From assembly GCA_965240325.2 (NCBI GenBank), contig OZ251245.1, forward strand, positions 930,001-994,000: a stretch of 64,000 nt of DNA. The letters are read 5' to 3'. The DNA is from Rebecca billardiae RCC1528 (taxonomy: Eukaryota; Protista; Haptophyta). How positions within the stretch are numbered: position 1 is the stretch's first letter; the number at the start of each line of letters is the position of its first letter. Below the pieces are notes generated by a model. It saw only the letters and a program-made list of their open reading frames with translations. It ran no database searches and had not been told where the DNA came from. This document shows positions 1 to 64,000 of this stretch, in pieces. Made by a program: the position numbers and the translations under genes.

Positions 1-619
1 ACCGAGCCGGCGCCACGCCTCGCGCTCGTGCTCGAGCTGAGGCGGCGGCGTGTCGCCCGAGCCGGCGGGGTCGCGCGCGTGCGCGTGGTGGGCAGCCTCG
101 CGCGTGCGCCCGCCGCGCGCCCCGCGTCTCTCGCTTGGCGCCGCACGCGAGCCGCTCGTCGCGCGACCGAACGAGACGTCAATCGCAAGGGCGACCCTTG
201 GAATGGCGTGGGCTCTCGGCCTTGTCGTCCTTCGCGGGACGTCGTCGACGCGAGGCCGCGCGAGGTTGCTCCGATGCTCGTAGTCCAATGCAAGATGATA
301 CCCGCGTGCCAATATCAGCGCGCCCCTCTGCTCGTGAAATGTCCAGCGAGAAAGTGACGGATCGTGTGAATGTGAAGTGTGAACTCGCGACACGACGAAT
401 GGGCCGATGCGATTCGCGCGAATGTGAGTACGCAAAACGCCGAACGACGAGCGGCTTTTGTCCTATCGAGCGCGTAAGTGGGTACGCGAATTCCGCTTAT
501 GCGGCTTATGTGACCCGGCGACAAACAGACTGGGCCGGTGGGGAGGGGGGCGTCAAAAAAAGGGGTGCGACGGGCTGGTCCCCAGCGTGAAGTCGTGCCT
601 TTGTTCTCGTGGGTTTCCA

Positions 620-621
<2 letters not shown>

Positions 622-685
<64 letters not shown>

Positions 686-689
686 GATA

Positions 690-765
<76 letters not shown>
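622..765. repeat. (TA)n microsatellite, interrupted by TCTGATATCTGA at ~682-693
   Basis: Direct reading. Confidence 0.98.
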
Positions 766-768
<3 letters not shown>

Positions 769-1074
769 AGTGGCACCGGAAGGGACGATGTTGCGGATAA
801 GCCTTTTCGTCGCCCCGGCGCTCCCCCAGTGGGAAAAAGGATTTTCCGTGGTTTTCACGATGGCTGCCGAACCACCTGGCCTCGGCCGGCGGACGCCTCT
901 CGAACGGACTTCGCTGGCTCGCGCGAAGTCGCCGTCGACGGTGTGGTGCGAGTCGCGCGACGGCCCGTGCGCGATGAGGAGTGCGCCGCGCGCCGTGCGC
1001 GCTTACCACAAGCCCCGCCCCTGCACCTCGCCCAAATCGCCCGCGCAGAGTGCCACCTCTCTCGACTCGCTCAG

Positions 1075-1700
1075 GTCACATGCCCGCCTCGGGCACGGAC
1101 GGGCGTGCTCAAACACGGTGTACGACTTTGGGCAGGCGGGGCTCGTGAACCTAATAAGTCATTGTCGGGCGCCGCGCGGCGTGGTGGGCGGGATGGGCGT
1201 GGTATACACGGATCACGCCGGGCCGACACGGGTTGCGCTTTTCTCATTGTGTGAGCTGGCCACGATGCCCGGCGGCACGTCCTCGGTCGTGCCCGCTGGC
1301 AGCTGCTCCCGCGACCCGCGCGCACAGCTGCGTGTGATTCATCGCGCGGACACCTGCGCGATCGCGTGTCTGGCGCATGCCTACACCAGTGGGTCTCTCT
1401 GCAGGGCCGTTGCGTTCCGGTACGGTCACCCGCTGGCGCAGCAGGGCCGCTTTTCAGGTGTCGATGGCTCCGATCGGCACGGCGCGAGCGACTCTCCACG
1501 ACTTTGGGCAGCCCTTGCCGACGAAGCCAATACGAGTGTACCTGACCGCGCGCGCGCTGATGATAGCGGGTGTGATGCTGCACGGCGTCGCAGCGGGCTG
1601 CCACGCCTGGAGCATCCTGCGGCACGTTCCAACCGGATGCGCGCGCTGCGGCATGCGCTCACGTGTGCGCGAGCACGCCCACCACACCTGCCTGCGCGAC
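1075..1700 (+). pseudogene. possible degenerate Ty1/copia integrase-region fragment
   Basis: HARLGH and VYTDHAGP motifs in ORF 770-1834 resemble copia pre-integrase HxRLGH and integrase xHxDxxGP; the rest is degenerate. Confidence 0.35.
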
Positions 1701-2664
1701 GCGCGCGCAGGCGATACCGATGCTTCCAGTGGGCAAGGGGGCGATCGTGTGGACGCGGCAAGATGTCTGTGCCTACGAGCCTCTCGTGGCGCCCACGATA
1801 CATCCGTTTGGCAGACCGTCGAGCAGCAGTGTGATCGCAGCAGGTGCTTTGCGTTTGCTCGGTGACGACGCAGTACGACCGCCAATCTGAGCTCAAGCAC
1901 TGCTGTGGTCGACGAGCTGCGCGGCGAAGCGTGCGCGCGAGCCACGCGTGTGCTTGCATTGGCCTGTGACTCAACGACTTCGAGCGGGTGGCTTGGAACG
2001 CGCTTTCTGTATCCGCTGCGGCCACGCGCAGGTCGGCGCATCGCTTCGGGGCGCGAGGAGCTGTGATCTCGACAAACAAGCGAGCTGCCTGCCCACTGCA
2101 CGCCCGCGCTCGCGCCAACGGCTGCTGCCGCTCACCAGCCCGGCCAGTTGGCAGTTCGGGCGGTAATACCAGCCACTTGCCGCGCGTGGCCCATCATCGG
2201 CCGCCGCCCGTCTCATCAGCACCGCGCGGCCGCTCCGGTGCCGCGCCCCGGTGCCGGGCCGGTGCCGCGCGGCCCGGATACGTCAGCAGCGCCGGCTCGT
2301 CCGATGACTCACCGCTCGACGCCGACTGTAGGGGGTCCATGACAGCAGCCCACTGAATTGTGATTTTCGACAACCATGCGATTTAGGTGTCTGACGAGCG
2401 TGGCGCTTGCGGAGGCACCCACAAATATGTCCTGGAACCCAGCCCAGCCGTCAGAAGCACCCAAAACCGACTCCGCGCGTCGTTGCGCGGTCGTGCGCGC
2501 ACGCCAGCTGCGCCACTGTGTCACATACAGATTCAGCCAAACGTCAACGACTTGTTATGGCGGCTAAATGACGGTATGTCGTCGGACTTACTTATTCATA
2601 ACCGTTGCAACCCGCCCCAACAAAATTAAGGTGGACTTGCTAAATTTTAGTAGGCACGATGAGT

Positions 2665-4383
2665 TAGGGGGGCCAAACCGCCCATTTAAAAATGAAAAGC
2701 AAAGTCGCGTCGCATTTTCGCTCCGCCCTCGGCCTTTTAGGGTGGCGCGGAGCCTTTTTCTCGGACCCCGCTCGAAAATCGAGCTTCACGCCTTCGGACG
2801 CTCAGAGCTCGGTTCCGCTCCAGCGCGAGCGGCCGGAGGCAGTGGACCGCCGCGCGCTCGCGACCTTTGAGACGCCGAGATGGTCTCGGGTGCGCGCGCG
2901 CGTGACGCTGGTGGGCGCTACTGACCCGTGCCTTTGCGCCACCAGCGGCTCACCACCCGCTTCTTGGCCATCTCGCGCCGTGCGCGGCGCGCGTCGGCCG
3001 GCTTGAATTGGCGCGCTGCGTGCGCCCGTCACGCTACCGCACGGTGTGGCTCATGATCAACTCGCACAGTTGAGATCGATGCTCGCACCAAGTGCCCATG
3101 TATGTATGTGGATGCCCAGCTCGCCTAACCTGCCCTGCTGCGCCGGAATCGCCGTCAGCAGACCGGCGCGAGCTCGCGCGCAACACCTCCGCGGAGCTCG
3201 CAACTGTCATGTTCCGCTTGTAGGGCCCGTGTTTGCACCTGCCGTGGCACTTGCGATGGTCAGTACGTTGGGTATGGGTCACGTGTGCCCTCTGATGGCG
3301 TCTGGGCGCCTCCCGTTCGCCTCTCAGGACGTCGCGGACGTGCTCGCAGGCAGCGGTTGGCTCATTCGACAGGTCCGACGTGCACTCGACCGTGCCTGCA
3401 AGCGCGCCCCTGTGACGCTCATGCCTGCAGAAGCAGATGCAGATGGGCCCTCATGCACCCTGGTGCGCCCAAGACCGGCGGGAGCGTCAGAGACCGTCTC
3501 AATCTTGACACCTTGCACACGCCGGCGCTTGCCGTTGGGCTCCGCGCAGCCAGCCAGGAGCGCCGAACAGCGCCGGATCAGCCTCTGTAGGCCGAATATC
3601 CGCCCCTAAGCCCAGAAATAGCGCGGAACAGGGTAGTGCGTACCTATATGGACCAATCCCATCCAGCCTGGTTTGGTGCAGACACGCCAGCCACCGCCTG
3701 GAGCAGACGTTTGCTGCCGAATCGCATGCTCGGCACTGTGCCGCACTGCGACGACGACAGATTTGACCTGCCTCGTAGGTCTCGGCCAGGGAGCGGTGAC
3801 GGTTGGCTCGAGTCACTTTAAACCTTGACTATGACCGAGAGCACTCCCGGGCTAAGGACGTGGGGCCGGTGCTTTGGGTCTACTATGTCTGCAATACGCC
3901 GTACGCGTGGCCGTATACACAGTCTGAAAACGTATCTCGCAGCTCGAGATCAGACGAGGCTGTATTCATCAGCATGGCGGCTATATACACAGTGGGTATG
4001 TAACGATCGGTGGCTTCTAGTAAACTACATATTTGACAGCCTGCCAGTACACAGCCTATATCGCATGTTGGGACCTGCTGCTGCTGGGGACTCACTGGAA
4101 CGATCTCGCTGAGATGCTCTATCAAAGTGAGGTCGACATGGTCTATATGTCACATATAGGACGACCGTTACATACCGTTTCCAATACGTTCAGGCTCATT
4201 CTAATAAGTAAATATGCTAGCCGTTACGCCCTATATTCAGGGTATGTGCACCTGATTTTTTTACATGGCCGGCCCAGACCCCTCCAGAGGGCAAATGATC
4301 CAGCCCGAAATCAGCTCTAAACACTCGCTAGGACCCGAGCTCGTGGCCGTCAGTAACGCTACAGTGCCACTTTGGCCCCCCTA
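2665..4383. mobile_element. non-autonomous TIR element with 7-bp TSD, nested in 2329-6453
   Basis: TIR TAGGGGGGCCAAA / TTTGGCCCCCCTA; TSD GATGAGT at 2658-2664 and 4384-4390; removing it restores colinearity with the related copy at ~50050-50160. Confidence 0.88.
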
Positions 4384-4880
4384 GATGAGTGCGCGTAGAG
4401 GGCGAGGAAACTAACTACTCCAAGATCGAGCATGTTACCCATTTAATTAGAGACATGTACCCGTATATATGCACTTACCCACCCGTTTATTATACAATGC
4501 GGGTGGGTTTTAAATATATATTCAGGGTGGTGTCAATATGGGGGTACCTTGTTCACTATTCGTGCTGGGTCATCCGAATAGGCCGCGCCGCCGCGCGGAG
4601 TGACGGCGGGCTCATGCCACCGTCAAACCGTCCCGCAGCAGGCCCGGACGGACCTGATGCGGGCGGCGGGCTGCGTGCCGAAGCACACTACCAAGCGCAC
4701 CTCTGAGCATGCCACCATCCCCATAGTCGTGAAGGAGTCCTCCGCCATCGACGCTTGCGTGCGCAGACTAGCAGTCATCGCCGCCGCCGAGCTTGCCGCG
4801 GCCGTTCGGCGACTTCCGTGCCCGTGCTCTGTGTCACCGGCGTCGTCGCCGTTCGTCGTACCCCAGCCCACGCGAGGCCG

Positions 4881-6200
4881 TCACCGGTCCACCGGTACTG
4901 CGGCGGACTGCGCGCGCTTCGCCGCGCGCTCGCCCTCGAGCTCCGCCGCTCTCCTCTCGCGCTCGAACTGGACGCAGTCGGCAGCCATGGCAGCCCGCTC
5001 GGCCGCAGCGCGATCTGTGCCCCCGCGCGCGCTGCGCTCGGTTGCGTCGGCGCGCAAGCTGGCGCGCGCAGCGTCGGCGACGGCGCGCGCGGTCGCCTTG
5101 CGCGACGAGTCCAGCTCCACCTGCTGCTCCGTCAGGCGCACCTGCTGCTCCAAGATGACCGCGTGCTCAGCAGGAGTCACGCGCTGCTCGTGCAGCAGCA
5201 CCTGCACGCGGCCTGCTGCGGACGCGCGCGGCGCGCCGGCGTCGGGGGGCGAGTAGAGGTCGCGGAAGGGGCAGCTGTCGTCGCCGGCGCCCAGCGACGT
5301 GTCGTCGGCATCCAGCTCCGCCTTCCTCTCCGCCGCCGACGCGCCCTGCTTCCGGCTCAGGATGCGCTCCATGTCCTTGTTCTTGCCCTTCCACCACCTG
5401 TGCACGGTCATCAGCCAGATGCCGATCACCTCCAGCAGCGGCGAGTCGTGGCGCGCCGAGATGCCGAGCGCATCCGCGCAGACGAGCGCGAGCGCATTGG
5501 GCTTCTTCGTCCCACCGTCGCGCGCGGTCTGGGCGCACGCCGGGGTGAACACTCTGACCAACGGCTTGTGCTTCTTCAAGTTCTCGAGCATGAGGTCCAT
5601 GAGCGTGCGGAGGAGGTCGAGGAGCATGAAGTTGAGCACCGATGCGTACCGCGGGCGAGTGCCGGCCACGAACCGACCGGTCAAGGGCTGCAGCACGTGG
5701 ATGGCGCGCGCCGCCACCGCCGTCTCCTCGAGCTGCTGCGCGCTGACGTTGACGTCAGGCCGTAGCTCGGGCCTGCACGGTTGCACACAGCCGAGGCCGT
5801 CCGCGGAGGAGGCGAGCCCCTCGGCGGTGCCGGCGGGGACCTCGGGCGGGTCGCACACATCCATGGGCACGCGTGCATCATCATCTGCCGCGCCCTGGAC
5901 CTCGTCATGCCCGGCACAGCGGTCCGCAAGTTGGTCGGCGGTAGCTGGCCCTTGCGGCAGAGGCGTCGCGGGCACGTCCGAGGGCGAGAAGGCAGCGTCG
6001 GGTGGGGAAGGAGACAGCGTCGAGTCGTTGCCGATGCCTATCCCACCGCGTTGCGCATGTTCGTCTCCGCGTTGCTCGCCTGCACGTGCTCCTAGGACGC
6101 GCTCCTTGGTCGCGGGCAGCACACGTTGAGCACGCATATTCAAATCATGAAGCACGAGCGTCGACCGGCCAGCGACTCCCAGCGAGAGCCCGGTCCACAC
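4881..6200 (-). CDS. transposon-borne hypothetical protein with C-terminal coiled coil (possible transposase or accessory remnant)
   Basis: 439-aa ORF inside element 2329-6453; natural-looking globular core (RYASVLNFMLLDLLRTLMDLMLENLKK...VHRWWKGKNKDME); start codon uncertain. Confidence 0.45.
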   Translation of the reverse strand: MWTGLSLGVAGRSTLVLHDLNMRAQRVLPATKERVLGARAGEQRGDEHAQRGGIGIGNDSTLSPSPPDAAFSPSDVPATPLPQGPATADQLADRCAGHDEVQGAADDDARVPMDVCDPPEVPAGTAEGLASSADGLGCVQPCRPELRPDVNVSAQQLEETAVAARAIHVLQPLTGRFVAGTRPRYASVLNFMLLDLLRTLMDLMLENLKKHKPLVRVFTPACAQTARDGGTKKPNALALVCADALGISARHDSPLLEVIGIWLMTVHRWWKGKNKDMERILSRKQGASAAERKAELDADDTSLGAGDDSCPFRDLYSPPDAGAPRASAAGRVQVLLHEQRVTPAEHAVILEQQVRLTEQQVELDSSRKATARAVADAARASLRADATERSARGGTDRAAAERAAMAADCVQFERERRAAELEGERAAKRAQSAAVPVDR

Positions 6201-7099
6201 GAAGCATGGCTACCTGTTCGCAGCCGCCCAGCCGCTCGGCGAGGCGCCTGCGCCGAGGTGGGCGCGCCCAACGGCGAGCGGACGGCCGTCGACGAGGGCC
6301 ATCAGCCTCGCCGACCCCGTTCAGAGCTCCGCTCCCGCGCCGGGGCCAGCCGAGCGCGGATTTGGAATCTGCCGATCGCGAAAACACGCCGAACAAGTTC
6401 TGAAAATGAAAAGAAAAGAAATCAAAAATCAATTTAATCTGATGGACCCCCTACCGACTGACAGTCGATCATCACTCTACTGCTGGCGCTAGTCTCCGAT
6501 CAGCAGTCGTCGTCCATCCGCGCTATATCTCATCATCACCGCCCGGCCGCCGCGGCCGATTCACTCATCGTCTGCTGTCGTCCGCGGCGCGTCACGACTA
6601 TATACTGCTGCGATCGGAGACGCGCGCGGATGATTCATCGAGTCATCGAGTGATCGACGAGTTCGACGACGGCGACCGTCAGACATCCCGGGAGCGCGCG
6701 CGCGGCGCGCAGCCCGATATATGCGCGGATATCACCGGCGGCCGGCGGCGAGGCCGGCGGCGGGGCCGCCGCTCGGCCGCGCCACGCGCCCGCGCCGTAT
6801 ATCGTCAGAGTCGTACGACGCGACATATGAGCCCCCAGCACGGCGCGCCGGCCTCGACGACCGTATGTGATGGGCTGCTCCGATTGTCTGTTCCACGTCC
6901 AGCTGCGCGACTCGTATGATGCGCGCCGGTCGCGGCCCACCCGAACGGCCGCGATGACGCTCCGGGCCGTCCGAGCCGTCAGACTCCGAGAGTATAGTCG
7001 GTGGCACGGCATCCGCCTGCCGGCGCGCGCGGTATACCCAAATCAGTCTGCCCGGTGCGACTGCTGCTCCCTCTGCGGCAGTCGCCTGGATCGATCATC

Positions 7100-7660
7100 G
7101 GGGCCGCCGCGCGCCGCCGCCCACGCTGCGCGGCGTGCAGCTGCACTCGCCGCCGCGCGCCGGGCTCAGCGCCACGCGTCAGCGTTCGCCGCCGATGCCC
7201 ACGCTGCGTGACGCGCACCTCGCACGGCTGTGGCGGCGCGGGCCGAGCCGCGCACGCGCACGCTCGCAGCCACCGCCCACGCTCTGCGGCGTGCAGCACT
7301 CGGCGCCGCCGCGCGCCGGGCTCGGCGCCGCGCGTCAGCATTCGCCGCCCAAAGGCCTTGCACACGCGCCCAACCGATGCCGATGTTTGAAGCCGTCCCT
7401 AGGGCACCCTCCCTCGCCAGCGTCCCATCCCGGCCACGAGCTAGCGTGCCACCGAGCAGCGTCGCAGCCGCGCGGCGCGCGGCTCGGCTGCCCGCCCGGC
7501 CCGGGCGCTGCTGCGAGCTCGCACGCCCATCGCCGCGGGCTCGAGCGGAGCCCTCCGGCACCGAGGCCTTGCATACACGCCCAGACGATGCCGATGCTTG
7601 CAACCATTTCTCTGACGCACTCGCCGGCGGCCGATCGCGGCCGTGAGCCAGCGTGCCACC
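7100..7660. repeat. degenerate GC-rich direct repeats in the subterminal region of element 766-8099
   Basis: GGCGTGCAG..CGCCGCGCGCCGGGCTC and GGCCTTGCA..CACGC..CGATGCCGATG each occur twice. Confidence 0.6.
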
Positions 7661-8099
7661 GGCACGCTTGACGAGTGGGTCACGGCCATCGACAAGCACC
7701 GGTGCCCACTGTTCGGCACGCCGACATCCGTAGACCCAGATGCACTCCAGAAGAGCGACGCTCGGGGCGTCACGATAGACACATACACCACTGGGACTGA
7801 TCCCCACCCATCTAGCTCCATCCTGCGCTTGCTAAGCCCTCGGAAGTGGTTGCACGCGCCTTGCGTGCAACATGTCGACCGCGAGTCGCGATCGCGCCTT
7901 GCGCACGGCGCCCAAGGACGGCTAAGACGGCGACGAAGTGGGTCTGGGCGAGCTTCCTCCGCCTGCCGGGACCCGTGCGCCTTGCCCCCGCGCACGAGCG
8001 CCGGCCGGCGACCGCTCACGTGGCCGTCAGAATTTTTCCGCGGCGGTCGCCGTGCGTGCACGGGTTATCCGCAATCGCCATCGTTCCGGTGCCACTGTG

Positions 8100-8125
<26 letters not shown>
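8100..8125. repeat. (TA)n microsatellite separating two elements
   Basis: Direct reading. Confidence 0.95.
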
Positions 8126-8130
<5 letters not shown>

Positions 8131-8719
8131 GTGTTATTGGTACAATAACTGAGTGTGTACGAGCTGCATGACGGATGGGCTCGCTGTGAGGCCTCTGCAC
8201 TCCACTTACCTGTTTCGTCGCAGCCGCCCTCGCAGAATTTCAGGACTCTTCTGCGGGTACGCCGCGGGTGCACGAGCAAAGTGCCCTGCCAGAGCGGCGG
8301 ACGAACCAGCCATGCTGCTGCCCCCGGGCATTCGGCAAGTCATCGGCGCGAGCACCGCCTCGCTTCTCGATGAGCAGCGAGCTGGGAATCGGCAGCGCAC
8401 AACCTGAGCGCGCCAGATACCTCTCGCCTCGTCCTTCGACCACAGGATGCCCACCATCAACTCGTCTCAGCAAGTCGTCCCTCGGCTGAGCACGTGCACC
8501 ACGCAGCAGCGCAGCAGCAAACGACCAGCAGCTGCTTTGTTTGGGAGACGCCCGACGCGGACCTCCTCCCGGCCGGTGGGCGCCAGCTTAGCCTACTCCA
8601 CGTCGGCGTGCACGCTCACCGCTCTGCACAGGCTCGACCATGCAGAGACGACCTCACGACACTGGGCACGACCAGAGCAAATGGGATAACTGTGCCTTAT
8701 GTGTGAGTGCAAGCTCGCA

Positions 8720-9780
8720 CACGCGGCGGAGCCGCTTGCACTCGACGTCCTTGTGATTGCCGCACGCCGCTGCTCCGCGTCACGCACGCCGCTGCTGCTC
8801 GCCGCCGCTCGCCCGAGCGCGCACTCGCACAGCTGCATGTCGGCCTGCGGCGCGCGACACGCCCAACTTCCACCGCTGCGCCTGCGGCGCGCTCTGCCTC
8901 GACGGCTCGTAGCCTCGCAGCCACCTCGCTACGGCGTGACGGCGGGGCCGCTCGCACTCGTCGCGCTCGTGCTCGTTGCATGCCGTTGCTGCACGCCGCG
9001 CACGCCACCGCTCGCCGCCGCTCGCCCGCGCAGGAACAGGCACACACACGTGCTGCCCGCGGCCAGACTCGCGCGGCGCGGCCTCTCGCGCGACTGCTGC
9101 TCGGCGGCGTGCTCGACCTCGACGGCTCGCCTCGCAGCCGCCTCTCTGTCTGCGGCGCGACGGCGGGGCTGCTCGCACTCGTCGTGCTCGCCGCACATGC
9201 CCGCGCCCGCCGCCGCTCGCCCGCGCAGGAGCGGGCACGCGCGCCCGCGCTGCCCGCGGCCGAACTCGCGCGGCGCGGCCTCTCGCGCGAATGCTGCTTG
9301 GCGGCGTGCTCGACCTCGACGGCTCGCCTCGCAGCCGCCTCTCTGTCTGCGGCGCGACGGCGGGGCCGCTCGCAGTCGTCGTGCTCGTGATCGTTGCATG
9401 CCGTTGCTGCACGCCGCGCACGCCACCGCTCGCCGCCGCTCGCCCGCGCAGGAGCAGGCACATGCCTGCGCGCTGCCCGCGGCCGGACTCGCGCGGCGCG
9501 GCCTCTCGCGCGACTGCTGCTCGGCGGCGTGCTCGACCTCGACGGCTCGCTTCGCAGCCGCCTCTCTGTCTGCGGCGCGACGGCGGGGCTGCTCGCACTC
9601 GTTGTACTCGTGATCGCCGCTCGCAGCTGCTGCACGCCGGAGGCGTCCACAGCCCGCCGCCGCTCGCCCGCGCAGGAGCAGGCGCGCACCCGCGCTGCCC
9701 GCAGTCGGACTCGCGCGGCGCGGCCGCTCGCGCCACCGCCGACACGCGCGGCGCGGCCTCTCGCGCCACTGCTGCTCGGC
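8720..9780. repeat. degenerate ~190-230-bp tandem repeats
   Basis: Recurring GGCGTGCTCGACCTCGACGGCTCGCCTCGCAGCCGCCTCTCTGTCTGCGGCGCGACGGCGGGG blocks. Confidence 0.85.
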
Positions 9781-9782
9781 GG

Positions 9783-10800
9783 GCTCGAGCGGGCTCTGCC
9801 TCTCGCGGCGCGCGGCTCACGCCCCACCGCTCGAGCGGGCTCTGCCTCTCGCGGCGCGCGGCTCACGCCCCACCGCTCGAGCGGGCCGTGCCTCTCGCGG
9901 CGCGCGGCTCACGCCCCACCGCTCGAGCGGGCTCTGCCTCTCGCGGCGCGCGGCTCACGCCCCACCGCTCGAGCGGGCCATGCCTCTCGCGGCGCGCGGC
10001 TCACGCCCCACCGCTCGAGCGGGCCATGCCTCTCGCGGCGCGCGGCTCACGCCCCACCGCTCGAGCGGGCTCTGCCTCTCGCGGCGCGCGGCTCACGCCC
10101 CACCGCTCGAGCGGGCTCTGCCTCTCGCGGCGCGCGGCTCACGCCCCACCGCTCGAGCGGGCTCTGCCTCTCGCGGCGCGTGGCTCACGCCCCACCGCTC
10201 GAGCGGGCTCTGCCTCTCGCGGCGCGCGGCTCACGCCCCACCGCTCGAGCGGGCCCTGCCTCTCGCGGCGCGCGGCTCACGCCCCACCGCTCGAGCGGGC
10301 TCTGCCTCTCGCGGCGCGCGGCTCACGCCCCACCGCTCGAGCGGGCTCTGCCTCTCGCGGCGCGCGGCTCACGCCCCACCGCTCGAGCGGACCATGCCTC
10401 TCGCGGCGCGCGGCTCACGCCCCACCGCTCGAGCGGGCTCTGCCTCTCGCGGCGCGCGGCTCACGCCCCACCGCTCGAGCGGGCTCTGCCTCTCGCGGCG
10501 CGCGGCTCACGCCCCACCGCTCGAGCGGGCCCTGCCTCTCGCGGCGCGCGGCTCACGCCCCACCGCTCGAGCGGGCTCTGCCTCTCGCGGCGCGCGGCTC
10601 ACGCCCCACCGCTCGAGCGGGCTCTGCCTCTCGCGGCGCGCGGCTCACGCCCCACCGCTCGAGCGGGCTCTGCCTCTCGCGGCGCGCGGCTCACGCCCCA
10701 CCGCTCGAGCGGGCTCTGCCTCTCGCGGCGCGCGGCTCACGCCCCACCGCTCAAGCGGGCCATGCCTCTCGCGGCGCGCGGCTCATGCCCCACCGCTCGA
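9783..10800. repeat. 46-bp minisatellite, ~22 copies
   Basis: Unit GCTCGAGCGGGCTCTGCCTCTCGCGGCGCGCGGCTCACGCCCCACC; starts at 9783, 9829 and so on. Confidence 0.97.
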
Positions 10801-10857
10801 GAGGCCCTGTTCTCTCGCGGCGCGCAGCTCTTGCCCCGCCAGCGCGCGGCTCATGCA

Positions 10858-11127
10858 GTGACCCACACGCAGCGGATCGTCTTCATTCGCTATGATGATC
10901 CGCCGGCCGTCACGGCGGTCCAGCGACCTGTGCGTCCAGCGACCTGTCTGTGACCCACACGCCGCGGATCGTCATCATTCGCTATGATGATCCGCCGGCC
11001 GTCACGGCGGTCCAGCGACCTGTGCGTCCAGCGACCTGTCTGTGACCCGCGCGCCGCGGATCGTCATCATTCGCTATGATGGTCCGCCGGCCGTCACTGT
11101 GGTCCAGCGACCTGTGCGTCCAGCGAC
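10858..11127. repeat. 92-bp tandem repeat, ~3 copies
   Basis: GTGACCC(A/G)C... at 10858, 10950 and 11042. Confidence 0.9.
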
Positions 11128-11134
11128 ACAACCC

Positions 11135-11815
11135 GCCGCTCGACAGGCCTGCCTCTCGCGGCGCGCGGCTCATGCCCCCGCCGGCGCGCGGCTCACGCCC
11201 CGCCGCTCGGGAAGCCCGGCCTGCGCGCGGCTCACGCCCCGCCGCTCGAGAGGCCCCGTTCTCTCGTGGCGCGCGGCTCATGCCCCGCCCGCGCGCGCCT
11301 CACGCCCCGCCGCTCGAGACCCCTTCTCGCGGCTCGCGGCAGGCCCCGGCCCTCGCGGCGCACGGCGCATGCCCCGCCGGCGCGCGTCCTAAGCCTCGCC
11401 GCTCGAGAGGCCCCGTTCTCTCGCGGCGCGCGGCTCATGCCCCGCCAGCGCGCGGCTCACGCCCCGCCGCTCGAGAGGCCCCGTTCTCTCGTGGCGCGCG
11501 GCTCATGCCCCGCCAGCGCGCGCCTCACGCCCCGCCGCTCGAGACCCCTTCTCGCGGCTCGCGGCAGGCCCCGGCCCTCGCGGCGCACGGCACATGCCCC
11601 GCCGCCGCGCGTCTTACGCCTCGCCGCTCGAGAGGCCCCGTTCTCTCGCGGAGCGCGGCTCATGCCCCGCCAGGGCGCGGCTCACGCCCCGCCGCTCGAG
11701 AGGCCCCGTTCTCTCGCGGCGCTCGGCTCATACCCCACCGGCGCGCGGCCCCCTCCCCACCGCTCATGAGTCCCTGCACTCTCGCGGCGCGCGGCTCATC
11801 CCCTCCGGCGCGCGG
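11135..11815. repeat. higher-order degenerate derivatives of the 46-bp unit
   Basis: Recurring CGCTCGAGAGGCCCCGTTCTCTCG(C/T)GGCGCGCGGCTCATGCCCC. Confidence 0.8.
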
Positions 11816-12870
11816 CTGCGCTTGCGCATGAGCTTCCGCAGCTGCTGGACGCGCTTCTCCTCGTCGGGCTGCAGTACGTTGGGTATAATGGGACTTCCAA
11901 CTCGTCGACGACGCACACCCTGAGCAAACAAATGGGACCACAGTGTGTGCCTCAACGAGGATCAACGAGCCGGCCGCTCCCATTGCGGACACGCGCCGCT
12001 CGTCTGATCGACAATCCCATTATACATATCATCGACCACCAGCAGCAGCTCCTACTGCTTGATGAGGTGCTCGGTAACACGCAGGCGCAGCCTCATCATC
12101 AATCATCATCGGCTGGGCCCTGGCGTCGAGCTGCGTGTACACGTGGTGTTATTGGTACAATAACTGAGTGTGTACGAGCTGCATGACGGATGGGCTCGCT
12201 GTGAGGCCTCTGCACTCCACTTACCTGTTTCGTCGCAGCCGCCCTCGCAGAATTTCAGGGCTCTTCTGCGGGTACGCCGCGGGTGCACGAGCAAAGTGCC
12301 CTGCCAGAGCGGCGGACGAACCAGCCATGCTGCTGCCCCCGGGCATTCGGCAAGTCATCGGCGCGAGCACCGCCTCGCTTCTCGATGAGCAGCGAGCTGG
12401 GAATCGGCAGCGCACAACCTGAGCGCGCCAGATACCTCTCGCCTCGTCCTTCGACCACAGGATGCCCACCATCAACTCGTCTCAGCAAGTCGTCCCTCGG
12501 CTGAGCACGTGCACCACGCAGCAGCGCAGCAGCAAACGACCAGCAGCTGCTTTGTTTGGCCCGCCCATCCCGCCCCTGTCTGGTCCGCAGTGCCGCGCCG
12601 GTGGCCTGCTCCCTGGATTCATCGAAAGACGACAGCGAATTTGTCCGCCTGTCCGGACAGTCGGTGGGACCACAGTGTGTGCCTCAACGAGGATCAACGA
12701 GCCGGCCGCTCCCATTGCGGACACGCGCCGCTCGTCTGATCGACAATCCCATTATACATATCATCGACCACCAGCAGCAGCTCCTACTGCTTGATGAGGT
12801 GCTCGGTAACACGCAGGCGCAGCCTCATCATCAATCATCATCGGCTGGGCCCTGGCGTCGAGCTGCGTGT

Positions 12871-12874
<4 letters not shown>

Positions 12875-12956
<82 letters not shown>
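12875..12956. repeat. (AT)n microsatellite
   Basis: Direct reading. Confidence 0.98.
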
Positions 12957-12958
<2 letters not shown>

Positions 12959-12981
12959 TCGATATCAGAATAGCAGGATCG

Positions 12982-15900
12982 TCATCGCTGCTGCTGGTAG
13001 TGGTAATGAGCATGATGCTGCAGCAGCGGCGCCTGCTGCCCGCCGCCGCCGCCGAGCGAGAGGCGCGGCAGCAGCAGCTCGCCACTTGGCCGCGTCCTGC
13101 GCGCCTCCTCGAGCCCTTCGCCCGCTCGGACCGCGTCTGCCAGCTCGTACGCCAGCTGCGACGTCGACACCGTGGCCCGCGAGGCGCGCCGACTGCCGCC
13201 GCCGCCGCCGCGCGCGAGCGCACCCGCGGCAAACGCCCACGAGCCCTCGTCCTCGTCCGATGCGGCGGCGGCGCCGAGCGCAGCCTCGCGCTGCTGCGGC
13301 GGCGGCGGCGCGGCGCTCGCGCGCAGCGCACGGCTCGGCGCGTGCGGAGGCGGCCCGCCGCCGCCACCGCCACCACCGCCGCCAAAGGCTTGCTGGTAGC
13401 TGCCGCCGCCATGCCTGCTGCCGCCACCACTGGCACCTGCGCGCGCGGCGCCGACCGCGGCCGCGCGCGCGGGTGCGTGCCGCGCGCGCGCCGCCGGGCT
13501 TGGGCTCCGGCCGTGCGGCGGCGGCGGCGGCGGCGGCGGCGGCCGCGCGGCGGGCGGCGGCGGCGGCGGCGGCGAGCGTAGCCGCGGCGGCGGCGGCGCG
13601 AACGTGCACGCGACGGCGCCGTCGGCCGCAGCGCTCGGCGCGGCTGCGCCGCGCCCGCCGCCCGCGCCGCCCGCGCCGCCCGCCGCCGTTGCCTCGCGCG
13701 CGGCGAGCTGCGCGGCGCGCGCGGTCGCGTCCCCAAGCTGCGCCTGCAACTGCGTGACCTGCGCTTCGAGCGCTTGGCGTTGGCGCGCCTCCGCCTCCAG
13801 CGCGCTGCTCAGGGGCGCGGCCGCCGCGGCCGCGCCACCCACCGCCGGGGCGGGCGCGAGCGCTGCGCTGCGCTCGCGCTCGGCGCGTGCGCGCGCCACG
13901 TCGGCGTCATCCGCGCGCCGGCGCGCGGCCGTCAGCTCGGCCTGCGTGCGGAGCAGCTGCTCGCGCGCGCCCTCGGCGGCGGCGAGCGCGGCGCGCTGCT
14001 CGGCCGCCGCGTGCGCGGCCGCGGCGCGCGACTCGCGCACCTCGGCGTCGCGCGCGCCCACGGCGTGCCGCGCGTGCGCTCTCTCGCCATCTTGCGAGCG
14101 CGCCACCGCCTCCACCATCGCTTCGGCTTCGGAGAGCTGCGCTGTGCGCTCGACGAGCGCGGCGTTCGCGACGGCGAGGCGGCGGCGCTCGCCCTCGAGC
14201 GCGCCGCCGAGCTGCGCTGCCCGCGCCTGCGCCTCCACCTTCGCCTGCCCCTCCGAGTGCGCCTTTGGGGTTTCCCCGAGTTATTCGATGAGTGATCAAA
14301 TATTGTTTTTGCCGCGGCGGGGCGCGGTGGCGGCGGATTGGCCGCGGTGGTGGCGGGGGGCGGCGCAGGGGAGGGCAGTCAGGCGGCGGCGGCGGCGGCG
14401 GCAGCAGAGGCGGATGCGCACGCGCGCGCGCGAGGCGTGCGGCACGGCCCCAGCGCGCGGGCGCGCGGCACGGCGCCGCGCGGCACTCGCCGCCGCAGCA
14501 CGCGCTTAGCACACGCTGACGCGGCCGCGGCAGGGGCGACGGTGGTGGGCGCGCGCGCGCGGCGCGGCGCGCGCGCGCTGGGCGGGCCGCGCGCGCGCAC
14601 CCGCGCCTCGGCGTCCCTGCGCGCGTCTCGCTCCTGCTCGAGCGCCGCGCGCGCCTCGTCGAGCGCCGCGACCCGCGCGTCCGCCCGCTCGCGCGCCGCC
14701 GCCACCTCCGCCTCCGCCGCCGCGCGCGCCCGCTCCTCCGCGTCCGCGCGCGCCTGCGCCGCCGCCAGCCGCCGCTCCGCCTCCGCGCGAGCGCCGTCCG
14801 CCTCGGCGAGCGCGGCGGCGTGCGCGGCGTGCGCGTCTCGCATCTCGTCGTGCAGCGCGGCCTGCGCGTCCTCCGAGCGCGCGATCGCCGTCTGGGCCGC
14901 GAGGCGCGCGCACAGCCACCGCCACCGGGGCACGCACACAGGAGGCAAGGCGCGCGGGCGCGGGCGCGGGCGCGCGTGAGCGCGCAGCGCGCGGCGCGCG
15001 CGGCGGCGGCGCGGCTCCCGGCGGCGGCGCGCGCGCGCGCGCGCGCGCGCGCGTACCTCCAGCTCCGCGCGCGCCGCGCCCTCCGCCTTGAGCTCGCGCT
15101 CCGCCGACCAGCGCGCCGCCTCCGCGCCGCGTGCCGCCTCCGCCGAGCGCGCGGCCGCGGCCTCTGCGTTGGCGCGCGCGCTGTCTGCTGCTGCGGCGGT
15201 GCGGCGCGCGTCGGCGAGCGAGCCCTCGAGGCCGACGCGCGCGTCCGCCGCGGCGCTCAGCTGCTCCTCCGCCTCGCGCAGCCGCCGCGTCAGCGACTTC
15301 ACCTCCGCCCGCAGCCGCGACACCTGCAGTTCCGCCGCGCTCGCGGCCGCGTCGCGAACCGCCGCGCGCGACGCCAGTGCGGACACCGCGCGCGCGGCGA
15401 GGCCGGGCGCGGCGAGGCCGGCGGCGTCGGCCTGCGCGGCGACGCCGTCGAGCTCGGCGGCGGACGGCTTGGGCGCGCTCAGCGCGCGCCACACGTCCGC
15501 CGTCGCGCCCGCCCGCCGCGCCGCGCGCTGCGCGCGCTCGGCCGCCTGCCCGGCCAGCTGCGACAAGTCAGCATGCAGTATCGATTCATAGTACTCGCCC
15601 GGGAAGTGCTCGGGGACGAGGGCGGCCTTGAGGGCGGCGAGCTCGTCGGAGAGCGCGGCGAGCGCCGCGTCGGGCGCCTCGGCCGCGAGCATCGCGCCCG
15701 AGCCGAACGCGAGCGCCGCCTGCGCGCGCGCGCCGAGGGCGCGGTGGGCTCCGCTCACGAGTCTGACGAGTGCCTCCGAGCGCGCGTCGCGCAGCACGGC
15801 CTGCGCGACGCGGGCCCACTCGCGCCGCGCCTCGTCCTCGGAGGCAGACTCGGTGGTCGTCGCGGCGAACGAGAGCGAGCGCAGCATCGACGCCACCTTC

Positions 15901-16127
15901 TCCACCGTCCCAGGGCTGAGCGGCCGCTGCGCGTCGGCGGCCGCCATGCCCGCGCCGCGCGGCAAGTTGTCGCCGGGTCGGACGTCAAAAAAAGCGCCGG
16001 GCGGCACGAGAGCGGGGGGCGCGGGGGGGGCGGGGTCGATCGACAGGCTCGGCAGCTCGAGCGAGGCGTACTCCGGCGGTAGCGCCTCGAACGTCGAGCG
16101 GCCGAGCAGCGGCTCGTCGACCAGCAT
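12982..16127 (-). CDS. multi-exon Ala/Glu/Arg-rich coiled-coil protein (predicted exons 16127-15057, 14891-14601, 14244-12982; further introns possible)
   Basis: ORFs 14379-16127 and 12982-14238 join in frame through GT..AG introns of low-complexity GC sequence; heptad-like composition; Pro-rich C-terminal region. Confidence 0.7.
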
Positions 16128-16631
16128 GGGGGCGAACGGTTACGACGTCCTTCCCTCACGCCCCCACTACTGTCACGCCTTATTATTAACCAAGTGTGCA
16201 CGTTAACCCCCACCGGACTTGATGCCCGATGTAGCACACATGTCTGACATGACCCCCTCTGCCTCCATAGCTGCACGAGTGAAATACAGGCGCCTCGCTG
16301 CCAGGGCCAGTGGCCCAGACCCCTGCCCAGCTACTGGGCTCGATGACAGTCCCCTCAGCTCCCTTCCCCGCGCAGGGATCGGCTAGTGGCTGGCCCTCTG
16401 CCCACACTGGGGCACCCTAGGGGGTGCCCCTGCTGCCGACTCGGCTCAAACTCGATGATCTTGAATTGCAAGGCCGTACACTGCTTGTACCTGGGACCAC
16501 CCCACAGTGTTGGGCTCGTATGCTGTTGGCAATGGCATACCCCCGCCCCCTCTGGAGGCGGGCTGTCCACAGTGGAGTGGTGTCAAGACACTAGGTGTCT
16601 CGGTCAGTGGTTTGAGGTTGGGTGAGGGTGG

Positions 16632-18606
16632 TAGGTGGGTCCCTGGCCATTTTCCAGCGGTCTTTTAAACATTTACCGGGTTTTATGGCCGGAGTTGTGT
16701 GACCTTGAATTCGGATTTCTTTTCGCGCGGGGCGCGGCTCGGGAAAATCGCCGGGCCGCCGGCCGGGGTCCCGATCTGAACGCTCCCGACGATGTCGGAG
16801 CGCCTCTCCAGCGCGACCGAGCCGCCGTGTGTCGGGTAGACTACTGCCAACACCTATCGCGCGCTCCAGCGCTTTGCGCGTGCTCACGAATGGGATCCGT
16901 GGTCACACATCCCCCGCCTGGCACGGGCCGGCATGTTTGACTCTCGCCCGGCTAGACGCGTACAGACAACTTGAATCGATCGGCAGGTGTTCGACCCGTG
17001 CCTTCGAGCAGGGTCACTTTTCGCTACAAGCGGGTCAGGCGACGGGAGGCATGGGTCACCATCAGGCATGTGCATACTCTTGACGCTCCCGCCATCTTGA
17101 GCAGCTCTACGCACCGTGAAGGTGACAATTGGGCTGCGCGCAAGCTGCTCGTGAGAACGCACGACAGCCAGCCCCGGGCTCTCGGGGAGCCATGTGAGCG
17201 ATTGGCGACTTCCGAGAGGGCGTGTTTGGTGGGGGTTGGTACCAATAATCGACCAGCAGGCCTAGGATGGGTGCACTGAGGACTTGGGATGCTAAGAAGC
17301 CGCCGCGATGTGCATCGAGCACGCTGACTTGCCATCCGTGTGCACGATCAAGCGCCAGGAAGATCAGCAGGGCCTTTGACAGCGGCAGCAGGCGCTCAGC
17401 GATCCTTCCCTATGCCGAGTGTGGGCATAATATGCGGTGCTCGAGCGTGGTCGCAGGATATGGGTCCATTCTTGACAGAACTCGGTCGCGTTGACAGGCG
17501 CGGGTGCCACCCCACGCTGTTGCTCCTGCCATCGGGTGGTCCCACTCGTTCCGCTTGTTATCTGCGAAGACTCGTACTCAGCAAATCTACGGCTAGGCGT
17601 GGTAGACCCCTCAGACGCATGTCTGATGATTGCCCGGCACGTTCTCGTCGTCACGTTGGGAGTACTTGAGCGAGCGGAAGCCGCAACGTGATGGCTAGGC
17701 CAGCAGCTCAACCATCTGACGTCTCGCCGGCCAACTGGCTGAGTGCTCTCAGCCTAGCAGCAGCGTCGGTGAACCTATCGTATTGCTGCCTGGCAAGAAG
17801 ATTGTAGGAGGTATCGTCCACGGCATGGGCTGCAGCTGCGGTAGTCGTGGACTGGTGGCGGCCTCACGCGGGTGGGCATACGACGACCGGTGACACGCTG
17901 AGTACGAGCACGGAAGCCGCCGAGCGCGGCAAGCTCCGGCGGTGGCGTTGGCTGATAGTCCAGCCTCGACGGCGGAGGGCTCCCGTGTGACGACGGTGGC
18001 ATGCTCGGTGGCGGGCGATGATGCGTGCCTCGGCACGCAGCCCGCCACAAACACTGCCACTCGCAGGCAGTCCCGTTGCGGCCCGGTTTGCCTGTGTCCG
18101 CGTCGCTCGGCGCCTATTCGATGACCCAACAAACGTACCCACATATCGGAACGAATTTGAATATATAGTGAGCCACATCCATGGTCAATATAAAGTGGGT
18201 AACCGTCGTTATATATACGGGTAATTGGCTATATACAAAGTGGGTAATCTGCTCGATCTTGCTGTAGTTTGTTGGAGGTATCCGCGCACAGCATAGAGCC
18301 CCACTCTTTGCTTCATAAAATGGTTCGGTCGGGTGTCAACGGTTGCCAATAAGTCATTCCGATCGCATGTCGCCATCTAGCCACCATAACCATCAAGTAA
18401 CGCTTCGCAAAATCTCTATGTGACACTAGCGGCGCGGCGCGCGCGCGCTCGGCCGCGCGACGGCACGCGGAGTAGGATTTGAGGTCGAAACTTTTGCTCC
18501 GCCCCGATGGGACGCATTTATAGCGTCGATTCTGGGTGAGAGACGAAATCTAGGACGCCATTCTGAGTGCGCCAGAATATCGCCCCAGTTGGGAGGGACC
18601 CACCTA
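16632..18606. mobile_element. degenerate TIR element with 7-bp TSD, same family as 2329-6453, opposite orientation
   Basis: TIR TAGGTGGGTCCCT / AGGGACCCACCTA; TSD AGGGTGG at 16625-16631 and 18607-18613; 17840-18050 is homologous to the reverse complement of 4660-4900. Confidence 0.85.
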
Positions 18607-18857
18607 AGGGTGGTGGTTGGTTGGGGGCTGGCCAGGGTAGGGCTGGAGGCTTCGGCCGCCAGCCTGATCACCCGGAGCCCGTTATAAAGGGGAATTTAAA
18701 AAAAAAAGCACGGCCGGCCCCACCTGACCGGCACGACTGACAGACACAGTCTCACAGTGTATTACACTGAACCGCGCGCGCACGCGAGTACTACAGCTAG
18801 TACAGTACTGACACTGACAGTTCATCGCACGCCCTCCGTGTGCGCTCGTCGCGCTCT

Positions 18858-20131
18858 TTACAAGGCGATGACAACAACAAATACCATGATGACGCCGCAC
18901 GGAGTGCTGACGGTGATGGGCGTCGCGTGCGCACAGGGCCGGCGGCCGGCGGCCACCACCGCGTGGCCGCGCTCGTACGCGCGCATGGCGGCGCATGCGC
19001 TGCTGCCCTGCCGCAGATCAGTGGCAAGCTGCTCGCACGCGGGGCAAAAGCGCGCGCCGGCGAGGGTGTGCTCGATCATGATGGGCGGAAGCACGATCGC
19101 GGGCTGCGTGTACACCAGCGTGGGAAGGCGCTCCGCGAGCCAGTGGTTGCTCTGCTCGTGCGCGTTGGTTGCGTCCTCGAGTGGCACGCCGCCCACGTGC
19201 ATGGCCGAGCCGCGCGCGCATATGCGGGGCGCGCGGCTGTCAAAGTCGTCGCCGACGTAGAAGCCCGCCAGCACGTTCTTCGTCAGCAGCGTGACCAGGT
19301 GCGGGTCGTTGCGCTCGTGGTCGAGCCGTGCGCGCTGCACGACGCCTCGCACGACGTCCGCGCGCGCGAGCCCCGTCCGGTGCAGCCGGTCCGAATCGTC
19401 AAACTCGCGCGTGCCGGGCCAGCCGCGGAAGTACTCGCGCTCGACGCCCGTGTCGACGTGCACGGCGCTGAGCGTGCGCTCGCCCTCGGCGACCTGCCTC
19501 GCAGCCACGTGCTCCTGCAGCTCGCACCACAGCCCCCGCCTCGCGCTCGCCAGCTCGGCATCGACCGCGCGCCGAGCCAGCCAGAACAACTTGGCGTGCG
19601 CGAGGAGCACCTCGGCGCGCTGCTCGAGGCGCGCGTCGAGGCGCGTGCGCGAGTCCTCGGCGTACATCGGCCCCGCGTCGCGGACGTTGAGCGAATTTGT
19701 CGCGCTGTCCAGCTCCACGACGGCCGTGACGTAGCTGATGCGGTTCGGCCGCAGGTGCGAGCCCTCGAACGTGAGGTTGCGGCGATCGGCGAGCGTGTCG
19801 GTGTGCAGGTTGATGCACACGTTGTCGACGGTCTCGGCGCACCACGCGAGATCCGACGCCTCGGCGTAGACATTGGCGTGGAGGTACGTCACCTTGCGCG
19901 GCCCGTGCCGCGCGAACTCCGTCGGCTTGCCCCTGAGCCAGGCGTGCACGTGCCCGAGGAGCTGCCGGTTGTGGCGCACGCCGGGCAGCCGGTCGTCCTT
20001 GAGCGCGCGCGCGACCGCCCCATCTCGCAGATGAGCGGGTCGCGGAACGAGTCGAAGTACGCGTCGGGCACCCCGCCGCTGCCACTGAGGCAACGCGCGC
20101 GTGCTGTGGGCGTGTATCCCGTTGGGGCCAT
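18858..20131 (-). CDS. hypothetical protein with an apparent single frameshift near 20020 (pseudogene or sequencing error)
   Basis: Strong GC3 coding pattern; MAPTGYTP...DPLICEMG (ATG at 20131) joins AVARALKDDRLPGVRHNRQ... in the adjacent frame; no family recognised. Confidence 0.6.
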
Positions 20132-20768
20132 CTGTTGCGGCGTGAGCCCTTGGCGAGAGTGCCTGCGCGGGTGTTCGTCAGGCCAACAAGTAAATGGGGC
20201 TCCGCCAGTTCGGGCTCGCACCCCGCCGGTTCGGGCTGCCTTGATGGCTCTGAGATGGCAGCTGACCCTGCACTGATGATGGTTTGAGTATGCTTTCATG
20301 AGTTGATGACATACACCCTATGGATACGCTACTATATATCCATCACATGAAACTCACAAGGCCAATTATGCTCACACTAGTACTAGTAGTAGTGTACTCA
20401 ACTCATAACACCTCAATTCATCATCAGACGAAGTCGTGATGAAGTTTCAGCAGGCACGTTCCTTCCGGCCAAATTATTTCCATGCTAGGATCGCGAGTCG
20501 AAGCCGCCTCGAAGGAACTCACAACTTGAAGAAGTTGTCGTTCATTATTGTGCGCCCTCCGACTCCAGTGGCGTACTGGCGTCCGGCGCCGGAACTTCAC
20601 CTCCGATTTTTTGGAGCGCAGCCGGCGCGCGGGGCCGCCGCCCTGGCTGATTGAGACCAATTCTATGATTTAAAGACACAGGCACGAGGGCGCAGCTCTC
20701 CTGATTCGTCTGTCGAAGTACTGATTGGAGACAGAGGGTGTTGAGCGCGTTGGCCGCGGGTGAGGACC

Positions 20769-21505
20769 TAGTCGTCGCCGATGCTCGGATCACACGGAGG
20801 CAGTAGGTGCCCAGGGATGCCGCTGAAGTATTTGCAGTCGTCGCCGGCCTTGGTCATCATGTACTTGTACGCGTCGACGTTCCGAGGCCGTGTTCGAGTT
20901 GCGGATGCCGTGGTGCAGATCGTGGATGGGGTCGCCCTGGCCGGTGTGCGCGGCCTTGGTCTTGCCGAGTTGCGGAAGTAGTCGCCCTTGCCGTTGAGGA
21001 AGTCGTCGCCCTGGCCGTTGAGGAAGTCGTCGCCCTGGCCGTTGAGGAAGTCGTCGCCCTGGCCGCTGAGGATGCCTGCGCTGCCCCACCGGGCACGTCT
21101 GGCGCGCCAGCGCCGCGCGCGGCTCTACGCCAGCGACGGCGGCACGGCGGCAGCCGGATCACGGGGGGCAGCTGCAGCGGCGCAGGGGCCTGTCGTGTTC
21201 GGCACGCGCAGGCTGTTGGCCAGGCGGTCGCAGGTGTCCATGTGCTCGAGCGCCGAGCCAATGGCGGGGAAGACATACTTGCTTTTGAGGTCCCGGGTGA
21301 GTCCTTCCAGCTGCCGCCCGCCGTACGAGTTGGTTGCCACGTTGGCCAGGACGCGCGCGGGCAGCTTGACCATCGCCGTGGCCGCCTGCTGCTTGGCGGT
21401 GGGGTCAGGCGGCGGGCTCAACTTCCGCCGGAGCTCGTGGTCGTCGCAGGTGGGGTAGGCCGGCCAGCCAGTCTTGCTGTAGAAGTTGCCGAGTGTGCCG
21501 TACAT
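20769..21505 (-). pseudogene. fragmented ORF, possible DDE transposase remnant (DPIHDLHHGIRN), with a 24-bp repeat x4 at ~20977-21071
   Basis: Frameshifted reading frames; the homologue at 31381-32166 reads GDPIHYLHHCIRNSNTALRNVDAY in one frame; resembles the DxxH..RN motif of P/THAP9-like transposases. Confidence 0.35.
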
Positions 21506-22087
21506 GAATTCCAAACCCCGGTCCGGACTCCGGAGTGGCCCCACCAGGCCCCCGGACAGCGGCGGTCCGGCGTGCGTTGCTGGGGGAGGTTTTCGTCGCG
21601 CGAAACGGGCAGGATGGGGAAGGGGGTGGGGGGCACGTGCGCTCGCGGCCGCCGCGAGAGGGCCGGGGCGGGTGCAGTCTGGGGCGTCGTTCGGCCGCCT
21701 GTAGTGGGTGTAGAGGGCTGGGCAGTGCTCAGGTGAGGAGGGCGGCCCACCGGCACCTACGGATCGCCGTCGTCGCCACGGTGGAAGTCAATCCCGGGTC
21801 CGAGCTTGGCAAGCAGGCGGCGGGGAGGTTAAGGCGTTCGTGTGCGAGTGCGGATGGGTCAATGCGTTGCGTGTGCGATACGCGGCGTGCTGGATGCGTT
21901 CAGTGTGGATGGTGCCCGAGGGCACCGGCGTGAGGAGTTGTTGCGGGCGCGCCTCGCGGACGCGAGGCGCTGGAAGACCCAGCCGTTTCATCTCCGCGAC
22001 GTCGATTTTCTGGCGACGCCGCCGCGGAGCCGCGCCAGCGCGGAGCTCGCCAGAAAAGGCGGGGTCTCAACCCGCCAGGCCGCCGCC

Positions 22088-23000
22088 GCTGTGGCGGGCC
22101 GCTCGGGGTGTGCACGGCGTGGGCTCGTGCGGCCGCTGCCGCGCACGCCGAGCGATCCGGCGCGGGCTCGCCGCTCGCGGCTTGTCGATGGCCTCGCACG
22201 CCGCAGCGCGACGCGCGCCTTGCCTAGCTTCGCCTGTCTCGCGCCTTGGCCCTTGGCCGCCGTGCACGCGTGCACCGCCAAACCGCAAGCTCGGCATACC
22301 TCTCAGCCGAGCGTGCACGTGCCTTGCGCGACGCGACGCGGGCATTGCCGCCGAGCGATGTAGCCGTAGTGCGAGCCGCGCCGCGAAGCCTCGGCGCGGA
22401 TCCGGAGAGTGTCTTCAACGTCTCGGTCAGCTGTCGACAACAGCTGACGGCACCAACCACCAATGGACATCACGGTCCTCTGTTGAACGACTCTCAGGGC
22501 TATCGCGACGCTGCAACTCGTGAACACTAGTCGAGCGTTGTTGCCAAGAAGACGCACGCCACTATGTCATGCGTGCGGGCCTTGCGTGACGATGCGACAT
22601 GACGATCGCCCCGGCAAGAGAGTCAGTCGTCAAGCTTTCAGCACTGCTCAACGACACAGACGGTCCGCGCGCGTACGCGGCATCGTTTCATTGCTCTCGA
22701 TCCGCGCCGAGGCTTCACGGCGCGCGCTCGCACTACGGCTACATCGCCTGGCGGCAATGCCCGCGTCGCGTCGCGCAAGGCACGTGCACGCTCGGCTGAG
22801 AGGTATGCCTAGCTTGCGGTTTGGCGGCGCACACGTGCACGGCGGCCAAGGCGCGAGACAGGCGAAGCTAGGCAAGGCGCACGTCGCGCTGCGGCGCGCG
22901 AGGCCATCGACAAGCCGCGAGCCCGCGCCGGATCGTTCGGTGTGCGCGGCAGCGGCCACACGAGCCCACGCCGTGCACGCCCCGAGCGGCCCGCCACAGC
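22088..23000. repeat. long imperfect inverted repeat, arms ~22088-22409 and ~22694-23000
   Basis: Arms align as reverse complements (e.g. GGCATACCTCTCAGCCGAGCGTGCACGTGCCTTGCGCGACGCGACGCGGGCATTGCCGCC). Confidence 0.9.
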
Positions 23001-24298
23001 CCACCGCGGCCCCGCGGCCCGCGCGCCGGCTGCGCTCCAAAAAATCGGAGGTGAAGTTCCGGCGCCGGACGCCACTAGAGTCGGCGACCCTGACCACCCT
23101 TGGCCCTGGTCCCTCTCCTGTCGGTCGGTGCCCAGATCCGTCCATTACTGTACGCCTTCCCCAACCACACAGTTGGGCTCCACACTTTCCATACTACTAC
23201 ATCCTGTCGGCGCGCTGTTGCATCGGCTCCCAGTCGGCGTGTTCCGACGACGACGTTTTGTGGACGACGGTGGGGCGAGGACGACGGGCGCTGGCGCGCC
23301 GCGAGGCGGCCGCAGCCCTCATCCAGGCCTCGCAGGCGGACGGCTGAACGAATCTTCCGACGCGGCGCTACCATACGGCCATCGGCGACGGCTTCATGGG
23401 CGGTGACACTGACAGTTGGCGGGCGTCGATCTCGCCTGCCTGAGCAGTGTGCGTCTCTTATTCTTAGTAAACTGTACTACTCGCCGACCGACTCATGCAG
23501 ATGAAGGGCGACGCCGGCAAGGGCAAGGGCAAGGACAAGAACGCCGAGGGCACCAAACAAAGGTAATATTATGTAGTTGAGCTGACGCGGCCTGGGGCGC
23601 GCATCTCAGCAGATGGCGTCGTCGCCGGGGGGCCAGGGCCGGTGCCGCAGCAGGCGGAACGGTGGCGCGGCAGCTACGAGGTAGCAGTGCGCGGACGCGC
23701 GGCTGCTGCGAGGCAGCAGTGCGCGGACAGCGCGCGCGCGCGCGGCGCGCGCGCAGCGGCTGGAGCAAGTCGGGGGCGAGCACGCGTGAGACGCGGGGCG
23801 ACGCACCGACACCGAGCGCACGCATTCATTGCGGAACGGCGCGCGTGCGGGCGGCACGGCCCGGCGCGGCGCGGTCAGCGTGACGCGAGGCGTCGTCACT
23901 GCTGGTACGCTGCTTTGGTCCGATGGACGACACCGGGTGCGCAGGCACCGGACATTGGGCAAGCAGGTACAAATAACTTGAGCGACGAACGGGCGGACGG
24001 TGCGGACGCTGATTGGATGATCAGCGGCCGCCGATCTGGGTAAGTCTGCGCTGGGGTGATACTACCGCCCCGAATACGAAGAACGATCGGCGAGATCGGC
24101 GAGCGGCTCGATCAGCGGCTTCAGGCCAAGCAAGACGCGGGCCGGGTCACAGCATCACCTAAGAGCGAAGTTGCATCGGAGGCAATGTGATTGTGAGCCC
24201 GTGGAGGCGACGTCCGTCCTGTCGCGCGCGGTGAGCTTTTAGCAGGGCTCGGTAGCGCTCGGAGCTCGCGGTAATCCCAAGCTAGATATTATATATAT

Positions 24299-24438
<140 letters not shown>

Positions 24439-25594
24439 TATATAGAGTAATGACCGCGCGTTCCGCGGAATCCTTGGCCGTAGAACCCGAACGTAGTTGG
24501 GGGCCCGCGGTGCACCGCCTCTGTCCGTCAGTGTCTCACTGACTGCCACTGCTGTCCGTCGTGACATGTAGTAGTTCGCGTCACGGCGCCACTGCCCACT
24601 CGGGGCACATCCGGCTGATCCGCACAATGTGATCACGCACTCACAGTTCGGCCTGCCCGAGCACGGTAAGCAGTCGTGACGAATACTACAGTGATGATGA
24701 GCCGTGCCGCACCGCGCACTGCCAATCGCCAATCGGATCTCGTCGGATGAAACAGAACGAATATACTTATAAACTGTCGTCGACGTCTGCGAATCCGGCG
24801 CCGACCCGGCCGGGCCCGGGAGGCGGCCGTCACTCGTCAGCCGAAGCGGGCCAGTTCAAGTTGTGCCGAATGTGCGGTCACGATTGGGTCGATCGGAGGC
24901 CAGTGGACGCTTGCGGCAGCGGCGGCAGCTGCAAGTCGACGCCCGACCACTGTACATCTAGCTAACTAAGCGTTAGCGGGCTCGCCGCTGAGCGCTGGCG
25001 CCGTGGACGACTGGACGACAGCGCTTGTCTCATCATACAATATTAATATACGACTGTAAGGGTACCGTAAGTCGACGAGGTACTTAAGCAGGAAGAGTAC
25101 TTGTATAGCGGGCCACGCGGTCACTCCGAGTCGTCAAGGCGCACTGCCAGGCCCCTGAATATAAATAATTGTTATTATATATAATATGTATATATATGTA
25201 TAATCTAATAATAATATATATATTACGCCGCGTTTCTGAAAGGCTTGGCTTGCGAGCCGGCGAGATCGACACGCGGAGGACAAAAGAAAATCATATTCCT
25301 GCTTCGTCGCACCAATAGACTAAACGAAGATCGGACGGAGATCGTGGTCTTCAGATGCAAGACCTGGAAGCCCCCCTTGGGAGTTTTCAGTTGGGGCTCT
25401 CAACGCGGCCCGGCGAGGCGGACTTCTGAGGATTCTGAGGATCCTGGAGCAGGCGGCCGGCGGGCGAGCACACGACGCCGCCCTGCGGCGGGGAGCCGTC
25501 CGCGCCGTGCACGCTCACTGGCACCCACGTCTCCTCCGCCGCGCTGCTCGCCTCCCGCCGGAGTCCACGTCGTCTGACCGACGCCCGTCGGCAC

Positions 25595-25780
25595 GTGACG
25601 TTCACGTTGCCCACGTCGCGCTCTCAGTGGGAGCGCGACGAGCACGCGCTGCCCGCACCCTTCGATGCTTTCCTCTTCGCATCGGGCGCGCTTGTGCTGT
25701 GGAGCCTGCGCGTGCAGGAGGAGGAGCTCTTTCTCAATCAACGTCGTGCGCGCCCGCCTTCATTCACGCTGCGCCGCGCG
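25595..25780 (+). pseudogene. RMD1/DUF155-like gene fragment
   Basis: DAFLFASGALVLWSLRVQEEELFL resembles the DUF155 FLFxxGxxVxWx..EE..FL motif; the rest of the domain is absent. Confidence 0.4.
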
Positions 25781-25926
25781 GAGGGGGAGAGCGCGCGCGG
25801 CTGGGCGCCGCTCGGCCGGCTGCTGGGCTCGCGCAAGTCGGAAGTTCCGGCGCTCGACCTGACGCTCCCCAGCGAGGAGGCCGAACAGATGGATGTCCCA
25901 GCTGCGGCTCACTGTGAGAGCAGCTT

Positions 25927-26331
25927 GTGGGAGCGGGCTCCTGCACGGCACGGTTTGTAAACAAGGTTGTCGACGCCCAGGGTGGGCTGGCTGCGGTGAA
26001 GCTCAGGGCGTCCACCGACACCAGCGCAGCCAGGCGTGAGGCCCGCCTTCTCAGGAAGCACAGGTACGCGTCCAAGGCGTTGCCTGGATGCAGCATGCAG
26101 CTCACGAGTGCGGCCTCGTCGCCCGCCGCACGGTGCGCCGTTCTACGCGGCCATGAACTCGTACGGAGGCACTCGCGGCGTACGCGGGTAGTGGGGAGGG
26201 CAAGCACAGACTATGGAATTGTCATGTCTTATCACTCTGGCATCGAATCCAAGGTCAGCCCGGGCAGCACGCTCGCGGCAGTGCACGCCGCTGGGTTCAC
26301 CAAATCGGCCGAGGCCCGTGCAGACTCGTGA
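25927..26331 (+). pseudogene. degenerate protein-kinase N-lobe fragment
   Basis: AAVK, REARLL, YGIVMSY and LAAVHAAGF appear in kinase order; no HRD/DFG. Confidence 0.4.
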
Positions 26332-27551
26332 CGATGCCGAGTTGGCGAGTTATTGCAGCGCCGGTGCGCACGGCGCCCCGCGTCAAAGGCCCGCGACGAC
26401 TCTTGGGAGCTTGGCACTAGACGGACGACAGCGCGGTGGGCGTCGTCGTCACTCTGCTGCCCGCCAGTCACTCAATATACAGATGACGATCATCATCAGA
26501 GCATGCAGTCACCGCGTGTCGAACTATCGCGATTGGCGAGTGCCGCCGCCGGACCAGACTCATGTCCCATCACGGGACACGGTGCCATCACGTCTGACGG
26601 ATACTCGGATCTAGCAATAGCGCCAGCAATTCATCTATACGACTTCTAGCGCCGGTCCGACCGGCGGCGGAGACGTTCCGCCGGCGGCGACAGAAGTGGT
26701 GACGCCGCCCGCACTGATGGCGCAGCGCCCGGATCTGACACTGACTTCTGAGTCGGACTCGGATCGGGATGAGGAATTCAGGAAGTAGGTGAACAACGAC
26801 GAGTATAATAATAACGGGCTAACATGCGCGCGCGGCGGCCCGACGTCGGATGAGTCGTCGGAACGAATAATAGGCGGAATAACGTCCTGGAATCGGCACG
26901 ACTCGGCGGCGCGCCACGGCCCGCCGGTACTACTACACGGTCCGATAGTTATACCGCCGTTATTATAGCAGTACGTACGCGGCCGTAATCCCGTATAGTC
27001 GACGACCGGTAGTCGTCGTCGCCGAGCGATCATTCGCGGCGAATCAACACGCGCGGCTCACCGCCCGGCAAAACAAGCGTTGCACTCCACGCTGTGATCC
27101 TCTGGCCCGGTCTTGAGGACGTCGCCGCATAACTCCATCAGCTCAAATGCGACCTGCGGGAGGTGAAAACGGCACATGCCGCGGACGCCAGGCCCTAACG
27201 ACATGATGAGCTTGCCCGCCGCGGACCGGCCCGCCACCACCCTTTTGATGTGCATCCGGCCGATCGACTGCGCAGCGAGTCTGGCCACGCAGAGGCAGCG
27301 TCGTGAAAGGCGTCGCCATCGTCTTCATCCATGTCACCGTCACCGTCGCAAGAGCCGTGGTGAGCGCCTATAGGAAGGCCGGCGACCCCAACCTGCGGCG
27401 CGACGCAAGCCCGGGGCCTGCCGTGTACAGACCAGTGGCCGGGCCCGCATCACAGAGCTGCAGTGTTGGTCGGCTGGAGTTGAATACGATGCCTGGTCTT
27501 TCAGCCCATCTTCCAATCCCCAATCCCACTTGAGTTGCGACCATCGCCAGC

Positions 27552-28270
27552 CCAAGGGCCGTAAGGGCACCCAACTCCCAGTGCGGAGGTTGGGGCGCCT
27601 CTGTTGTGCTCGCCTCCGTGAGTGCCCGCGGTGAGTGGCCCGTCGCCGAAGACGCGGGAGGCGAGGGTGCGGGCATGACGGGGCGCCGCGGCGGGCGGCG
27701 CGCGGCGGGCGGCGCGCGGCGGGCGAGGCGGACAGTGCTGATGGCGAGGCGGAGGTGGAGGCGGAGGTGGGGGCGAGCCGAGCGCAGCTCGGCTGAGGCC
27801 ACCGGACGCGCGACGAGTCGAGCAGCCGACCGCCGGGAACGGAAGTGAGTCAGGCGGACATGGAGGCTGCCCGTAGGGGCCTGCAAGCCAAAGTGCGGGC
27901 GGGCGCCCACGCTTGCCCCTGCGTGCCCGGTGCAAGCAGCCCGAGCGCTCCGTTTGCTGCTGGCGCGCACGGCACGAGTGAGCTCGCGCGCCGCGTTGGC
28001 AACTGCCGATTGCACGGGCCGAGAGGCGAAAGAGGCGAGCCTGGCGGACTCACGCGCGTGTCAGGAGAGCCTTGACCCGCGCCGCTCAGCGGCGAGCCGT
28101 CCGGGTTCGGCATCGCCGCCAGTCATCCAGGCAGAGCGCTCGACGTCGCGCCCTCGCGCAGCGTTTGAAGCACGCCGGCCGGACGCGAGTCGCGAGGCCA
28201 CGAGACAGACAGAGGCACCTCAACCTCCGAGCTGGCCGCACTGGGAGTTGGGTGCCCTTACGGCCCTTGG
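27552..28270. repeat. inverted repeat, arms 27552-27604 and 28209-28270 (possible MITE or foldback)
   Basis: 35-bp perfect IR CCAAGGGCCGTAAGGGCACCCAACTCCCAGTGCGG plus imperfect extension. Confidence 0.75.
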
Positions 28271-28924
28271 CCAGCCGCCGTCTTCGCCATCAGCGTCGGC
28301 GGCTAGCTGCCTTGAACCTCACGGAGCCAGCGAGCCAGCGGCTCCCCTCGCTTTGACGCACTCGAGTCTCGACCCGAAGCCCTTCCGCTCGCAAGCGATC
28401 TCGTCCAGGCCTCGTGGAGGTGGAGAAGGACACAAAAAAGGAGCGAAGATTGCTGAGATGCTAAGGAGATTGCGGCCAAGCCATCATGCCTTCCGGGACG
28501 ACCATTGGCTCGTTTTCTTCCTGATTCCAGTCTTTCGCCTGATGGTATTGAGATAATATGTCTCACTTTGGCGACCGCTCATTTTTCGATCCCCCCCCAA
28601 CCGACCAATGGGAAGGCGGAGCCGCGACTCGCTCTGAAAATGCGTGAATTGTTTCGCGGTCTGGCGGACCGGCCCGTGGAAAAACGCAGCGAGCGCGCTT
28701 CGATCCGGGTGTATCAGGCAGCTTCTCGGCTGCACTCAAGTAGGCTTCTCGCCGGCGCCCGCATCGTCGCTTATTGCCCCGGTGAGGCGGTCATCGCTCA
28801 GGAATACATGTACTATGTAGACTCGTCAGCCCGGCGCCGGCCGGCCGGAGTTGCCGGCGCCCGAGGCCGACACCCGGGCCGACGCGGCCCGCGGGCCCGC
28901 TGGCCTGTGCAGCAGCCCTGCAGG

Positions 28925-29784
28925 TTACAGGAATGGGCCCTGGACATGACGCGTCGGCAGAGTGGTCGCGCAGCTTGATGCACGACGCTGCGAGTCGGGC
29001 TCGGCGTCAGAGAGCATCGGCCGGCGCAGCGCCTCCAGCTCCGATGCCGAACCCTCCGCGCCAGGCCCGCCGCCGGCCGCTCGAGCACAGCCGGCGGCAT
29101 CCCCGGCCCTCGCACGCAGACGGCGCAGGCCGAGCCAGCCTCGCCCGCTCTCAGACTGAGCGCCCGGCTGCGGGGCCCAGGGCTGCTGCTGCCGCGCGCG
29201 CGCATGCGCGACGAGCACGACGGCCCCGAGTAGCGCTCCGAGCGCGTAGATGCCGCGCAGGGGGACGTGCGCGCCCGGACCGCCAGCTGCGCCGCCCCGA
29301 GACGCGCCGACCGAGGCCGCGAGCAGAGGCATGGCGCCCTGCTTGCCGCCTGCGCGCGCGCCCTGCTGCTGCGCCGCCGCCTGACGCCCGCCCTGGCCGC
29401 CCTGCTGGCTGCCGTGGGCTTGCGCCGGCTGCTCGCGCCTGGCTTGGCCCTGGCCCTGCTGCCCGCCTTGGCTGGACGCGCCAGGGCTCTGCGTGTGCGG
29501 GTGAGGCGGGATGTACACGCCCTTCGGGACGTACTTGGTCCAGGGCGCGGGCGGCGACGGCGGCGGCAATGGCGGCGGCGGCACGGGAGGCGGCGGCGGT
29601 GGGCGGGAGGGCGGTGGGTGGGGCGGGGACGGCGGTGGGGAGGGCGAGGGCGGTGGAGAGGACGGTGGCGAAGGTGGGGGCGAGCTCGGCGGCGGCGGCG
29701 GGCTCGGCGACGGCGGCGGTGGCGATGGCGGCGGCGGGCTCGGCGGCGGCGGTGGGCTCGGCGACGGCGGTGGTGGCGATGGCG

Positions 29785-29817
<33 letters not shown>

Positions 29818-30025
29818 ACGGCGGTGGTGGCAATGGCGGCGGCGAGAATGGCGGCGGCGCGGGAGACGGCGGCGGCGATGGAGGTGGCGGCGGCGATGGG
29901 GGATTGGGCGGCGGTGATATCGAGTTGGGCACCCACTTCCGCCAGGGCCACTTAACAGGGTCCGCCGCCGAGCAATGCGCAGCGAGCCCCACCAGCACAG
30001 CTATCGCGAGCGCGCGAGGCGACAT
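28925..30025 (-). CDS. Ser-Pro-rich (extensin-like) type I membrane protein
   Basis: Signal-peptide-like MSPRALAIAVLVGLAAHCSA, long SP(n) tract, hydrophobic GIYALGALLGAVVLVAHA, polar tail. Confidence 0.8.
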
Positions 30026-30185
30026 GGGCGCTGCCGACGCGAATCGGCAATCGCCGTCGTCGACGGCAGCTCGAACGGCAGCGCTTCGTCCGGCCCAGCC
30101 AGCTCGTTCCCAGCCTGAGAATCGACGCATGCATTTCGGCCTGCGAAACGGGCGAGGCGCCCGCCGCGCTGCGCCGGCGGGTTCG

Positions 30186-31334
30186 TCACAGGTGCCCGCC
30201 GCGGGCGGCACGGCGTGCGCGCAGGTGCATCAACGCCGCGTCGAGCACCGGCTGCGCGCACAGCGCGTCGACCACGTCGCGCACGTCAAGATCGCCCTCC
30301 GCCGACACCTCGTCGGGCTCGCGGCCTTCGCGCCGCCGCTCCTCCGCCAGCGCGCCGCCGAGTGCCGCGAGGCTCTCGGCCGCGGGCCACGCGCGCTCGC
30401 GCGGGTTGAGCCACGCGGGCTCGGCTGCGGCCGCGACGCCGCCGGCGTCGTCCTCGGCGCCACGCCCTGCGGATAGCAGCGCCGTCGCGAGCATCCGCGC
30501 GAGCGCCTCGCGACACCTGTCGCGCGCGTCGTCCGCGAGTGCCACCCAGAGGTTCGCCGAGATTGCGATCTCGCTCGTCGTAACCACGGAGTGCCACCAG
30601 TGCTTCGGGCAGACGAGCAGCTCGCCGGGCTCAAGGTCGACGCGGAGCGCGCCGGGCACGAGCCCCAGCTCGCGCTGCGCGCCCGCGCGCCCGCCCAGCG
30701 CGCGCGAGAAGACGCTCGACTCCTCGTATGGCACGCGCGTCGGCTCGAGCGCGCGCGCGGCCGACGGCGGCAGCAGCGTCCACCGCTTCGTGCCGTAGAG
30801 CTGCGCGACGCAGTTGGCGCCGTACGTGTCGTAGTGGCAGGGCGTGTGCGCGCCGCGCCCGCTGAACCAGAGCGTGCTCGCCTCGCCGCTCGCACGCGCG
30901 CCGCCCAGCGGGCCGAGCGTCTCCCAGCGCACCGCGCCCGCCGCCCTCCTCAGCTCCTCGCCCTCTGAGAAGGTCTCGACGAAGCGGTGGTACGAGACGT
31001 AGCCGGTGCAGTCGGGCGGCAGCTGGGCGAGCTCGGCGGCGAGGGCCTCCCAGCCCTCGTCGCGCACGAGCCACGCGGCGAACGCGCCGAGCGCCACCTC
31101 GAGCTCGATGCCCTCGCCCTCGATCTCGTCGCACTCGGCGGCGCCGGCCGAGTGAAAGCGCGCGCGCACGCGCGTCTCGCCGAACTCGGCGGCGAGCGTG
31201 CGAGGCGTCCAGCGAGACGCTGGCCAGCTCGCCAGCGCCCCGGTCACGACGAGTGGCCGCGTGGTCAGGGCGAGGTCACCAGCGGTGGCCTTGGCTTGGT
31301 CCCAGCGCACGCGCTCGACTTCCGCCGCCGCCAT
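30186..31334 (-). CDS. JmjC-domain (cupin-like 8) 2-oxoglutarate oxygenase, HSPBAP1-like
   Basis: TPCHYDTYG (HxD), QLYGTKRWTL, LEPGELLVCPKHWWHSV, PTRVPYEESSVFS. Confidence 0.9.
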   Translation of the reverse strand: MAAAEVERVRWDQAKATAGDLALTTRPLVVTGALASWPASRWTPRTLAAEFGETRVRARFHSAGAAECDEIEGEGIELEVALGAFAAWLVRDEGWEALAAELAQLPPDCTGYVSYHRFVETFSEGEELRRAAGAVRWETLGPLGGARASGEASTLWFSGRGAHTPCHYDTYGANCVAQLYGTKRWTLLPPSAARALEPTRVPYEESSVFSRALGGRAGAQRELGLVPGALRVDLEPGELLVCPKHWWHSVVTTSEIAISANLWVALADDARDRCREALARMLATALLSAGRGAEDDAGGVAAAAEPAWLNPRERAWPAAESLAALGGALAEERRREGREPDEVSAEGDLDVRDVVDALCAQPVLDAALMHLRARRAARGGHL

Positions 31335-31380
31335 GGCCCTTCTGTGATGTCCGCTGACCGCTCGCGATACAGTTTACTAA

Positions 31381-32732
31381 TTCTATGATTTAAAAAGACA
31401 CAGGCACGAGGGCGCAGCTCTCCTGATTCGTCTGTCGAAGTAATGATTGGAGACAGAGGGTGTGAGCGCGTTGGCCGCCGGGTGAGGACCTAGTCGTCGC
31501 CGATGCCGGATCACACGGAGGCAGTAGGTGCCCAGGGATGCCGCTGAAGTATTTGCAGTCGTCGCCAGCCCTTGGTCATCATGTACAGGCAATCGCGGGC
31601 AATAAGGAGCTGTCACGTTAAGAAACTGGGGCTTGCTATCTGCGGATCTGGCCTAGAAACTGAGGCTAGCGATTGGCTGGTTCGCTATACGCATAGTCAC
31701 ACTAAGAACCGGGACTACGTCGTCCCGGCTGACGAGTGGTCCGCCGCCGGGGCGAGGCGCAGTCGGCCCGTCGGGGACGCGGCGCGCGGCCCGACTACGA
31801 GTACAGGCCAAGTCCCGACTTCTCCTGATGACTCACTCCTGGCCAGTGCACCGCAGCATCCATGCAACATCATGCCAGATTTGCTCCAAAAAGGCCCAAA
31901 ATTTTCGTCGGCCTCGCCGGCCGGGCCTAAAAACTCAGCGGGGGGCTCTGCCCCCCTGCGCCCCCCGCGCCTGCGCGGCGGGCGGACCTAGCTAAGAAAC
32001 TGAGACTCCGTAGGCGCTCGGGCTACCGAACGGCTAAGAAACCGAGGCTAGCCGTGAGATCTCTGACTTCTTATTGCCCGCGATTGCCTGTACGCGTCGA
32101 CGTTCCGCAAGGCCGTGTTCGAGTTGCGGATGCAGTGGTGCAGATAGTGGATGGGGTCGCCCTGGACTGTGCCTGAGCTGTGTGCGTCTCTTAACGTGCA
32201 CACTTGGTTAAGGCGTGATTGACGCCATCCACACTGCACAAAGACACCGCCACAAAACAGACCGGCGCAGGCAGGTGAGGGGCGCGTTGCCGCACCTCAT
32301 CGAGGCGGCCATCGCAGCAAGCGGCCGCCCCGCGCTCGGAGGCACGCGCTCGAGAGCGCGCTCTGACACCACACGGGGAGGGTGCTGCACCTGGATGTTG
32401 TATCCCAGCCACCTCGAGAGTGCAGCCACGCCAAACACCTGCCTGCGCTGTGAGCGACGCCGCGTCGACTGATCGAGCCCCAGCCGAAGGGAAGAACTGG
32501 AAGATGAAGGGTGGGCAGGTCCAGATGCCCGGCGTAAACTGCGCGCTGCTCGCCCGCGGAGGCACACCAGGGGCGAAAGGGAGGGGGTGCTGGGCGGGGG
32601 TGCTGGCAGATTCAGCAGCCCGCCAGCGACCGCCACCCATGGGCCAGTCCACCCATGCGCTTTCATCGCGCGCGACACCAGCTGCGTTTATAGCTGTGTC
32701 GCCCCTGCTAATAGGAATACATTCAATATACA
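31381..32732. mobile_element. composite insertion flanked by the 14-bp direct repeat ATACAGTTTACTAA
   Basis: Repeat at 31367-31380 and 32733-32746; contains a homologue of 20661-20941 interrupted by a MITE. Confidence 0.55.
31586..32090 (+). mobile_element. 505-bp MITE, TA TSD (Tc1/mariner-type)
   Basis: 21-bp TIR CAGGCAATCGCGGGCAATAAG, TA on both sides; three copies in window. Confidence 0.93.
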
Positions 32733-32872
32733 ATACAGTTTACTAAGAATAAGAGACGCACACAGCTCAGGCAGGCGAGATTGACGCCCGCCAACTGTCA
32801 CCGCCCATGAAGCCGTACAAGTAAAACCCCCGTCGGACTGGCGCGGGCCGCGCCCGGGTCAAACCGGGGCCG

Positions 32873-33643
32873 ATGGGGCAAGACGAGGCAGCTGCGCGCG
32901 GAGTGCCCGCCGCGCTTGACCGCACCGAGCTGTACGACAAAATGTACACCGAGCACGGGTACAATCAACATGGCGTCACGCACTCGAGACCGATCATCCA
33001 CGGCCCACTGCTCCGGGCGTATCCCAAAGCGACGCGTGGGCAGTACGAAAAGAACGTGCTGGACGTGGGGTGCTCGTACGGCGTGGCAGTGCAGATGCTG
33101 TGGACTCTGGGCTTCTGCGCGTCGGGCACCGACCTGTCATCTGTGCCGATCGCCTACAACAATGCCATGATCAAAATGCCGCAGCCGGTGCTCGACAAGT
33201 GCGGCCCGCTGCCGCGCTTTAAGCAGGGCTCCGCCGCGGCACTGCCGTGGCCGAGCGCGCAATTTCACGCAATCATCAGCACGGACGTGATGGAGCACGT
33301 CCCCAGCGAGCTCGTGCCTGCCGTCGCGACCGAGTTCACCCGTGTCGCGCGAGAGTATCTCATGCTCAACATCGCGACGCAGCCCGACTGGACGGAGCGC
33401 CAGATAGGCACCGGGAAGATGAACGGCACGTTCCTCAAGATGCACGAGAACGTGCACGGGGTGAAGTGGTGGCGGGATCAGTTCGAGGCCACCGGCGCGT
33501 GGTTCTGCACGGCACCCTTCACGAAGAAGAGGGGCCCGCCCACGTGGCCGGGCGAGGCTGTGGGGCAGGATGAGCGGGGAAACTACATCTCTGAAATGCG
33601 GCTCTTGTGCAAGAGGCGCTCTGCGACTGCGACTCGACCATGA
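32873..33643 (+). CDS. class I SAM-dependent methyltransferase
   Basis: VLDVGCSYG motif I, ASGTDLS, GSAAALPW..FHAIISTDVMEHVP. Confidence 0.88.
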   Translation: MGQDEAAARGVPAALDRTELYDKMYTEHGYNQHGVTHSRPIIHGPLLRAYPKATRGQYEKNVLDVGCSYGVAVQMLWTLGFCASGTDLSSVPIAYNNAMIKMPQPVLDKCGPLPRFKQGSAAALPWPSAQFHAIISTDVMEHVPSELVPAVATEFTRVAREYLMLNIATQPDWTERQIGTGKMNGTFLKMHENVHGVKWWRDQFEATGAWFCTAPFTKKRGPPTWPGEAVGQDERGNYISEMRLLCKRRSATATRP

Positions 33644-34413
33644 CCTCAACCTGAGCGGTGAGCCGGGTACGACCCGGGCCTAGCCGATAACGCCCGTGAC
33701 TGCCGGTGCGCTGCACACGAGCGCCGCGGCGTGCGCAGCTTCGAGTTCGCCGGGATGCCCAGGTTGGAGCGTCCGCCTGCGGGACCGGAGAGTGTGGCGA
33801 CTGTCGTCCGTGTCGCGGATAAGACCCGGCTGGAGCCTGTGACAGGCTGACTCGGCCTCTAGTCACTCAGCAGTTACACTTACAATCTGACTGCTGAGTG
33901 ACGATGCCGCATGAGCCCGCATCGCGGCTGCAGAGCCGAGCTGCGCTGGGCAGCGCTGGCGGCCGGGCAGCAGAGTCCGAGACCGACGAGACCGAGCAGT
34001 CGTTCGCGTCAGTGATTGAGATTATTCGCCTTCGGTCGGATCCGTCTCAAAAGTCTCATCCGAGTCCGGCGGCGCCGACTGGGGACTCGGCCGAGCGGCC
34101 GGCCGGGCCCCGGGGCCGGGCCCGGCGGGGGCCGGGGGCCGGGCCCGGGGGCGGGGGCGGCGCCGGCGGGGCGCCGGGCGGGGCCCGCGGACGGTCGGAC
34201 CGGACGGTCTGGCCGGGGCGGCGTTCCCGCCCGGATTCCCGGGCCGCCGACGGGCGCCGTTTCAGTTTGCGCTCCGACGGCTGCCACTGCCAGGGCCGCG
34301 GACGGCCGCGGACCCCTGCGCCTGCGGCGGCGGTCCCGGGGCCGCCGTGCCCCTCGCTCGCATCAGAGTGATTCAGACCATGTCGCTGATCGCAGGCGAA
34401 CTAACTTAAACTA

Positions 34414-34937
34414 CAGGCAATCGCGGGCAATAAGGAGCTGTCACGTTAAGAAACTGGGGCTTGCTATCTGCGGATCTGGCCTAGAAACTGAGACTAGCGA
34501 TTGGCTGGTTCGCTATACGCATAGGCACACTAAGAAACCGGGACTACGTCGTCCCGGCTGACGACTACGAGTCGGGTCCGCCGAGGGCCTGGCCGAGGGC
34601 GAGGCGCAGTCGGCCAGTCGGCGACGCGGCGCGCGGCCCGACTACGAGTACAGGCCAAGTCCCGACTTCTCCTGATGACTCACTCCTGGCCAGTGCACCG
34701 CAGCATCCATGCAACATCATGCCAGATTTGCTCCAAAAAGGCCCAAAAATTTCGTCGGCCTCGCCGGCCGGGCCTAAAGACTCAGCGGGTGGCTCTGCCC
34801 CCCTGCGCCCCCCGCGCCTGCGCGGCGGGCGGACCTAGCTAAGAAACTGAGACTCCGTAGGCGCTCGGGCTACCGAACGGCTAAGAAACCGAGGCTAGCC
34901 GCGAGATCTCTGACTTCTTATTGCCCGCGATTGCCTG
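34414..34937 (+). mobile_element. MITE copy 2 (524 bp, slightly diverged)
   Basis: Same TIR and TA flanks. Confidence 0.93.
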
Positions 34938-35156
34938 TACTACAGGCTGCTACTACGCCTAGCTTATTAGTATTCTGAAAATTATATAACTACGCAGCCC
35001 GATCAATATTACAGTAACATTACAGTAACTGTCAAGAGCATGTCGTCATCATATTTAATAATTTAATTCATCATAAGTTCAGATGACCGTGTCAGGCAAT
35101 TAGTATTATAGTATAACTAGCACTGGCGGTCTAACTGCTTAGATTGTATGTGTGTG

Positions 35157-35355
<199 letters not shown>

Positions 35356-35703
35356 TATTTAATTATAAATAAGTGATGACCCCGATGGCCGCGCGATCAC
35401 GATCCGATTTTCGACTCGTCCGATGCATCACTTGCATGCTCAGAATCAGATCGGCACTGAATTCTTGGCTTTCGAGTAGTCAGTGGAGGCGTCCGCTACG
35501 GGCTACGGCCCTTGACGATGTCCTTGATGAGGCTCAATGGTGACAATGCTGATTAATGAGGCCGCCCCGGCGGCCGCGCCTGCGCTGTGCTCATCAGTCA
35601 GTCTTCGTCACCAGCCGAGCGAGCCCGGAGCGACCAACGGTTTGTCATCTCGCTCCGTCGCGCGACGCGTGCGCAACGGTGTGAGTGCGGCGCTGCTTGC
35701 ACG

Positions 35704-37263
35704 ATGGCGCGCCGAGTCGGCGGCGACGACGACGCACCGCAGCAATGGTGGCGCTCGGTGGTCAGCCTGCTCGAGGGGCTGGAGGACGACATGCGCAGCC
35801 ACGCTACCCACGACACGCTGGGCTCGGCGCGCGCCGCCGCACCCGCCGAGGCCCGCCGGAGCGACCACTCGGAGCGGCGCGACAACGGCGCCGACAGCTC
35901 GGGCGACTGGGCCACGCCAACGCCGTACCCCACGCCGCCGCCCCGCAACGTCCGCGCGCCGCGGGTACCCGTGTACACCGCGGATGCGTACAGCACGTGG
36001 ACCCACTCCACCGCCGCGCGGCCCGCCGCCAGTGCCCACGGGAGCGACCTGCCCGCTCGCGGCTCGCCGCCGGCGGCGAGGCCGCCGGCGAGCGGCTCGC
36101 TCGCGCGCTCGCGCTCGCGCTCGCCCCCGCACGAGGCGCGGCGTGCGTCGTCGCCCACGCCGGGGGCGGCGGCGACGCACTTTGTCTCGGTCGCCCCGCT
36201 CGCGCGCCACGCGCCCGCGCCCGCCACGCCGCGCGAGGACGCCGACCCCGAGGCGCGGCTCGAGGCGGTGCAGCGACAGGTGCGGAGGCTGACGCACACG
36301 ATGCACGAGCGCTCGGCGGCCATCACCGCGCTGCGCGCCACGCTGGCGGAGCGCGAGAAGCGCGTCGCGACGCTGGAGGCCCGGCTAAGGAGCGCGAGCA
36401 CGCAGCAGGCGATGGTGAAGACCCTCGCCAAGAGGCTCGACGAGCGCGACGCCGCCCTCGCTGACGCGCTCGAGCGGCTCGGTCGCGCGGACGCGGAGCG
36501 CGAGCGACAGCTGAGCGCGGCGCGCAACGAGTCCGGCGCGCTCGTCACTGACCTGCGGCGGCAGCTGGCGGCGACGAAGGCGGCGATGCGGGCTGAGGTG
36601 CCCGTGCGCGCGGACGACCCGTTCGACGAGCCCGCGCTCAGCCCCGCCGCGCCCCGGCCCCGCTCGCAGCTCGAGAAGCTCTGGCGCGCCGAGCGGCTGC
36701 GCAACGCCGACCTGCAGAGCGCGCTGACGGCGCTGCGCGCGCGCGTGCAGCAGCTCGAGAGCGAGGCGGGGGGCGAGGCGGGCGCGCGCCGAGGGGCGGG
36801 CTCGGCGCACGTGCGCGCGGGCGCGGTGCGCGCCGACGCGCGCAGAGCGGGCGCGGAGGTGGCTGACGAGCTCGAGGGCGCCGAGGCTGGCTCGGCTGCT
36901 TCGGCCCAGCAGTGGCAGCGGCCGCAGCCGTGGGAGCAGTCACGCTCGCACAGCTCAGCGCTCCAGCACGTGTCCTGCACGCAGGACACGGCAGGCTACG
37001 AGCAGGTCGCGTCTTCGGCGCAGGCGGCGCCCGTGCCGCAGCTCGTGCTTGCCGACGTGCCCGCCGGCGGGGCGGTGCACCTGCATCCGCCCACCGCGCT
37101 GGGCAGTGGTGCTGTTCCAGTGATGCTCGTGGCGCTGCCCACATCGCCCGCAGCTGCGGCTGCCGCCTCGAGCGGCGCGAGAGGGCCCAGTCGGTATCCG
37201 CAACACACGACCGCGGCGGCGGCCCGGCCGCGCAGCGCGATCGGTGCGCGATCGGTGCTCTGA
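35704..37263 (+). CDS. hypothetical coiled-coil protein
   Basis: Long ORF from MARRVGGDDD; heptad regions (EARLEAVQRQVRRL..., LQSALTALRARVQQLE); GC3 bias. Confidence 0.72.
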   Translation: MARRVGGDDDAPQQWWRSVVSLLEGLEDDMRSHATHDTLGSARAAAPAEARRSDHSERRDNGADSSGDWATPTPYPTPPPRNVRAPRVPVYTADAYSTWTHSTAARPAASAHGSDLPARGSPPAARPPASGSLARSRSRSPPHEARRASSPTPGAAATHFVSVAPLARHAPAPATPREDADPEARLEAVQRQVRRLTHTMHERSAAITALRATLAEREKRVATLEARLRSASTQQAMVKTLAKRLDERDAALADALERLGRADAERERQLSAARNESGALVTDLRRQLAATKAAMRAEVPVRADDPFDEPALSPAAPRPRSQLEKLWRAERLRNADLQSALTALRARVQQLESEAGGEAGARRGAGSAHVRAGAVRADARRAGAEVADELEGAEAGSAASAQQWQRPQPWEQSRSHSSALQHVSCTQDTAGYEQVASSAQAAPVPQLVLADVPAGGAVHLHPPTALGSGAVPVMLVALPTSPAAAAAASSGARGPSRYPQHTTAAAARPRSAIGARSVL

Positions 37264-37588
37264 CCGCTGTCAGAGTGTCGGTTTCCCGGCCGTTACACAT
37301 ACACGGGAAGTTAAGTAGTTAGTAGTCGCGCACAGTCAGATGGATTGGGCTACATGACGACGCCCTTAGGCGGTCTCGTCCGCGGTCTGACGCCAAGTTG
37401 CACGGGCTGCGCGACGATGTTCGTCACCACCTGGCGGGACTCGACCTGGCTGCCCGGCCGCCGCACGTTGGCTGCATTGGCCGCCGCCCGTAGCACTGAC
37501 AGTCAACGCACCTGGCGGTGTAGCGCGTGAATCGCCGCGGGCAGCACGCGAAACCCCCCTCGGCACTAGATATCGAGCAGCGGCCTCA

Positions 37589-38599
37589 TCAGTCCTTGCG
37601 CGTATTCGTCTTCTTCCCCAGCAGGGTAAGGGCCTGGTAAGTCTCCCCCACGTCCTTCATGAAGCCCTTCTGGTTCGTCGCGTACTTGGCGACGAGCGCG
37701 CGCCACTCCTCGTCAGACAGGAGCGCCTGCCCGATCGCATCGTCCGCGGGCGCCGACGACGCCGACGCCAGCGCCTTGAGGTACTCCAGCGGCTGCGCAG
37801 CCGCGGCGTCGACGGCCACGCCCGCCACGCCGCGCCGCACATCGATCGCAACTGGCTTGACGTCGAGGAAGCTTGTAGTCGGCTCAATGTAACCGGACGC
37901 ATCCGGGTCGTCGAGGTCGTCCGCGTCGGCGGAGAAGGTATCGGGCTTGCGCGCCTTGGTCGCGCGCGCCGCGCGGCGCACCGCGCCGAGCGCGCCCGCC
38001 ATGAGCACGAGCTCGCGCGAGCTCAGCCCAGCGTCTGTGAACGCGGCGCGCAAGTCCGCTCCGCTCAGTGCGGACCAGTCGAGAGCAGGCGTGGCCGCCT
38101 TGGCCGTCGCGTCCTCGCGGCCGAGCTGCACGGGGATCTTCGGGCCGCCCACCACCTCAATGGCCTGCGCGCCCGCGTATGCCACCAGGTCGGCGAACGT
38201 TACCTCCGTCTGCCGTTGCAGCTCTGTCTGAATGCCCTTCAAAACAACCACCGCGCGCTCTGCGTCGCCGCCGAGCTTGTCGAAGCGGACGGAGCCATCG
38301 AGGCCGCCCGAGGCGTCGGCGCGCCGGTATTGCAGCGCGTCGGAGAGCGCCGCCTCGAGGAAGCCGGGCAGCAGCTGTGGCTCCGCGGCCGCCGCGTTGC
38401 GGATCGATTGCTTCAGCCGGTTGAGCGTCGCAACCTGCAGCTCCCGGTCGCCGTAGCGCGACATGTCAAAGTTGACCGAGGCGTGCGCGCGCGGGGGGGC
38501 GCTGATCGCGACGGTCGAGGCGCACGCACTCGAGAGGAGCAGCTGTCGCCGGCTCAGGGGCGCGCCCGCCGGGGCGCAGAGCGCGAGGAGCCAGATCAT
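37589..38599 (-). CDS. thylakoid lumenal TL29 / ascorbate-peroxidase-like protein
   Basis: Signal peptide plus SRRQLLL..AHA twin-Arg lumen signal; AALSDALQY..SGGLDGSVRF, VTFADLVAYAG, GGPKIPVQLGREDA; distal His absent, as in TL29. Confidence 0.85.
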   Translation of the reverse strand: MIWLLALCAPAGAPLSRRQLLLSSACASTVAISAPPRAHASVNFDMSRYGDRELQVATLNRLKQSIRNAAAAEPQLLPGFLEAALSDALQYRRADASGGLDGSVRFDKLGGDAERAVVVLKGIQTELQRQTEVTFADLVAYAGAQAIEVVGGPKIPVQLGREDATAKAATPALDWSALSGADLRAAFTDAGLSSRELVLMAGALGAVRRAARATKARKPDTFSADADDLDDPDASGYIEPTTSFLDVKPVAIDVRRGVAGVAVDAAAAQPLEYLKALASASSAPADDAIGQALLSDEEWRALVAKYATNQKGFMKDVGETYQALTLLGKKTNTRKD

Positions 38600-38780
38600 G
38601 CGCTAATGGCGCGGCGCCGAGAGCGGTCGACGGCCGTGCTTCGGCCGACCCGTTCAGGCGACCCGAATAACTCACACGAATCCGGGGCGGATTTTTGCCG
38701 CAGGTGGGTGAGGGCAGAATATTAATGAGACAAAATCCCGGATCGTGCCACCCGTTCCAGAAAGGCGATTAGTTCGGACA

Positions 38781-38829
38781 TGGTCCGGGAGCTCATAGGT
38801 CGTGACACGACCTATGAGCTCCCGGACCA
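38781..38829. repeat. perfect hairpin with 24-bp arms and 1-nt loop
   Basis: TGGTCCGGGAGCTCATAGGTCGTG-A-CACGACCTATGAGCTCCCGGACCA. Confidence 0.95.
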
Positions 38830-38936
38830 CAGTGGGAGCACGCGGGGGGCCGCGGCCGTTGAGGAGGGGCGGGGGCGGGCGGGCGACGTCGACGTCGCGG
38901 CTATCCACGCGCTCTGCTGTCGAGGAGTTGCTGTTT

Positions 38937-39926
38937 GCGCCGCGCGCCGCGCTGGCGGGGTGGCCGGGACCCACGCGCGCCTTCGAACCCCCGGCGCCCC
39001 CGCGCGCATCGGCTTCCTCCGCCTGCGAGTAGCCCACGACCGCGCCCGCCGCCCGCTTCGAGAGGGTTGACCGCGCCTGAGCCTGCTCGCCGCCGAGCGC
39101 AGGGATGAGTTGAGCGCGGCGCGAGGCGGCGATCGCGGTCGGGTGATCGCATGAGCCCATCTGCGCCCCATCTGCCACGGCGCGACCGCTTCAGAATGCG
39201 TATGTGGCCCCACTTGTCATGGATGTCGGGTAGCGGGTGAGCTCTGTCGGCCAGCGTGTCCGCGCGCGCCGCGCCTGCGCAGGGCCAGACGGGTCGGAAA
39301 CACGTCACAGTTGGCATCAGGGCATGCGCCGATTACCGTGTATTGCCCAGCTCGGGCCACCAAGGGCATGCCCTTCACTGCTCTGCCAGCTCGCAACGTG
39401 TGTCAATGGTGACGGCAACCGCTCTGGTCGGCCAGAAGAACTTGCTTGAGTTCTCGTCGCGAACACGGCAGGCGTCGCGAAACTACAGATGCGGACCAAT
39501 CGTGCCAGCCAGCTTGCGTAGTGCAGACATCACGAGACGCCACGGAGCGGCATCCGACCCGTATAGCCTTGCGCGAGCGCGCGCGAGCGCGCGCGGACAT
39601 GCTGGCGGACAGTGCTCACCTGCTACCCGACATGAGACAACCATGACATGTGGGGTCACATACGCATGCTGAAGCGGTCGCGCCGTGGCAGATGGGGCCC
39701 AAATGGGCTCATGCGATCGCCCTACCGCGATCGCCGCCTCGCGCCGTGCTCAACTCATCCCTGCGCTCCGCGGCGAGCAGGCTCGGCCGCGGTCAACCCA
39801 CGTAAAGAGCGCGGCGGGCGCGGTCGTGGGCTACTTGCAGGCGGAGGAAGCCGATGAGCACGCGGGCGCCGGGGGTTCGAAGGCGCGCGTGGGTCCCGGC
39901 CGCCCCGCCAGCGCGGCGCGCGGCGC
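38937..39926. repeat. long imperfect inverted repeat, arms ~38937-39269 and ~39587-39926
   Basis: Arms give near-identical translations on opposite strands (ORFs 38672-39178 and 39685-40137). Confidence 0.9.
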
Positions 39927-41082
39927 CCAAGTCACGTTTATCTCGGGCCGCACGTCGGCCACGCGCCACTTGATCGCCATCCTGCCGCCACGAGCTGGGT
40001 GCGGGGTGCTTGGAGGCGGAACAACACCTCGTGGAACGGGTGGTTTGCGCTCGACCACGATGGCGCTCACGCCCTTCGCGCACGTCGTCGTGGATGGCAT
40101 CAGACGAAGAGTTCAAGCTGCGAGTCTCGTGGGCTAACTCCATGCCGTTGAGGAGCACGAGCACTATCAAGTTTGTCTCACTTTGGGGGGAGGGAGGGCA
40201 CTTTGAGACAAACCGCGTGCGCACGCCCGAAGAGCTCACCAACTGGGGAGAGCAAGCTTCCCATGGGCTCTTGGCGCGTGTCTGACGTCCCTACTACCTC
40301 CCATGGCATGGCCAGCCGTCAGGTTGGCGTCCCCTTGCAGTAGTAGACTACCTTGCTCACGTCACTGAAGGGCACCGTGCATCGCGATTCGCGGCCGTCT
40401 CACAGGGGCGGGGCACGTTCGGCGGCTACGTTTGGTGCGTGCAGGCCAGGCATGGGCAGCGGAGCGGGCGGCAAACGAGCGGAGGTGCCAGGCATGCACC
40501 TTGGGCACACATGTGGCGCGCCTCGACAGACTTGCGTCCACCTCACCGGGCGCTGTAGCGCGTGCGAGGCGGGCGCCATGCAGCACGCCCAGTGGGTGCC
40601 ACCGTGGGCCGCCACTGGGCCGCCGCCTTTGTCTCAAAGCGCCCTCTGTCTCATTCTGCCCTCATCGACCTGTAACCCCTCCCGGACACGGTGGCGCGCA
40701 GTGCGCACGCTGCCAGATCGGAGATGAGCGCCAAGACCCGTCGCGCCGCCCGTCGCGCATGTCGTCTGCGGCAGCTGGCATGGCCGTGGCGACGGCGCAT
40801 CGCGGCCATCAATTATGAATAAGAACTGCTCAAGCAGTATCAGAGACATATCCAGGCTGGCAGCGGGCGCCTGAACGGGTGGGTACAGCGTACTGATGGT
40901 TCTCCGACCAGGGCGGTTGCCTGAGGCTGGCTCCGGCTCCGGTCCACCCCCCCCAGCTCCGTTACGTCTTGGCCCCGACGGCCGAAGTCAACCAAGCGGA
41001 CCAACCATGCAGCTGAATCTGCTGATGCAGCAGAGTCCCTTCCGCCCCCCGATTGATGACTTCAATAACGAGAAATGTCGCG

Positions 41083-41534
41083 CGCATCCGACCACCTCCC
41101 AATAGGTTCAGACTCTATTTTACTATGTAATTACCCGTCCCTTACTCAGATTTCAGCACAGCCCGGGAGCGTTCCGGACACCGTTACGTATGTATACATA
41201 TAATAATATATGCGAAAAGGGTACCCGGACTGGGTATTTAGTTGATAGAAAACAGAGTCTGGACCTATTGTAATACAGTAGGTCCAGGTATTTAGTTGAT
41301 AGAAAACAGAGTCTGGACCTATTGTAATACAATAGGTCCAGACCTATTGTATTACAATAGGTCCAGACTCTGTTTTCTATCAACTAAATACCCAGTCCGG
41401 GTACCCTTTTCGCATATATGTATACATACGTAACGGTGTCCGGAACGCTCCCGGACTGTGCTGAAATCTGAGTAAGGGACGGGTAATTACATAGTAAAAT
41501 AGAGTCTGAACCTATTGGGAGGTGGTCGGATGCG
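41083..41534. mobile_element. ~450-bp AT-rich near-perfect palindrome (foldback or MITE-like)
   Basis: CGCATCCGACCACCTCCCAATAGG... mirrored by ...CCTATTGGGAGGTGGTCGGATGCG; internal duplication near the centre. Confidence 0.85.
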
Positions 41535-42106
41535 TAATTGTAATTGAAGGTGTGGCTGATAGTGATGATAATCCATATCTGGCATCTGGCCGTAATGTCG
41601 TCCAAGGGACCGCCTGGGGTGGTCTAGGACTAGGAGCTACTGTCTGTAGATCATCAGAGGCGGCTATCTGACCGCCGATTGCAGTGTCAAGGAGTGTAAC
41701 GCTCCAGTGACCGGACTGGAGGGGTGGTGGACCGAAGCCGGAGCCGGCTGGCAAATAGGCGGCGGATTAAATAATAGCGCCAATAGCCGCTGCTGCGAGG
41801 CCCAAAATATTTAGCTGTATATCGAATATGGCGCAAAAACTCATGATGCATGCTGTCGTCTTTTTCCACGGGCGGGTTTTTCACTTATTATAATTCCGCC
41901 CCAAAAGCCTCATCATATTGTTTTGCATCATCACTACGAAACCCGCTGCAGGTCCAGCTGCTAATACCGTAAGTAAGGCCGGGCCTGTCACGAAAGGCGC
42001 GGCGCCCCGCGTCACTCACAGCCGGCGGCGGTGCCGGGCAGCGACGTCAATGACCGCCCGGCGCCGACGCAGGCGAGTTGCCTACAGCTGCTCTTGGTCA
42101 TGCTCT

Positions 42107-43519
42107 TCACACGCCCATCCCCATGCCACCGCCACCCGTGTCGTTGCCGTACTGGCCGCGGGATGTGATGTACACACTGCCCTTCATCGCGCCGTCCGTC
42201 GTCGTCTCTCGGATGCCCGAGGGCTTGCGCTTGGCGCACGCGCGCGCGTGCACGGGCAGCCGGTCCGGGAAGAAGGTCCGGCCGCAGGCGGGGCACGGCA
42301 CGAACGCCGTGGGCTGGAACGTGTCAGTCAACCCGGCCGCGCGCGCGTCGGCGGCCTCCTTGTCGGCTGCCGCCTTGGCCGCAGCCGCGCGCTCGCGCTT
42401 CGCCTTGGCGGCCTCCTCCTTGCGCTTTCGCGCTGCCTCCGCCTCGGCGGCGGTCTTAGCCTTGGCGGCGTCCGATGCCTGCGCGGCCGACGCCGCCGCG
42501 TCGGCCTCGGCCTTCGCCTTCGCCGCCGCCGCCTCCTGCTTGGCCGCCTCGGCCTCCGCCAGCGCCTCCCTCAGCTTTCGCTCCGCCTCCTCCTTGGCGC
42601 GCTTCGCGTCTTCAAGCGCCTGCACGGCCGGGCAGCTGCGCCGGTGCGGCTCGAGCTTGTCCGGCAGGAAGGTGCGCTGGCAGCCGTCGCACGCCACGAG
42701 CTCCTGCGTCACGTCGAGCTGCTCCTCCTCCTCCTCCGCCTCGAACAGCCCGATCAGCCGCTCGTAGTAGGCGCAGAACTCGTCGAATGAGATGCCTCCG
42801 GAGCCGTCCGCGTCCGCCACCTTGAACTCCTCGTCCACAATCTCATCCACCTCGTCGCAGTGCTCGGGGAAGACCTGGTGCAGCAGCCGCGAGAACTCCT
42901 CCTTGTCGAGCACGCCGTTCCGGTCGGCGTCGAACTGGCGGAACATGTCGCTCGCCTCGTCGAAGCGGTTCGCCGAGCCCGCGAGCAGGTTGTAGTACGA
43001 GACAAACTCCTCAAAGTCGACGCCGCCCGAGCCGTCCTTGTCCGCCTTCTTGAAGTCGTACGCGAGCTCCTCGGCGTCGGCGCTGCGCGTCGGGAAGCAC
43101 TGGCGCAGGCAGGTGCTCAGCTCGCGCTCGTCGAGCACGCCGTCGCCATCGGCATCGAAGCGGTCAAAGAGCTCGCGCATCTTGTCCACCTTGCCCTCGT
43201 GCTTCTTGAGCATGCGCTCGGTGTTCTGCTGCTTGGTTGAGCCGCCGCCGCCCGGGCCAAAGCCGTTGGCGCCGTGCGGACGCAGCTTCCGGCACTTCGC
43301 CACGTGCCCGGCGAACGCCACCTTGCCGTACGGCTCGCCGCAGTTCGGGCACTGCTCCCAGTCGGCGTTGGGCTTTGGCCGCGCCCAGCCCTCCTCCTCG
43401 CGCAGCTGTGCCTCGGCGAGCACCTCCGGCCGGTAGCGGCAACGCTTCATGTGCAGCTCGAGCGACGACGAGCCGAACTGCTGCCCGCAGTGCGCGCACG
43501 GCTTCCACGACGGTGCCAT
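42107..43519 (-). CDS. protein with four C2HC zinc fingers and four EF-hands
   Basis: CxxC..H..C fingers (KPCAHCG, EQCPNCG, VACDGCQ, VPCPACG); EF loops DADGDGVLDERE, DKDGSGGVDFEE, DADRNGVLDKEE, DADGSGGISFDE. Confidence 0.9.
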   Translation of the reverse strand: MAPSWKPCAHCGQQFGSSSLELHMKRCRYRPEVLAEAQLREEEGWARPKPNADWEQCPNCGEPYGKVAFAGHVAKCRKLRPHGANGFGPGGGGSTKQQNTERMLKKHEGKVDKMRELFDRFDADGDGVLDERELSTCLRQCFPTRSADAEELAYDFKKADKDGSGGVDFEEFVSYYNLLAGSANRFDEASDMFRQFDADRNGVLDKEEFSRLLHQVFPEHCDEVDEIVDEEFKVADADGSGGISFDEFCAYYERLIGLFEAEEEEEQLDVTQELVACDGCQRTFLPDKLEPHRRSCPAVQALEDAKRAKEEAERKLREALAEAEAAKQEAAAAKAKAEADAAASAAQASDAAKAKTAAEAEAARKRKEEAAKAKRERAAAAKAAADKEAADARAAGLTDTFQPTAFVPCPACGRTFFPDRLPVHARACAKRKPSGIRETTTDGAMKGSVYITSRGQYGNDTGGGGMGMGV

Positions 43520-43797
43520 CGGTGACGCGGACACGCGGTCGCGCTTGACGCGTTTGTGCTCGGTGGAACGGCGCCGACCGTATGGATACGTCTGGAACCG
43601 CAACTGCTTATTCGCATCGTACCCGCATGATTGCTACGGGTAGCGCTTCCGCCAATAGTGCTACCACTATCTACTACTGCGAATACTCGTACGAGCAATA
43701 CTGTACCAGACACACGGATCTATACCCCCATATAAGTCGCCCCCAGATCGGCAGCCATCGTGCCGATTTGATCAAGTGAGCCATCCCCGCCGCCGGG

Positions 43798-44310
43798 ATG
43801 ATAGCCGCTCGCACCCCGGCGCCCATGCGCCGGGCGGAGCGCGCGTTCCGGCAGGCCGCAGGGCTGGGTGAGTCCTCCGAGCGAGCAGACGCGTCGACAG
43901 CGCGCCTTCTGCTCATCGCGGTGGCAGCTCCAGCTTGTGCTGCGCTGGTGTGGCTGTGTGCCGCCGCGGGCGCCGTGTCCCCGGGGTGCGCGTGGGGTGT
44001 GACCGGGTGCGCATCAGTGGTCGCGGGTTTGAGCATCGGCCGATACGCGGTGTTCACATCCACCTCTCTCAGCGGCGACGCACCTCGCTTCGCCGATCAC
44101 GCCGAGGAGACGTACGGCACGATGATTGTGGGTGGCGCGCTCGTCGGCATGATGAACTGGCTAGCAGCCAGCGCAGCGGCTGGCTCCGATCGCAATGCGA
44201 CGGGTGCATTGGTGCTGATCCTCCTCGACACCGGTGCCGCCGTCGTGTGCGTTTTTGAGGCGGCTCTAGAGCGTCGATTCACGTCGCATGGCCATGCCAA
44301 GAAGGCTTGA
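43798..44310 (+). CDS. hypothetical small multi-pass membrane protein
   Basis: 170-aa ORF with about four hydrophobic segments. Confidence 0.55.
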   Translation: MIAARTPAPMRRAERAFRQAAGLGESSERADASTARLLLIAVAAPACAALVWLCAAAGAVSPGCAWGVTGCASVVAGLSIGRYAVFTSTSLSGDAPRFADHAEETYGTMIVGGALVGMMNWLAASAAAGSDRNATGALVLILLDTGAAVVCVFEAALERRFTSHGHAKKA

Positions 44311-45619
44311 TCGGCACGGCATCTTCGCGAAGTTGCAACGTGTTCGCAGACACTCGGAATCGACTCTGTCGTCGACTGCGGCTCGGATCTGATTCTGGAA
44401 GGTCAGAATGTCAATATTATATTATATTATATGTCGTTATACTGCTCGGTTCGCACGGTACAGACCGTATATATAGCAGCCGATTGTCGCCTATACATAT
44501 ATATAGCTATATATATACTGCTACGTCACTTGACAGCATCAGTATTATTATATTTAGTCGTTATAAATAAGCAGCTCTGCATTAATTTAGTCCGGCTAGT
44601 CCGCGACGGTCGTCGGGTCTCTGCTGGCGGTGAATTCATCAGGTGAAAGCTAGCCACTCATAGAGTCGGGCGCCCCTCAACGCCTCAAACAATAACGGAC
44701 AGTCACTAGTCAGTGACGCGACAACGGTCCGCCGGACTCAAACCGAAGCGTCACTAGAGTTCGCTGCAGTCGTCGTCGACGAGCAGCCCGCGGAGCCCTG
44801 GCTCCGCGTCACGGGCCGGCTGCCGGCAGCCCGGCTGACTTTATTTAATGGTGATAGTGTGATCCGAGCCGCTGGTCGGGGCCGTCGGGCCGACGGTCGG
44901 GCCTCGGGGACGGGGTCCGGGTCGGCGGCACCGCACGTCACGACGGGCGGCACGTCAGCTGACTGCCGTGTCGGGCCGGCTGCCACCGAGCCCGGTCGTG
45001 GCCCGTCTCGTGGAACCGCGAACGTGAATGAAAGGCGGAGAAAAGCTGTCCGCCAGGGCCACTCTGCAAGCTGCTGCATGAAGTCTGATAGTGATCGGCC
45101 CGATCATCGGATAGCTAGTCATGATAATGGGCGCAAAGTCCGCCTTCGCTGCTAATGATCCGGTGAACTATTCGAATAAGTGGCTAACGTCAGACGCCGT
45201 TACGAGTGAGCCCGTCCTCATCTTGATCTTGTTATTGTGCGGCGTGCAAGCTGAAGCGCGTGCGTGCGCTGCGGCGAAGTGCGAGACTCTGAGTAGTCTG
45301 AGTGCGAGACTGAAAGATGAAGTACTACATCACTGTCGTTACCATCAGTCGTATACAAGTAGCCCGTCCGAAGTGTGCCGCCACACATGAGTCATGACAC
45401 AAACTCAATATTTAAATAAGTTATTTCAAGGTAGTTAGCAAGAGTGGAGCCGTTCCGCACCGCGTGAGGCCCGCCGCACCGTTCCTGAATCCACCAACCA
45501 CCAAGACCAACCCGACGGTCACCATCTTATGCTGGGCCGGCTGGCGCCTCATACACCAGGCGCGCTGGACAAGGCGCCTTTGGCACGGCCCCTGTCGGTA
45601 CACGCGCCGCACACCCACC

Positions 45620-46411
45620 TCAGGTGGCACCGCTGAGCGCCGCCGAGATCGCGCTGAGATCAGCGTGCTCGAGGCCGTACCAGACTACCAGCCCGATGGA
45701 GCTGAGCGCGAGGACAATCTTGGCGACCTCCCGCGCGGGGATGTCGAGCGCGCGCAGTAGCCCGACGAGGAAGATAAACACCGTGACCGCGCCGCCGAAC
45801 GGCGCGATGGCCATCACGACGCCCGCTCTGTCCCCGCTCAGCATGCCATCATCCATGAAGTCGCTGACGACGGGTGCGGCCTGCTCGGTGAAGACGACTG
45901 CTTGCTGGTTGACCACCTTCGCGCCCTCGGAGACGGCCTCGCCGAGCTGGCCGCGCGCTGGCTCGCTCGCGTCCCACGCCGCGACAGCCGTTGAGCCCGT
46001 CGTGACGGCTACCTTACCGAGGAACGAGCCTGCTGCGTCTGCCGTCTCCTTCTGCTCCTCGGACATGAAGAGGCGGACGATCGCGCCGACCGTCCACAGC
46101 GCGGCGCAGAAGAGGCCCCAGAGCAGCTGGATGATCTGACCGCCCACGGGGATAGCGTTCTCGCGGACGACCTCGACGGTGCCCGCGACGATGGGCGCGG
46201 CCGTGCGCACGCCGGCCTCAACGTACGGCTTGGCCGTGTCGATGGCCCGCTCGACCTCGGGCACCACCGCCTGCACGCTGTCGGCGAGCGAGCCCACGTC
46301 GGTGGCGAGGACGAAGCTGCGGACAGCGAAACGTGGGGCCGCGCGCAATAGCGGCGGCCCACGCCCTGGTTGAAGCGCCGCGACGAGCGCGCAGGCTGCC
46401 AGGAGCAGCAT
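45620..46411 (-). CDS. hypothetical membrane protein, probably plastid-targeted
   Basis: MLLLAACALVAALQP signal plus Arg/Pro-rich transit-like region; three hydrophobic segments. Confidence 0.75.
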   Translation of the reverse strand: MLLLAACALVAALQPGRGPPLLRAAPRFAVRSFVLATDVGSLADSVQAVVPEVERAIDTAKPYVEAGVRTAAPIVAGTVEVVRENAIPVGGQIIQLLWGLFCAALWTVGAIVRLFMSEEQKETADAAGSFLGKVAVTTGSTAVAAWDASEPARGQLGEAVSEGAKVVNQQAVVFTEQAAPVVSDFMDDGMLSGDRAGVVMAIAPFGGAVTVFIFLVGLLRALDIPAREVAKIVLALSSIGLVVWYGLEHADLSAISAALSGAT

Positions 46412-46618
46412 CGCGCGAATGCCCGCCGCCCGACCGAGAGCCCGGTCACCGCGTTCAGGTTGCCCGAGACGAAATCGGGCTCGCAAAGTTGAAAGTAGGA
46501 CCAACGGTAAGTAATTTGCGAGGAGTCCGGCGCAAGCTCTCCACAGTCTCCAGTCTCCACTGTTCTCCGACCGGAAGGGGGTGATTGAACCCCCTTGCTC
46601 CGACGAGTCGGAGCAACG

Positions 46619-47047
46619 ATGGCGGGCGTGATGTCACACGAATTGTACGCGGCGCGAACGGTGGCAACGCAGCCTTGCGCGCGAGCCTGCGCTGACGAGT
46701 CGGCGCGCCGCGTATGACCGCACATACACTACGCCCACAGGACGCTGCGCATACCCCTCGAGAGCGACCTCATCGCCGCCGCCGTCTACGACGCGCTCGT
46801 CGTGGACGAGGAGCTGCAGCCGGAGAAGGTGAGCAAGGTGCTGCGCCTGAGACAAGGCGCTGTGCTCGAGGTGCACTTCGCGTCGGCGGAATGGCGGCTC
46901 ATGCGCGTCGTTGTCGGCTCATTCGTTGAGTACCTCGCAGTTGCCATCCGCTGTGCGAACGCCATGCCGCCACCAAGCGCATTGCTTACCGCCGAGCCCC
47001 CGCTCCCGCCAAACGCCGGGCGTCCATCCGGGGCGTCGTCGACGTGA
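46619..47047 (+). CDS. PCC1: KEOPS/EKC complex subunit Pcc1 (LAGE3 family); exons 46619-46644 and 46741-47047
   Basis: Splicing the GT..AG intron 46645-46740 gives MAGVMSHELTLRIPLESDLIAAAVYDALVVDEELQPEKVSKVL..LEVHFASAEWRLMRVVVGSFVEYL, the Pcc1 pattern. Confidence 0.82.
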
Positions 47048-47414
47048 TCTGATGCAGCTAAGCGCGCATCTGGCAGCGGCTGTGGTATCATCGTTCGCGA
47101 ACAAATGCCCGCCAGTTGTCGGAGGAGATCTACTTGCAGCCAGGGGGACGACGCCGGCGTGGACGTGGTGGCGGACATCACTGACGACCTGCGCGCCAAG
47201 TCGCCGACGGCGACAGCTGCGGCGACGTGAAGGGGGATGAGAGCCGGCTGCTGAGCCGGGAGACTGTCACCGCCAGCTATACGTAGTCGTTGCGTATCAT
47301 TCTATACTGATGCTGTCAGACCATGCACGATGCGGTGCGCGCGAGCTGCTGTCGTCAGCCGTGCTGATGGCCTGATCATGATGCTCGAGGGCTCTAGGCA
47401 TCTCTCTGGCCGTG

Positions 47415-48938
47415 TCAGTCTCCGGCTGGCGGCCCGCACGCTGCTGATGGCGCTGCAGCATGATCGTGGTTGGTGATCGCCACGCGCGCAGCGCCGCCCA
47501 GCTTGAGCGAGCCCGTGACGAGCACGCGGCGCGCCGGACGCTGCTCTGCGGCGATCGCGAGCGCGCGCGCGACCGCGTCCTCGGCGTCGTCGACAATCTC
47601 ACACGTGTGCCACCCCTGCGCGCGCGCGAGCTTGAGGAGCTCGTCCGGGCACACGGAGGGCACGTCGGCGGATGCGGGCAGCCGCGTGGCGACGAGCACG
47701 CCGCCGCTGTCGCCGCGCGCATGCTCGAGCGCGCGCACGATGCCGGCGGCGTCCTTGTCCGCGGCCACGCCGAGCACGACCACCGCGCCTCCGCTCGGCG
47801 CGGCGGGCTCGCCGCCGTCGCGCAGGCAGGCCCCGCCCCCCGCGCCCTCCGAGCCGCGCGTCGCCTCGGCCGCGCGAGGCGGCTCGGCGCCGAGCGCGCG
47901 CGCGGCGTGCGCGACACTCTCCGGCACGTGCGCGCCGTCAAGCAGCACGCGCACGCCGTCGTGCGTGCGCACGCGCTCCATGCGCGCAGGGAGGAGCGTG
48001 GCCGCCGCCGCTCGCTCGGCGTGCGCCAGGCCCGACGCGTCGAGCGCGCCGCGCTCCGCGCGCGCGTCGGCCGGCCCCGCCAGCCCCCGCTGCTCGCCCC
48101 GCCGCGGCGGCAGCAGCCCGCGGCGTCGCAGCTCGGCCAGTGCCGCGCTGCTTAGCGCCGCGGTCGCCGCCTCGACCGCATCCGCCGACGCGCCCTGCGC
48201 GTGCTCGGGCGGCAGCGCGAAGAGGACGCGGTCGGCGCCGCGCCTGCGCGCCTCGTCGAGCGCCGCGACGCCGGCCTCGTCCGTGCGCGCCCAGCCCGGC
48301 GGCATGCCCACGACAAGGCTGGCGCCCGGACTCACGATCCCCGCCTTCTCGCGCGCGATCTCGGCGCGGCTCGCGCCCAGCTGCGCCGTGTGCTCGAGCA
48401 GCACGTTCGTGAGCACGCACACGGGCGCGCGCAGCACGTTGGTCGAGTCGCGCGCGCCCCCGAGCCCGCACTCCACGACGGCGAGGTCGACGCGCGCCTC
48501 GGCGAACGCGCAGAACGCGGCGGCGGTCAGGACGTCGAACCAACTCGCAAACGCGGCCGGGCAGCTCGGCTGCGCTCGAGCCAGCTCGTCGCGCGCGTCC
48601 ATCGAGGCGTGCAGCGCGGAGGCGAGCGCATCGTCCCCAATCGGCTCAGCGTCGACACTCACGCGCTCGTTCAGCCGGTGCACGTGCGGCGAGGTGTACA
48701 GCCCGACGCGCGCGCACTCGCGCCGCGCGAGCAGCGCCGTCCGCACGGCGACGCTGCCCTTCCCCTTCGACCCGGCGACGTGCACCGCGGCGAAGCGCGT
48801 GTGCGGGTCGTCGAGGTGCGCGAGGATCTGCGCGATTGGCGCGGTGGAGACGCTCCATCCGGCCGGCCGGGCGCCGCGCTCACGGTTGGTCAGCGCGGCC
48901 ATGCGCGCCAGCGCCGCCGTCAGGCGCGAGCCCGCCAT
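47415..48938 (-). CDS. folC: folylpolyglutamate synthase / dihydrofolate synthase
   Basis: HVAGSKGKGS P-loop, YTSPH, ECGLGGARDSTN, EKAGI, LPARME, LDGAH, VTGS. Confidence 0.93.
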   Translation of the reverse strand: MAGSRLTAALARMAALTNRERGARPAGWSVSTAPIAQILAHLDDPHTRFAAVHVAGSKGKGSVAVRTALLARRECARVGLYTSPHVHRLNERVSVDAEPIGDDALASALHASMDARDELARAQPSCPAAFASWFDVLTAAAFCAFAEARVDLAVVECGLGGARDSTNVLRAPVCVLTNVLLEHTAQLGASRAEIAREKAGIVSPGASLVVGMPPGWARTDEAGVAALDEARRRGADRVLFALPPEHAQGASADAVEAATAALSSAALAELRRRGLLPPRRGEQRGLAGPADARAERGALDASGLAHAERAAAATLLPARMERVRTHDGVRVLLDGAHVPESVAHAARALGAEPPRAAEATRGSEGAGGGACLRDGGEPAAPSGGAVVVLGVAADKDAAGIVRALEHARGDSGGVLVATRLPASADVPSVCPDELLKLARAQGWHTCEIVDDAEDAVARALAIAAEQRPARRVLVTGSLKLGGAARVAITNHDHAAAPSAACGPPAGD

Positions 48939-49239
48939 CGTTCGTGATCGGTCTCGGTCGGATCCGACCGCCTACAGTAGTAGATCCGGGGGCTAAACTG
49001 TGGGGTCGTATGTGCCGCCAAGGGCGGTCCTTGGTATCGCAGTCTACTTCATCTTGATGATTCTTGATCAGTCGTACTATCCATAGTACCGGGTAGTAGT
49101 ACACTGTCATTCATCAGCAGTACGGGCACTGGTCAGGCCGACAGCGGACAGGCTGCGGCCCCGCGAGCAGCACTCCCAGCAGGCAGTTACAGTAGCCATT
49201 AGGCACTGAGCGTCTCAAAGCTGTAAAAGCAGCAACCTA

Positions 49240-49744
49240 CAGGCAATCGCGGGCAATAAGAAGTCAGAGATCTCACGGCTAGCCTCGGTTTCTTAGCCGT
49301 TCGGTAGCCCGAGCGCCTACGGAGTCTCAGTTTCTTAGCTAGGTCCGCCCGCCGCGCAGGCGCGGGGGGCGCAGGGGGGCAGAGCCCCCCGCTGAGTTTT
49401 TAGGCCCGGCCGGCGAGGCCGACGAAAATTTTGGGCCTTTTTGGAGCAAATCTGGCATGATGTTGCATGGATGCTGCGGTGCACTGGCCAGGAGTGAGTC
49501 ATCAGGAGAAGTCGGGACTTGGCCTGTACTCGTAGTCGGGCCGCGCGCCGCGTCCCCGACGGGCCGACTGCGCCTCGCCCCGGCGGCGGACCACTCGTCA
49601 GCCGGGACGACGTAGTCCCGGTTCTTAGTGTGACTATGCGTATAGCGAACCAGCCAATCGCTAGCCTCAGTTTCTAGGCCAGATCCGCAGATAGCAAGCC
49701 CCAGTTTCTTAACGTGACAGCTCCTTATTGCCCGCGATTGCCTG
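49240..49744 (-). mobile_element. MITE copy 3 (505 bp, apparently identical to copy 1, inverted)
   Basis: Same TIR and TA flanks; internal ORF translation identical to copy 1. Confidence 0.93.
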
Positions 49745-49776
49745 TACAGCATCCGTATCTATCGGCACTTACGTCA

Positions 49777-51565
49777 TAGGGGGTCCAGGCCCTCAGCCTA
49801 GCGGTTGGGGGTATTCGACAGGCCTGCCATGTAGGTGTCTGTCGAGGCTGTCGCCTGTTGAAGTGCCCTCTAGTATGCCCCCCAGCCCAGCCCAGCCGTC
49901 AGAAGCACTCAAAACCGACTCCGCGTGCCGTCGCGCCGTCGTGCGGGCGCGCTGCCGGCCACTTTGTGTCACATAGAGATTCAGCGAAGTGGTACCCACC
50001 CGTGATGGCGGCTAGATGACGGAATGCGGTCGGTAGTACTTATTGACAACCGTTGCCACTCAGTCGAATGAATTTATGATGCAGCGACTGAATATTTGGC
50101 GCACCATGCTGGGCGCGTAGAAATTCAGGAGAAACAGCAGCAAGATCGAGCATGTTACCCATTTAAATACAGATAGATACCCGTAAATATGAGCATGTGT
50201 GTACCCGTACATACTAACGGTCGATGCGAGTCCATATGTATTCAAATCAATGTCTATATATGTGGGTACGTTCGAATACGGGCGCCGGAGATGAATATGC
50301 GGGCTCGGTCGCAACACTGGCGACTCAGCCGGCACCGGCGCCGCGTCGCCAGTCGTCCTACCCCAGCCCATGAGCCCATGCGAGGCCACCACCGGTCTAC
50401 GATTACCGCGGCTGCAGCGGCCAGCCACCGAGGCGGCCTCCGGCTCGGCGAGCTGCTCGGCGGCGAGCTTCGCGCTCTCTGACTCTGCTGCCACGCCCGC
50501 CGTGCTCACCGCCTTGACCATAGTGCGGTCCGCGCGCTGCTCCGCTGTGATCGCCGCCAGATCCTCACGCCGCGCCTTGGCCTCGGATGTGCCTGCGCGG
50601 CTGTTGGCGGCCGTGATGGCGCCGGCGGGCTCGGCGTCGCGCGCCTGCTCCGCGGTGAGCGTGACGTCCGTGCGCGTTCTTTGCTTCGCACATCCGTGCT
50701 GCAGCCCCACTATCCAGGCGTGCGCCTCGGCCGTGCACAGAGAACAGGCAGGGCCAAGGAAGCGGCCACTCGAGGCGGAACGCGAGAGATTCAAACCAGT
50801 AGTGCACCACCTTCTTGTTCAACAGGCCATCCTTGCCGAGCTGGGTCCATCCTGAGCGCCGTGGCGTTCTCGTGTGCCTTGAGTTGTTGCTAGAGCGCGC
50901 GGACATCGCCCAGCGAGAGGAGGTTGATGCGCTCGCGCAGCCGGCACCGGTAAGAAACTAGCGGCAGGCATCATGATGATTACATTCAGCGTATCGGCGT
51001 CGGAGAGAGGCAGCACACGCGACGGCGCGCGCTCGCCAACGCCTGCATGAGTGAATGCGGCAGTGGAAAGCATGCGCGCGGGAGTACCGCGGGGCCATCA
51101 GGGGGGCAGGTACGTGCGCAGGAACGCTACACATGGAAGGAGTATGTGTTGGGGACCGCGTATGCGCACCGTATGCGTGCGCGGCGCGCGCGCATCACCT
51201 GCAAGGGGAGCACCCTCCTCCATCTCGAGCGCATGAGCCAGCTTGAACGCACTGGCACGCGTGCAACCTCGCGGTTTCAATGTCCGACGCCGGCGACCGA
51301 TATGTCCGGGGACTTCATGGTGGTCACGTAGACTCGCTCGATCGGGCGCTCTCGACGCTCGTACGCGCTCTGTCGCGCCGAGGCGACGGTGGTGGTGACC
51401 GTCCAGTCGTGCATCTCCGTCGCCGCCAGCCCACTGAACAGCCCGACCCGGCAGCTCGCCGCGTACGCTCGCGGCGCTCGAATTTATGGCGAAACTCGCG
51501 CTCACTCCACTTGAAAACCCGTCGAGGCATTTTTTCGATTTTATTTTGGTGTGCTGGACCCCCTA
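49777..51565. mobile_element. internally deleted TIR element with 7-bp TSD, family of 2329-6453
   Basis: TIR TAGGGGGTCCAG / CTGGACCCCCTA; TSD TACGTCA at 49770-49776 and 51566-51572; 49880-50190 is homologous to 2440-2660 plus 4390-4470. Confidence 0.88.
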
Positions 51566-51950
51566 TACGTCAACCAGTGGGTGCTGGTAGTGGTGCCAGC
51601 AGTGAGCACTGCCCTAACTCAAACTGGGCAGTCCTCGGTCCGGCAGAACCGAACAGTGACGGACACGGTACTGTGGCTTGGCTGGCTTGGCTTGTTGGCT
51701 GTGTGCGCAAGCCAAGCCTTGCGCATTATCATCGGCATGGAGCTCCGAGTCTGCGGCAACCCTACGCCAGCTAGCTGACGAAGGACGACGCAGCATCATC
51801 CGCTGCGATGGCGTCACACACCATGGGGCCACCGCACGGTTGACCTCGCTGCAACCAAAATGGTGACAGCGACGAGCGCCCGCCGCGCCCGCCCGAGGCC
51901 GCGCGCCACGCGCCAGCAGCCTCGAAGAGCGAGCGGCGACGCGGTCGTCC

Positions 51951-52783
51951 TCATTCCTTCGACGTAAGCACGAAGAGCCCCATCAGCCCGACCAGGCAGT
52001 ACTTGAGCAGTGGGTAGTCGTTCATGATGATGGTGACCATGCCGATGTAGGGTAAGTATCTATCGGCACCGAGCAGCCGCGCATGCACGCGCACGGCGGC
52101 GCGCGCACGCACCGCGCGCATGAGTGCGCGGCGTGGAGTGCGCGGCGGTGGCGCGCTCAGCGCGGCGGGCCCAGCGCCCTTCGCGCCCGCCGCAGCCCGC
52201 CACCACGCCGCGCCGCGCATCCGCCTTCCCCCCCGCGCGCGCACCCTTTCGCCCGGCCTATGATATGCTCCTTATTAATCCACGACTGGCCTGAGGCGTA
52301 GAGCCCGCGGTCGTCGACCGAGTTGTTGTCGCCTTTTGTGAGGATGTCGACGACGCCGCTCGGCTTCTCGTGCACCTTGATCACGCGGTGCACGATCGGA
52401 ATATCTCTGTCCGCCACCTTGAAGACCACGATGTCTCCTGCCCGGAACGCGGAGTAGCCCATGTGCAGAAACAGAATGTCTCCCCTGTGGAACGCCGGCT
52501 CCATCGAGCCCGAGAGCACGACGACGACGGGGCTCTCCGACTCGGTGAGCACCATCAGCGATTTCCAGATCATCAGCGCCGAGCACACGATCATGCACAG
52601 GTTGAGCACCTGGTGCGCGAGCTGCGGGCAGGCGAGCCGCCGACGGACGCGGCGCACGGCGCGCGGCGCGCATCAGCCGCGGCGCCGCGAGAGCTGGCAC
52701 CGTCGAGTCCGCGCGGCGCCGGCGCGTACAGTGCGCGGCCGCATCTCTTTCAGCTGGTAGTACATATCCGTGAACATCTCCAT
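51951..52783 (-). CDS. SEC11: signal peptidase complex catalytic subunit SEC11; exons 52783-52730, 52621-52245, 52059-51951
   Basis: [60 protein letters not shown]; in-frame GT-AG introns. Confidence 0.96.
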
Positions 52784-52930
52784 CGCTGCGGCTCGGCCAC
52801 CCTGCCGGTGCGCGGCGGGAGACCTGGCGGCCGCGTGGCACGCGAAACAAGGACGATGGCGGGGCCGCCAGGCGAGCAGCGACGAGCACGCAGCAGCACA
52901 GCTCCGGTCGTCGTCAGTGACCCGAGCAGC

Positions 52931-54422
52931 ATGGCGGCTGCCTCGCCCGCCGGCGTGGTGGTGGCGCAGGCATGGGCCGCGGTGGACTGCAGCGACCACA
53001 TCGAGTGCGCGCTGCTGTCGCGCGACGAGCGGCTCGTCTGCCTGGGCTCGGCCGGCGGCGAGATCCTCGTCGTGGACGCCGAGGCTGGCACCGTCGTCAA
53101 GGCCCTGCAGGCGCACGCGGGCGGGACGCTCGCCATGTGCCTCACGCCTGACGGCCGGCTGGTCTCGGGGGGCGAGGACAGCTGCGTGCGGCTGCACTCG
53201 CTCGAGACGCTCGAGCCCATCGGCCAGCTCCGCGTCGAGGCCGTCGCCGGCGTGAACTGCCCGACGGGCACGTGGGTGAGCGCGGTCGCGTGCGCGCACA
53301 ACCATGCGCGCGTCGCCGCTGGCGCCGGGCAGACGATTGTCGTTGCGGACGTGGACAGCGGCGCATTCGGGGCGGGGGGCGCGGCCGGCGTGCCTGGAGG
53401 CTTCATCCAGTCCCTCGGCCCGCTCGAGCGCGCGGTCGACTGCCTCGCCTTCATGCCAGACGGCACGCTGTGCTCATGCGGGTACGGAGGTGTCACGTTG
53501 TGGCGAGCGGCCGGCGCGGGCGCGCCGGCCGGCGGCGGCGCCGCCGATGGCCCGTTGGAGCGCGTGCCGCGGTTGGCGAAGACGTACCACGTGGGCACGG
53601 AGGGCACGACGCTCGGGTACAAGGGCTGGCTCCTCAGCCTCGCGCCCGCGCCGAGCGGCGAGTGGATCGCCTCCGGCTGCTCAGACAACACGGTCCGGCT
53701 GTGGCGCGTCGCCTCCGGCCAAGACTTCAAGTGCGGAGGTGCGGCGCGCGCGGCGCGCGCGTGGCGGCCCCGCGCCACGCCGCGCCGAGAACCCCGCGCC
53801 CCCCCCTCCGCCGCGCAGGCTACTCCACCAAGATCAGCTGCGTGCTCTGGGACCCCTCCGGCAGCCTGTGCGCCACCTCAGGCTCCAACCAGGCCACTCT
53901 GTGGGACTTCAGCCAGGGCAGCCCGGCAGGGACCGCGCCGATCGCGTGCGTCGGGCAGCGCGCGCTGGTCACGGCCCTCGCGTTCCACCCGGCCGGCCGC
54001 CTCTTCGCCTCCGGCTCGGTCGATGGCTCGGTCAAGCTGTACGACGTGTGCTCGTACGAGCAGGGCAACCTGAGAGAGGGTGCGTGTGTGCGCGCGCTCA
54101 GCACGTGCGCGCCTGGAGGGAGTGCCGCCGTCGCGCGGCGGCGGCGCGAGCGGCGCGGCCGAGCCCGGCGGCTGAGGGGATGGCACCGTGCCTCTGCTCA
54201 GCAGCACCCTCTCCGCGCACCCTCCCGCCGCGTCGGCCTTCGCCCACACGCGCGCGCCCTCCAGGCCGGCCACACGTGTGCCACCCCCTCGCCAGCTTCA
54301 GCACGGCGAGCACCGTGGGCGACGGCGCGTGCGCAGTCGAGCGGCTCGTCTGGGCGCGCTCTGGCGTGCTCGTGGTCGCGTGCGCACACGGCCGGAGCTT
54401 CGCTCTGCGAGTGTCCTCGTGA
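52931..54422 (+). CDS. WD40-repeat protein; exons 52931-53738, 53819-54079, 54265-54422
   Basis: LVSGGEDSCVRLH, IASGCSDNTVRLW, FASGSVDGSVKLYD; both phase-1 introns restore the frame. Confidence 0.88.
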
Positions 54423-55471
54423 GCCCTCACGAGTCGTCATGAGCCGGCGCGCGGAAATTATCGTCGGTCGCGTCGTCATCGCGATCCGCGGATGTGGAGT
54501 CGACGTCGTGATCCGCGTGGGGTCGTGAACATCATTGGCACGCCAGTGTCCGGTGGCTCAGTGGCTCGGGCCTCGGCTCCGGGCTGCTGGCGACCGGCGC
54601 CACACTCGGGCCTGCCTGACCATATCGAATGCTGCCTTCGATCGGCTCGTCTGCTGCTGCTATCATCTCGTCAGTACACATATGTATATAATATGTATTA
54701 TATATATGTAACTCAATATATATATATATAATATATATAATACTGACAGTATAATTTTTATTTATATATATGGCTAATATGCATGCGCAGCACTCCAGCA
54801 GCGGCGCGACGGAGTGATCGGACGACGACGACGGCCGACGGAATAAGTATATATATATACATACTACCTACGATACCGAGTGCGGCCTGCGCGGGCCCAG
54901 CCCCGGGCCCAGCCCCAGGCCGGGCCCGCCCGGGGCCGGGCCCGCGGGCGGCCCGGCAAACCCCGCGATCGGGCCGCGCCGGCCCGGGGCCGGGGCGGCG
55001 GGCGACGCCGGCGACTCGCCGACGGGCCGCGTGAGCGGACAGAGCGGTCAGCGGTGAGTCTGCGGTGAGGCCGGGCCGGAGTAGCACTCCGCCACTCATC
55101 CGGAGTGGCGGCGAGTAGTTCGAAGCGCGCACTACAGTGGGTCAAGTTCGGTCGCACCCCGGCCGCCCGGCCGGGCAGGGCCGAGCCGCGCCGGGGCGGC
55201 GGCCGGTGCATAGGGAGGTGTGTGCATAGGCCATCGGACCAGCCCAGCAACGAGCGAGCGGGTCGCGACGGCGGAAGAGTACTGCGCCGATCGGTGTCGA
55301 CTGTCGAATGCAGCAGGGTACAGATGGTGGCCGCATCAGCCAGCAACGCACATGGATCATGCGCCGCCCGTCGAAGCCGATGGGAAGCCGGGGTACGTGT
55401 GCGGAGTGGACATGCCATGGCTGCGGGCACAGCGTGCGGCCATGGCGAGGCTCGAGAGTGCCCATGCGCGC

Positions 55472-56327
55472 TTACACAATGGCGATGAGCTCCACGTCGA
55501 AGATGAGCGTCGCCTGCGAGCACATGGCGACAGGAGGCGCAGGGCGCGTGCTGGTAACGAGCGGTCGGGCATGCGAGCGGCGGGCGTGCGTTGCGCGCGC
55601 GCAGGCGGCGCATGATGCGGCGAGGCGCGCGCACCTTGGGCGGGATGGGTCCCTGGCCGCCATCACCGTAGGCCAGGTCGCTCGGGATCGTGAGCTTCGC
55701 CTTGCCGCCGGGCTTCATCATCTGCAGCCCCTCCGTCCACCCCTTAATCACCTGGCCGAGCGGGAACTCAATCGGCTCGCCGCGAGCGATGGACGAGTCG
55801 AAGACGGTGCCGTCGACGAGGCGGCCCTCGTAGTGCACGCGCACGGTGCTCGCGGCGGTGGGCGACTCGCCCGAGCCCGCCGCCACCTCCTTGTACACCA
55901 GGCCCGTGAGCGTCTTCTGCGCGCCCGCCTCCGCGGCCGCGGCGGTCAGCGCCTCAGCGCCCTCAGAAGCCGCCTTCTCTGCCATCACGGCCTGCTTGGC
56001 CTGCAGGAGTGCGGCGGCGCTCTGCGCGTAGGCGTTCACGTCGATGGAGATGCTGTCCGTCAGCGCGTCCTTCATGCCCATGAACAGCGTGTCCAGCTCC
56101 GACGCCTCGAGGCACTTGAGGTCGCCCAGCTGCCGCCCGATGTTCGCGCCGAGCGTGTAGAGCGACTTGGCGTCGTCGGTGTCGAGCGAGGACGCGCGGA
56201 TGCCCGAGGAGCCGAAGCGCCTGATCGCGCCGCCACGCAGGGCGGACGCCGCGACCGTGCGGCCCGCCGACATGCGCGCCGCGTGCGAGAAGATGGAGAC
56301 GCACATCGTCGCAGCGAGCACCGACAT
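55472..56327 (-). CDS. FKBP-type peptidyl-prolyl isomerase (FkpA/Mip-like, organelle-targeted); exons 56327-55635 and 55513-55472
   Basis: [12 protein letters not shown]-domain; [42 protein letters not shown]|[10 protein letters not shown]. Confidence 0.95.
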
Positions 56328-57297
56328 CGCGCGCGCTTTCGGCGACACGCGTCTTCGGCTCCTCAGTGTGGTTTCGTCGCGAACGTTTCGCAGGGCCGGA
56401 CACACGTGAAGCCAAGCCACCGGACTTACGCGGCCGCGGCGGGCGGCCGGGCCCGAGTACTGGACGTGGTCGTGGGACTCGTTGGCAGCGAGCGCAACTG
56501 GGCCTCACTGGGAGGAGCAGGTGCAGAGGGTCCATGGGATCGGCCTGCAGCCACGGGAGTAGAGGCGAAATCTGCCGGTCGTGTGAAAAGGGTCGCATCA
56601 AGCTCAACTACGTCTACGTCGAGTACGGCGACGGACGCACAGACTACCGCCGGCAGGAATCGTGCACGAGGTGTACGTATCGTGGTGACTTCCGGTGTGA
56701 GCCTTTCGAGATGAGATGATGCATCCGCGGCCCCAGCTCGCGCTCACGTCGGTGGGAATGCGGCGGCGCACGCGCCGGGCTGCTGGAGGTCACGCAGAGT
56801 CTGAGTCGCCACGGCACGAGGAGCCGGCGTGCGAACAGGCTGATATCGCACGGGAGATGTGGTTGGCGTTGAGTTCGCTACAGCGAGCGCCAGCGCTCAG
56901 ACTGCTGCATGCTACACCGCTGAGGACTGCGTCTCGTCTGAGGCTCGCCGCAGCAGCCAGCCCGCCACCGGTGCGCCGATGCGGCCGCGCCCGCGGGAGT
57001 CGGACTGAGACGGCCCGCGGCCGCCGGCCGGGCCCGGGGGCCGGGCGCGGGGCCTGACGGCAGCTGATGATGAACAGCACTACTGGCCACAGCGTCACCG
57101 CAGCTGAGACGGCCATGTGACATATCCGGTCCTGCACCCTCGCCCTCGACTGGGATCTGGGACCGTGCCCGTGACCGGTCGTGAGTCGTCCACGACCACG
57201 GCCAAGCGGATGCTCCAAGTTGAAAGTGGCAGACTGGTGAGCAAGTCCAAGCAGGTCAGCGCGACAGCGCCGGACTTTTTGAAATCCATTCATCAGC

Positions 57298-59439
57298 ATG
57301 GGTCTGCTCACGCTCACTCCGTCGGGCGAGCAGCTCGAGGGCGACGTCGTCGTCGGCCGCGCACCCGAGGCGTCGTTCCGGGTGAACAGGAAGGACGTGT
57401 CGCGCAAGCACTTTGAGATCGTCACGCAGCACGGCGAGCAGGCGTACGTGCAGGTCTTCAAGGCGGGCTCGACTACGCTCAACGGCGCAGCGCTGCCAGT
57501 CGGGCGGTCCGACGTCGGCGCGGGCGATGTGATCTCGCTCAAGTCCTTCTCGCCCACGGCGGAGAACAAGATCCGCCACTTTGACTTTGCGCTGCGCGAC
57601 GCCGCCGCCGCGCAGCCCGCGCCGCGACCGCGCGGCTCGAGCGGTGAGAATTCGACGGCCGTCGCCAACATGGCCGGCCTCGCCGCCGCCGCCGCTGCGC
57701 AGGGCATGGCCGCGGCGCTGCGCAGGCAGTCGGCGCCGGCGGCAGCGTCCCCGGTGCGGCCGAGCCCTGCGGGCAGCCTGCCGCCCCCGGCCGCGCCTCT
57801 GGCTCCCACGATGCTGCCCGAGCCGCCGTCGACGTTGCCGCCGCCGCTGCTGCCGACGCCATTCGGCAGCGCGCCCGTGGCTCGGCCGCTGGCGTGTGCA
57901 GCCGCTCCCGCCATCGAGGTGCCAGCGACAGCGCCACCGGCGCCTATGGCCCCGCCACCGCCGCCTCCACCACCACCGCCGCCACCACCGCCGCCCAGCG
58001 CGCCACCGCCGCCGCCGCCGCCGCCGCCGCCCGGCCGCGCGACGCGCAGCGCTCGCGCCACCGGCTCGGCAGCGGCGGACCCGTCGGCTCCCAAGCTCAA
58101 GCCGCTGGTCTGGACCAAGCTGCCGAAGAACCGGCTGAAGGGCACGGTGTGGCTGGCGATCGAGGGCGGGGCAGGCGGCGCGCGGGGGCCGAGTGCGGAC
58201 GTCGACGAGGCCGAGCTCGAGCGCCTCTTCGCCGCGGCCGCGCCGGCCCTGACGAGCGGCCGCGGCGCGCTCGGCGCCGCCCCGGGCGTCAGCTCTGGGC
58301 GCGGCGGCGGAGTGCTGCGGGTGCTCGACGCCAAGCGCGCGAACAACCTCGCGATCATCCTCGCGCGGCTGAAGCTGCCGGTGCGCGAGATGCGCGCGGC
58401 GGTGCTCGAGCTCGACGAGGAGCGCCTCACCCACGAGCACGTCGCCTCGCTGCTCAAGGCCATCCCCTCCGCGCAGGAGGTTGAGAATGTTCTCGTCGCG
58501 CTCGAGAGCGCGGCCGGCGGCGGCGCGCAGCAGCAGCCGACTCCGGCGCTCGGCGAGGCGGAGCGGTTCGTCAAGGAGGTGGGCACGATCCCGCGGCTGC
58601 GCGAGCGCCTCGAGTCGCTGCACTACAAGCAGCGCTTCGCCGCCGAGATGCAGTCGCTCGCGCGCAACGCGATGGACGTGTCGGTCGCGTGCGACGAGCT
58701 CAGAGAGGCGAGCCTGCTGCGCGCGCTGCTCGCGTTGGTGCTGCGCGCGGGCAACACGCTCAACCGCGGCACGTTCCGGGGCGGCGCGCAGGGCGTGGGG
58801 CTGGAGTGCGTGGGCAGGCTGCACGAGGTGAAGGCGGGCGCGGGCGGGGCGGGCGCCACGCCCGACCTGCTCTGCTACTGCCTGCGCGTGCTCGGCGCGA
58901 CGCTGTCGCCCGCCGGCGCGGCAGACGGCTCATCGGCGGATGAGCCGAGTGCACACGTGCGCGCCGCCGCAGACGCGCTCGTCGCTGAGCTCAGCGGCGC
59001 GCGCGCGGCGGCGCGCGTGTGCGCGAGCGCGCTCGGCGAGGACGTCGACGCGTTCGCGCGCGGGTTCGACGAGGTGCAGGCCGAGCTCACCCTCGCGCAG
59101 CAGCAGGCGCGCAAGGGCGCCAAGCTCGGCGCGGACGAGGCGGCGGCGGCCGAGCAGTTTGTGCGCGGCATGGCCAACTTTTGCGCGAGCGCCGGGCGGC
59201 AGGTGGGCGAGCTGCGCGAGGAGCTCAAGCGGATGGAGGCGGAGTTCGACGACGTGCGCGTCTTCTTCGGCGAGGCCGAGGGCGTCACCGTCTCCGACTT
59301 CTTCTCGCGCCTCGCCGCCTTCGTCGGGCAGCTCGAGGCCGTGAGCCTGCGCTTTGCGCCGGCGGCGCCGGCGCCTGCAGCCAACTCGGCAGGGCCGGGC
59401 GGCGCCAGCGCGCCCGCCAAGCGTCAGCGCATGCGCTGA
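57298..59439 (+). CDS. formin with N-terminal FHA domain, poly-Pro FH1 and FH2
   Basis: FHA: VVVGR..VSRKH..TTLNG; poly-Pro tract; FH2: KLKPLVWTKL, TVW, LDAKRANNLAIIL, GNTLNRG..GAQG, FFGE. Confidence 0.92.
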   Translation: MGLLTLTPSGEQLEGDVVVGRAPEASFRVNRKDVSRKHFEIVTQHGEQAYVQVFKAGSTTLNGAALPVGRSDVGAGDVISLKSFSPTAENKIRHFDFALRDAAAAQPAPRPRGSSGENSTAVANMAGLAAAAAAQGMAAALRRQSAPAAASPVRPSPAGSLPPPAAPLAPTMLPEPPSTLPPPLLPTPFGSAPVARPLACAAAPAIEVPATAPPAPMAPPPPPPPPPPPPPPPSAPPPPPPPPPPGRATRSARATGSAAADPSAPKLKPLVWTKLPKNRLKGTVWLAIEGGAGGARGPSADVDEAELERLFAAAAPALTSGRGALGAAPGVSSGRGGGVLRVLDAKRANNLAIILARLKLPVREMRAAVLELDEERLTHEHVASLLKAIPSAQEVENVLVALESAAGGGAQQQPTPALGEAERFVKEVGTIPRLRERLESLHYKQRFAAEMQSLARNAMDVSVACDELREASLLRALLALVLRAGNTLNRGTFRGGAQGVGLECVGRLHEVKAGAGGAGATPDLLCYCLRVLGATLSPAGAADGSSADEPSAHVRAAADALVAELSGARAAARVCASALGEDVDAFARGFDEVQAELTLAQQQARKGAKLGADEAAAAEQFVRGMANFCASAGRQVGELREELKRMEAEFDDVRVFFGEAEGVTVSDFFSRLAAFVGQLEAVSLRFAPAAPAPAANSAGPGGASAPAKRQRMR

Positions 59440-59645
59440 CGCCGCCCTCTGCGCAGTCCGATGTCTCTCTAGCTCTATTGATCGCAAAGTGACTTAGTGA
59501 CTGACAGACTAGGGCCTCAAACGAGTCGTGTTTATTAATATTATTATTCTATTATAATTTCTAATATTCTAATAATAATGATATATATATATACATAACT
59601 ATACTCTGCTAGATCTATCTAGACGATATATGAATTTATATATCA

Positions 59646-61523
59646 TCACTTGGCAGCATCGGCGCCCTCAACCTGTCCCTCGGCCTCGGCCTCGGGCTCG
59701 GCGACGGCGTCGTCAGCGATAGCAGCCGACGCCGCATCCGCGCCCTGCGCGTCAGCGGTGGCGCTCATGCGCATGGCTTGTGCACCGCCCAGCACGCTGG
59801 TGGGCACGACGAAGCCCGTCTGTCCCGGCACCGGTGTCTTGCCCTGGTGGTGCGGCGGCGACCACATGTGCTCGACGACGTAGGAGAGGTACGTCTCGCC
59901 GTCGGGCAGCTCAAAGTCGGAGAGGCCGCTGTGCACCGCCACCTCCATCACGCGCGCCGCGACGCGCGCCGAGATGGTGAGCAGGTCGTTGAGCGGCGGG
60001 TAGAGCGCGCCCGAGCTGAGCTCGTGGTCCGTCACCATGTCCGCGAGGCTCTTCGCCGCCTCGATGAACATCTCGTCCGACACCTCGCTCGTCTCCGCGA
60101 GGAACGCGCCGAGCCCGACGCCGGGGAAGATGAACATGTTGTTGCCCTGCGCGGGCGTGTACGTCTGCTCGCCGATCGTGACGGGTGCGAACGGCGAGCC
60201 CGAGGCGAAGATGCAATTTCCATGCGTCCACTCGTACGCCTTGGTCGCGGAGATCTCGGCCTTGCTCGTCGGGTTGCTCAGCGGGCAGATGATCGGCCGC
60301 GCGCACGTCTTGAACATCAGCTCCACCTCGTTCTTGCCGAAGCTCTCGCCCGAGCCGGAGAGGCCCATCAGCACGTTGGGCTGCACGTGCTTGATCACGT
60401 TCAGCAGCTCCGTCGAGTCGGCGGCCTTGACGTCGTCGCGGAGGAACTCGAGCTTGTGCGGCGCGCGCTGGCGCATGGTCTCCACGTCCTCGCGGTCCGT
60501 CGTGAGCAGCCCCCGCGAGTCCATCATCCAGAACTGCTTGTGCGCCTTCTCGGTCGGCACGCCGAGCGAGACGAGCAAGGAGACGATCATCTGCGCGCAC
60601 CCGACCGCGGCCGAGCCCGCGCCGTAGAAGACGATGCGCGCGTCCTCGGGCTTGGTGCCCTGGATCTTGAGCGCGTTGATCAGCCCGCCGAGGATCACCG
60701 AGCCCGTGCCCTGGATGTCGTCGTTGAAGCAGCGCAGGCTGTGCCTGTAGTTGGCGAGCAGCGGCAGCGAGTGCCGCGTGGAGAAGTCCTCAAACTGCAC
60801 GACGCAGCTCGGCCACCTCGTCTGGACCGCGCTGAGGAACTCGTCGACGATGGCGTAGTACTCGTCGTCGGGCAGGCGCGGGTGGCGCGCGCCGATGTAC
60901 AGCGGGTCCGCCAGCAGCTCCTCGTTGTTCGTGCCCAGGTCGAGCGTCACCGGCAGCGCGTGCCGTGGGTTGAAGCCGCCGCCCGCGCAGTACAGCGCAA
61001 TCTTGCCGATCGGGATGCCCATGCCGTTGGCGCCCTGGTCGCCGAGGCCGAGGATGCGGCCGCCGTCGGTGACGACGACGATGTGCACGTCCTTGAGGGG
61101 CACGTTGTCCAGGACCTTCGCGATGCGCCCCTTGTCCGCCGCGGTGATGAAGACGCCGCGCGGCTTGCGCCACAGCTCGGAGAAGCGCTGGCACGCCTCG
61201 CCGACCGTCGGCGTGTAGATGATGGGCAGGCACTCGAGCAGGTTCTCCGCGACGAACTTGTAGAAGAGAGACGTCGAGTCGTCCTCGAGCTCGCGCAGGA
61301 ACACGTACTTCGAGATCGGCGTGGGCATCGAGTCGAACTGCAGCTTGGTGCGCGCGAGCTGCACGTCCGTCGACTCGATCGACGCCGGGAGCAGGCCGAC
61401 GAGGCGGTTGGCCTCGCGATCGAGGTGGTTGAACGCGGTGCCCCGGTTGCGGAAGCGGTCGCGCAGCAGGGCCCTGCCCGAGAGCGAGGCGGCGAGGAGC
61501 GTCAGGACGTGCGCGGCGTGCAT
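59646..61523 (-). CDS. NAD(P)-dependent malic enzyme
   Basis: PIIYTPTVGEACQ, VTDGGRILGLGDQG, QFEDF, FNDDIQGTG, GAGSAAVG, PLSNPT, QGNNMFIFPG. Confidence 0.97.
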   Translation of the reverse strand: MHAAHVLTLLAASLSGRALLRDRFRNRGTAFNHLDREANRLVGLLPASIESTDVQLARTKLQFDSMPTPISKYVFLRELEDDSTSLFYKFVAENLLECLPIIYTPTVGEACQRFSELWRKPRGVFITAADKGRIAKVLDNVPLKDVHIVVVTDGGRILGLGDQGANGMGIPIGKIALYCAGGGFNPRHALPVTLDLGTNNEELLADPLYIGARHPRLPDDEYYAIVDEFLSAVQTRWPSCVVQFEDFSTRHSLPLLANYRHSLRCFNDDIQGTGSVILGGLINALKIQGTKPEDARIVFYGAGSAAVGCAQMIVSLLVSLGVPTEKAHKQFWMMDSRGLLTTDREDVETMRQRAPHKLEFLRDDVKAADSTELLNVIKHVQPNVLMGLSGSGESFGKNEVELMFKTCARPIICPLSNPTSKAEISATKAYEWTHGNCIFASGSPFAPVTIGEQTYTPAQGNNMFIFPGVGLGAFLAETSEVSDEMFIEAAKSLADMVTDHELSSGALYPPLNDLLTISARVAARVMEVAVHSGLSDFELPDGETYLSYVVEHMWSPPHHQGKTPVPGQTGFVVPTSVLGGAQAMRMSATADAQGADAASAAIADDAVAEPEAEAEGQVEGADAAK

Positions 61524-61986
61524 CGTGTTGGCGGCGGCGGAGCGGACCGACGCGGACGGGTTCGGGCCACGCTCCAACGCAGGCTGTCCCTGGACCGTCG
61601 GCGGTGACGAAAGGGTATCTTACTCTCTTGCCGAGTTTGCTGGCACCAAAGGCGCTGATTGGCCCAGCCGCCTTGGTCCTATCATGGTGGCGAGCCCCGG
61701 TATGTCCCAGCCGGCCGAAAAAAAAGTCCTTCTCATCAGAACTCGACGCGGACTGTCGTCGTGTGTCGTCTGTAGTAATTCGTAGTACTAACTACTGAGT
61801 AGTATCTCAATAAATAAACATCTCGTCAGTCCGAGATTGCTGGGTAAAATGCTTGCAGTGGCGCGTTGCCGACTTGCCGCTGCCGCAGCGGCGCAGCCGG
61901 AAGAACGGCCGCCCCGCGCTCGGAGGCACGCGCTCGAGAGCGCGCTCTGACACCACACGGGGAGGGTGCTGCACAGTACCCTCGGG

Positions 61987-63459
61987 ATGGCTCCGGCCTC
62001 GCCCAACAGCCTCCTCCTCGCCGTCCTGGCGCCGGCACGGCAGATACGCGGCGCGCCGACCTACTGCCCGAACGCGGACGCGCCAGCAGACGCCGGTCAG
62101 CGGCTGCTCGCGCACCACGCGGCACTCGCGCGCTGCCCCACGATGGCGACGTGGTGCCCCTCCGGTTGGACGAAGCCATCTAATTCCACGCGATTGGAGC
62201 GGCGACATCGGTCTCCGCTCTCGCCGCGCGACCTCGCGTGCGAGGCCGGGTGGAGCGGACGGCAGCTGCCGGTGCGCGAGGCCTGCGATTGGCCTCAGCC
62301 GCGCGCGTGCACCGCCTCTTCGTCATACGGGCACTCCTTCCCTGCGCTGCTCGTCCACGCCAGTCGGGACACGGGCCTGGTCGTGTACAAGGCGAAGAAG
62401 GCGGGCTCGACATTCATCGAGAAGTGGTGGAAGGCGTGCTTCCACGCGGGCGGCGTGGACCCCAACGAGCCCATCGAGTTCGCGCCGGGCGTGCGCGCGC
62501 ACGCGCTGCTCACGGTGCGCGAGCCCGCGCAGCGCGTGCTCTCCGCGCTGGGCGAGCAGCTCTTCTGGAAGGCCGGAGAGGGCGTGACGCTGCGCTCCGG
62601 CCGCGCGTTCCTGCCGTCGGTGACGGCGCTCCTCCGGCTCGCCGGCAGGGAGCACGCGGAGCAGATCGCGCGCACGTACGGCGGCAGCCCAGCCGAGTGG
62701 CCCGTCGCCGCCTACGAGCGGCTGCTCGCCGGCCTGGTCGAGAGCGGCGAGGACTGGGTACTGAGCGGTCTTGGCCTGCGCGGGCCGGCGCTCGCGGCAG
62801 CGCTACGGACACTCGTGCGCGCGACGGGCGGGCACGCGGGCGAGCGGGCCGAGCTGGCCACGCGCCACTCGCACGACGAGGCCCTGCGTCTGCACTCCTT
62901 CCTCGCGCTCGCCGAGTGCACCGCTCGCTTCACGATGGCGGTGCAAGTGCTCAGCGCGTCGGCGAGCGCCACGCAAGCGGCGCACGCGGACGTGCCGATG
63001 CTCGAGAGGCACGAGCAGTACCTGATACGCCACCGGCCCTACAGGGACGGCAGCGAGCGGAGGTGGCGCGCGAGCGCGCAGGTGCAGCGCAGTGTGCACA
63101 CGGAAGTGCTCGACGACGAGCTCAGCGCGAGCCTGCGCGCAGCCAACCTCTCAGCGCTGCTGGATCGCTGCGGGCTCCCCGGGCGCATGAACAGCGCGGC
63201 GTCCAAGGAGCGGTACCGGCACGGCGAGCAGACGGCCAAGTCGCTGTACGCAGGCGGCGCACTCGACGCGCTGCTGCGCAAGGATGCGGCGATGATGCAG
63301 AGCGTTTGCCGCGCGTTCTACCAGGATTACGTCTGCTACGGATATGCACTGCCCGCAGAGTGCGATGACGCCCTCCACCCCGGCTGGCGATGTCCTGCCG
63401 CCAATTGGACGATTATGCCGCCCGTCGGAGACGTGGGCGCTGCCACGACGACCCTCTAA
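61987..63459 (+). CDS. sulfotransferase-like protein (Sulfotransfer_2 / carbohydrate sulfotransferase type)
   Basis: 5'-PSB-like KKAGST, 3'-PB-like VREPAQRVLSA, C-terminal YQDYVCYGY; start ATG inferred. Confidence 0.7.
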   Translation: MAPASPNSLLLAVLAPARQIRGAPTYCPNADAPADAGQRLLAHHAALARCPTMATWCPSGWTKPSNSTRLERRHRSPLSPRDLACEAGWSGRQLPVREACDWPQPRACTASSSYGHSFPALLVHASRDTGLVVYKAKKAGSTFIEKWWKACFHAGGVDPNEPIEFAPGVRAHALLTVREPAQRVLSALGEQLFWKAGEGVTLRSGRAFLPSVTALLRLAGREHAEQIARTYGGSPAEWPVAAYERLLAGLVESGEDWVLSGLGLRGPALAAALRTLVRATGGHAGERAELATRHSHDEALRLHSFLALAECTARFTMAVQVLSASASATQAAHADVPMLERHEQYLIRHRPYRDGSERRWRASAQVQRSVHTEVLDDELSASLRAANLSALLDRCGLPGRMNSAASKERYRHGEQTAKSLYAGGALDALLRKDAAMMQSVCRAFYQDYVCYGYALPAECDDALHPGWRCPAANWTIMPPVGDVGAATTTL

Positions 63460-64000
63460 AGCTCTACCAGCCCCGCCCACTGTCAACGCAGTAGCTACCG
63501 TCCGTAGGCGTAGTTCAGCAGCGCGCCCGCGTGAGTGATGACGCGTCCGTCTGGTGACGGTCATACGTATATATCCGATAGAATTGGTCCCACGCCTGCA
63601 AGTTGTCCCGTCCCGCGCCGCCACTACTATATCTCCGACTATGAGGCTGTCAGCCGCGCCGCCGCTGGCAACAGACAGCAACAGTGACTCAGTGAGTAAT
63701 GTGAATCACGCGTCGGTCAGCCAGCCAGGCCCGGAGGCGTCTGACGAGTGCGACGGCCACACGTCAGCAAGGACGTAGTGGCTCAGCCCTGGCTGGATAT
63801 CATGTCTGCTCTTCAGTCACGACGTCGAAGCAATCGGCTATGCCAGCGGCACATGTGACACAGTCAGACTTTCAGCTCCGAGGTTCTTCTGACTTCCGTG
63901 CGAGGCTCGACCACCCGACTGTCGCGCCATCTGTGCTGCCGTCTACATGGGAACGAGATCAACGGTCTCAGCGGCGTGGTGGCGGTGGTGGTGGTGGCCG

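Follow-up and report, generated by a model that had tools for sequence, protein, structure and literature searches.

The 64,000-nucleotide stretch of Rebecca billardiae DNA analysed here (the window) contains four insertions that start with TAGG, which raises the questions of what kind of transposon they are and which enzyme moves them. The original prediction read them as terminal-inverted-repeat (TIR) insertions with exact 7-bp target-site duplications (TSDs), and suggested an abundant, diversified and possibly undescribed lineage, noting 7-bp TSDs for the hATw subgroup of hAT elements and for some P elements.

Four TIR insertions with exact 7-bp TSDs

All four insertions were confirmed at the positions given in Table 1, with perfect TIRs of 12-13 bp: TAGGGGGTCCAT in E1 (2329-2340 and 6442-6453, 12/12), TAGGGGGGCCAAA in E2 (13/13), TAGGTGGGTCCCT in E3 (13/13) and TAGGGGGTCCAG in E4 (12/12). 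The elements are without a working gene and are non-autonomous. The body of E1 without the nested E2 (2329-2664 and 4391-6453) measures 2,399 bp and is likewise non-autonomous. L033, a paralogous copy of E1, aligns unbroken across the E2 insertion point, and therefore serves as a paralogous empty site. Internal homology, predicted for three of the four insertions, was seen among E1, E3 and E4, the subterminal homology of E3 to E1 and E4 being in reverse orientation; E2 constitutes a separate family.

Table 1. Coordinates of the insertions and associated features in the window
Feature	Position	Strand	Description
E1	2329-6453	+	Composite insertion, 4,125 bp; perfect TIR and TSD
E1 TSD CCGACTG	left 2322-2328, right 6454-6460		
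E2	2665-4383	+	1,719 bp, non-autonomous, nested in E1
E2 TSD GATGAGT	left 2658-2664, right 4384-4390		
E3	16632-18606	-	1,975 bp, non-autonomous
E3 TSD AGGGTGG	left 16625-16631, right 18607-18613		
E4	49777-51565	+	1,789 bp, internal-deletion derivative of an autonomous element
E4 TSD TACGTCA	left 49770-49776, right 51566-51572		
Transposase N-terminal coding remnant in E4	50429-50846	-	Corresponds to L032 protein residues 136-351

Copy number, recent movement and TSD length

The genome assembly comprises 72 Mb, with a GC content of 60-80%, values in keeping with a haptophyte host. Genome-wide searches (forward + reverse) detected terminus TAGGGGGTCCA 120+125 times (control 1+1), TAGGGGGGCCAAA 129+123 times (control 0+0) and TAGGTGGGTCCCT 78+84 times (control 0+0), corresponding to approximately 120, 125 and 80 occurrences per strand for the three terminus types, about 100-fold above control. 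The total is approximately 325 copies with at least three terminus types, many of the copies being 97-100% identical to one another, and the elements are indeed abundant and diversified. Identity is 98-99% for the E1 sister copies L033 and L034, 97-100% for at least 40 copies of E2, 94-100% for at least 40 copies of E3, and 94-100% for 16 full-length copies of E4, three of which are ~100% identical. The presence of copies up to 100% identical points to recent movement.

We considered whether the TIR/TSD pairs could be chance matches or assembly artefacts. Taken by itself, the terminal 10-mer occurs in the window about as often as expected (9 matches against an expectation of 9.5, with one mismatch allowed), and this lack of enrichment is what chance would give. 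The telling signal is the paired TIR-plus-TSD structure, with an exact 7-bp match expected by chance at 4^-7 per element. Hundreds of full-length copies sit at separate loci and are flanked by 7-bp TSDs that differ from copy to copy, the controls gave only 0-1 matches, and a paralogous empty site is present (L033); this explanation can therefore be dismissed.

TSD length was then tabulated for the 57 copies in which both termini could be read, a sample drawn from outside the E3 copies counted above. An exact 7-bp TSD was found in 41/57 copies and a 6-bp TSD in 1/57, while an 8-bp TSD was found in 0/57. On this evidence, a TSD length of 7 bp is a constant trait of these elements. Little preference was seen in the choice of target site: C at position 1 and G at position 7 occur in 46% of sites, and the TSDs have a GC content of 53%. 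An 8-bp TSD is a distinguishing feature of hAT elements (PMC4763223, PMC10368747). [quoted passage not shown]

An autonomous copy with a giant transposase

The window elements are linked to a transposase-bearing copy, L032, which lies on C7, is 6,241 bp in length, and has the TSD CTACGGC and the same TIR as the window copies. The first 132 bp of E1 are 86% identical to L032. The coding remnant in E4 matches the L032 protein with 57-75% identity (tblastn, E values of 5e-24 and 3e-10), and the region aligns with L032 positions 4958-5602 by blastn. No transposase remnant was found in E2 by tblastn with the transposase.

The two L032 ORFs, of 1,273 and 739 aa, are two exons separated by a GT..AG intron of 176-179 bp, giving a transposase of ~1,800 aa with a coiled-coil N-terminus, D, D, C(2)H and E motifs, and chromo-like and Tudor-like modules at the C-terminus. 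The motifs TTDGATK, GFVTDRCAAE, NCMEHALVN and AVERSFSHLK are kept among relatives, and a tryptophan 50 residues after the H of C(2)H is conserved in most alignment rows. Some 280 residues separate the second D from C(2)H, compared with 17 in Hermes. Protein relatives are rare, with only 28 among 1.84 billion cluster representatives. The ~325 young copies are in this way linked to a giant transposase that is itself rare and may have a chromatin-reading function.

At the sequence level, Pfam, a profile search of PDB sequences and hhalign all failed to match the protein to a hAT model. Pfam detected nothing in the catalytic part of both L032 ORFs and of the metagenomic relatives P0003, which represents an intron-less transcript, P0030 and P0005, and the C-terminal hAT domain (PF05699 / IPR008906) was absent by Pfam in the same set; the sole notable Pfam match was Chromo in P0030, just below the cut-off. 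No BED finger was detectable in the transposase. A word-index protein search with residues 590-1190 gave no match, and phmmer and profile searches of PDB sequences returned coiled-coil noise alone. An hhalign comparison of the family profile with L031, the genome's only canonical hAT remnant, aligned the ER.FS motif, which resembles the hAT C-terminal block, with an E value of 0.23. Neighbours identified with a protein language model were mostly hAT families, with scores of 0.75-0.77.

Structural comparison with Hermes

Among 48,161 chains, the best structural match in two models was the insertion domain of the Hermes transposase, with a Z score of 6.7 for the first model. For the second, Hermes was the only chain with Z>=8, at a Z score of 8.1 (rmsd 3.8 over 163 residues), which for a helical domain is borderline according to the tool's own note. 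The aligned region begins with the cysteine of C(2)H, which is paired with Hermes residue 265. In Hermes, H268 sits in a CXXH motif and is followed by W319, matching the tryptophan spacing observed here (PMC4763223). The RNase H part of the predicted model is poor (pLDDT of 30-55), with a poorly modelled beta-sheet core, and Foldseek against the PDB gave no match for either model.

These comparisons bear on whether the group forms a superfamily of its own, unrelated or convergently similar to hAT, for which the label hATv would be a convenience. Such a superfamily would agree with the failure of sequence methods to establish a significant link to hAT, as also in a published HHpred attempt on the haptophyte element Shanks (PMC10138859), with the 7-bp TSD, with the long inserted stretch that separates D2 from C(2)H, and with the small number of relatives. 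We nevertheless regard it as improbable, since both models have Hermes as their top structural match and C(2)H falls in register, the tryptophan follows the H as W319 follows H268, and the ER.FS motif is like the hAT C-terminal block. In addition, the hAT TIR consensus is YARNG, to which the termini TAGGG and TAGGT of the 12-13-bp TIRs conform, and the junction scars described below fit a chemistry with a 1-nt offset.

Palindromic scars at the junctions

Imperfect TSDs were found in 16 copies, and 10 of these carry palindromic bases as predicted by a flank-hairpin model. The scar is one-sided, with 1-3 palindromic bases inserted between the final two bases of a single TSD copy, and occurs in about one fifth of copies. 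A Hermes-type hairpin model with the nick offset by 1 nt predicted 19/19 inserted bases, while a model with an offset of 0 fitted 0/16 imperfect TSDs. Five imperfect TSDs are without explanation (L009, L010, L029, L044 and an E3-type copy nested in L034). The ten scars would be consistent with the hAT excision trait of a nick 1 nt outside the element followed by a flank hairpin, and their sequence suggests abortive one-ended cleavage followed by rejoining. Whether they record Hermes-like flank hairpins with a 1-nt offset despite the 7-bp TSDs, together with frequent abortive single-end cleavage and rejoining in vivo, is a tentative reading to which we give somewhat less than even weight.

A V(D)J open-and-shut joint is comparable: a hairpinned flank, opened off-centre, is rejoined to its own end, and 1-3 palindromic (P) nucleotides remain at a junction that is unaltered in other respects. 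The present case differs in that the enzyme would be a transposase, working within a germline genome on its own element, and in that the scar shows the hAT-specific 1-nt offset. The scar pattern was present in 0/14 mismatched-TSD rows of the Tisochrysis lutea Shanks table, which gives just 7 nt per side and includes many copies with degenerate TIRs. Scars of this kind next to resident hAT copies were not described in the literature searched. The scars provide testable, sequence-only evidence on the chemistry of an enzyme that profile methods cannot yet classify.

Flank hairpins are also formed by other superfamilies, such as MULE, Transib and Kolobok (PMC5499845), which have C/D(2)H motifs in common with this group and might thus be considered as its relatives. 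No such chain ranks near Hermes in the structural search. Furthermore, TSDs are 9-10 bp in MULE, 5 bp in Transib and 4 bp in Kolobok, not 7 bp, and in RAG and Transib the nick falls precisely on the border, a geometry corresponding to the offset-0 model that explains none of the scars. Membership of one of these superfamilies is very unlikely.

Membership of the P superfamily, some members of which have 7-bp TSDs according to the original prediction, finds agreement in that length alone. THAP and P-transposase are absent from the Pfam results, no P-transposase chain is among the structural matches from the 48,161 chains, where Hermes ranks top, and the proteins are not similar; differences extend to the termini and the excision chemistry. 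Excision of the Drosophila P element leaves 17-nt 3' overhangs with no flank hairpin, and would not yield the palindromic junction insertions seen here. We consider this affiliation barely credible.

Probable assignment to the hATv (Shanks-type) group

Like canonical hAT elements (Hermes, Ac and T. lutea Ace), the group has short TIRs that begin with YARNG. It may also share the order D, D, C(2)H, W, E, a putative all-helical insertion domain for which Hermes is the best structural match and, as the junction scars suggest, a flank hairpin with a 1-nt offset. It differs in its TSD of 7 bp rather than 8 bp, in that a BED finger and PF05699 are not detectable, and in a protein ~3 times larger, which includes a coiled coil, a further module inserted after D2 and before C(2)H, and chromo-like/Tudor-like tails. 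An affinity to hAT very probably holds.

The closest published description is that of Shanks from Tisochrysis lutea, a hAT-like element with an autonomous form of ~6.8 kb, a 7-bp TSD, a terminus given as TAGGGCGGTC and also as TAGGGCGG, two long ORFs without Pfam or HHpred match, and many non-autonomous copies of 0.5-3 kb (Berthelier et al. 2023, PMC10138859). Repbase places Shanks in its subgroup hATv, which comprises 16 elements from three haptophytes; Shanks transposition was seen between strains, and the T. lutea table contains 66 rows with 7-bp TSDs (PMC10138859). The group studied here has the same TSD length (41/57 exact, with 10 more explained by scars), and its window termini show the hATv-type TAGGG(C/G)GG(T/C)C, the Shanks terminus TAGGGCGGTCAAAC agreeing with the E2 terminus TAGGGGGGCCAAAC at 12/14 positions. 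It also has, in L032, an autonomous copy in the 6-7-kb range with two Pfam-blank ORFs (6.2 kb, compared with ~6.8 kb in Shanks), as well as many non-autonomous copies of 0.5-3 kb. Unlike the 26-bp imperfect TIRs of Shanks, the TIRs here are perfect over 12-13 bp, and the exact Shanks terminus has 3 occurrences in the genome, compared with 2 for the control.

Because the same kind of element has already been published and catalogued in haptophytes as Shanks / Repbase hATv (PMC10138859), the suggestion of an undescribed lineage is not supported. The assignment to hATv is by match to the published description, and the families are set apart from Shanks by their termini; as particular families distinct from Shanks, they may be new. 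We conclude that the four insertions are very probably non-autonomous cut-and-paste hATv (Shanks-type) elements, mobilised in trans by the giant transposase of 6-7-kb relatives. They appear to be new non-autonomous families within a group that is catalogued yet little studied, and are by themselves ordinary annotation.

Proposed mechanism of transposition

In the proposed mechanism, the window elements would be moved in trans by a large transposase from rare 6-7-kb relatives elsewhere in the genome. The enzyme would bind the TAGG(G/T)GG termini and nick the non-transferred strand 1 nt beyond the end of the element, after which the flanking DNA would be closed into a hairpin, as happens with Hermes. 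Finally, the freed 3'-OH ends would join the target 7 bp apart, and repair would generate the 7-bp TSD. We infer this chemistry from the junction scars, the motifs and the borderline structural match, and we likewise infer which transposase would move E2 and E3. Candidate partners of E2 and E3 are located at C14:103569-110654 and C27:1384040-1390340, known from their coordinates alone.

Four insertions with exact 7-bp TSDs

The four TIR insertions predicted in the window, E1 to E4, were each confirmed with an exact 7-bp TSD, and every detail matches the window sequence. E1 hosts E2 as a nested insertion and measures 2,399 bp once E2 and one TSD copy are subtracted. The E1 paralogue L033 (98.7% identical) aligns unbroken over the E2 insertion point, representing the empty site. 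The internal homology described for three of the insertions was also recovered, as subterminal homology common to E1, E4 and, in reversed orientation, E3; E2 belongs to a separate family.

Coordinates of the window insertions (window positions) and of the PF05699 remnant locus L031 (locus positions)
Feature	Position	Strand	TIR	TSD	Basis or content
E1	2329-6453		perfect, 12 bp, TAGGGGGTCCAT	CCGACTG	sequence reading
E2	2665-4383		13 bp, TAGGGGGGCCAAA	GATGAGT	sequence reading
E3	16632-18606		13 bp, TAGGTGGGTCCCT	AGGGTGG	sequence reading
E4	49777-51565		12 bp, TAGGGGGTCCAG	TACGTCA	sequence reading
L031	1426-1635 and 2369-3223	minus			PF05699 remnant and adjoining ORF

Across the 72-Mb genome containing the window (41 contigs), E4 is present in 16 full-length copies (94-100% identity), and E2 and E3 in at least 40 copies each (97-100% and 94-100% identity, respectively). 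Genome-wide counts of exact termini gave 120 forward and 125 reverse matches for TAGGGGGTCCA (control 1+1), 129 and 123 for TAGGGGGGCCAAA (control 0+0), and 78 and 84 for TAGGTGGGTCCCT (control 0+0), corresponding to approximately 325 elements for the three terminus types together. An exact 7-bp TSD was found in 41 of 57 copies read at both ends, a 6-bp TSD in one and an 8-bp TSD in none, so the genome-wide check of TSD length favours a constant 7 bp. Target-site preference was weak.

A transposase-bearing partner

One terminus pair on contig C7, designated L032, spans 6,241 bp with the TSD CTACGGC. Over its first 132 bp, L032 shares 86% identity with E1, and its interior aligns with E4. Two long minus-strand ORFs, without a Pfam match, form two exons (1,180 and 629 aa) around a 176-179-bp GT..AG intron. 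The exons were searched singly, and folding used the natural intron-less relative P0003 via contig L065, which was taken as a putative transcript from its lack of an intron and the form of its record name. Because E4 retains remnants of residues 136-351 of the L032 protein, it is an internal-deletion derivative; a search of E1, E2 and E3 for remnants of this transposase found none kept. The few further transposase loci in the genome lie on C26 (62% identity), C11 (a fragment) and C14 (26-33%). Candidate partners are two long terminus pairs located by coordinates, C14:103569-110654 of the E2 type and C27:1384040-1390340 of the E3 type.

Fold of the transposase

HMMER, run exhaustively against 1.84 billion cluster representatives, returned only 28 relatives of the transposase, all unnamed environmental or transcriptome sequences, and sequence methods placed it in no known family. 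Four motifs are conserved across the aligned relatives (TTDGATK, GFVTDRCAAE, NCMEHALVN and AVERSFSHLK), and most aligned rows carry a tryptophan 50 residues past the H of C(2)H; in the canonical hAT transposase Hermes, W319 sits 51 residues past H268 of the CXXH motif (PMC4763223). AlphaFold models were obtained for a 916-aa core (pLDDT 61.5, its RNase H portion weak) and a 437-aa helical part (pLDDT 73.5). Hermes ranked first for both when 48,161 chains were scanned all-against-all by structure, with Z 6.7 and then Z 8.1 (rmsd 3.8, 163 residues), a match that the tool cautions is borderline for a helical domain; in the second scan no other chain reached Z≥8. The structural alignment starts with the C of C(2)H facing Hermes residue 265. 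Foldseek found nothing for the models, and most language-model neighbours belonged to hAT families (DUF659, ZBED-type RNase-like, Dimer_Tnp_hAT), with weak scores (0.75-0.77). The reading of the elements as hAT-like with a fixed 7-bp TSD is supported.

In this family an insertion of ~280 residues separates the second catalytic D from C(2)H; the corresponding stretch in Hermes is 17 residues long. The insertion holds a confidently folded beta-hairpin and helix module (pLDDT ~90, model residues 250-410; modelled from L065 1250-3997, P0003 residues 300-1215). Another relative, P0030, has a chromodomain slightly below the Pfam cut-off.

Relationship to Shanks

Shanks, an element of the haptophyte Tisochrysis lutea (Berthelier et al. 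2023; PMC10138859, section 2.4), has an autonomous copy of ~6,768 bp, a 7-bp TSD, two ORFs of 793 and 580 aa without Pfam or HHpred match, 80 non-autonomous copies ranging from 486 to 3,050 bp and the terminus TAGGGCGGTCAAAC, and its movement between strains has been observed (PMC10138859). The window elements are of the same kind, and their lineage is therefore already catalogued, as Repbase subgroup hATv. The original prediction of an abundant, diversified and possibly undescribed lineage accordingly holds for abundance and for diversity, but not for novelty. Genome-wide, the Shanks terminus in its exact form is barely represented (3 matches vs 2 for the control), so this is not the T. lutea genome and the families here differ from Shanks; they are new members of the lineage. 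They may already be in Repbase if the host is one of the other two hATv species. In the literature searched, hATv as a transposon group was mentioned only in PMC10138859. In supplement S6 of that paper, the 3' flanks of Non-A_Shanks_76 and _77 are the reverse complement of the 5' flanks at 6/7 bases, reflecting either an inverted, not direct, flank duplication or a slip of orientation in the table.

Junction scars

An exact TSD is absent in 16 of the 57 copies. Ten of these carry 1-3 added bases between the last two bases of one TSD copy, adjoining the TIR, and each added base is the complement of neighbouring TSD bases read backwards. In copy L041, TCTGATG became TCTGAT-CAT-G ahead of the TIR; in L047, CACAGGT became C-TG-ACAGGT behind it. 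A hairpin offset by 1 nt predicts 19/19 inserted bases (4^-19, given position). If the nick is placed exactly at the border, none of the imperfect copies is explained, and offsets of 2 and 3 account only for sequence-ambiguous cases. An eleventh copy lacks the base adjoining the TIR, and five are left unaccounted for.

In the proposed pathway, a top-strand nick 1 nt beyond the element end would come first; the flank would then be sealed as a hairpin, opened off-centre and rejoined to the same transposon end with the 1-nt flap still on it. The scars may be read as the outcome of abortive cleavage at one end and repair by end joining, comparable to V(D)J open-and-shut joints. A 1-nt nick offset was reportedly described for Hermes by Zhou et al. 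in 2004. The Hermes flank hairpin is documented (PMC4763223, PMC5499845). None of the 14 rows with mismatched TSDs in the T. lutea Shanks table shows the scar pattern (PMC10138859). As far as our literature searches went, the junction-scar analysis is the one new point.

Among E2- and E4-family copies (L036-L061 and L011-L016), the same element end was scarred in 8/10 cases (CCAAAC end for E2, CCAGGC end for E4), a non-significant bias that hints at one end being cleaved first or more often. In L034 (G000:C18:34888-39455), an E3-type copy at 2208-4158 is nested within an E1-type copy; where this site is empty, other E1 copies read …GTCCACCTTAATT…, vs …GTCCACCCAC, element, CACCGCCTTAATT… here. 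Both flanks are rearranged in a way that the simple scar model does not account for.

Other elements

PF05699, the canonical hAT dimerisation domain, has one match genome-wide, a short stop-broken remnant in L031 (G000:C17:763618-766851), beside an ORF resembling a Copia RNase H/integrase tail. Because this sole match is broken, canonical 8-bp-TSD hATs seem almost extinct in the genome, with hATv thriving.

In the window, a 717-bp element at 27553-28269 has TIRs of ~34-42 bp starting CAAGGGCCGTAAGGGC and an exact 7-bp TSD, GCCAGCC. It may represent a MITE from yet another family with 7-bp TSDs, one that differs in its terminus. Three copies of a ~505-524-bp element with termini CAGGCAATCGCGGGCA (31586-32090, 34414-34937 and 49240-49744, the last stopping 33 bp ahead of E4) are each bordered by TA at either end, in the pattern of Tc1/mariner-type MITEs. 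An exact 12-bp inverted pair, TAGTAAACTGTA, links 23465 with 31379 and 32745, with a 5-bp direct repeat (ATTCT) for the 23465/31379 pair, and may mark another mobile element. A dense inverted-repeat nest at 41100-41520, itself a long palindromic and AT-richer stretch, falls where GC in the window is lowest (0.565).

Follow-up and report, generated by a model that had tools for sequence, protein, structure and literature searches.

To our knowledge, the tyrosine-recombinase (YR) retrotransposons are the least understood order of retroelements, and we know of no member other than DIRS-1 for which tests have addressed where the element integrates and what its internal repeats do. Goodwin and Poulter are said to have introduced the Ngaro elements among them in 2004, from zebrafish. 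Their layout, A1-[ORFs]-B1A2B2, and their solo AB repeats have been described (PMC8547959; PMC4157794), and Ngaro retrotransposons are present in Cafeteria burkhardae (PMC8547959). A methyltransferase-like domain, known from PAT and DIRS elements (PMC4157794), sets these apart from Ngaro. For DIRS-1 the internal complementary region (ICR) has been found experimentally to be essential (PMC7192593), and the element is believed to integrate through YR recombination that leaves no target-site duplication (TSD) (PMC3266345).

The window analysed here, 64,000 nucleotides of the haptophyte Rebecca billardiae RCC1528 (contig OZ251245.1), contains at positions 8128-12874 what is probably a recently inserted, non-autonomous, Ngaro-like YR retrotransposon with split direct repeats, belonging to a group specific to this genome, in which tandem-repeat DNA has taken the place of the coding region.

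Structure of the element

The order along the window is (AT)13-GT-A1-body-B1|A2-105 bp-B2-(AT)41 (Table 1). A1 and A2 are mismatched at one of 417 positions (A position 118; A at 8245 and G at 12260 of the window), B1 and B2 show no differences over 210 bp, and the B1|A2 joint reads GTGTACAC|GTGGTG. These values confirm the layout and coordinates proposed in the initial annotation, which had also taken the A1-B1A2B2 order as the hallmark of Ngaro and PAT elements; the order does match, with the refinement that A2 and B2 are separated by a spacer, as they are in the coding elements as well. If the spacer S had arisen from a circle junction, it might be expected to resemble the ends of the body X; inspection by eye showed no such similarity. 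The element does not have the form of an LTR retrotransposon or a solo LTR, in that A-S-B does not stand on both sides of the body and the order is A1-X-B1|A2-S-B2.

Table 1. Features of the element and its flanks (window positions)
Feature	Positions	Strand	Description
5' flank	8100..8127	+	(AT)13 at 8100-8125, then dinucleotide GT at 8126-8127
A1	8128..8544	+	5' split direct repeat, 417 bp; starts GTGGTG
A1 inner hairpin	8133-8149		GTTATTG-GTA-CAATAAC
Body X	8545..11932	+	3388 bp, non-coding
X, unique stretch	8545-8989		
X, 197/223-bp repeats	8990-9733		
X, 46-bp repeat	9783-10837		22.9 copies
X, 92-bp repeat	10858-11127		2.9 copies
X, 68/157/225-bp repeats	11132-11817		
X, unique stretch	11818-11932		closes with purine-rich CAAACAAAT immediately 5' of B1
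B1	11933..12142	+	internal copy of the 3' repeat, 210 bp; starts GGGACC, ends GTGTACAC
B1|A2 joint signal	12137..12175	+	39-nt imperfect palindrome
Joint outer stem	12137-12143 with 12169-12175		spans the joint
Joint internal loop			4+4, between outer and inner stems
Joint inner stem	12148-12154 with 12158-12164		loop GTA
A2	12143..12559	+	internal A copy, 417 bp
S	12560..12664	+	105-bp spacer between A2 and B2; found also in isolated A-S-B units (L006, L009)
B2	12665..12874	+	terminal B copy, 210 bp; ends GTGTACAC
3' flank	12875..12956	+	(AT)41, directly after B2

Between 8545 and 11932 the DNA is mostly made up of tandem repeats. The long ORFs of the body contain no Pfam domain, neither tblastn nor blastn finds similarity between the body and recombinase elements, and the element itself encodes no tyrosine recombinase, as judged by the lack of such a domain and of similarity to the YR frame, so that it can only be a non-autonomous derivative. 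The satellite-like character ascribed to the body by the initial annotation, with gag, RT and YR genes lacking, is borne out by the tandem repeats and the lack of protein domains. What the element retains is only its cis parts, namely an A repeat with a GTGG-hairpin start, a B repeat whose last bases are ACAC, and the B1|A2 joint in its interior. In the one public sequencing run the part beside the 46-bp array was matched by five short contigs, all of them from related copies.

Copies in the genome and their targets

Searches of the genome with the A and B repeats of this element returned 59 matches to A and 25 to B. Among them is a second composite of the form A1-body-B1|A2-S-B2 at C5:2126262-2130905, which lies in a different (TA)n tract, has near-identical repeats and meets (AC)n(AT)n at its 3' end. 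Repeats similar to those of X occur in the copies on C5, C32 and C26, and the left junction ATAT(GT)|GTGG recurs at many copies. With repeats that are near-identical and a family that recurs in the genome, the pattern lies far beyond chance. Besides the composites there are lone A-S-B units, copies of A only and tandem arrays of several units. An A-S-B-A-S-B arrangement is present on C21, and in a different family as many as five units of 874 bp follow one another with B|A junctions. A sister family, older and 91-95% alike, occupies more than 10 loci. A spaced pair, 8.4 kb apart, is located on C7. The search for an autonomous partner beside the A-only copies L059 and L061 led to neighbouring ORFs that are host genes (LRR, glycosyltransferase-like), and this candidate was rejected.

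Genome-wide there are 574 A-start motifs, against 2 in the control. About 70% adjoin ATAT. Internal B|A joints account for about 27%; these joints, 157 A-starts with AC just before them and no TA between B and A, are spread over many of the 41 contigs of the assembly. On the reverse strand ATAT lies within 4 nt before the A-start in 207 of 306 cases, and on contig C1 the A-starts comprise 23 flanked by TA, 6 joints and 1 other. The B end (...ACAC) is as precise as the A end and also abuts microsatellite DNA, and solo units of the coding family are likewise inserted in (TA)n. Both flanks of the element studied here are the same (TA)n microsatellite, in which a TSD would not stand out; elsewhere only rare truncated copies show one. 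These few copies have an exact 5' end, are cut inside A (copies with one constant and one variable end comprise A 1-302, 1-239 and 1-181) and are flanked by direct duplications, a perfect 27 bp at L015. Circle integration by a YR does not predict such copies, a point against the Ngaro-like reading.

Coding relatives and the joint signal

The genome contains five tyrosine-recombinase genes, 97-100% identical to one another, one of which lies within a 1317-aa open frame. These genes sit in elements with the A1...B1|A2-S-B2 layout and the same joint design. In the element on C33, B1|A2-S-B2 follows A1 at a distance of about 4.4 kb, on the strand of the YR gene, and the spacer between A2 and B2 of the coding elements measures about 340 bp (query positions 389-730). 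The longest open frames join the YR to an RT-RNase H that precedes it, and L067 is a recombinase-only copy in which the repeats are intact. The polymerase of the coding lineage appears to be an RT-RNase H of retroviral type, as read from the predicted fold and the motifs of P0003, a protein of a Logan contig; P0003 is 94% identical to the open frame of G000, the copy on C33, over an overlap of 72 aa. It has YxDD-type motifs and an Atlas RVT_1 score of 0.97, and its structure model matches the RT-RNase H of MoMLV, HIV-1, foamy virus and Ty3 at probability 1.00. The RT of this lineage was recognised neither by Pfam and NCBIfam nor by PDB sequence searches, only the fold search giving a match, and the C33 element is absent from the 55 other RTs listed by an RVT_1 (PF00078) scan of the genome. 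Pfam detects no methyltransferase in P0003 or in the L069 frame, though it missed the RT too, and the distant relative P0025 carries PF00145. Unnamed metagenomic proteins make up the relatives that were found.

At the B1|A2 joint the predicted fold has a free energy of -8.0 kcal/mol (z = -2.5). Its outer stem forms only across the B|A joint; the genomic 5' end (A1) folds into no more than the inner hairpin. Independent predictions give this joint architecture in four other families of this genome and in the marine metagenomic relative L077, and the joint core is conserved in two alignments (labelled A1 and A3). A design of CAC|GTGG-hairpin-GAGTGTGT is common to this element and to the coding elements L067 and L069, and the stems differ among families by compensatory changes, a judgement that comes from independent folds and not from pair counts, the MAFFT alignment of the joints having placed the variable stems out of register. 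A AAACGGGAC-type motif at the start of B1 is kept in an alignment of six families. None of the JGI metagenome contigs scanned carried the joint pattern in its exact form. The ends and the joint are thus cis signals shared with a coding element, which makes mobilisation in trans possible; the inner-stem sequence of the present element is unlike that of the coding elements, and we assume that their YR recognises its joint.

Alternative explanations

Several other histories could produce parts of this pattern. Rather than one transposing unit, the composite may be a long A-X-B with a short A-S-B joined to it head to tail, through the insertion of a circle into the 5' junction of a resident A-S-B or through a concatemer, in which case the split repeats would be a by-product of tandem insertion. 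Solo A-S-B units do occur at many loci in the element's own family, the sister family and the coding family, and both the five-unit B|A arrays and the arrangement on C21 are of the expected kind; we nevertheless consider this history unlikely, because the same long and short composite is present, with near-identical repeats, at a second and unrelated TA locus, the C33 coding element has the same layout, and the 157 joints have no TA between B and A. Tandem insertion and the Ngaro-like reading employ the same enzyme and the same site and are not fully exclusive. A cycle restricted to DNA, in the manner of Cryptons, in which the YR excises and re-inserts a circle with no reverse transcription, would suit the recombinase-only L067 with its intact repeats, and the non-coding element itself shows no sign of an RNA stage; a YR could also resolve two direct joints into circles. 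Such a cycle is nonetheless improbable, given the fusion of the YR gene behind RT-RNase H in the longest open frames, the fit of 574 ends and dispersed near-identical copies with copy-and-paste, and the fact that no empty excision sites are known.

The element might also be read on the minus strand as a target-primed retroelement (LINE/SINE or Penelope-like), with the reverse complement of the A start and a (TA)n tail as its 3' end, 5' truncation, and partial tandems resembling pseudo-LTRs. The copies with one constant and one variable end, the duplication at L015, and a terminal hairpin beside a microsatellite, which is typical of such 3' ends, are all in keeping with this reading. It was rejected as very improbable, since in the coding relatives the joint motif lies downstream of the RT-RNase H-YR frame on the same strand, truncations fall on the 3' side of the sense strand, the B...ACAC end at its microsatellite is equally precise, the upstream unit is internally different rather than 5'-truncated, and no endonuclease-RT partner carries these ends. 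That the structure is an artefact of assembly or a local segmental duplication is scarcely credible: the locus is indeed rich in tandem repeats and microsatellites and the reads gave only short contigs of relatives, yet the same architecture stands between different flanks on C5 and at the 157 joints on their many contigs.

Proposed cycle and its significance

The Ngaro-like reading, which the initial annotation had put forward as a young, non-coding, microsatellite-targeting derivative of a YR retrotransposon, draws support from the family, the coding relatives, the joint and the absence of domains. Both kinds of copy to which the annotation had looked for support are present in the genome: A and B each recur in multiple copies whose ends agree and lie in (TA)n, the C5 composite included, and there are longer copies with RT-RNase H and a tyrosine recombinase that have the same layout and joint signal.

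One plausible cycle would begin with transcription of the element and copying of the transcript by the RT-RNase H of its coding relatives. The copy would then be closed so that the B end meets the A start, with the internal B1|A2 joint preserving the joined sequence, by analogy with the DIRS-1 internal complementary region. The joined ends would form an imperfect palindrome of about 39 bp with an outer stem, an internal loop and an inner hairpin, a design that is conserved and compensated among families. At the CAC|GTG of this site the single YR family would recombine the copy with a microsatellite of alternating purines and pyrimidines, presumably leaving no TSD; the flanks observed are nearly always (TA)n. 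Later recombination between two joints or two repeats could give rise to isolated A-S-B units and multi-unit arrays. The RNA intermediate, the circular intermediate and the mobilisation in trans are inferred steps, and the joint signal held in common with YR-coding elements suggests how the whole group may target TA repeats.

A more far-reaching reading can be offered tentatively. The palindrome of about 39 bp may be the attachment site of a eukaryotic YR integrase that chooses its targets, microsatellites in which purines and pyrimidines alternate and above all (TA)n, by the shape of the DNA and not by sequence homology, as the CAC|GTG of the joint shares no bases with TA. One YR family with five copies might in that case serve at least six sequence-unrelated and mostly gene-less families with about 570 ends, and resolve two-joint molecules into A-S-B mini-circles that insert themselves. 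If this is true, the same design in L077 would point to a mechanism of the whole lineage. Should the recombinase insert circles that carry the joint into TA repeats, this would account for mobile elements being nested in TA tracts here, and the long-proposed model of circle integration would become directly testable. The genome offers a compact and testable system, with one recombinase family, a joint signal of about 39 bp that varies naturally by compensatory changes, and a target, (TA)n, that is both simple and abundant. It also holds hundreds of gene-less passengers, and the present element, with its 3.4 kb of tandem repeats, shows how transposition can spread satellite DNA.

Comparison with known systems

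The kind of element is already known, that of the Ngaro-type YR retrotransposons, and what is new here is the non-autonomous variant. As in Ngaro, the split direct repeats follow the order A1-[internal]-B1A2B2, single AB units are dispersed over the genome, further repeats lie internally on the downstream side of the YR and, in the coding relatives, the YR comes after RT-RNase H. It differs from Ngaro in that this copy has no genes, in the A2/B2 spacer (105 bp here and about 340 bp in the coding elements), in insertion almost exclusively into (TA)n, and in the conserved bipartite palindrome at the B|A joint; none of these four features was found described in the searchable literature. With the PAT-like elements of the DIRS order (Pat1, Toc3, Kangaroo) the group shares split direct repeats and a YR with RT-RNase H. 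A possible difference from PAT and DIRS elements is the lack of a methyltransferase in what was seen of the G000 and P0003 proteins; their RT, however, escaped Pfam as well. The joint resembles the DIRS-1 ICR as an internal sequence that reproduces the joined ends, with a self-complementary circle junction, whereas in DIRS-1 the terminal repeats are inverted and the junction has 3 bp in common with the target; here the repeats are direct and CAC|GTG has no bases in common with the TA target.

LARD and TRIM elements and solo LTRs keep their cis termini, have lost or replaced their coding body, and are mobilised in trans, solo units arising by recombination. The present group, for which mobilisation in trans would be a further parallel, likewise shows kept termini, a lost or replaced body and solo units that may derive from recombination, but its termini are split repeats around a candidate recombinase site rather than TG...CA LTRs with a fixed TSD. 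The microsatellite-specific non-LTR retrotransposons of the R1/R4 clades (Dong, Waldo, Mino) insert by means of an endonuclease and target-primed reverse transcription. They have the same strong preference for simple-sequence targets, whereas the candidate integrase here is a tyrosine recombinase.

Structure of the window element

The element at window 8128-12874 is most probably a non-autonomous tyrosine recombinase (YR) retrotransposon of the Ngaro type, with split direct repeats A and B arranged around a body X and a spacer S as A1-X-B1/A2-S-B2, the slash marking the joint at which the end of B meets the start of A. It is young and has no coding capacity. The initial annotation had described this split-repeat pattern within (TA)n, and the description proved exact: A1 and A2 differ by a single base in 417 bp, at A position 118, and B1 and B2 are identical over 210 bp. 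Because the G+C content of the window is 60-80%, TA tracts are conspicuous within it. The long open reading frames of the body contain no Pfam domain, the sole match being sub-threshold and to a repeat-translated frame.

Features of the window element (window positions), its copies and the recombinase genes (contigs C of the genome assembly, G000)
Feature	Location	Description	Basis
5' flank	8100-8127	(AT)13 + GT, just before the element
A1	8128-8544	417 bp	repeat search and direct sequence inspection
Body X	8545-11932	largely tandem arrays, periods 197/223, 46 (23 copies), 92 and 68/157/225 bp
B1	11933-12142	210 bp	repeat search and direct sequence inspection
A2	12143-12559	417 bp	repeat search and direct sequence inspection
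S	12560-12664	105 bp, between A2 and B2
B2	12665-12874	210 bp
3' flank	12875-12956	(AT)41, directly after B2
Second composite copy	C5:2126262-2130905	minus strand, 4,644 bp, order A1-X-B1/A2-S-B2
Isolated A-S-B units	C11:205751-206495; C5:272020-272758
A-only copies	C7:2797465; C16:1715966; C8:2466517
YR gene	C33	within 1317-aa open frame
YR gene	C18	within 981-aa open frame
YR gene	C23	within 963-aa open frame
YR gene	C12	one stop
YR gene	C38	recombinase only

Directly upstream, at window 766-8099, lies a 7.3-kb element whose terminal inverted repeats begin with CACAGTGG (arms 740-803 and 8062-8125, 88% complementary); its four longest ORFs contain no Pfam domain. With TA runs at 622-765 and 8100-8125, it fills the same original (TA)n tract. 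At least two elements of unrelated kinds have thus used this tract as a landing pad.

Family copies and their targets

Both repeats had been expected to recur with the same ends in (TA)n, and a search of the 72-Mb assembly (41 contigs), in which the window corresponds to C29:930001-994000, returned 59 matches to A and 25 to B, among them the second composite copy on C5. The A2 of this copy is identical to window A1; its flanks are unlike those of the window element, the left one being (TA)n and the right one (AC)n(AT)n, and it has internal deletions of its own. The A-only copies terminate precisely at the A boundary (GCTTTGTTTGG; locus L056 from 1883, L057 from 1887), beyond which (TGTA)n or (CA)n and then (TA)n follow rather than S or X. 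Three further copies have the correct A start and end within A; in one truncated copy, at locus L015 (G000:C7:919742-922983, around 1474-1770), A is cut at position 239, with a perfect 27-bp direct duplication on both sides. An inverted coding-family unit adjoins this shortened copy. An older sister family, ~76-86% similar to the window family, is represented at more than 10 loci by 781-bp A-S-B units that are 91-95% alike. The left junction in nearly all copies reads ...ATAT/GTGG, at times ATATGT/GTGG or (GT)n/GTGG, the extra GT recurring among copies, and on the right the end of B meets the microsatellite as ...ACAC/ATAT or ACAC(AC)n(AT)n.

A genome-wide count gave 574 occurrences of the A-start motif and 2 of its reversed control; 157 of the 574 have AC just before them, marking internal B/A joints (control 0). 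On the reverse strand, which lists each site once, ATAT lies within the 4 nt before 207 of 306 A-starts and AC precedes 85 of the 306; on contig C1, 23 A-starts are TA-flanked, 6 are joints and 1 is of another kind. TA targeting and the internal joint therefore belong to the whole group and not to the window copy alone. One gene-less family, with the hairpin GTTATAGG-GAA-CCTATAAC, forms five 874-bp units head-to-tail, joined B/A, at G000:C11:1461151-1468392, the array being known from coordinates and the sequence of one unit from locus L022; elsewhere in the genome, joints of this family lie ~872 bp from one another, commonly in pairs and also in arrays with as many as five units.

Coding relatives and their polymerase

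Recombinase genes were sought by a Phage_integrase (PF00589) scan followed by a protein scan of the genome, and only five were found, 97-100% identical to one another; most elements bearing an A-start must therefore be non-autonomous. At locus L067 the YR frame is followed, in the same orientation, by the B1/A2 joint, the spacer and B2, and on C33 an A1 copy lies ~4.4 kb upstream of the B1/A2 joint region, so that the coding element is ~5.65 kb long with the layout A1-[frame]-B1/A2-S-B2. Longer elements of the same layout that encode a tyrosine recombinase, as the initial annotation anticipated, are thus present in the genome. The coding family too has isolated A-S-B units placed in (TA)n, one of which (L042) lies 6 bp past a sister-family unit in one shared TA tract. 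Past the recombinase stop codon, L067:1895-2110 and 2150-2250 carry tandem CCTTTGTAGGCACAG-type repeats, a long C-rich run and A8; 3'-region tandem repeats are therefore a family trait, and those of the coding element are a possible seed of the window element's satellite body.

The protein encoded immediately before the YR has an NPGP motif and shares 94% identity with the C-terminal end of P0003 (1060 aa, from a public assembly). P0003 ends in the motif LRGERVGEARNPGP, which also separates the end of RNase H from the recombinase within a single open frame (L069:1-1890, G000:C18:1303935-1305824, residues 50-66) and which, from its sequence, looks like a 2A-type skipping signal. YxDD-type polymerase motifs are present in P0003 and its metagenomic relatives (30-40% identical), and the longer of these proteins also carry, at the C-terminus, a recombinase that has HSxR and a conserved Y. 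Sequence searches of Pfam, NCBIfam and PDB gave no match for the polymerase; an AlphaFold model (20 sequences, mean pLDDT 74) matches the RT-RNase H of MoMLV, HIV-1, HERV-K, foamy virus, CaMV and Ty3 at probability 1.00, and Atlas features likewise indicate RVT_1 clusters. The anticipated RT-RNase H of the longer elements is thus predicted from motifs and model together, and the fold match, the RVT_1 features and the YR argue that the partner is a Ngaro-type YR retrotransposon as defined in PMC8547959 and PMC4157794.

Among distant polymerase relatives, P0025 has a C-5 cytosine methyltransferase domain (PF00145) and P0029 carries an annotation from a Prymnesium sp. assembly, consistent with a haptophyte genome here. 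Metagenomic RT-RNase H-YR relatives at 33-35% identity (L075, ENA GROS21-1 scaffold_2353; L076; L077) each have a pol-YR frame, a 340-610 bp gap and then an ORF of ~835-893 aa. Their contigs are exact tandem or end-overlapping, L075 repeating 8,760 bp at 100% identity (period 8,939 bp), a form consistent with tandem or circular copies in hosts.

A structured signal at the joint

Alignable sequence common to the window element and the coding elements is confined to the joint and the B1 start. The joint reads invariably ...AC/GTGG-N-GTTAT..ATAAC-N-GAGTGT..., and single-strand folding of joints from five G000 families independently yields one structure (z -2.1 to -3.2), with an outer stem across the B/A joint, a 4+4 internal loop and an inner 7-8-bp stem with a 3-nt loop. 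Compensatory changes between families occur in both the inner stem (TTG-CAA, AGC-GCT, AAC-GTT, AGG-CCT) and the outer stem (GTACAC-GTGTAC, GGACAC-GTGTCC, TAGAC-GTCTA); at the genomic 5' end, with TA in place of B, the inner hairpin alone folds. In two distant metagenomic relatives a similar hairpin lies in the gap that separates the pol-YR frame from the following ORF, and that of one of them, L077, folds to the full bipartite design. The joint signal of the window element is shared, and co-varies, with that of the RT-RNase H-YR elements. In six families a purine-rich AAACGGGAC-type motif stands before the B1 start and is absent before the B2 start.

Mobilization and comparison with known systems

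An alternative was also considered, in which the element is target-primed and lies on the opposite strand, a reading favored by the combination of one constant end with another that is variably cut and by the perfect duplication at L015; it was rejected once the coding relatives were found, in which the joint comes after a YR frame that runs on the same strand. As a YR retrotransposon, and by analogy with the DIRS and Ngaro literature, the window element would be transcribed and reverse-transcribed in trans, and the copy would close with B meeting A, the internal B1/A2 joint taking the role of the internal complementary region that is essential in DIRS-1 (PMC7192593). The order A1-X-B1-A2-(S)-B2 would result from opening a two-joint circle at one B/A joint. 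A recombinase acting on both joints would free one A-S-B circle and one A-X-B circle, which would explain the many isolated A-S-B units without homologous recombination; the published account of solo AB repeats invokes recombination between the repeats (PMC8547959). Within the part of the Ngaro literature covered by our search, microsatellite-specific insertion, gene-less derivatives and a structured joint signal were not found described.

For integration, the YR would recombine the joint with the target and leave no target-site duplication, as proposed for DIRS1-like elements, in which a 3-bp junction is common to element and target (PMC3266345). Unlike in those elements, the joint here, CAC/GTG, has nothing in common with its TA target; since the joint region, the (TA)n targets and the occasional (GT)n targets are all alternating purine-pyrimidine tracts, their sequences suggest that joint and target may be recognized by shape.
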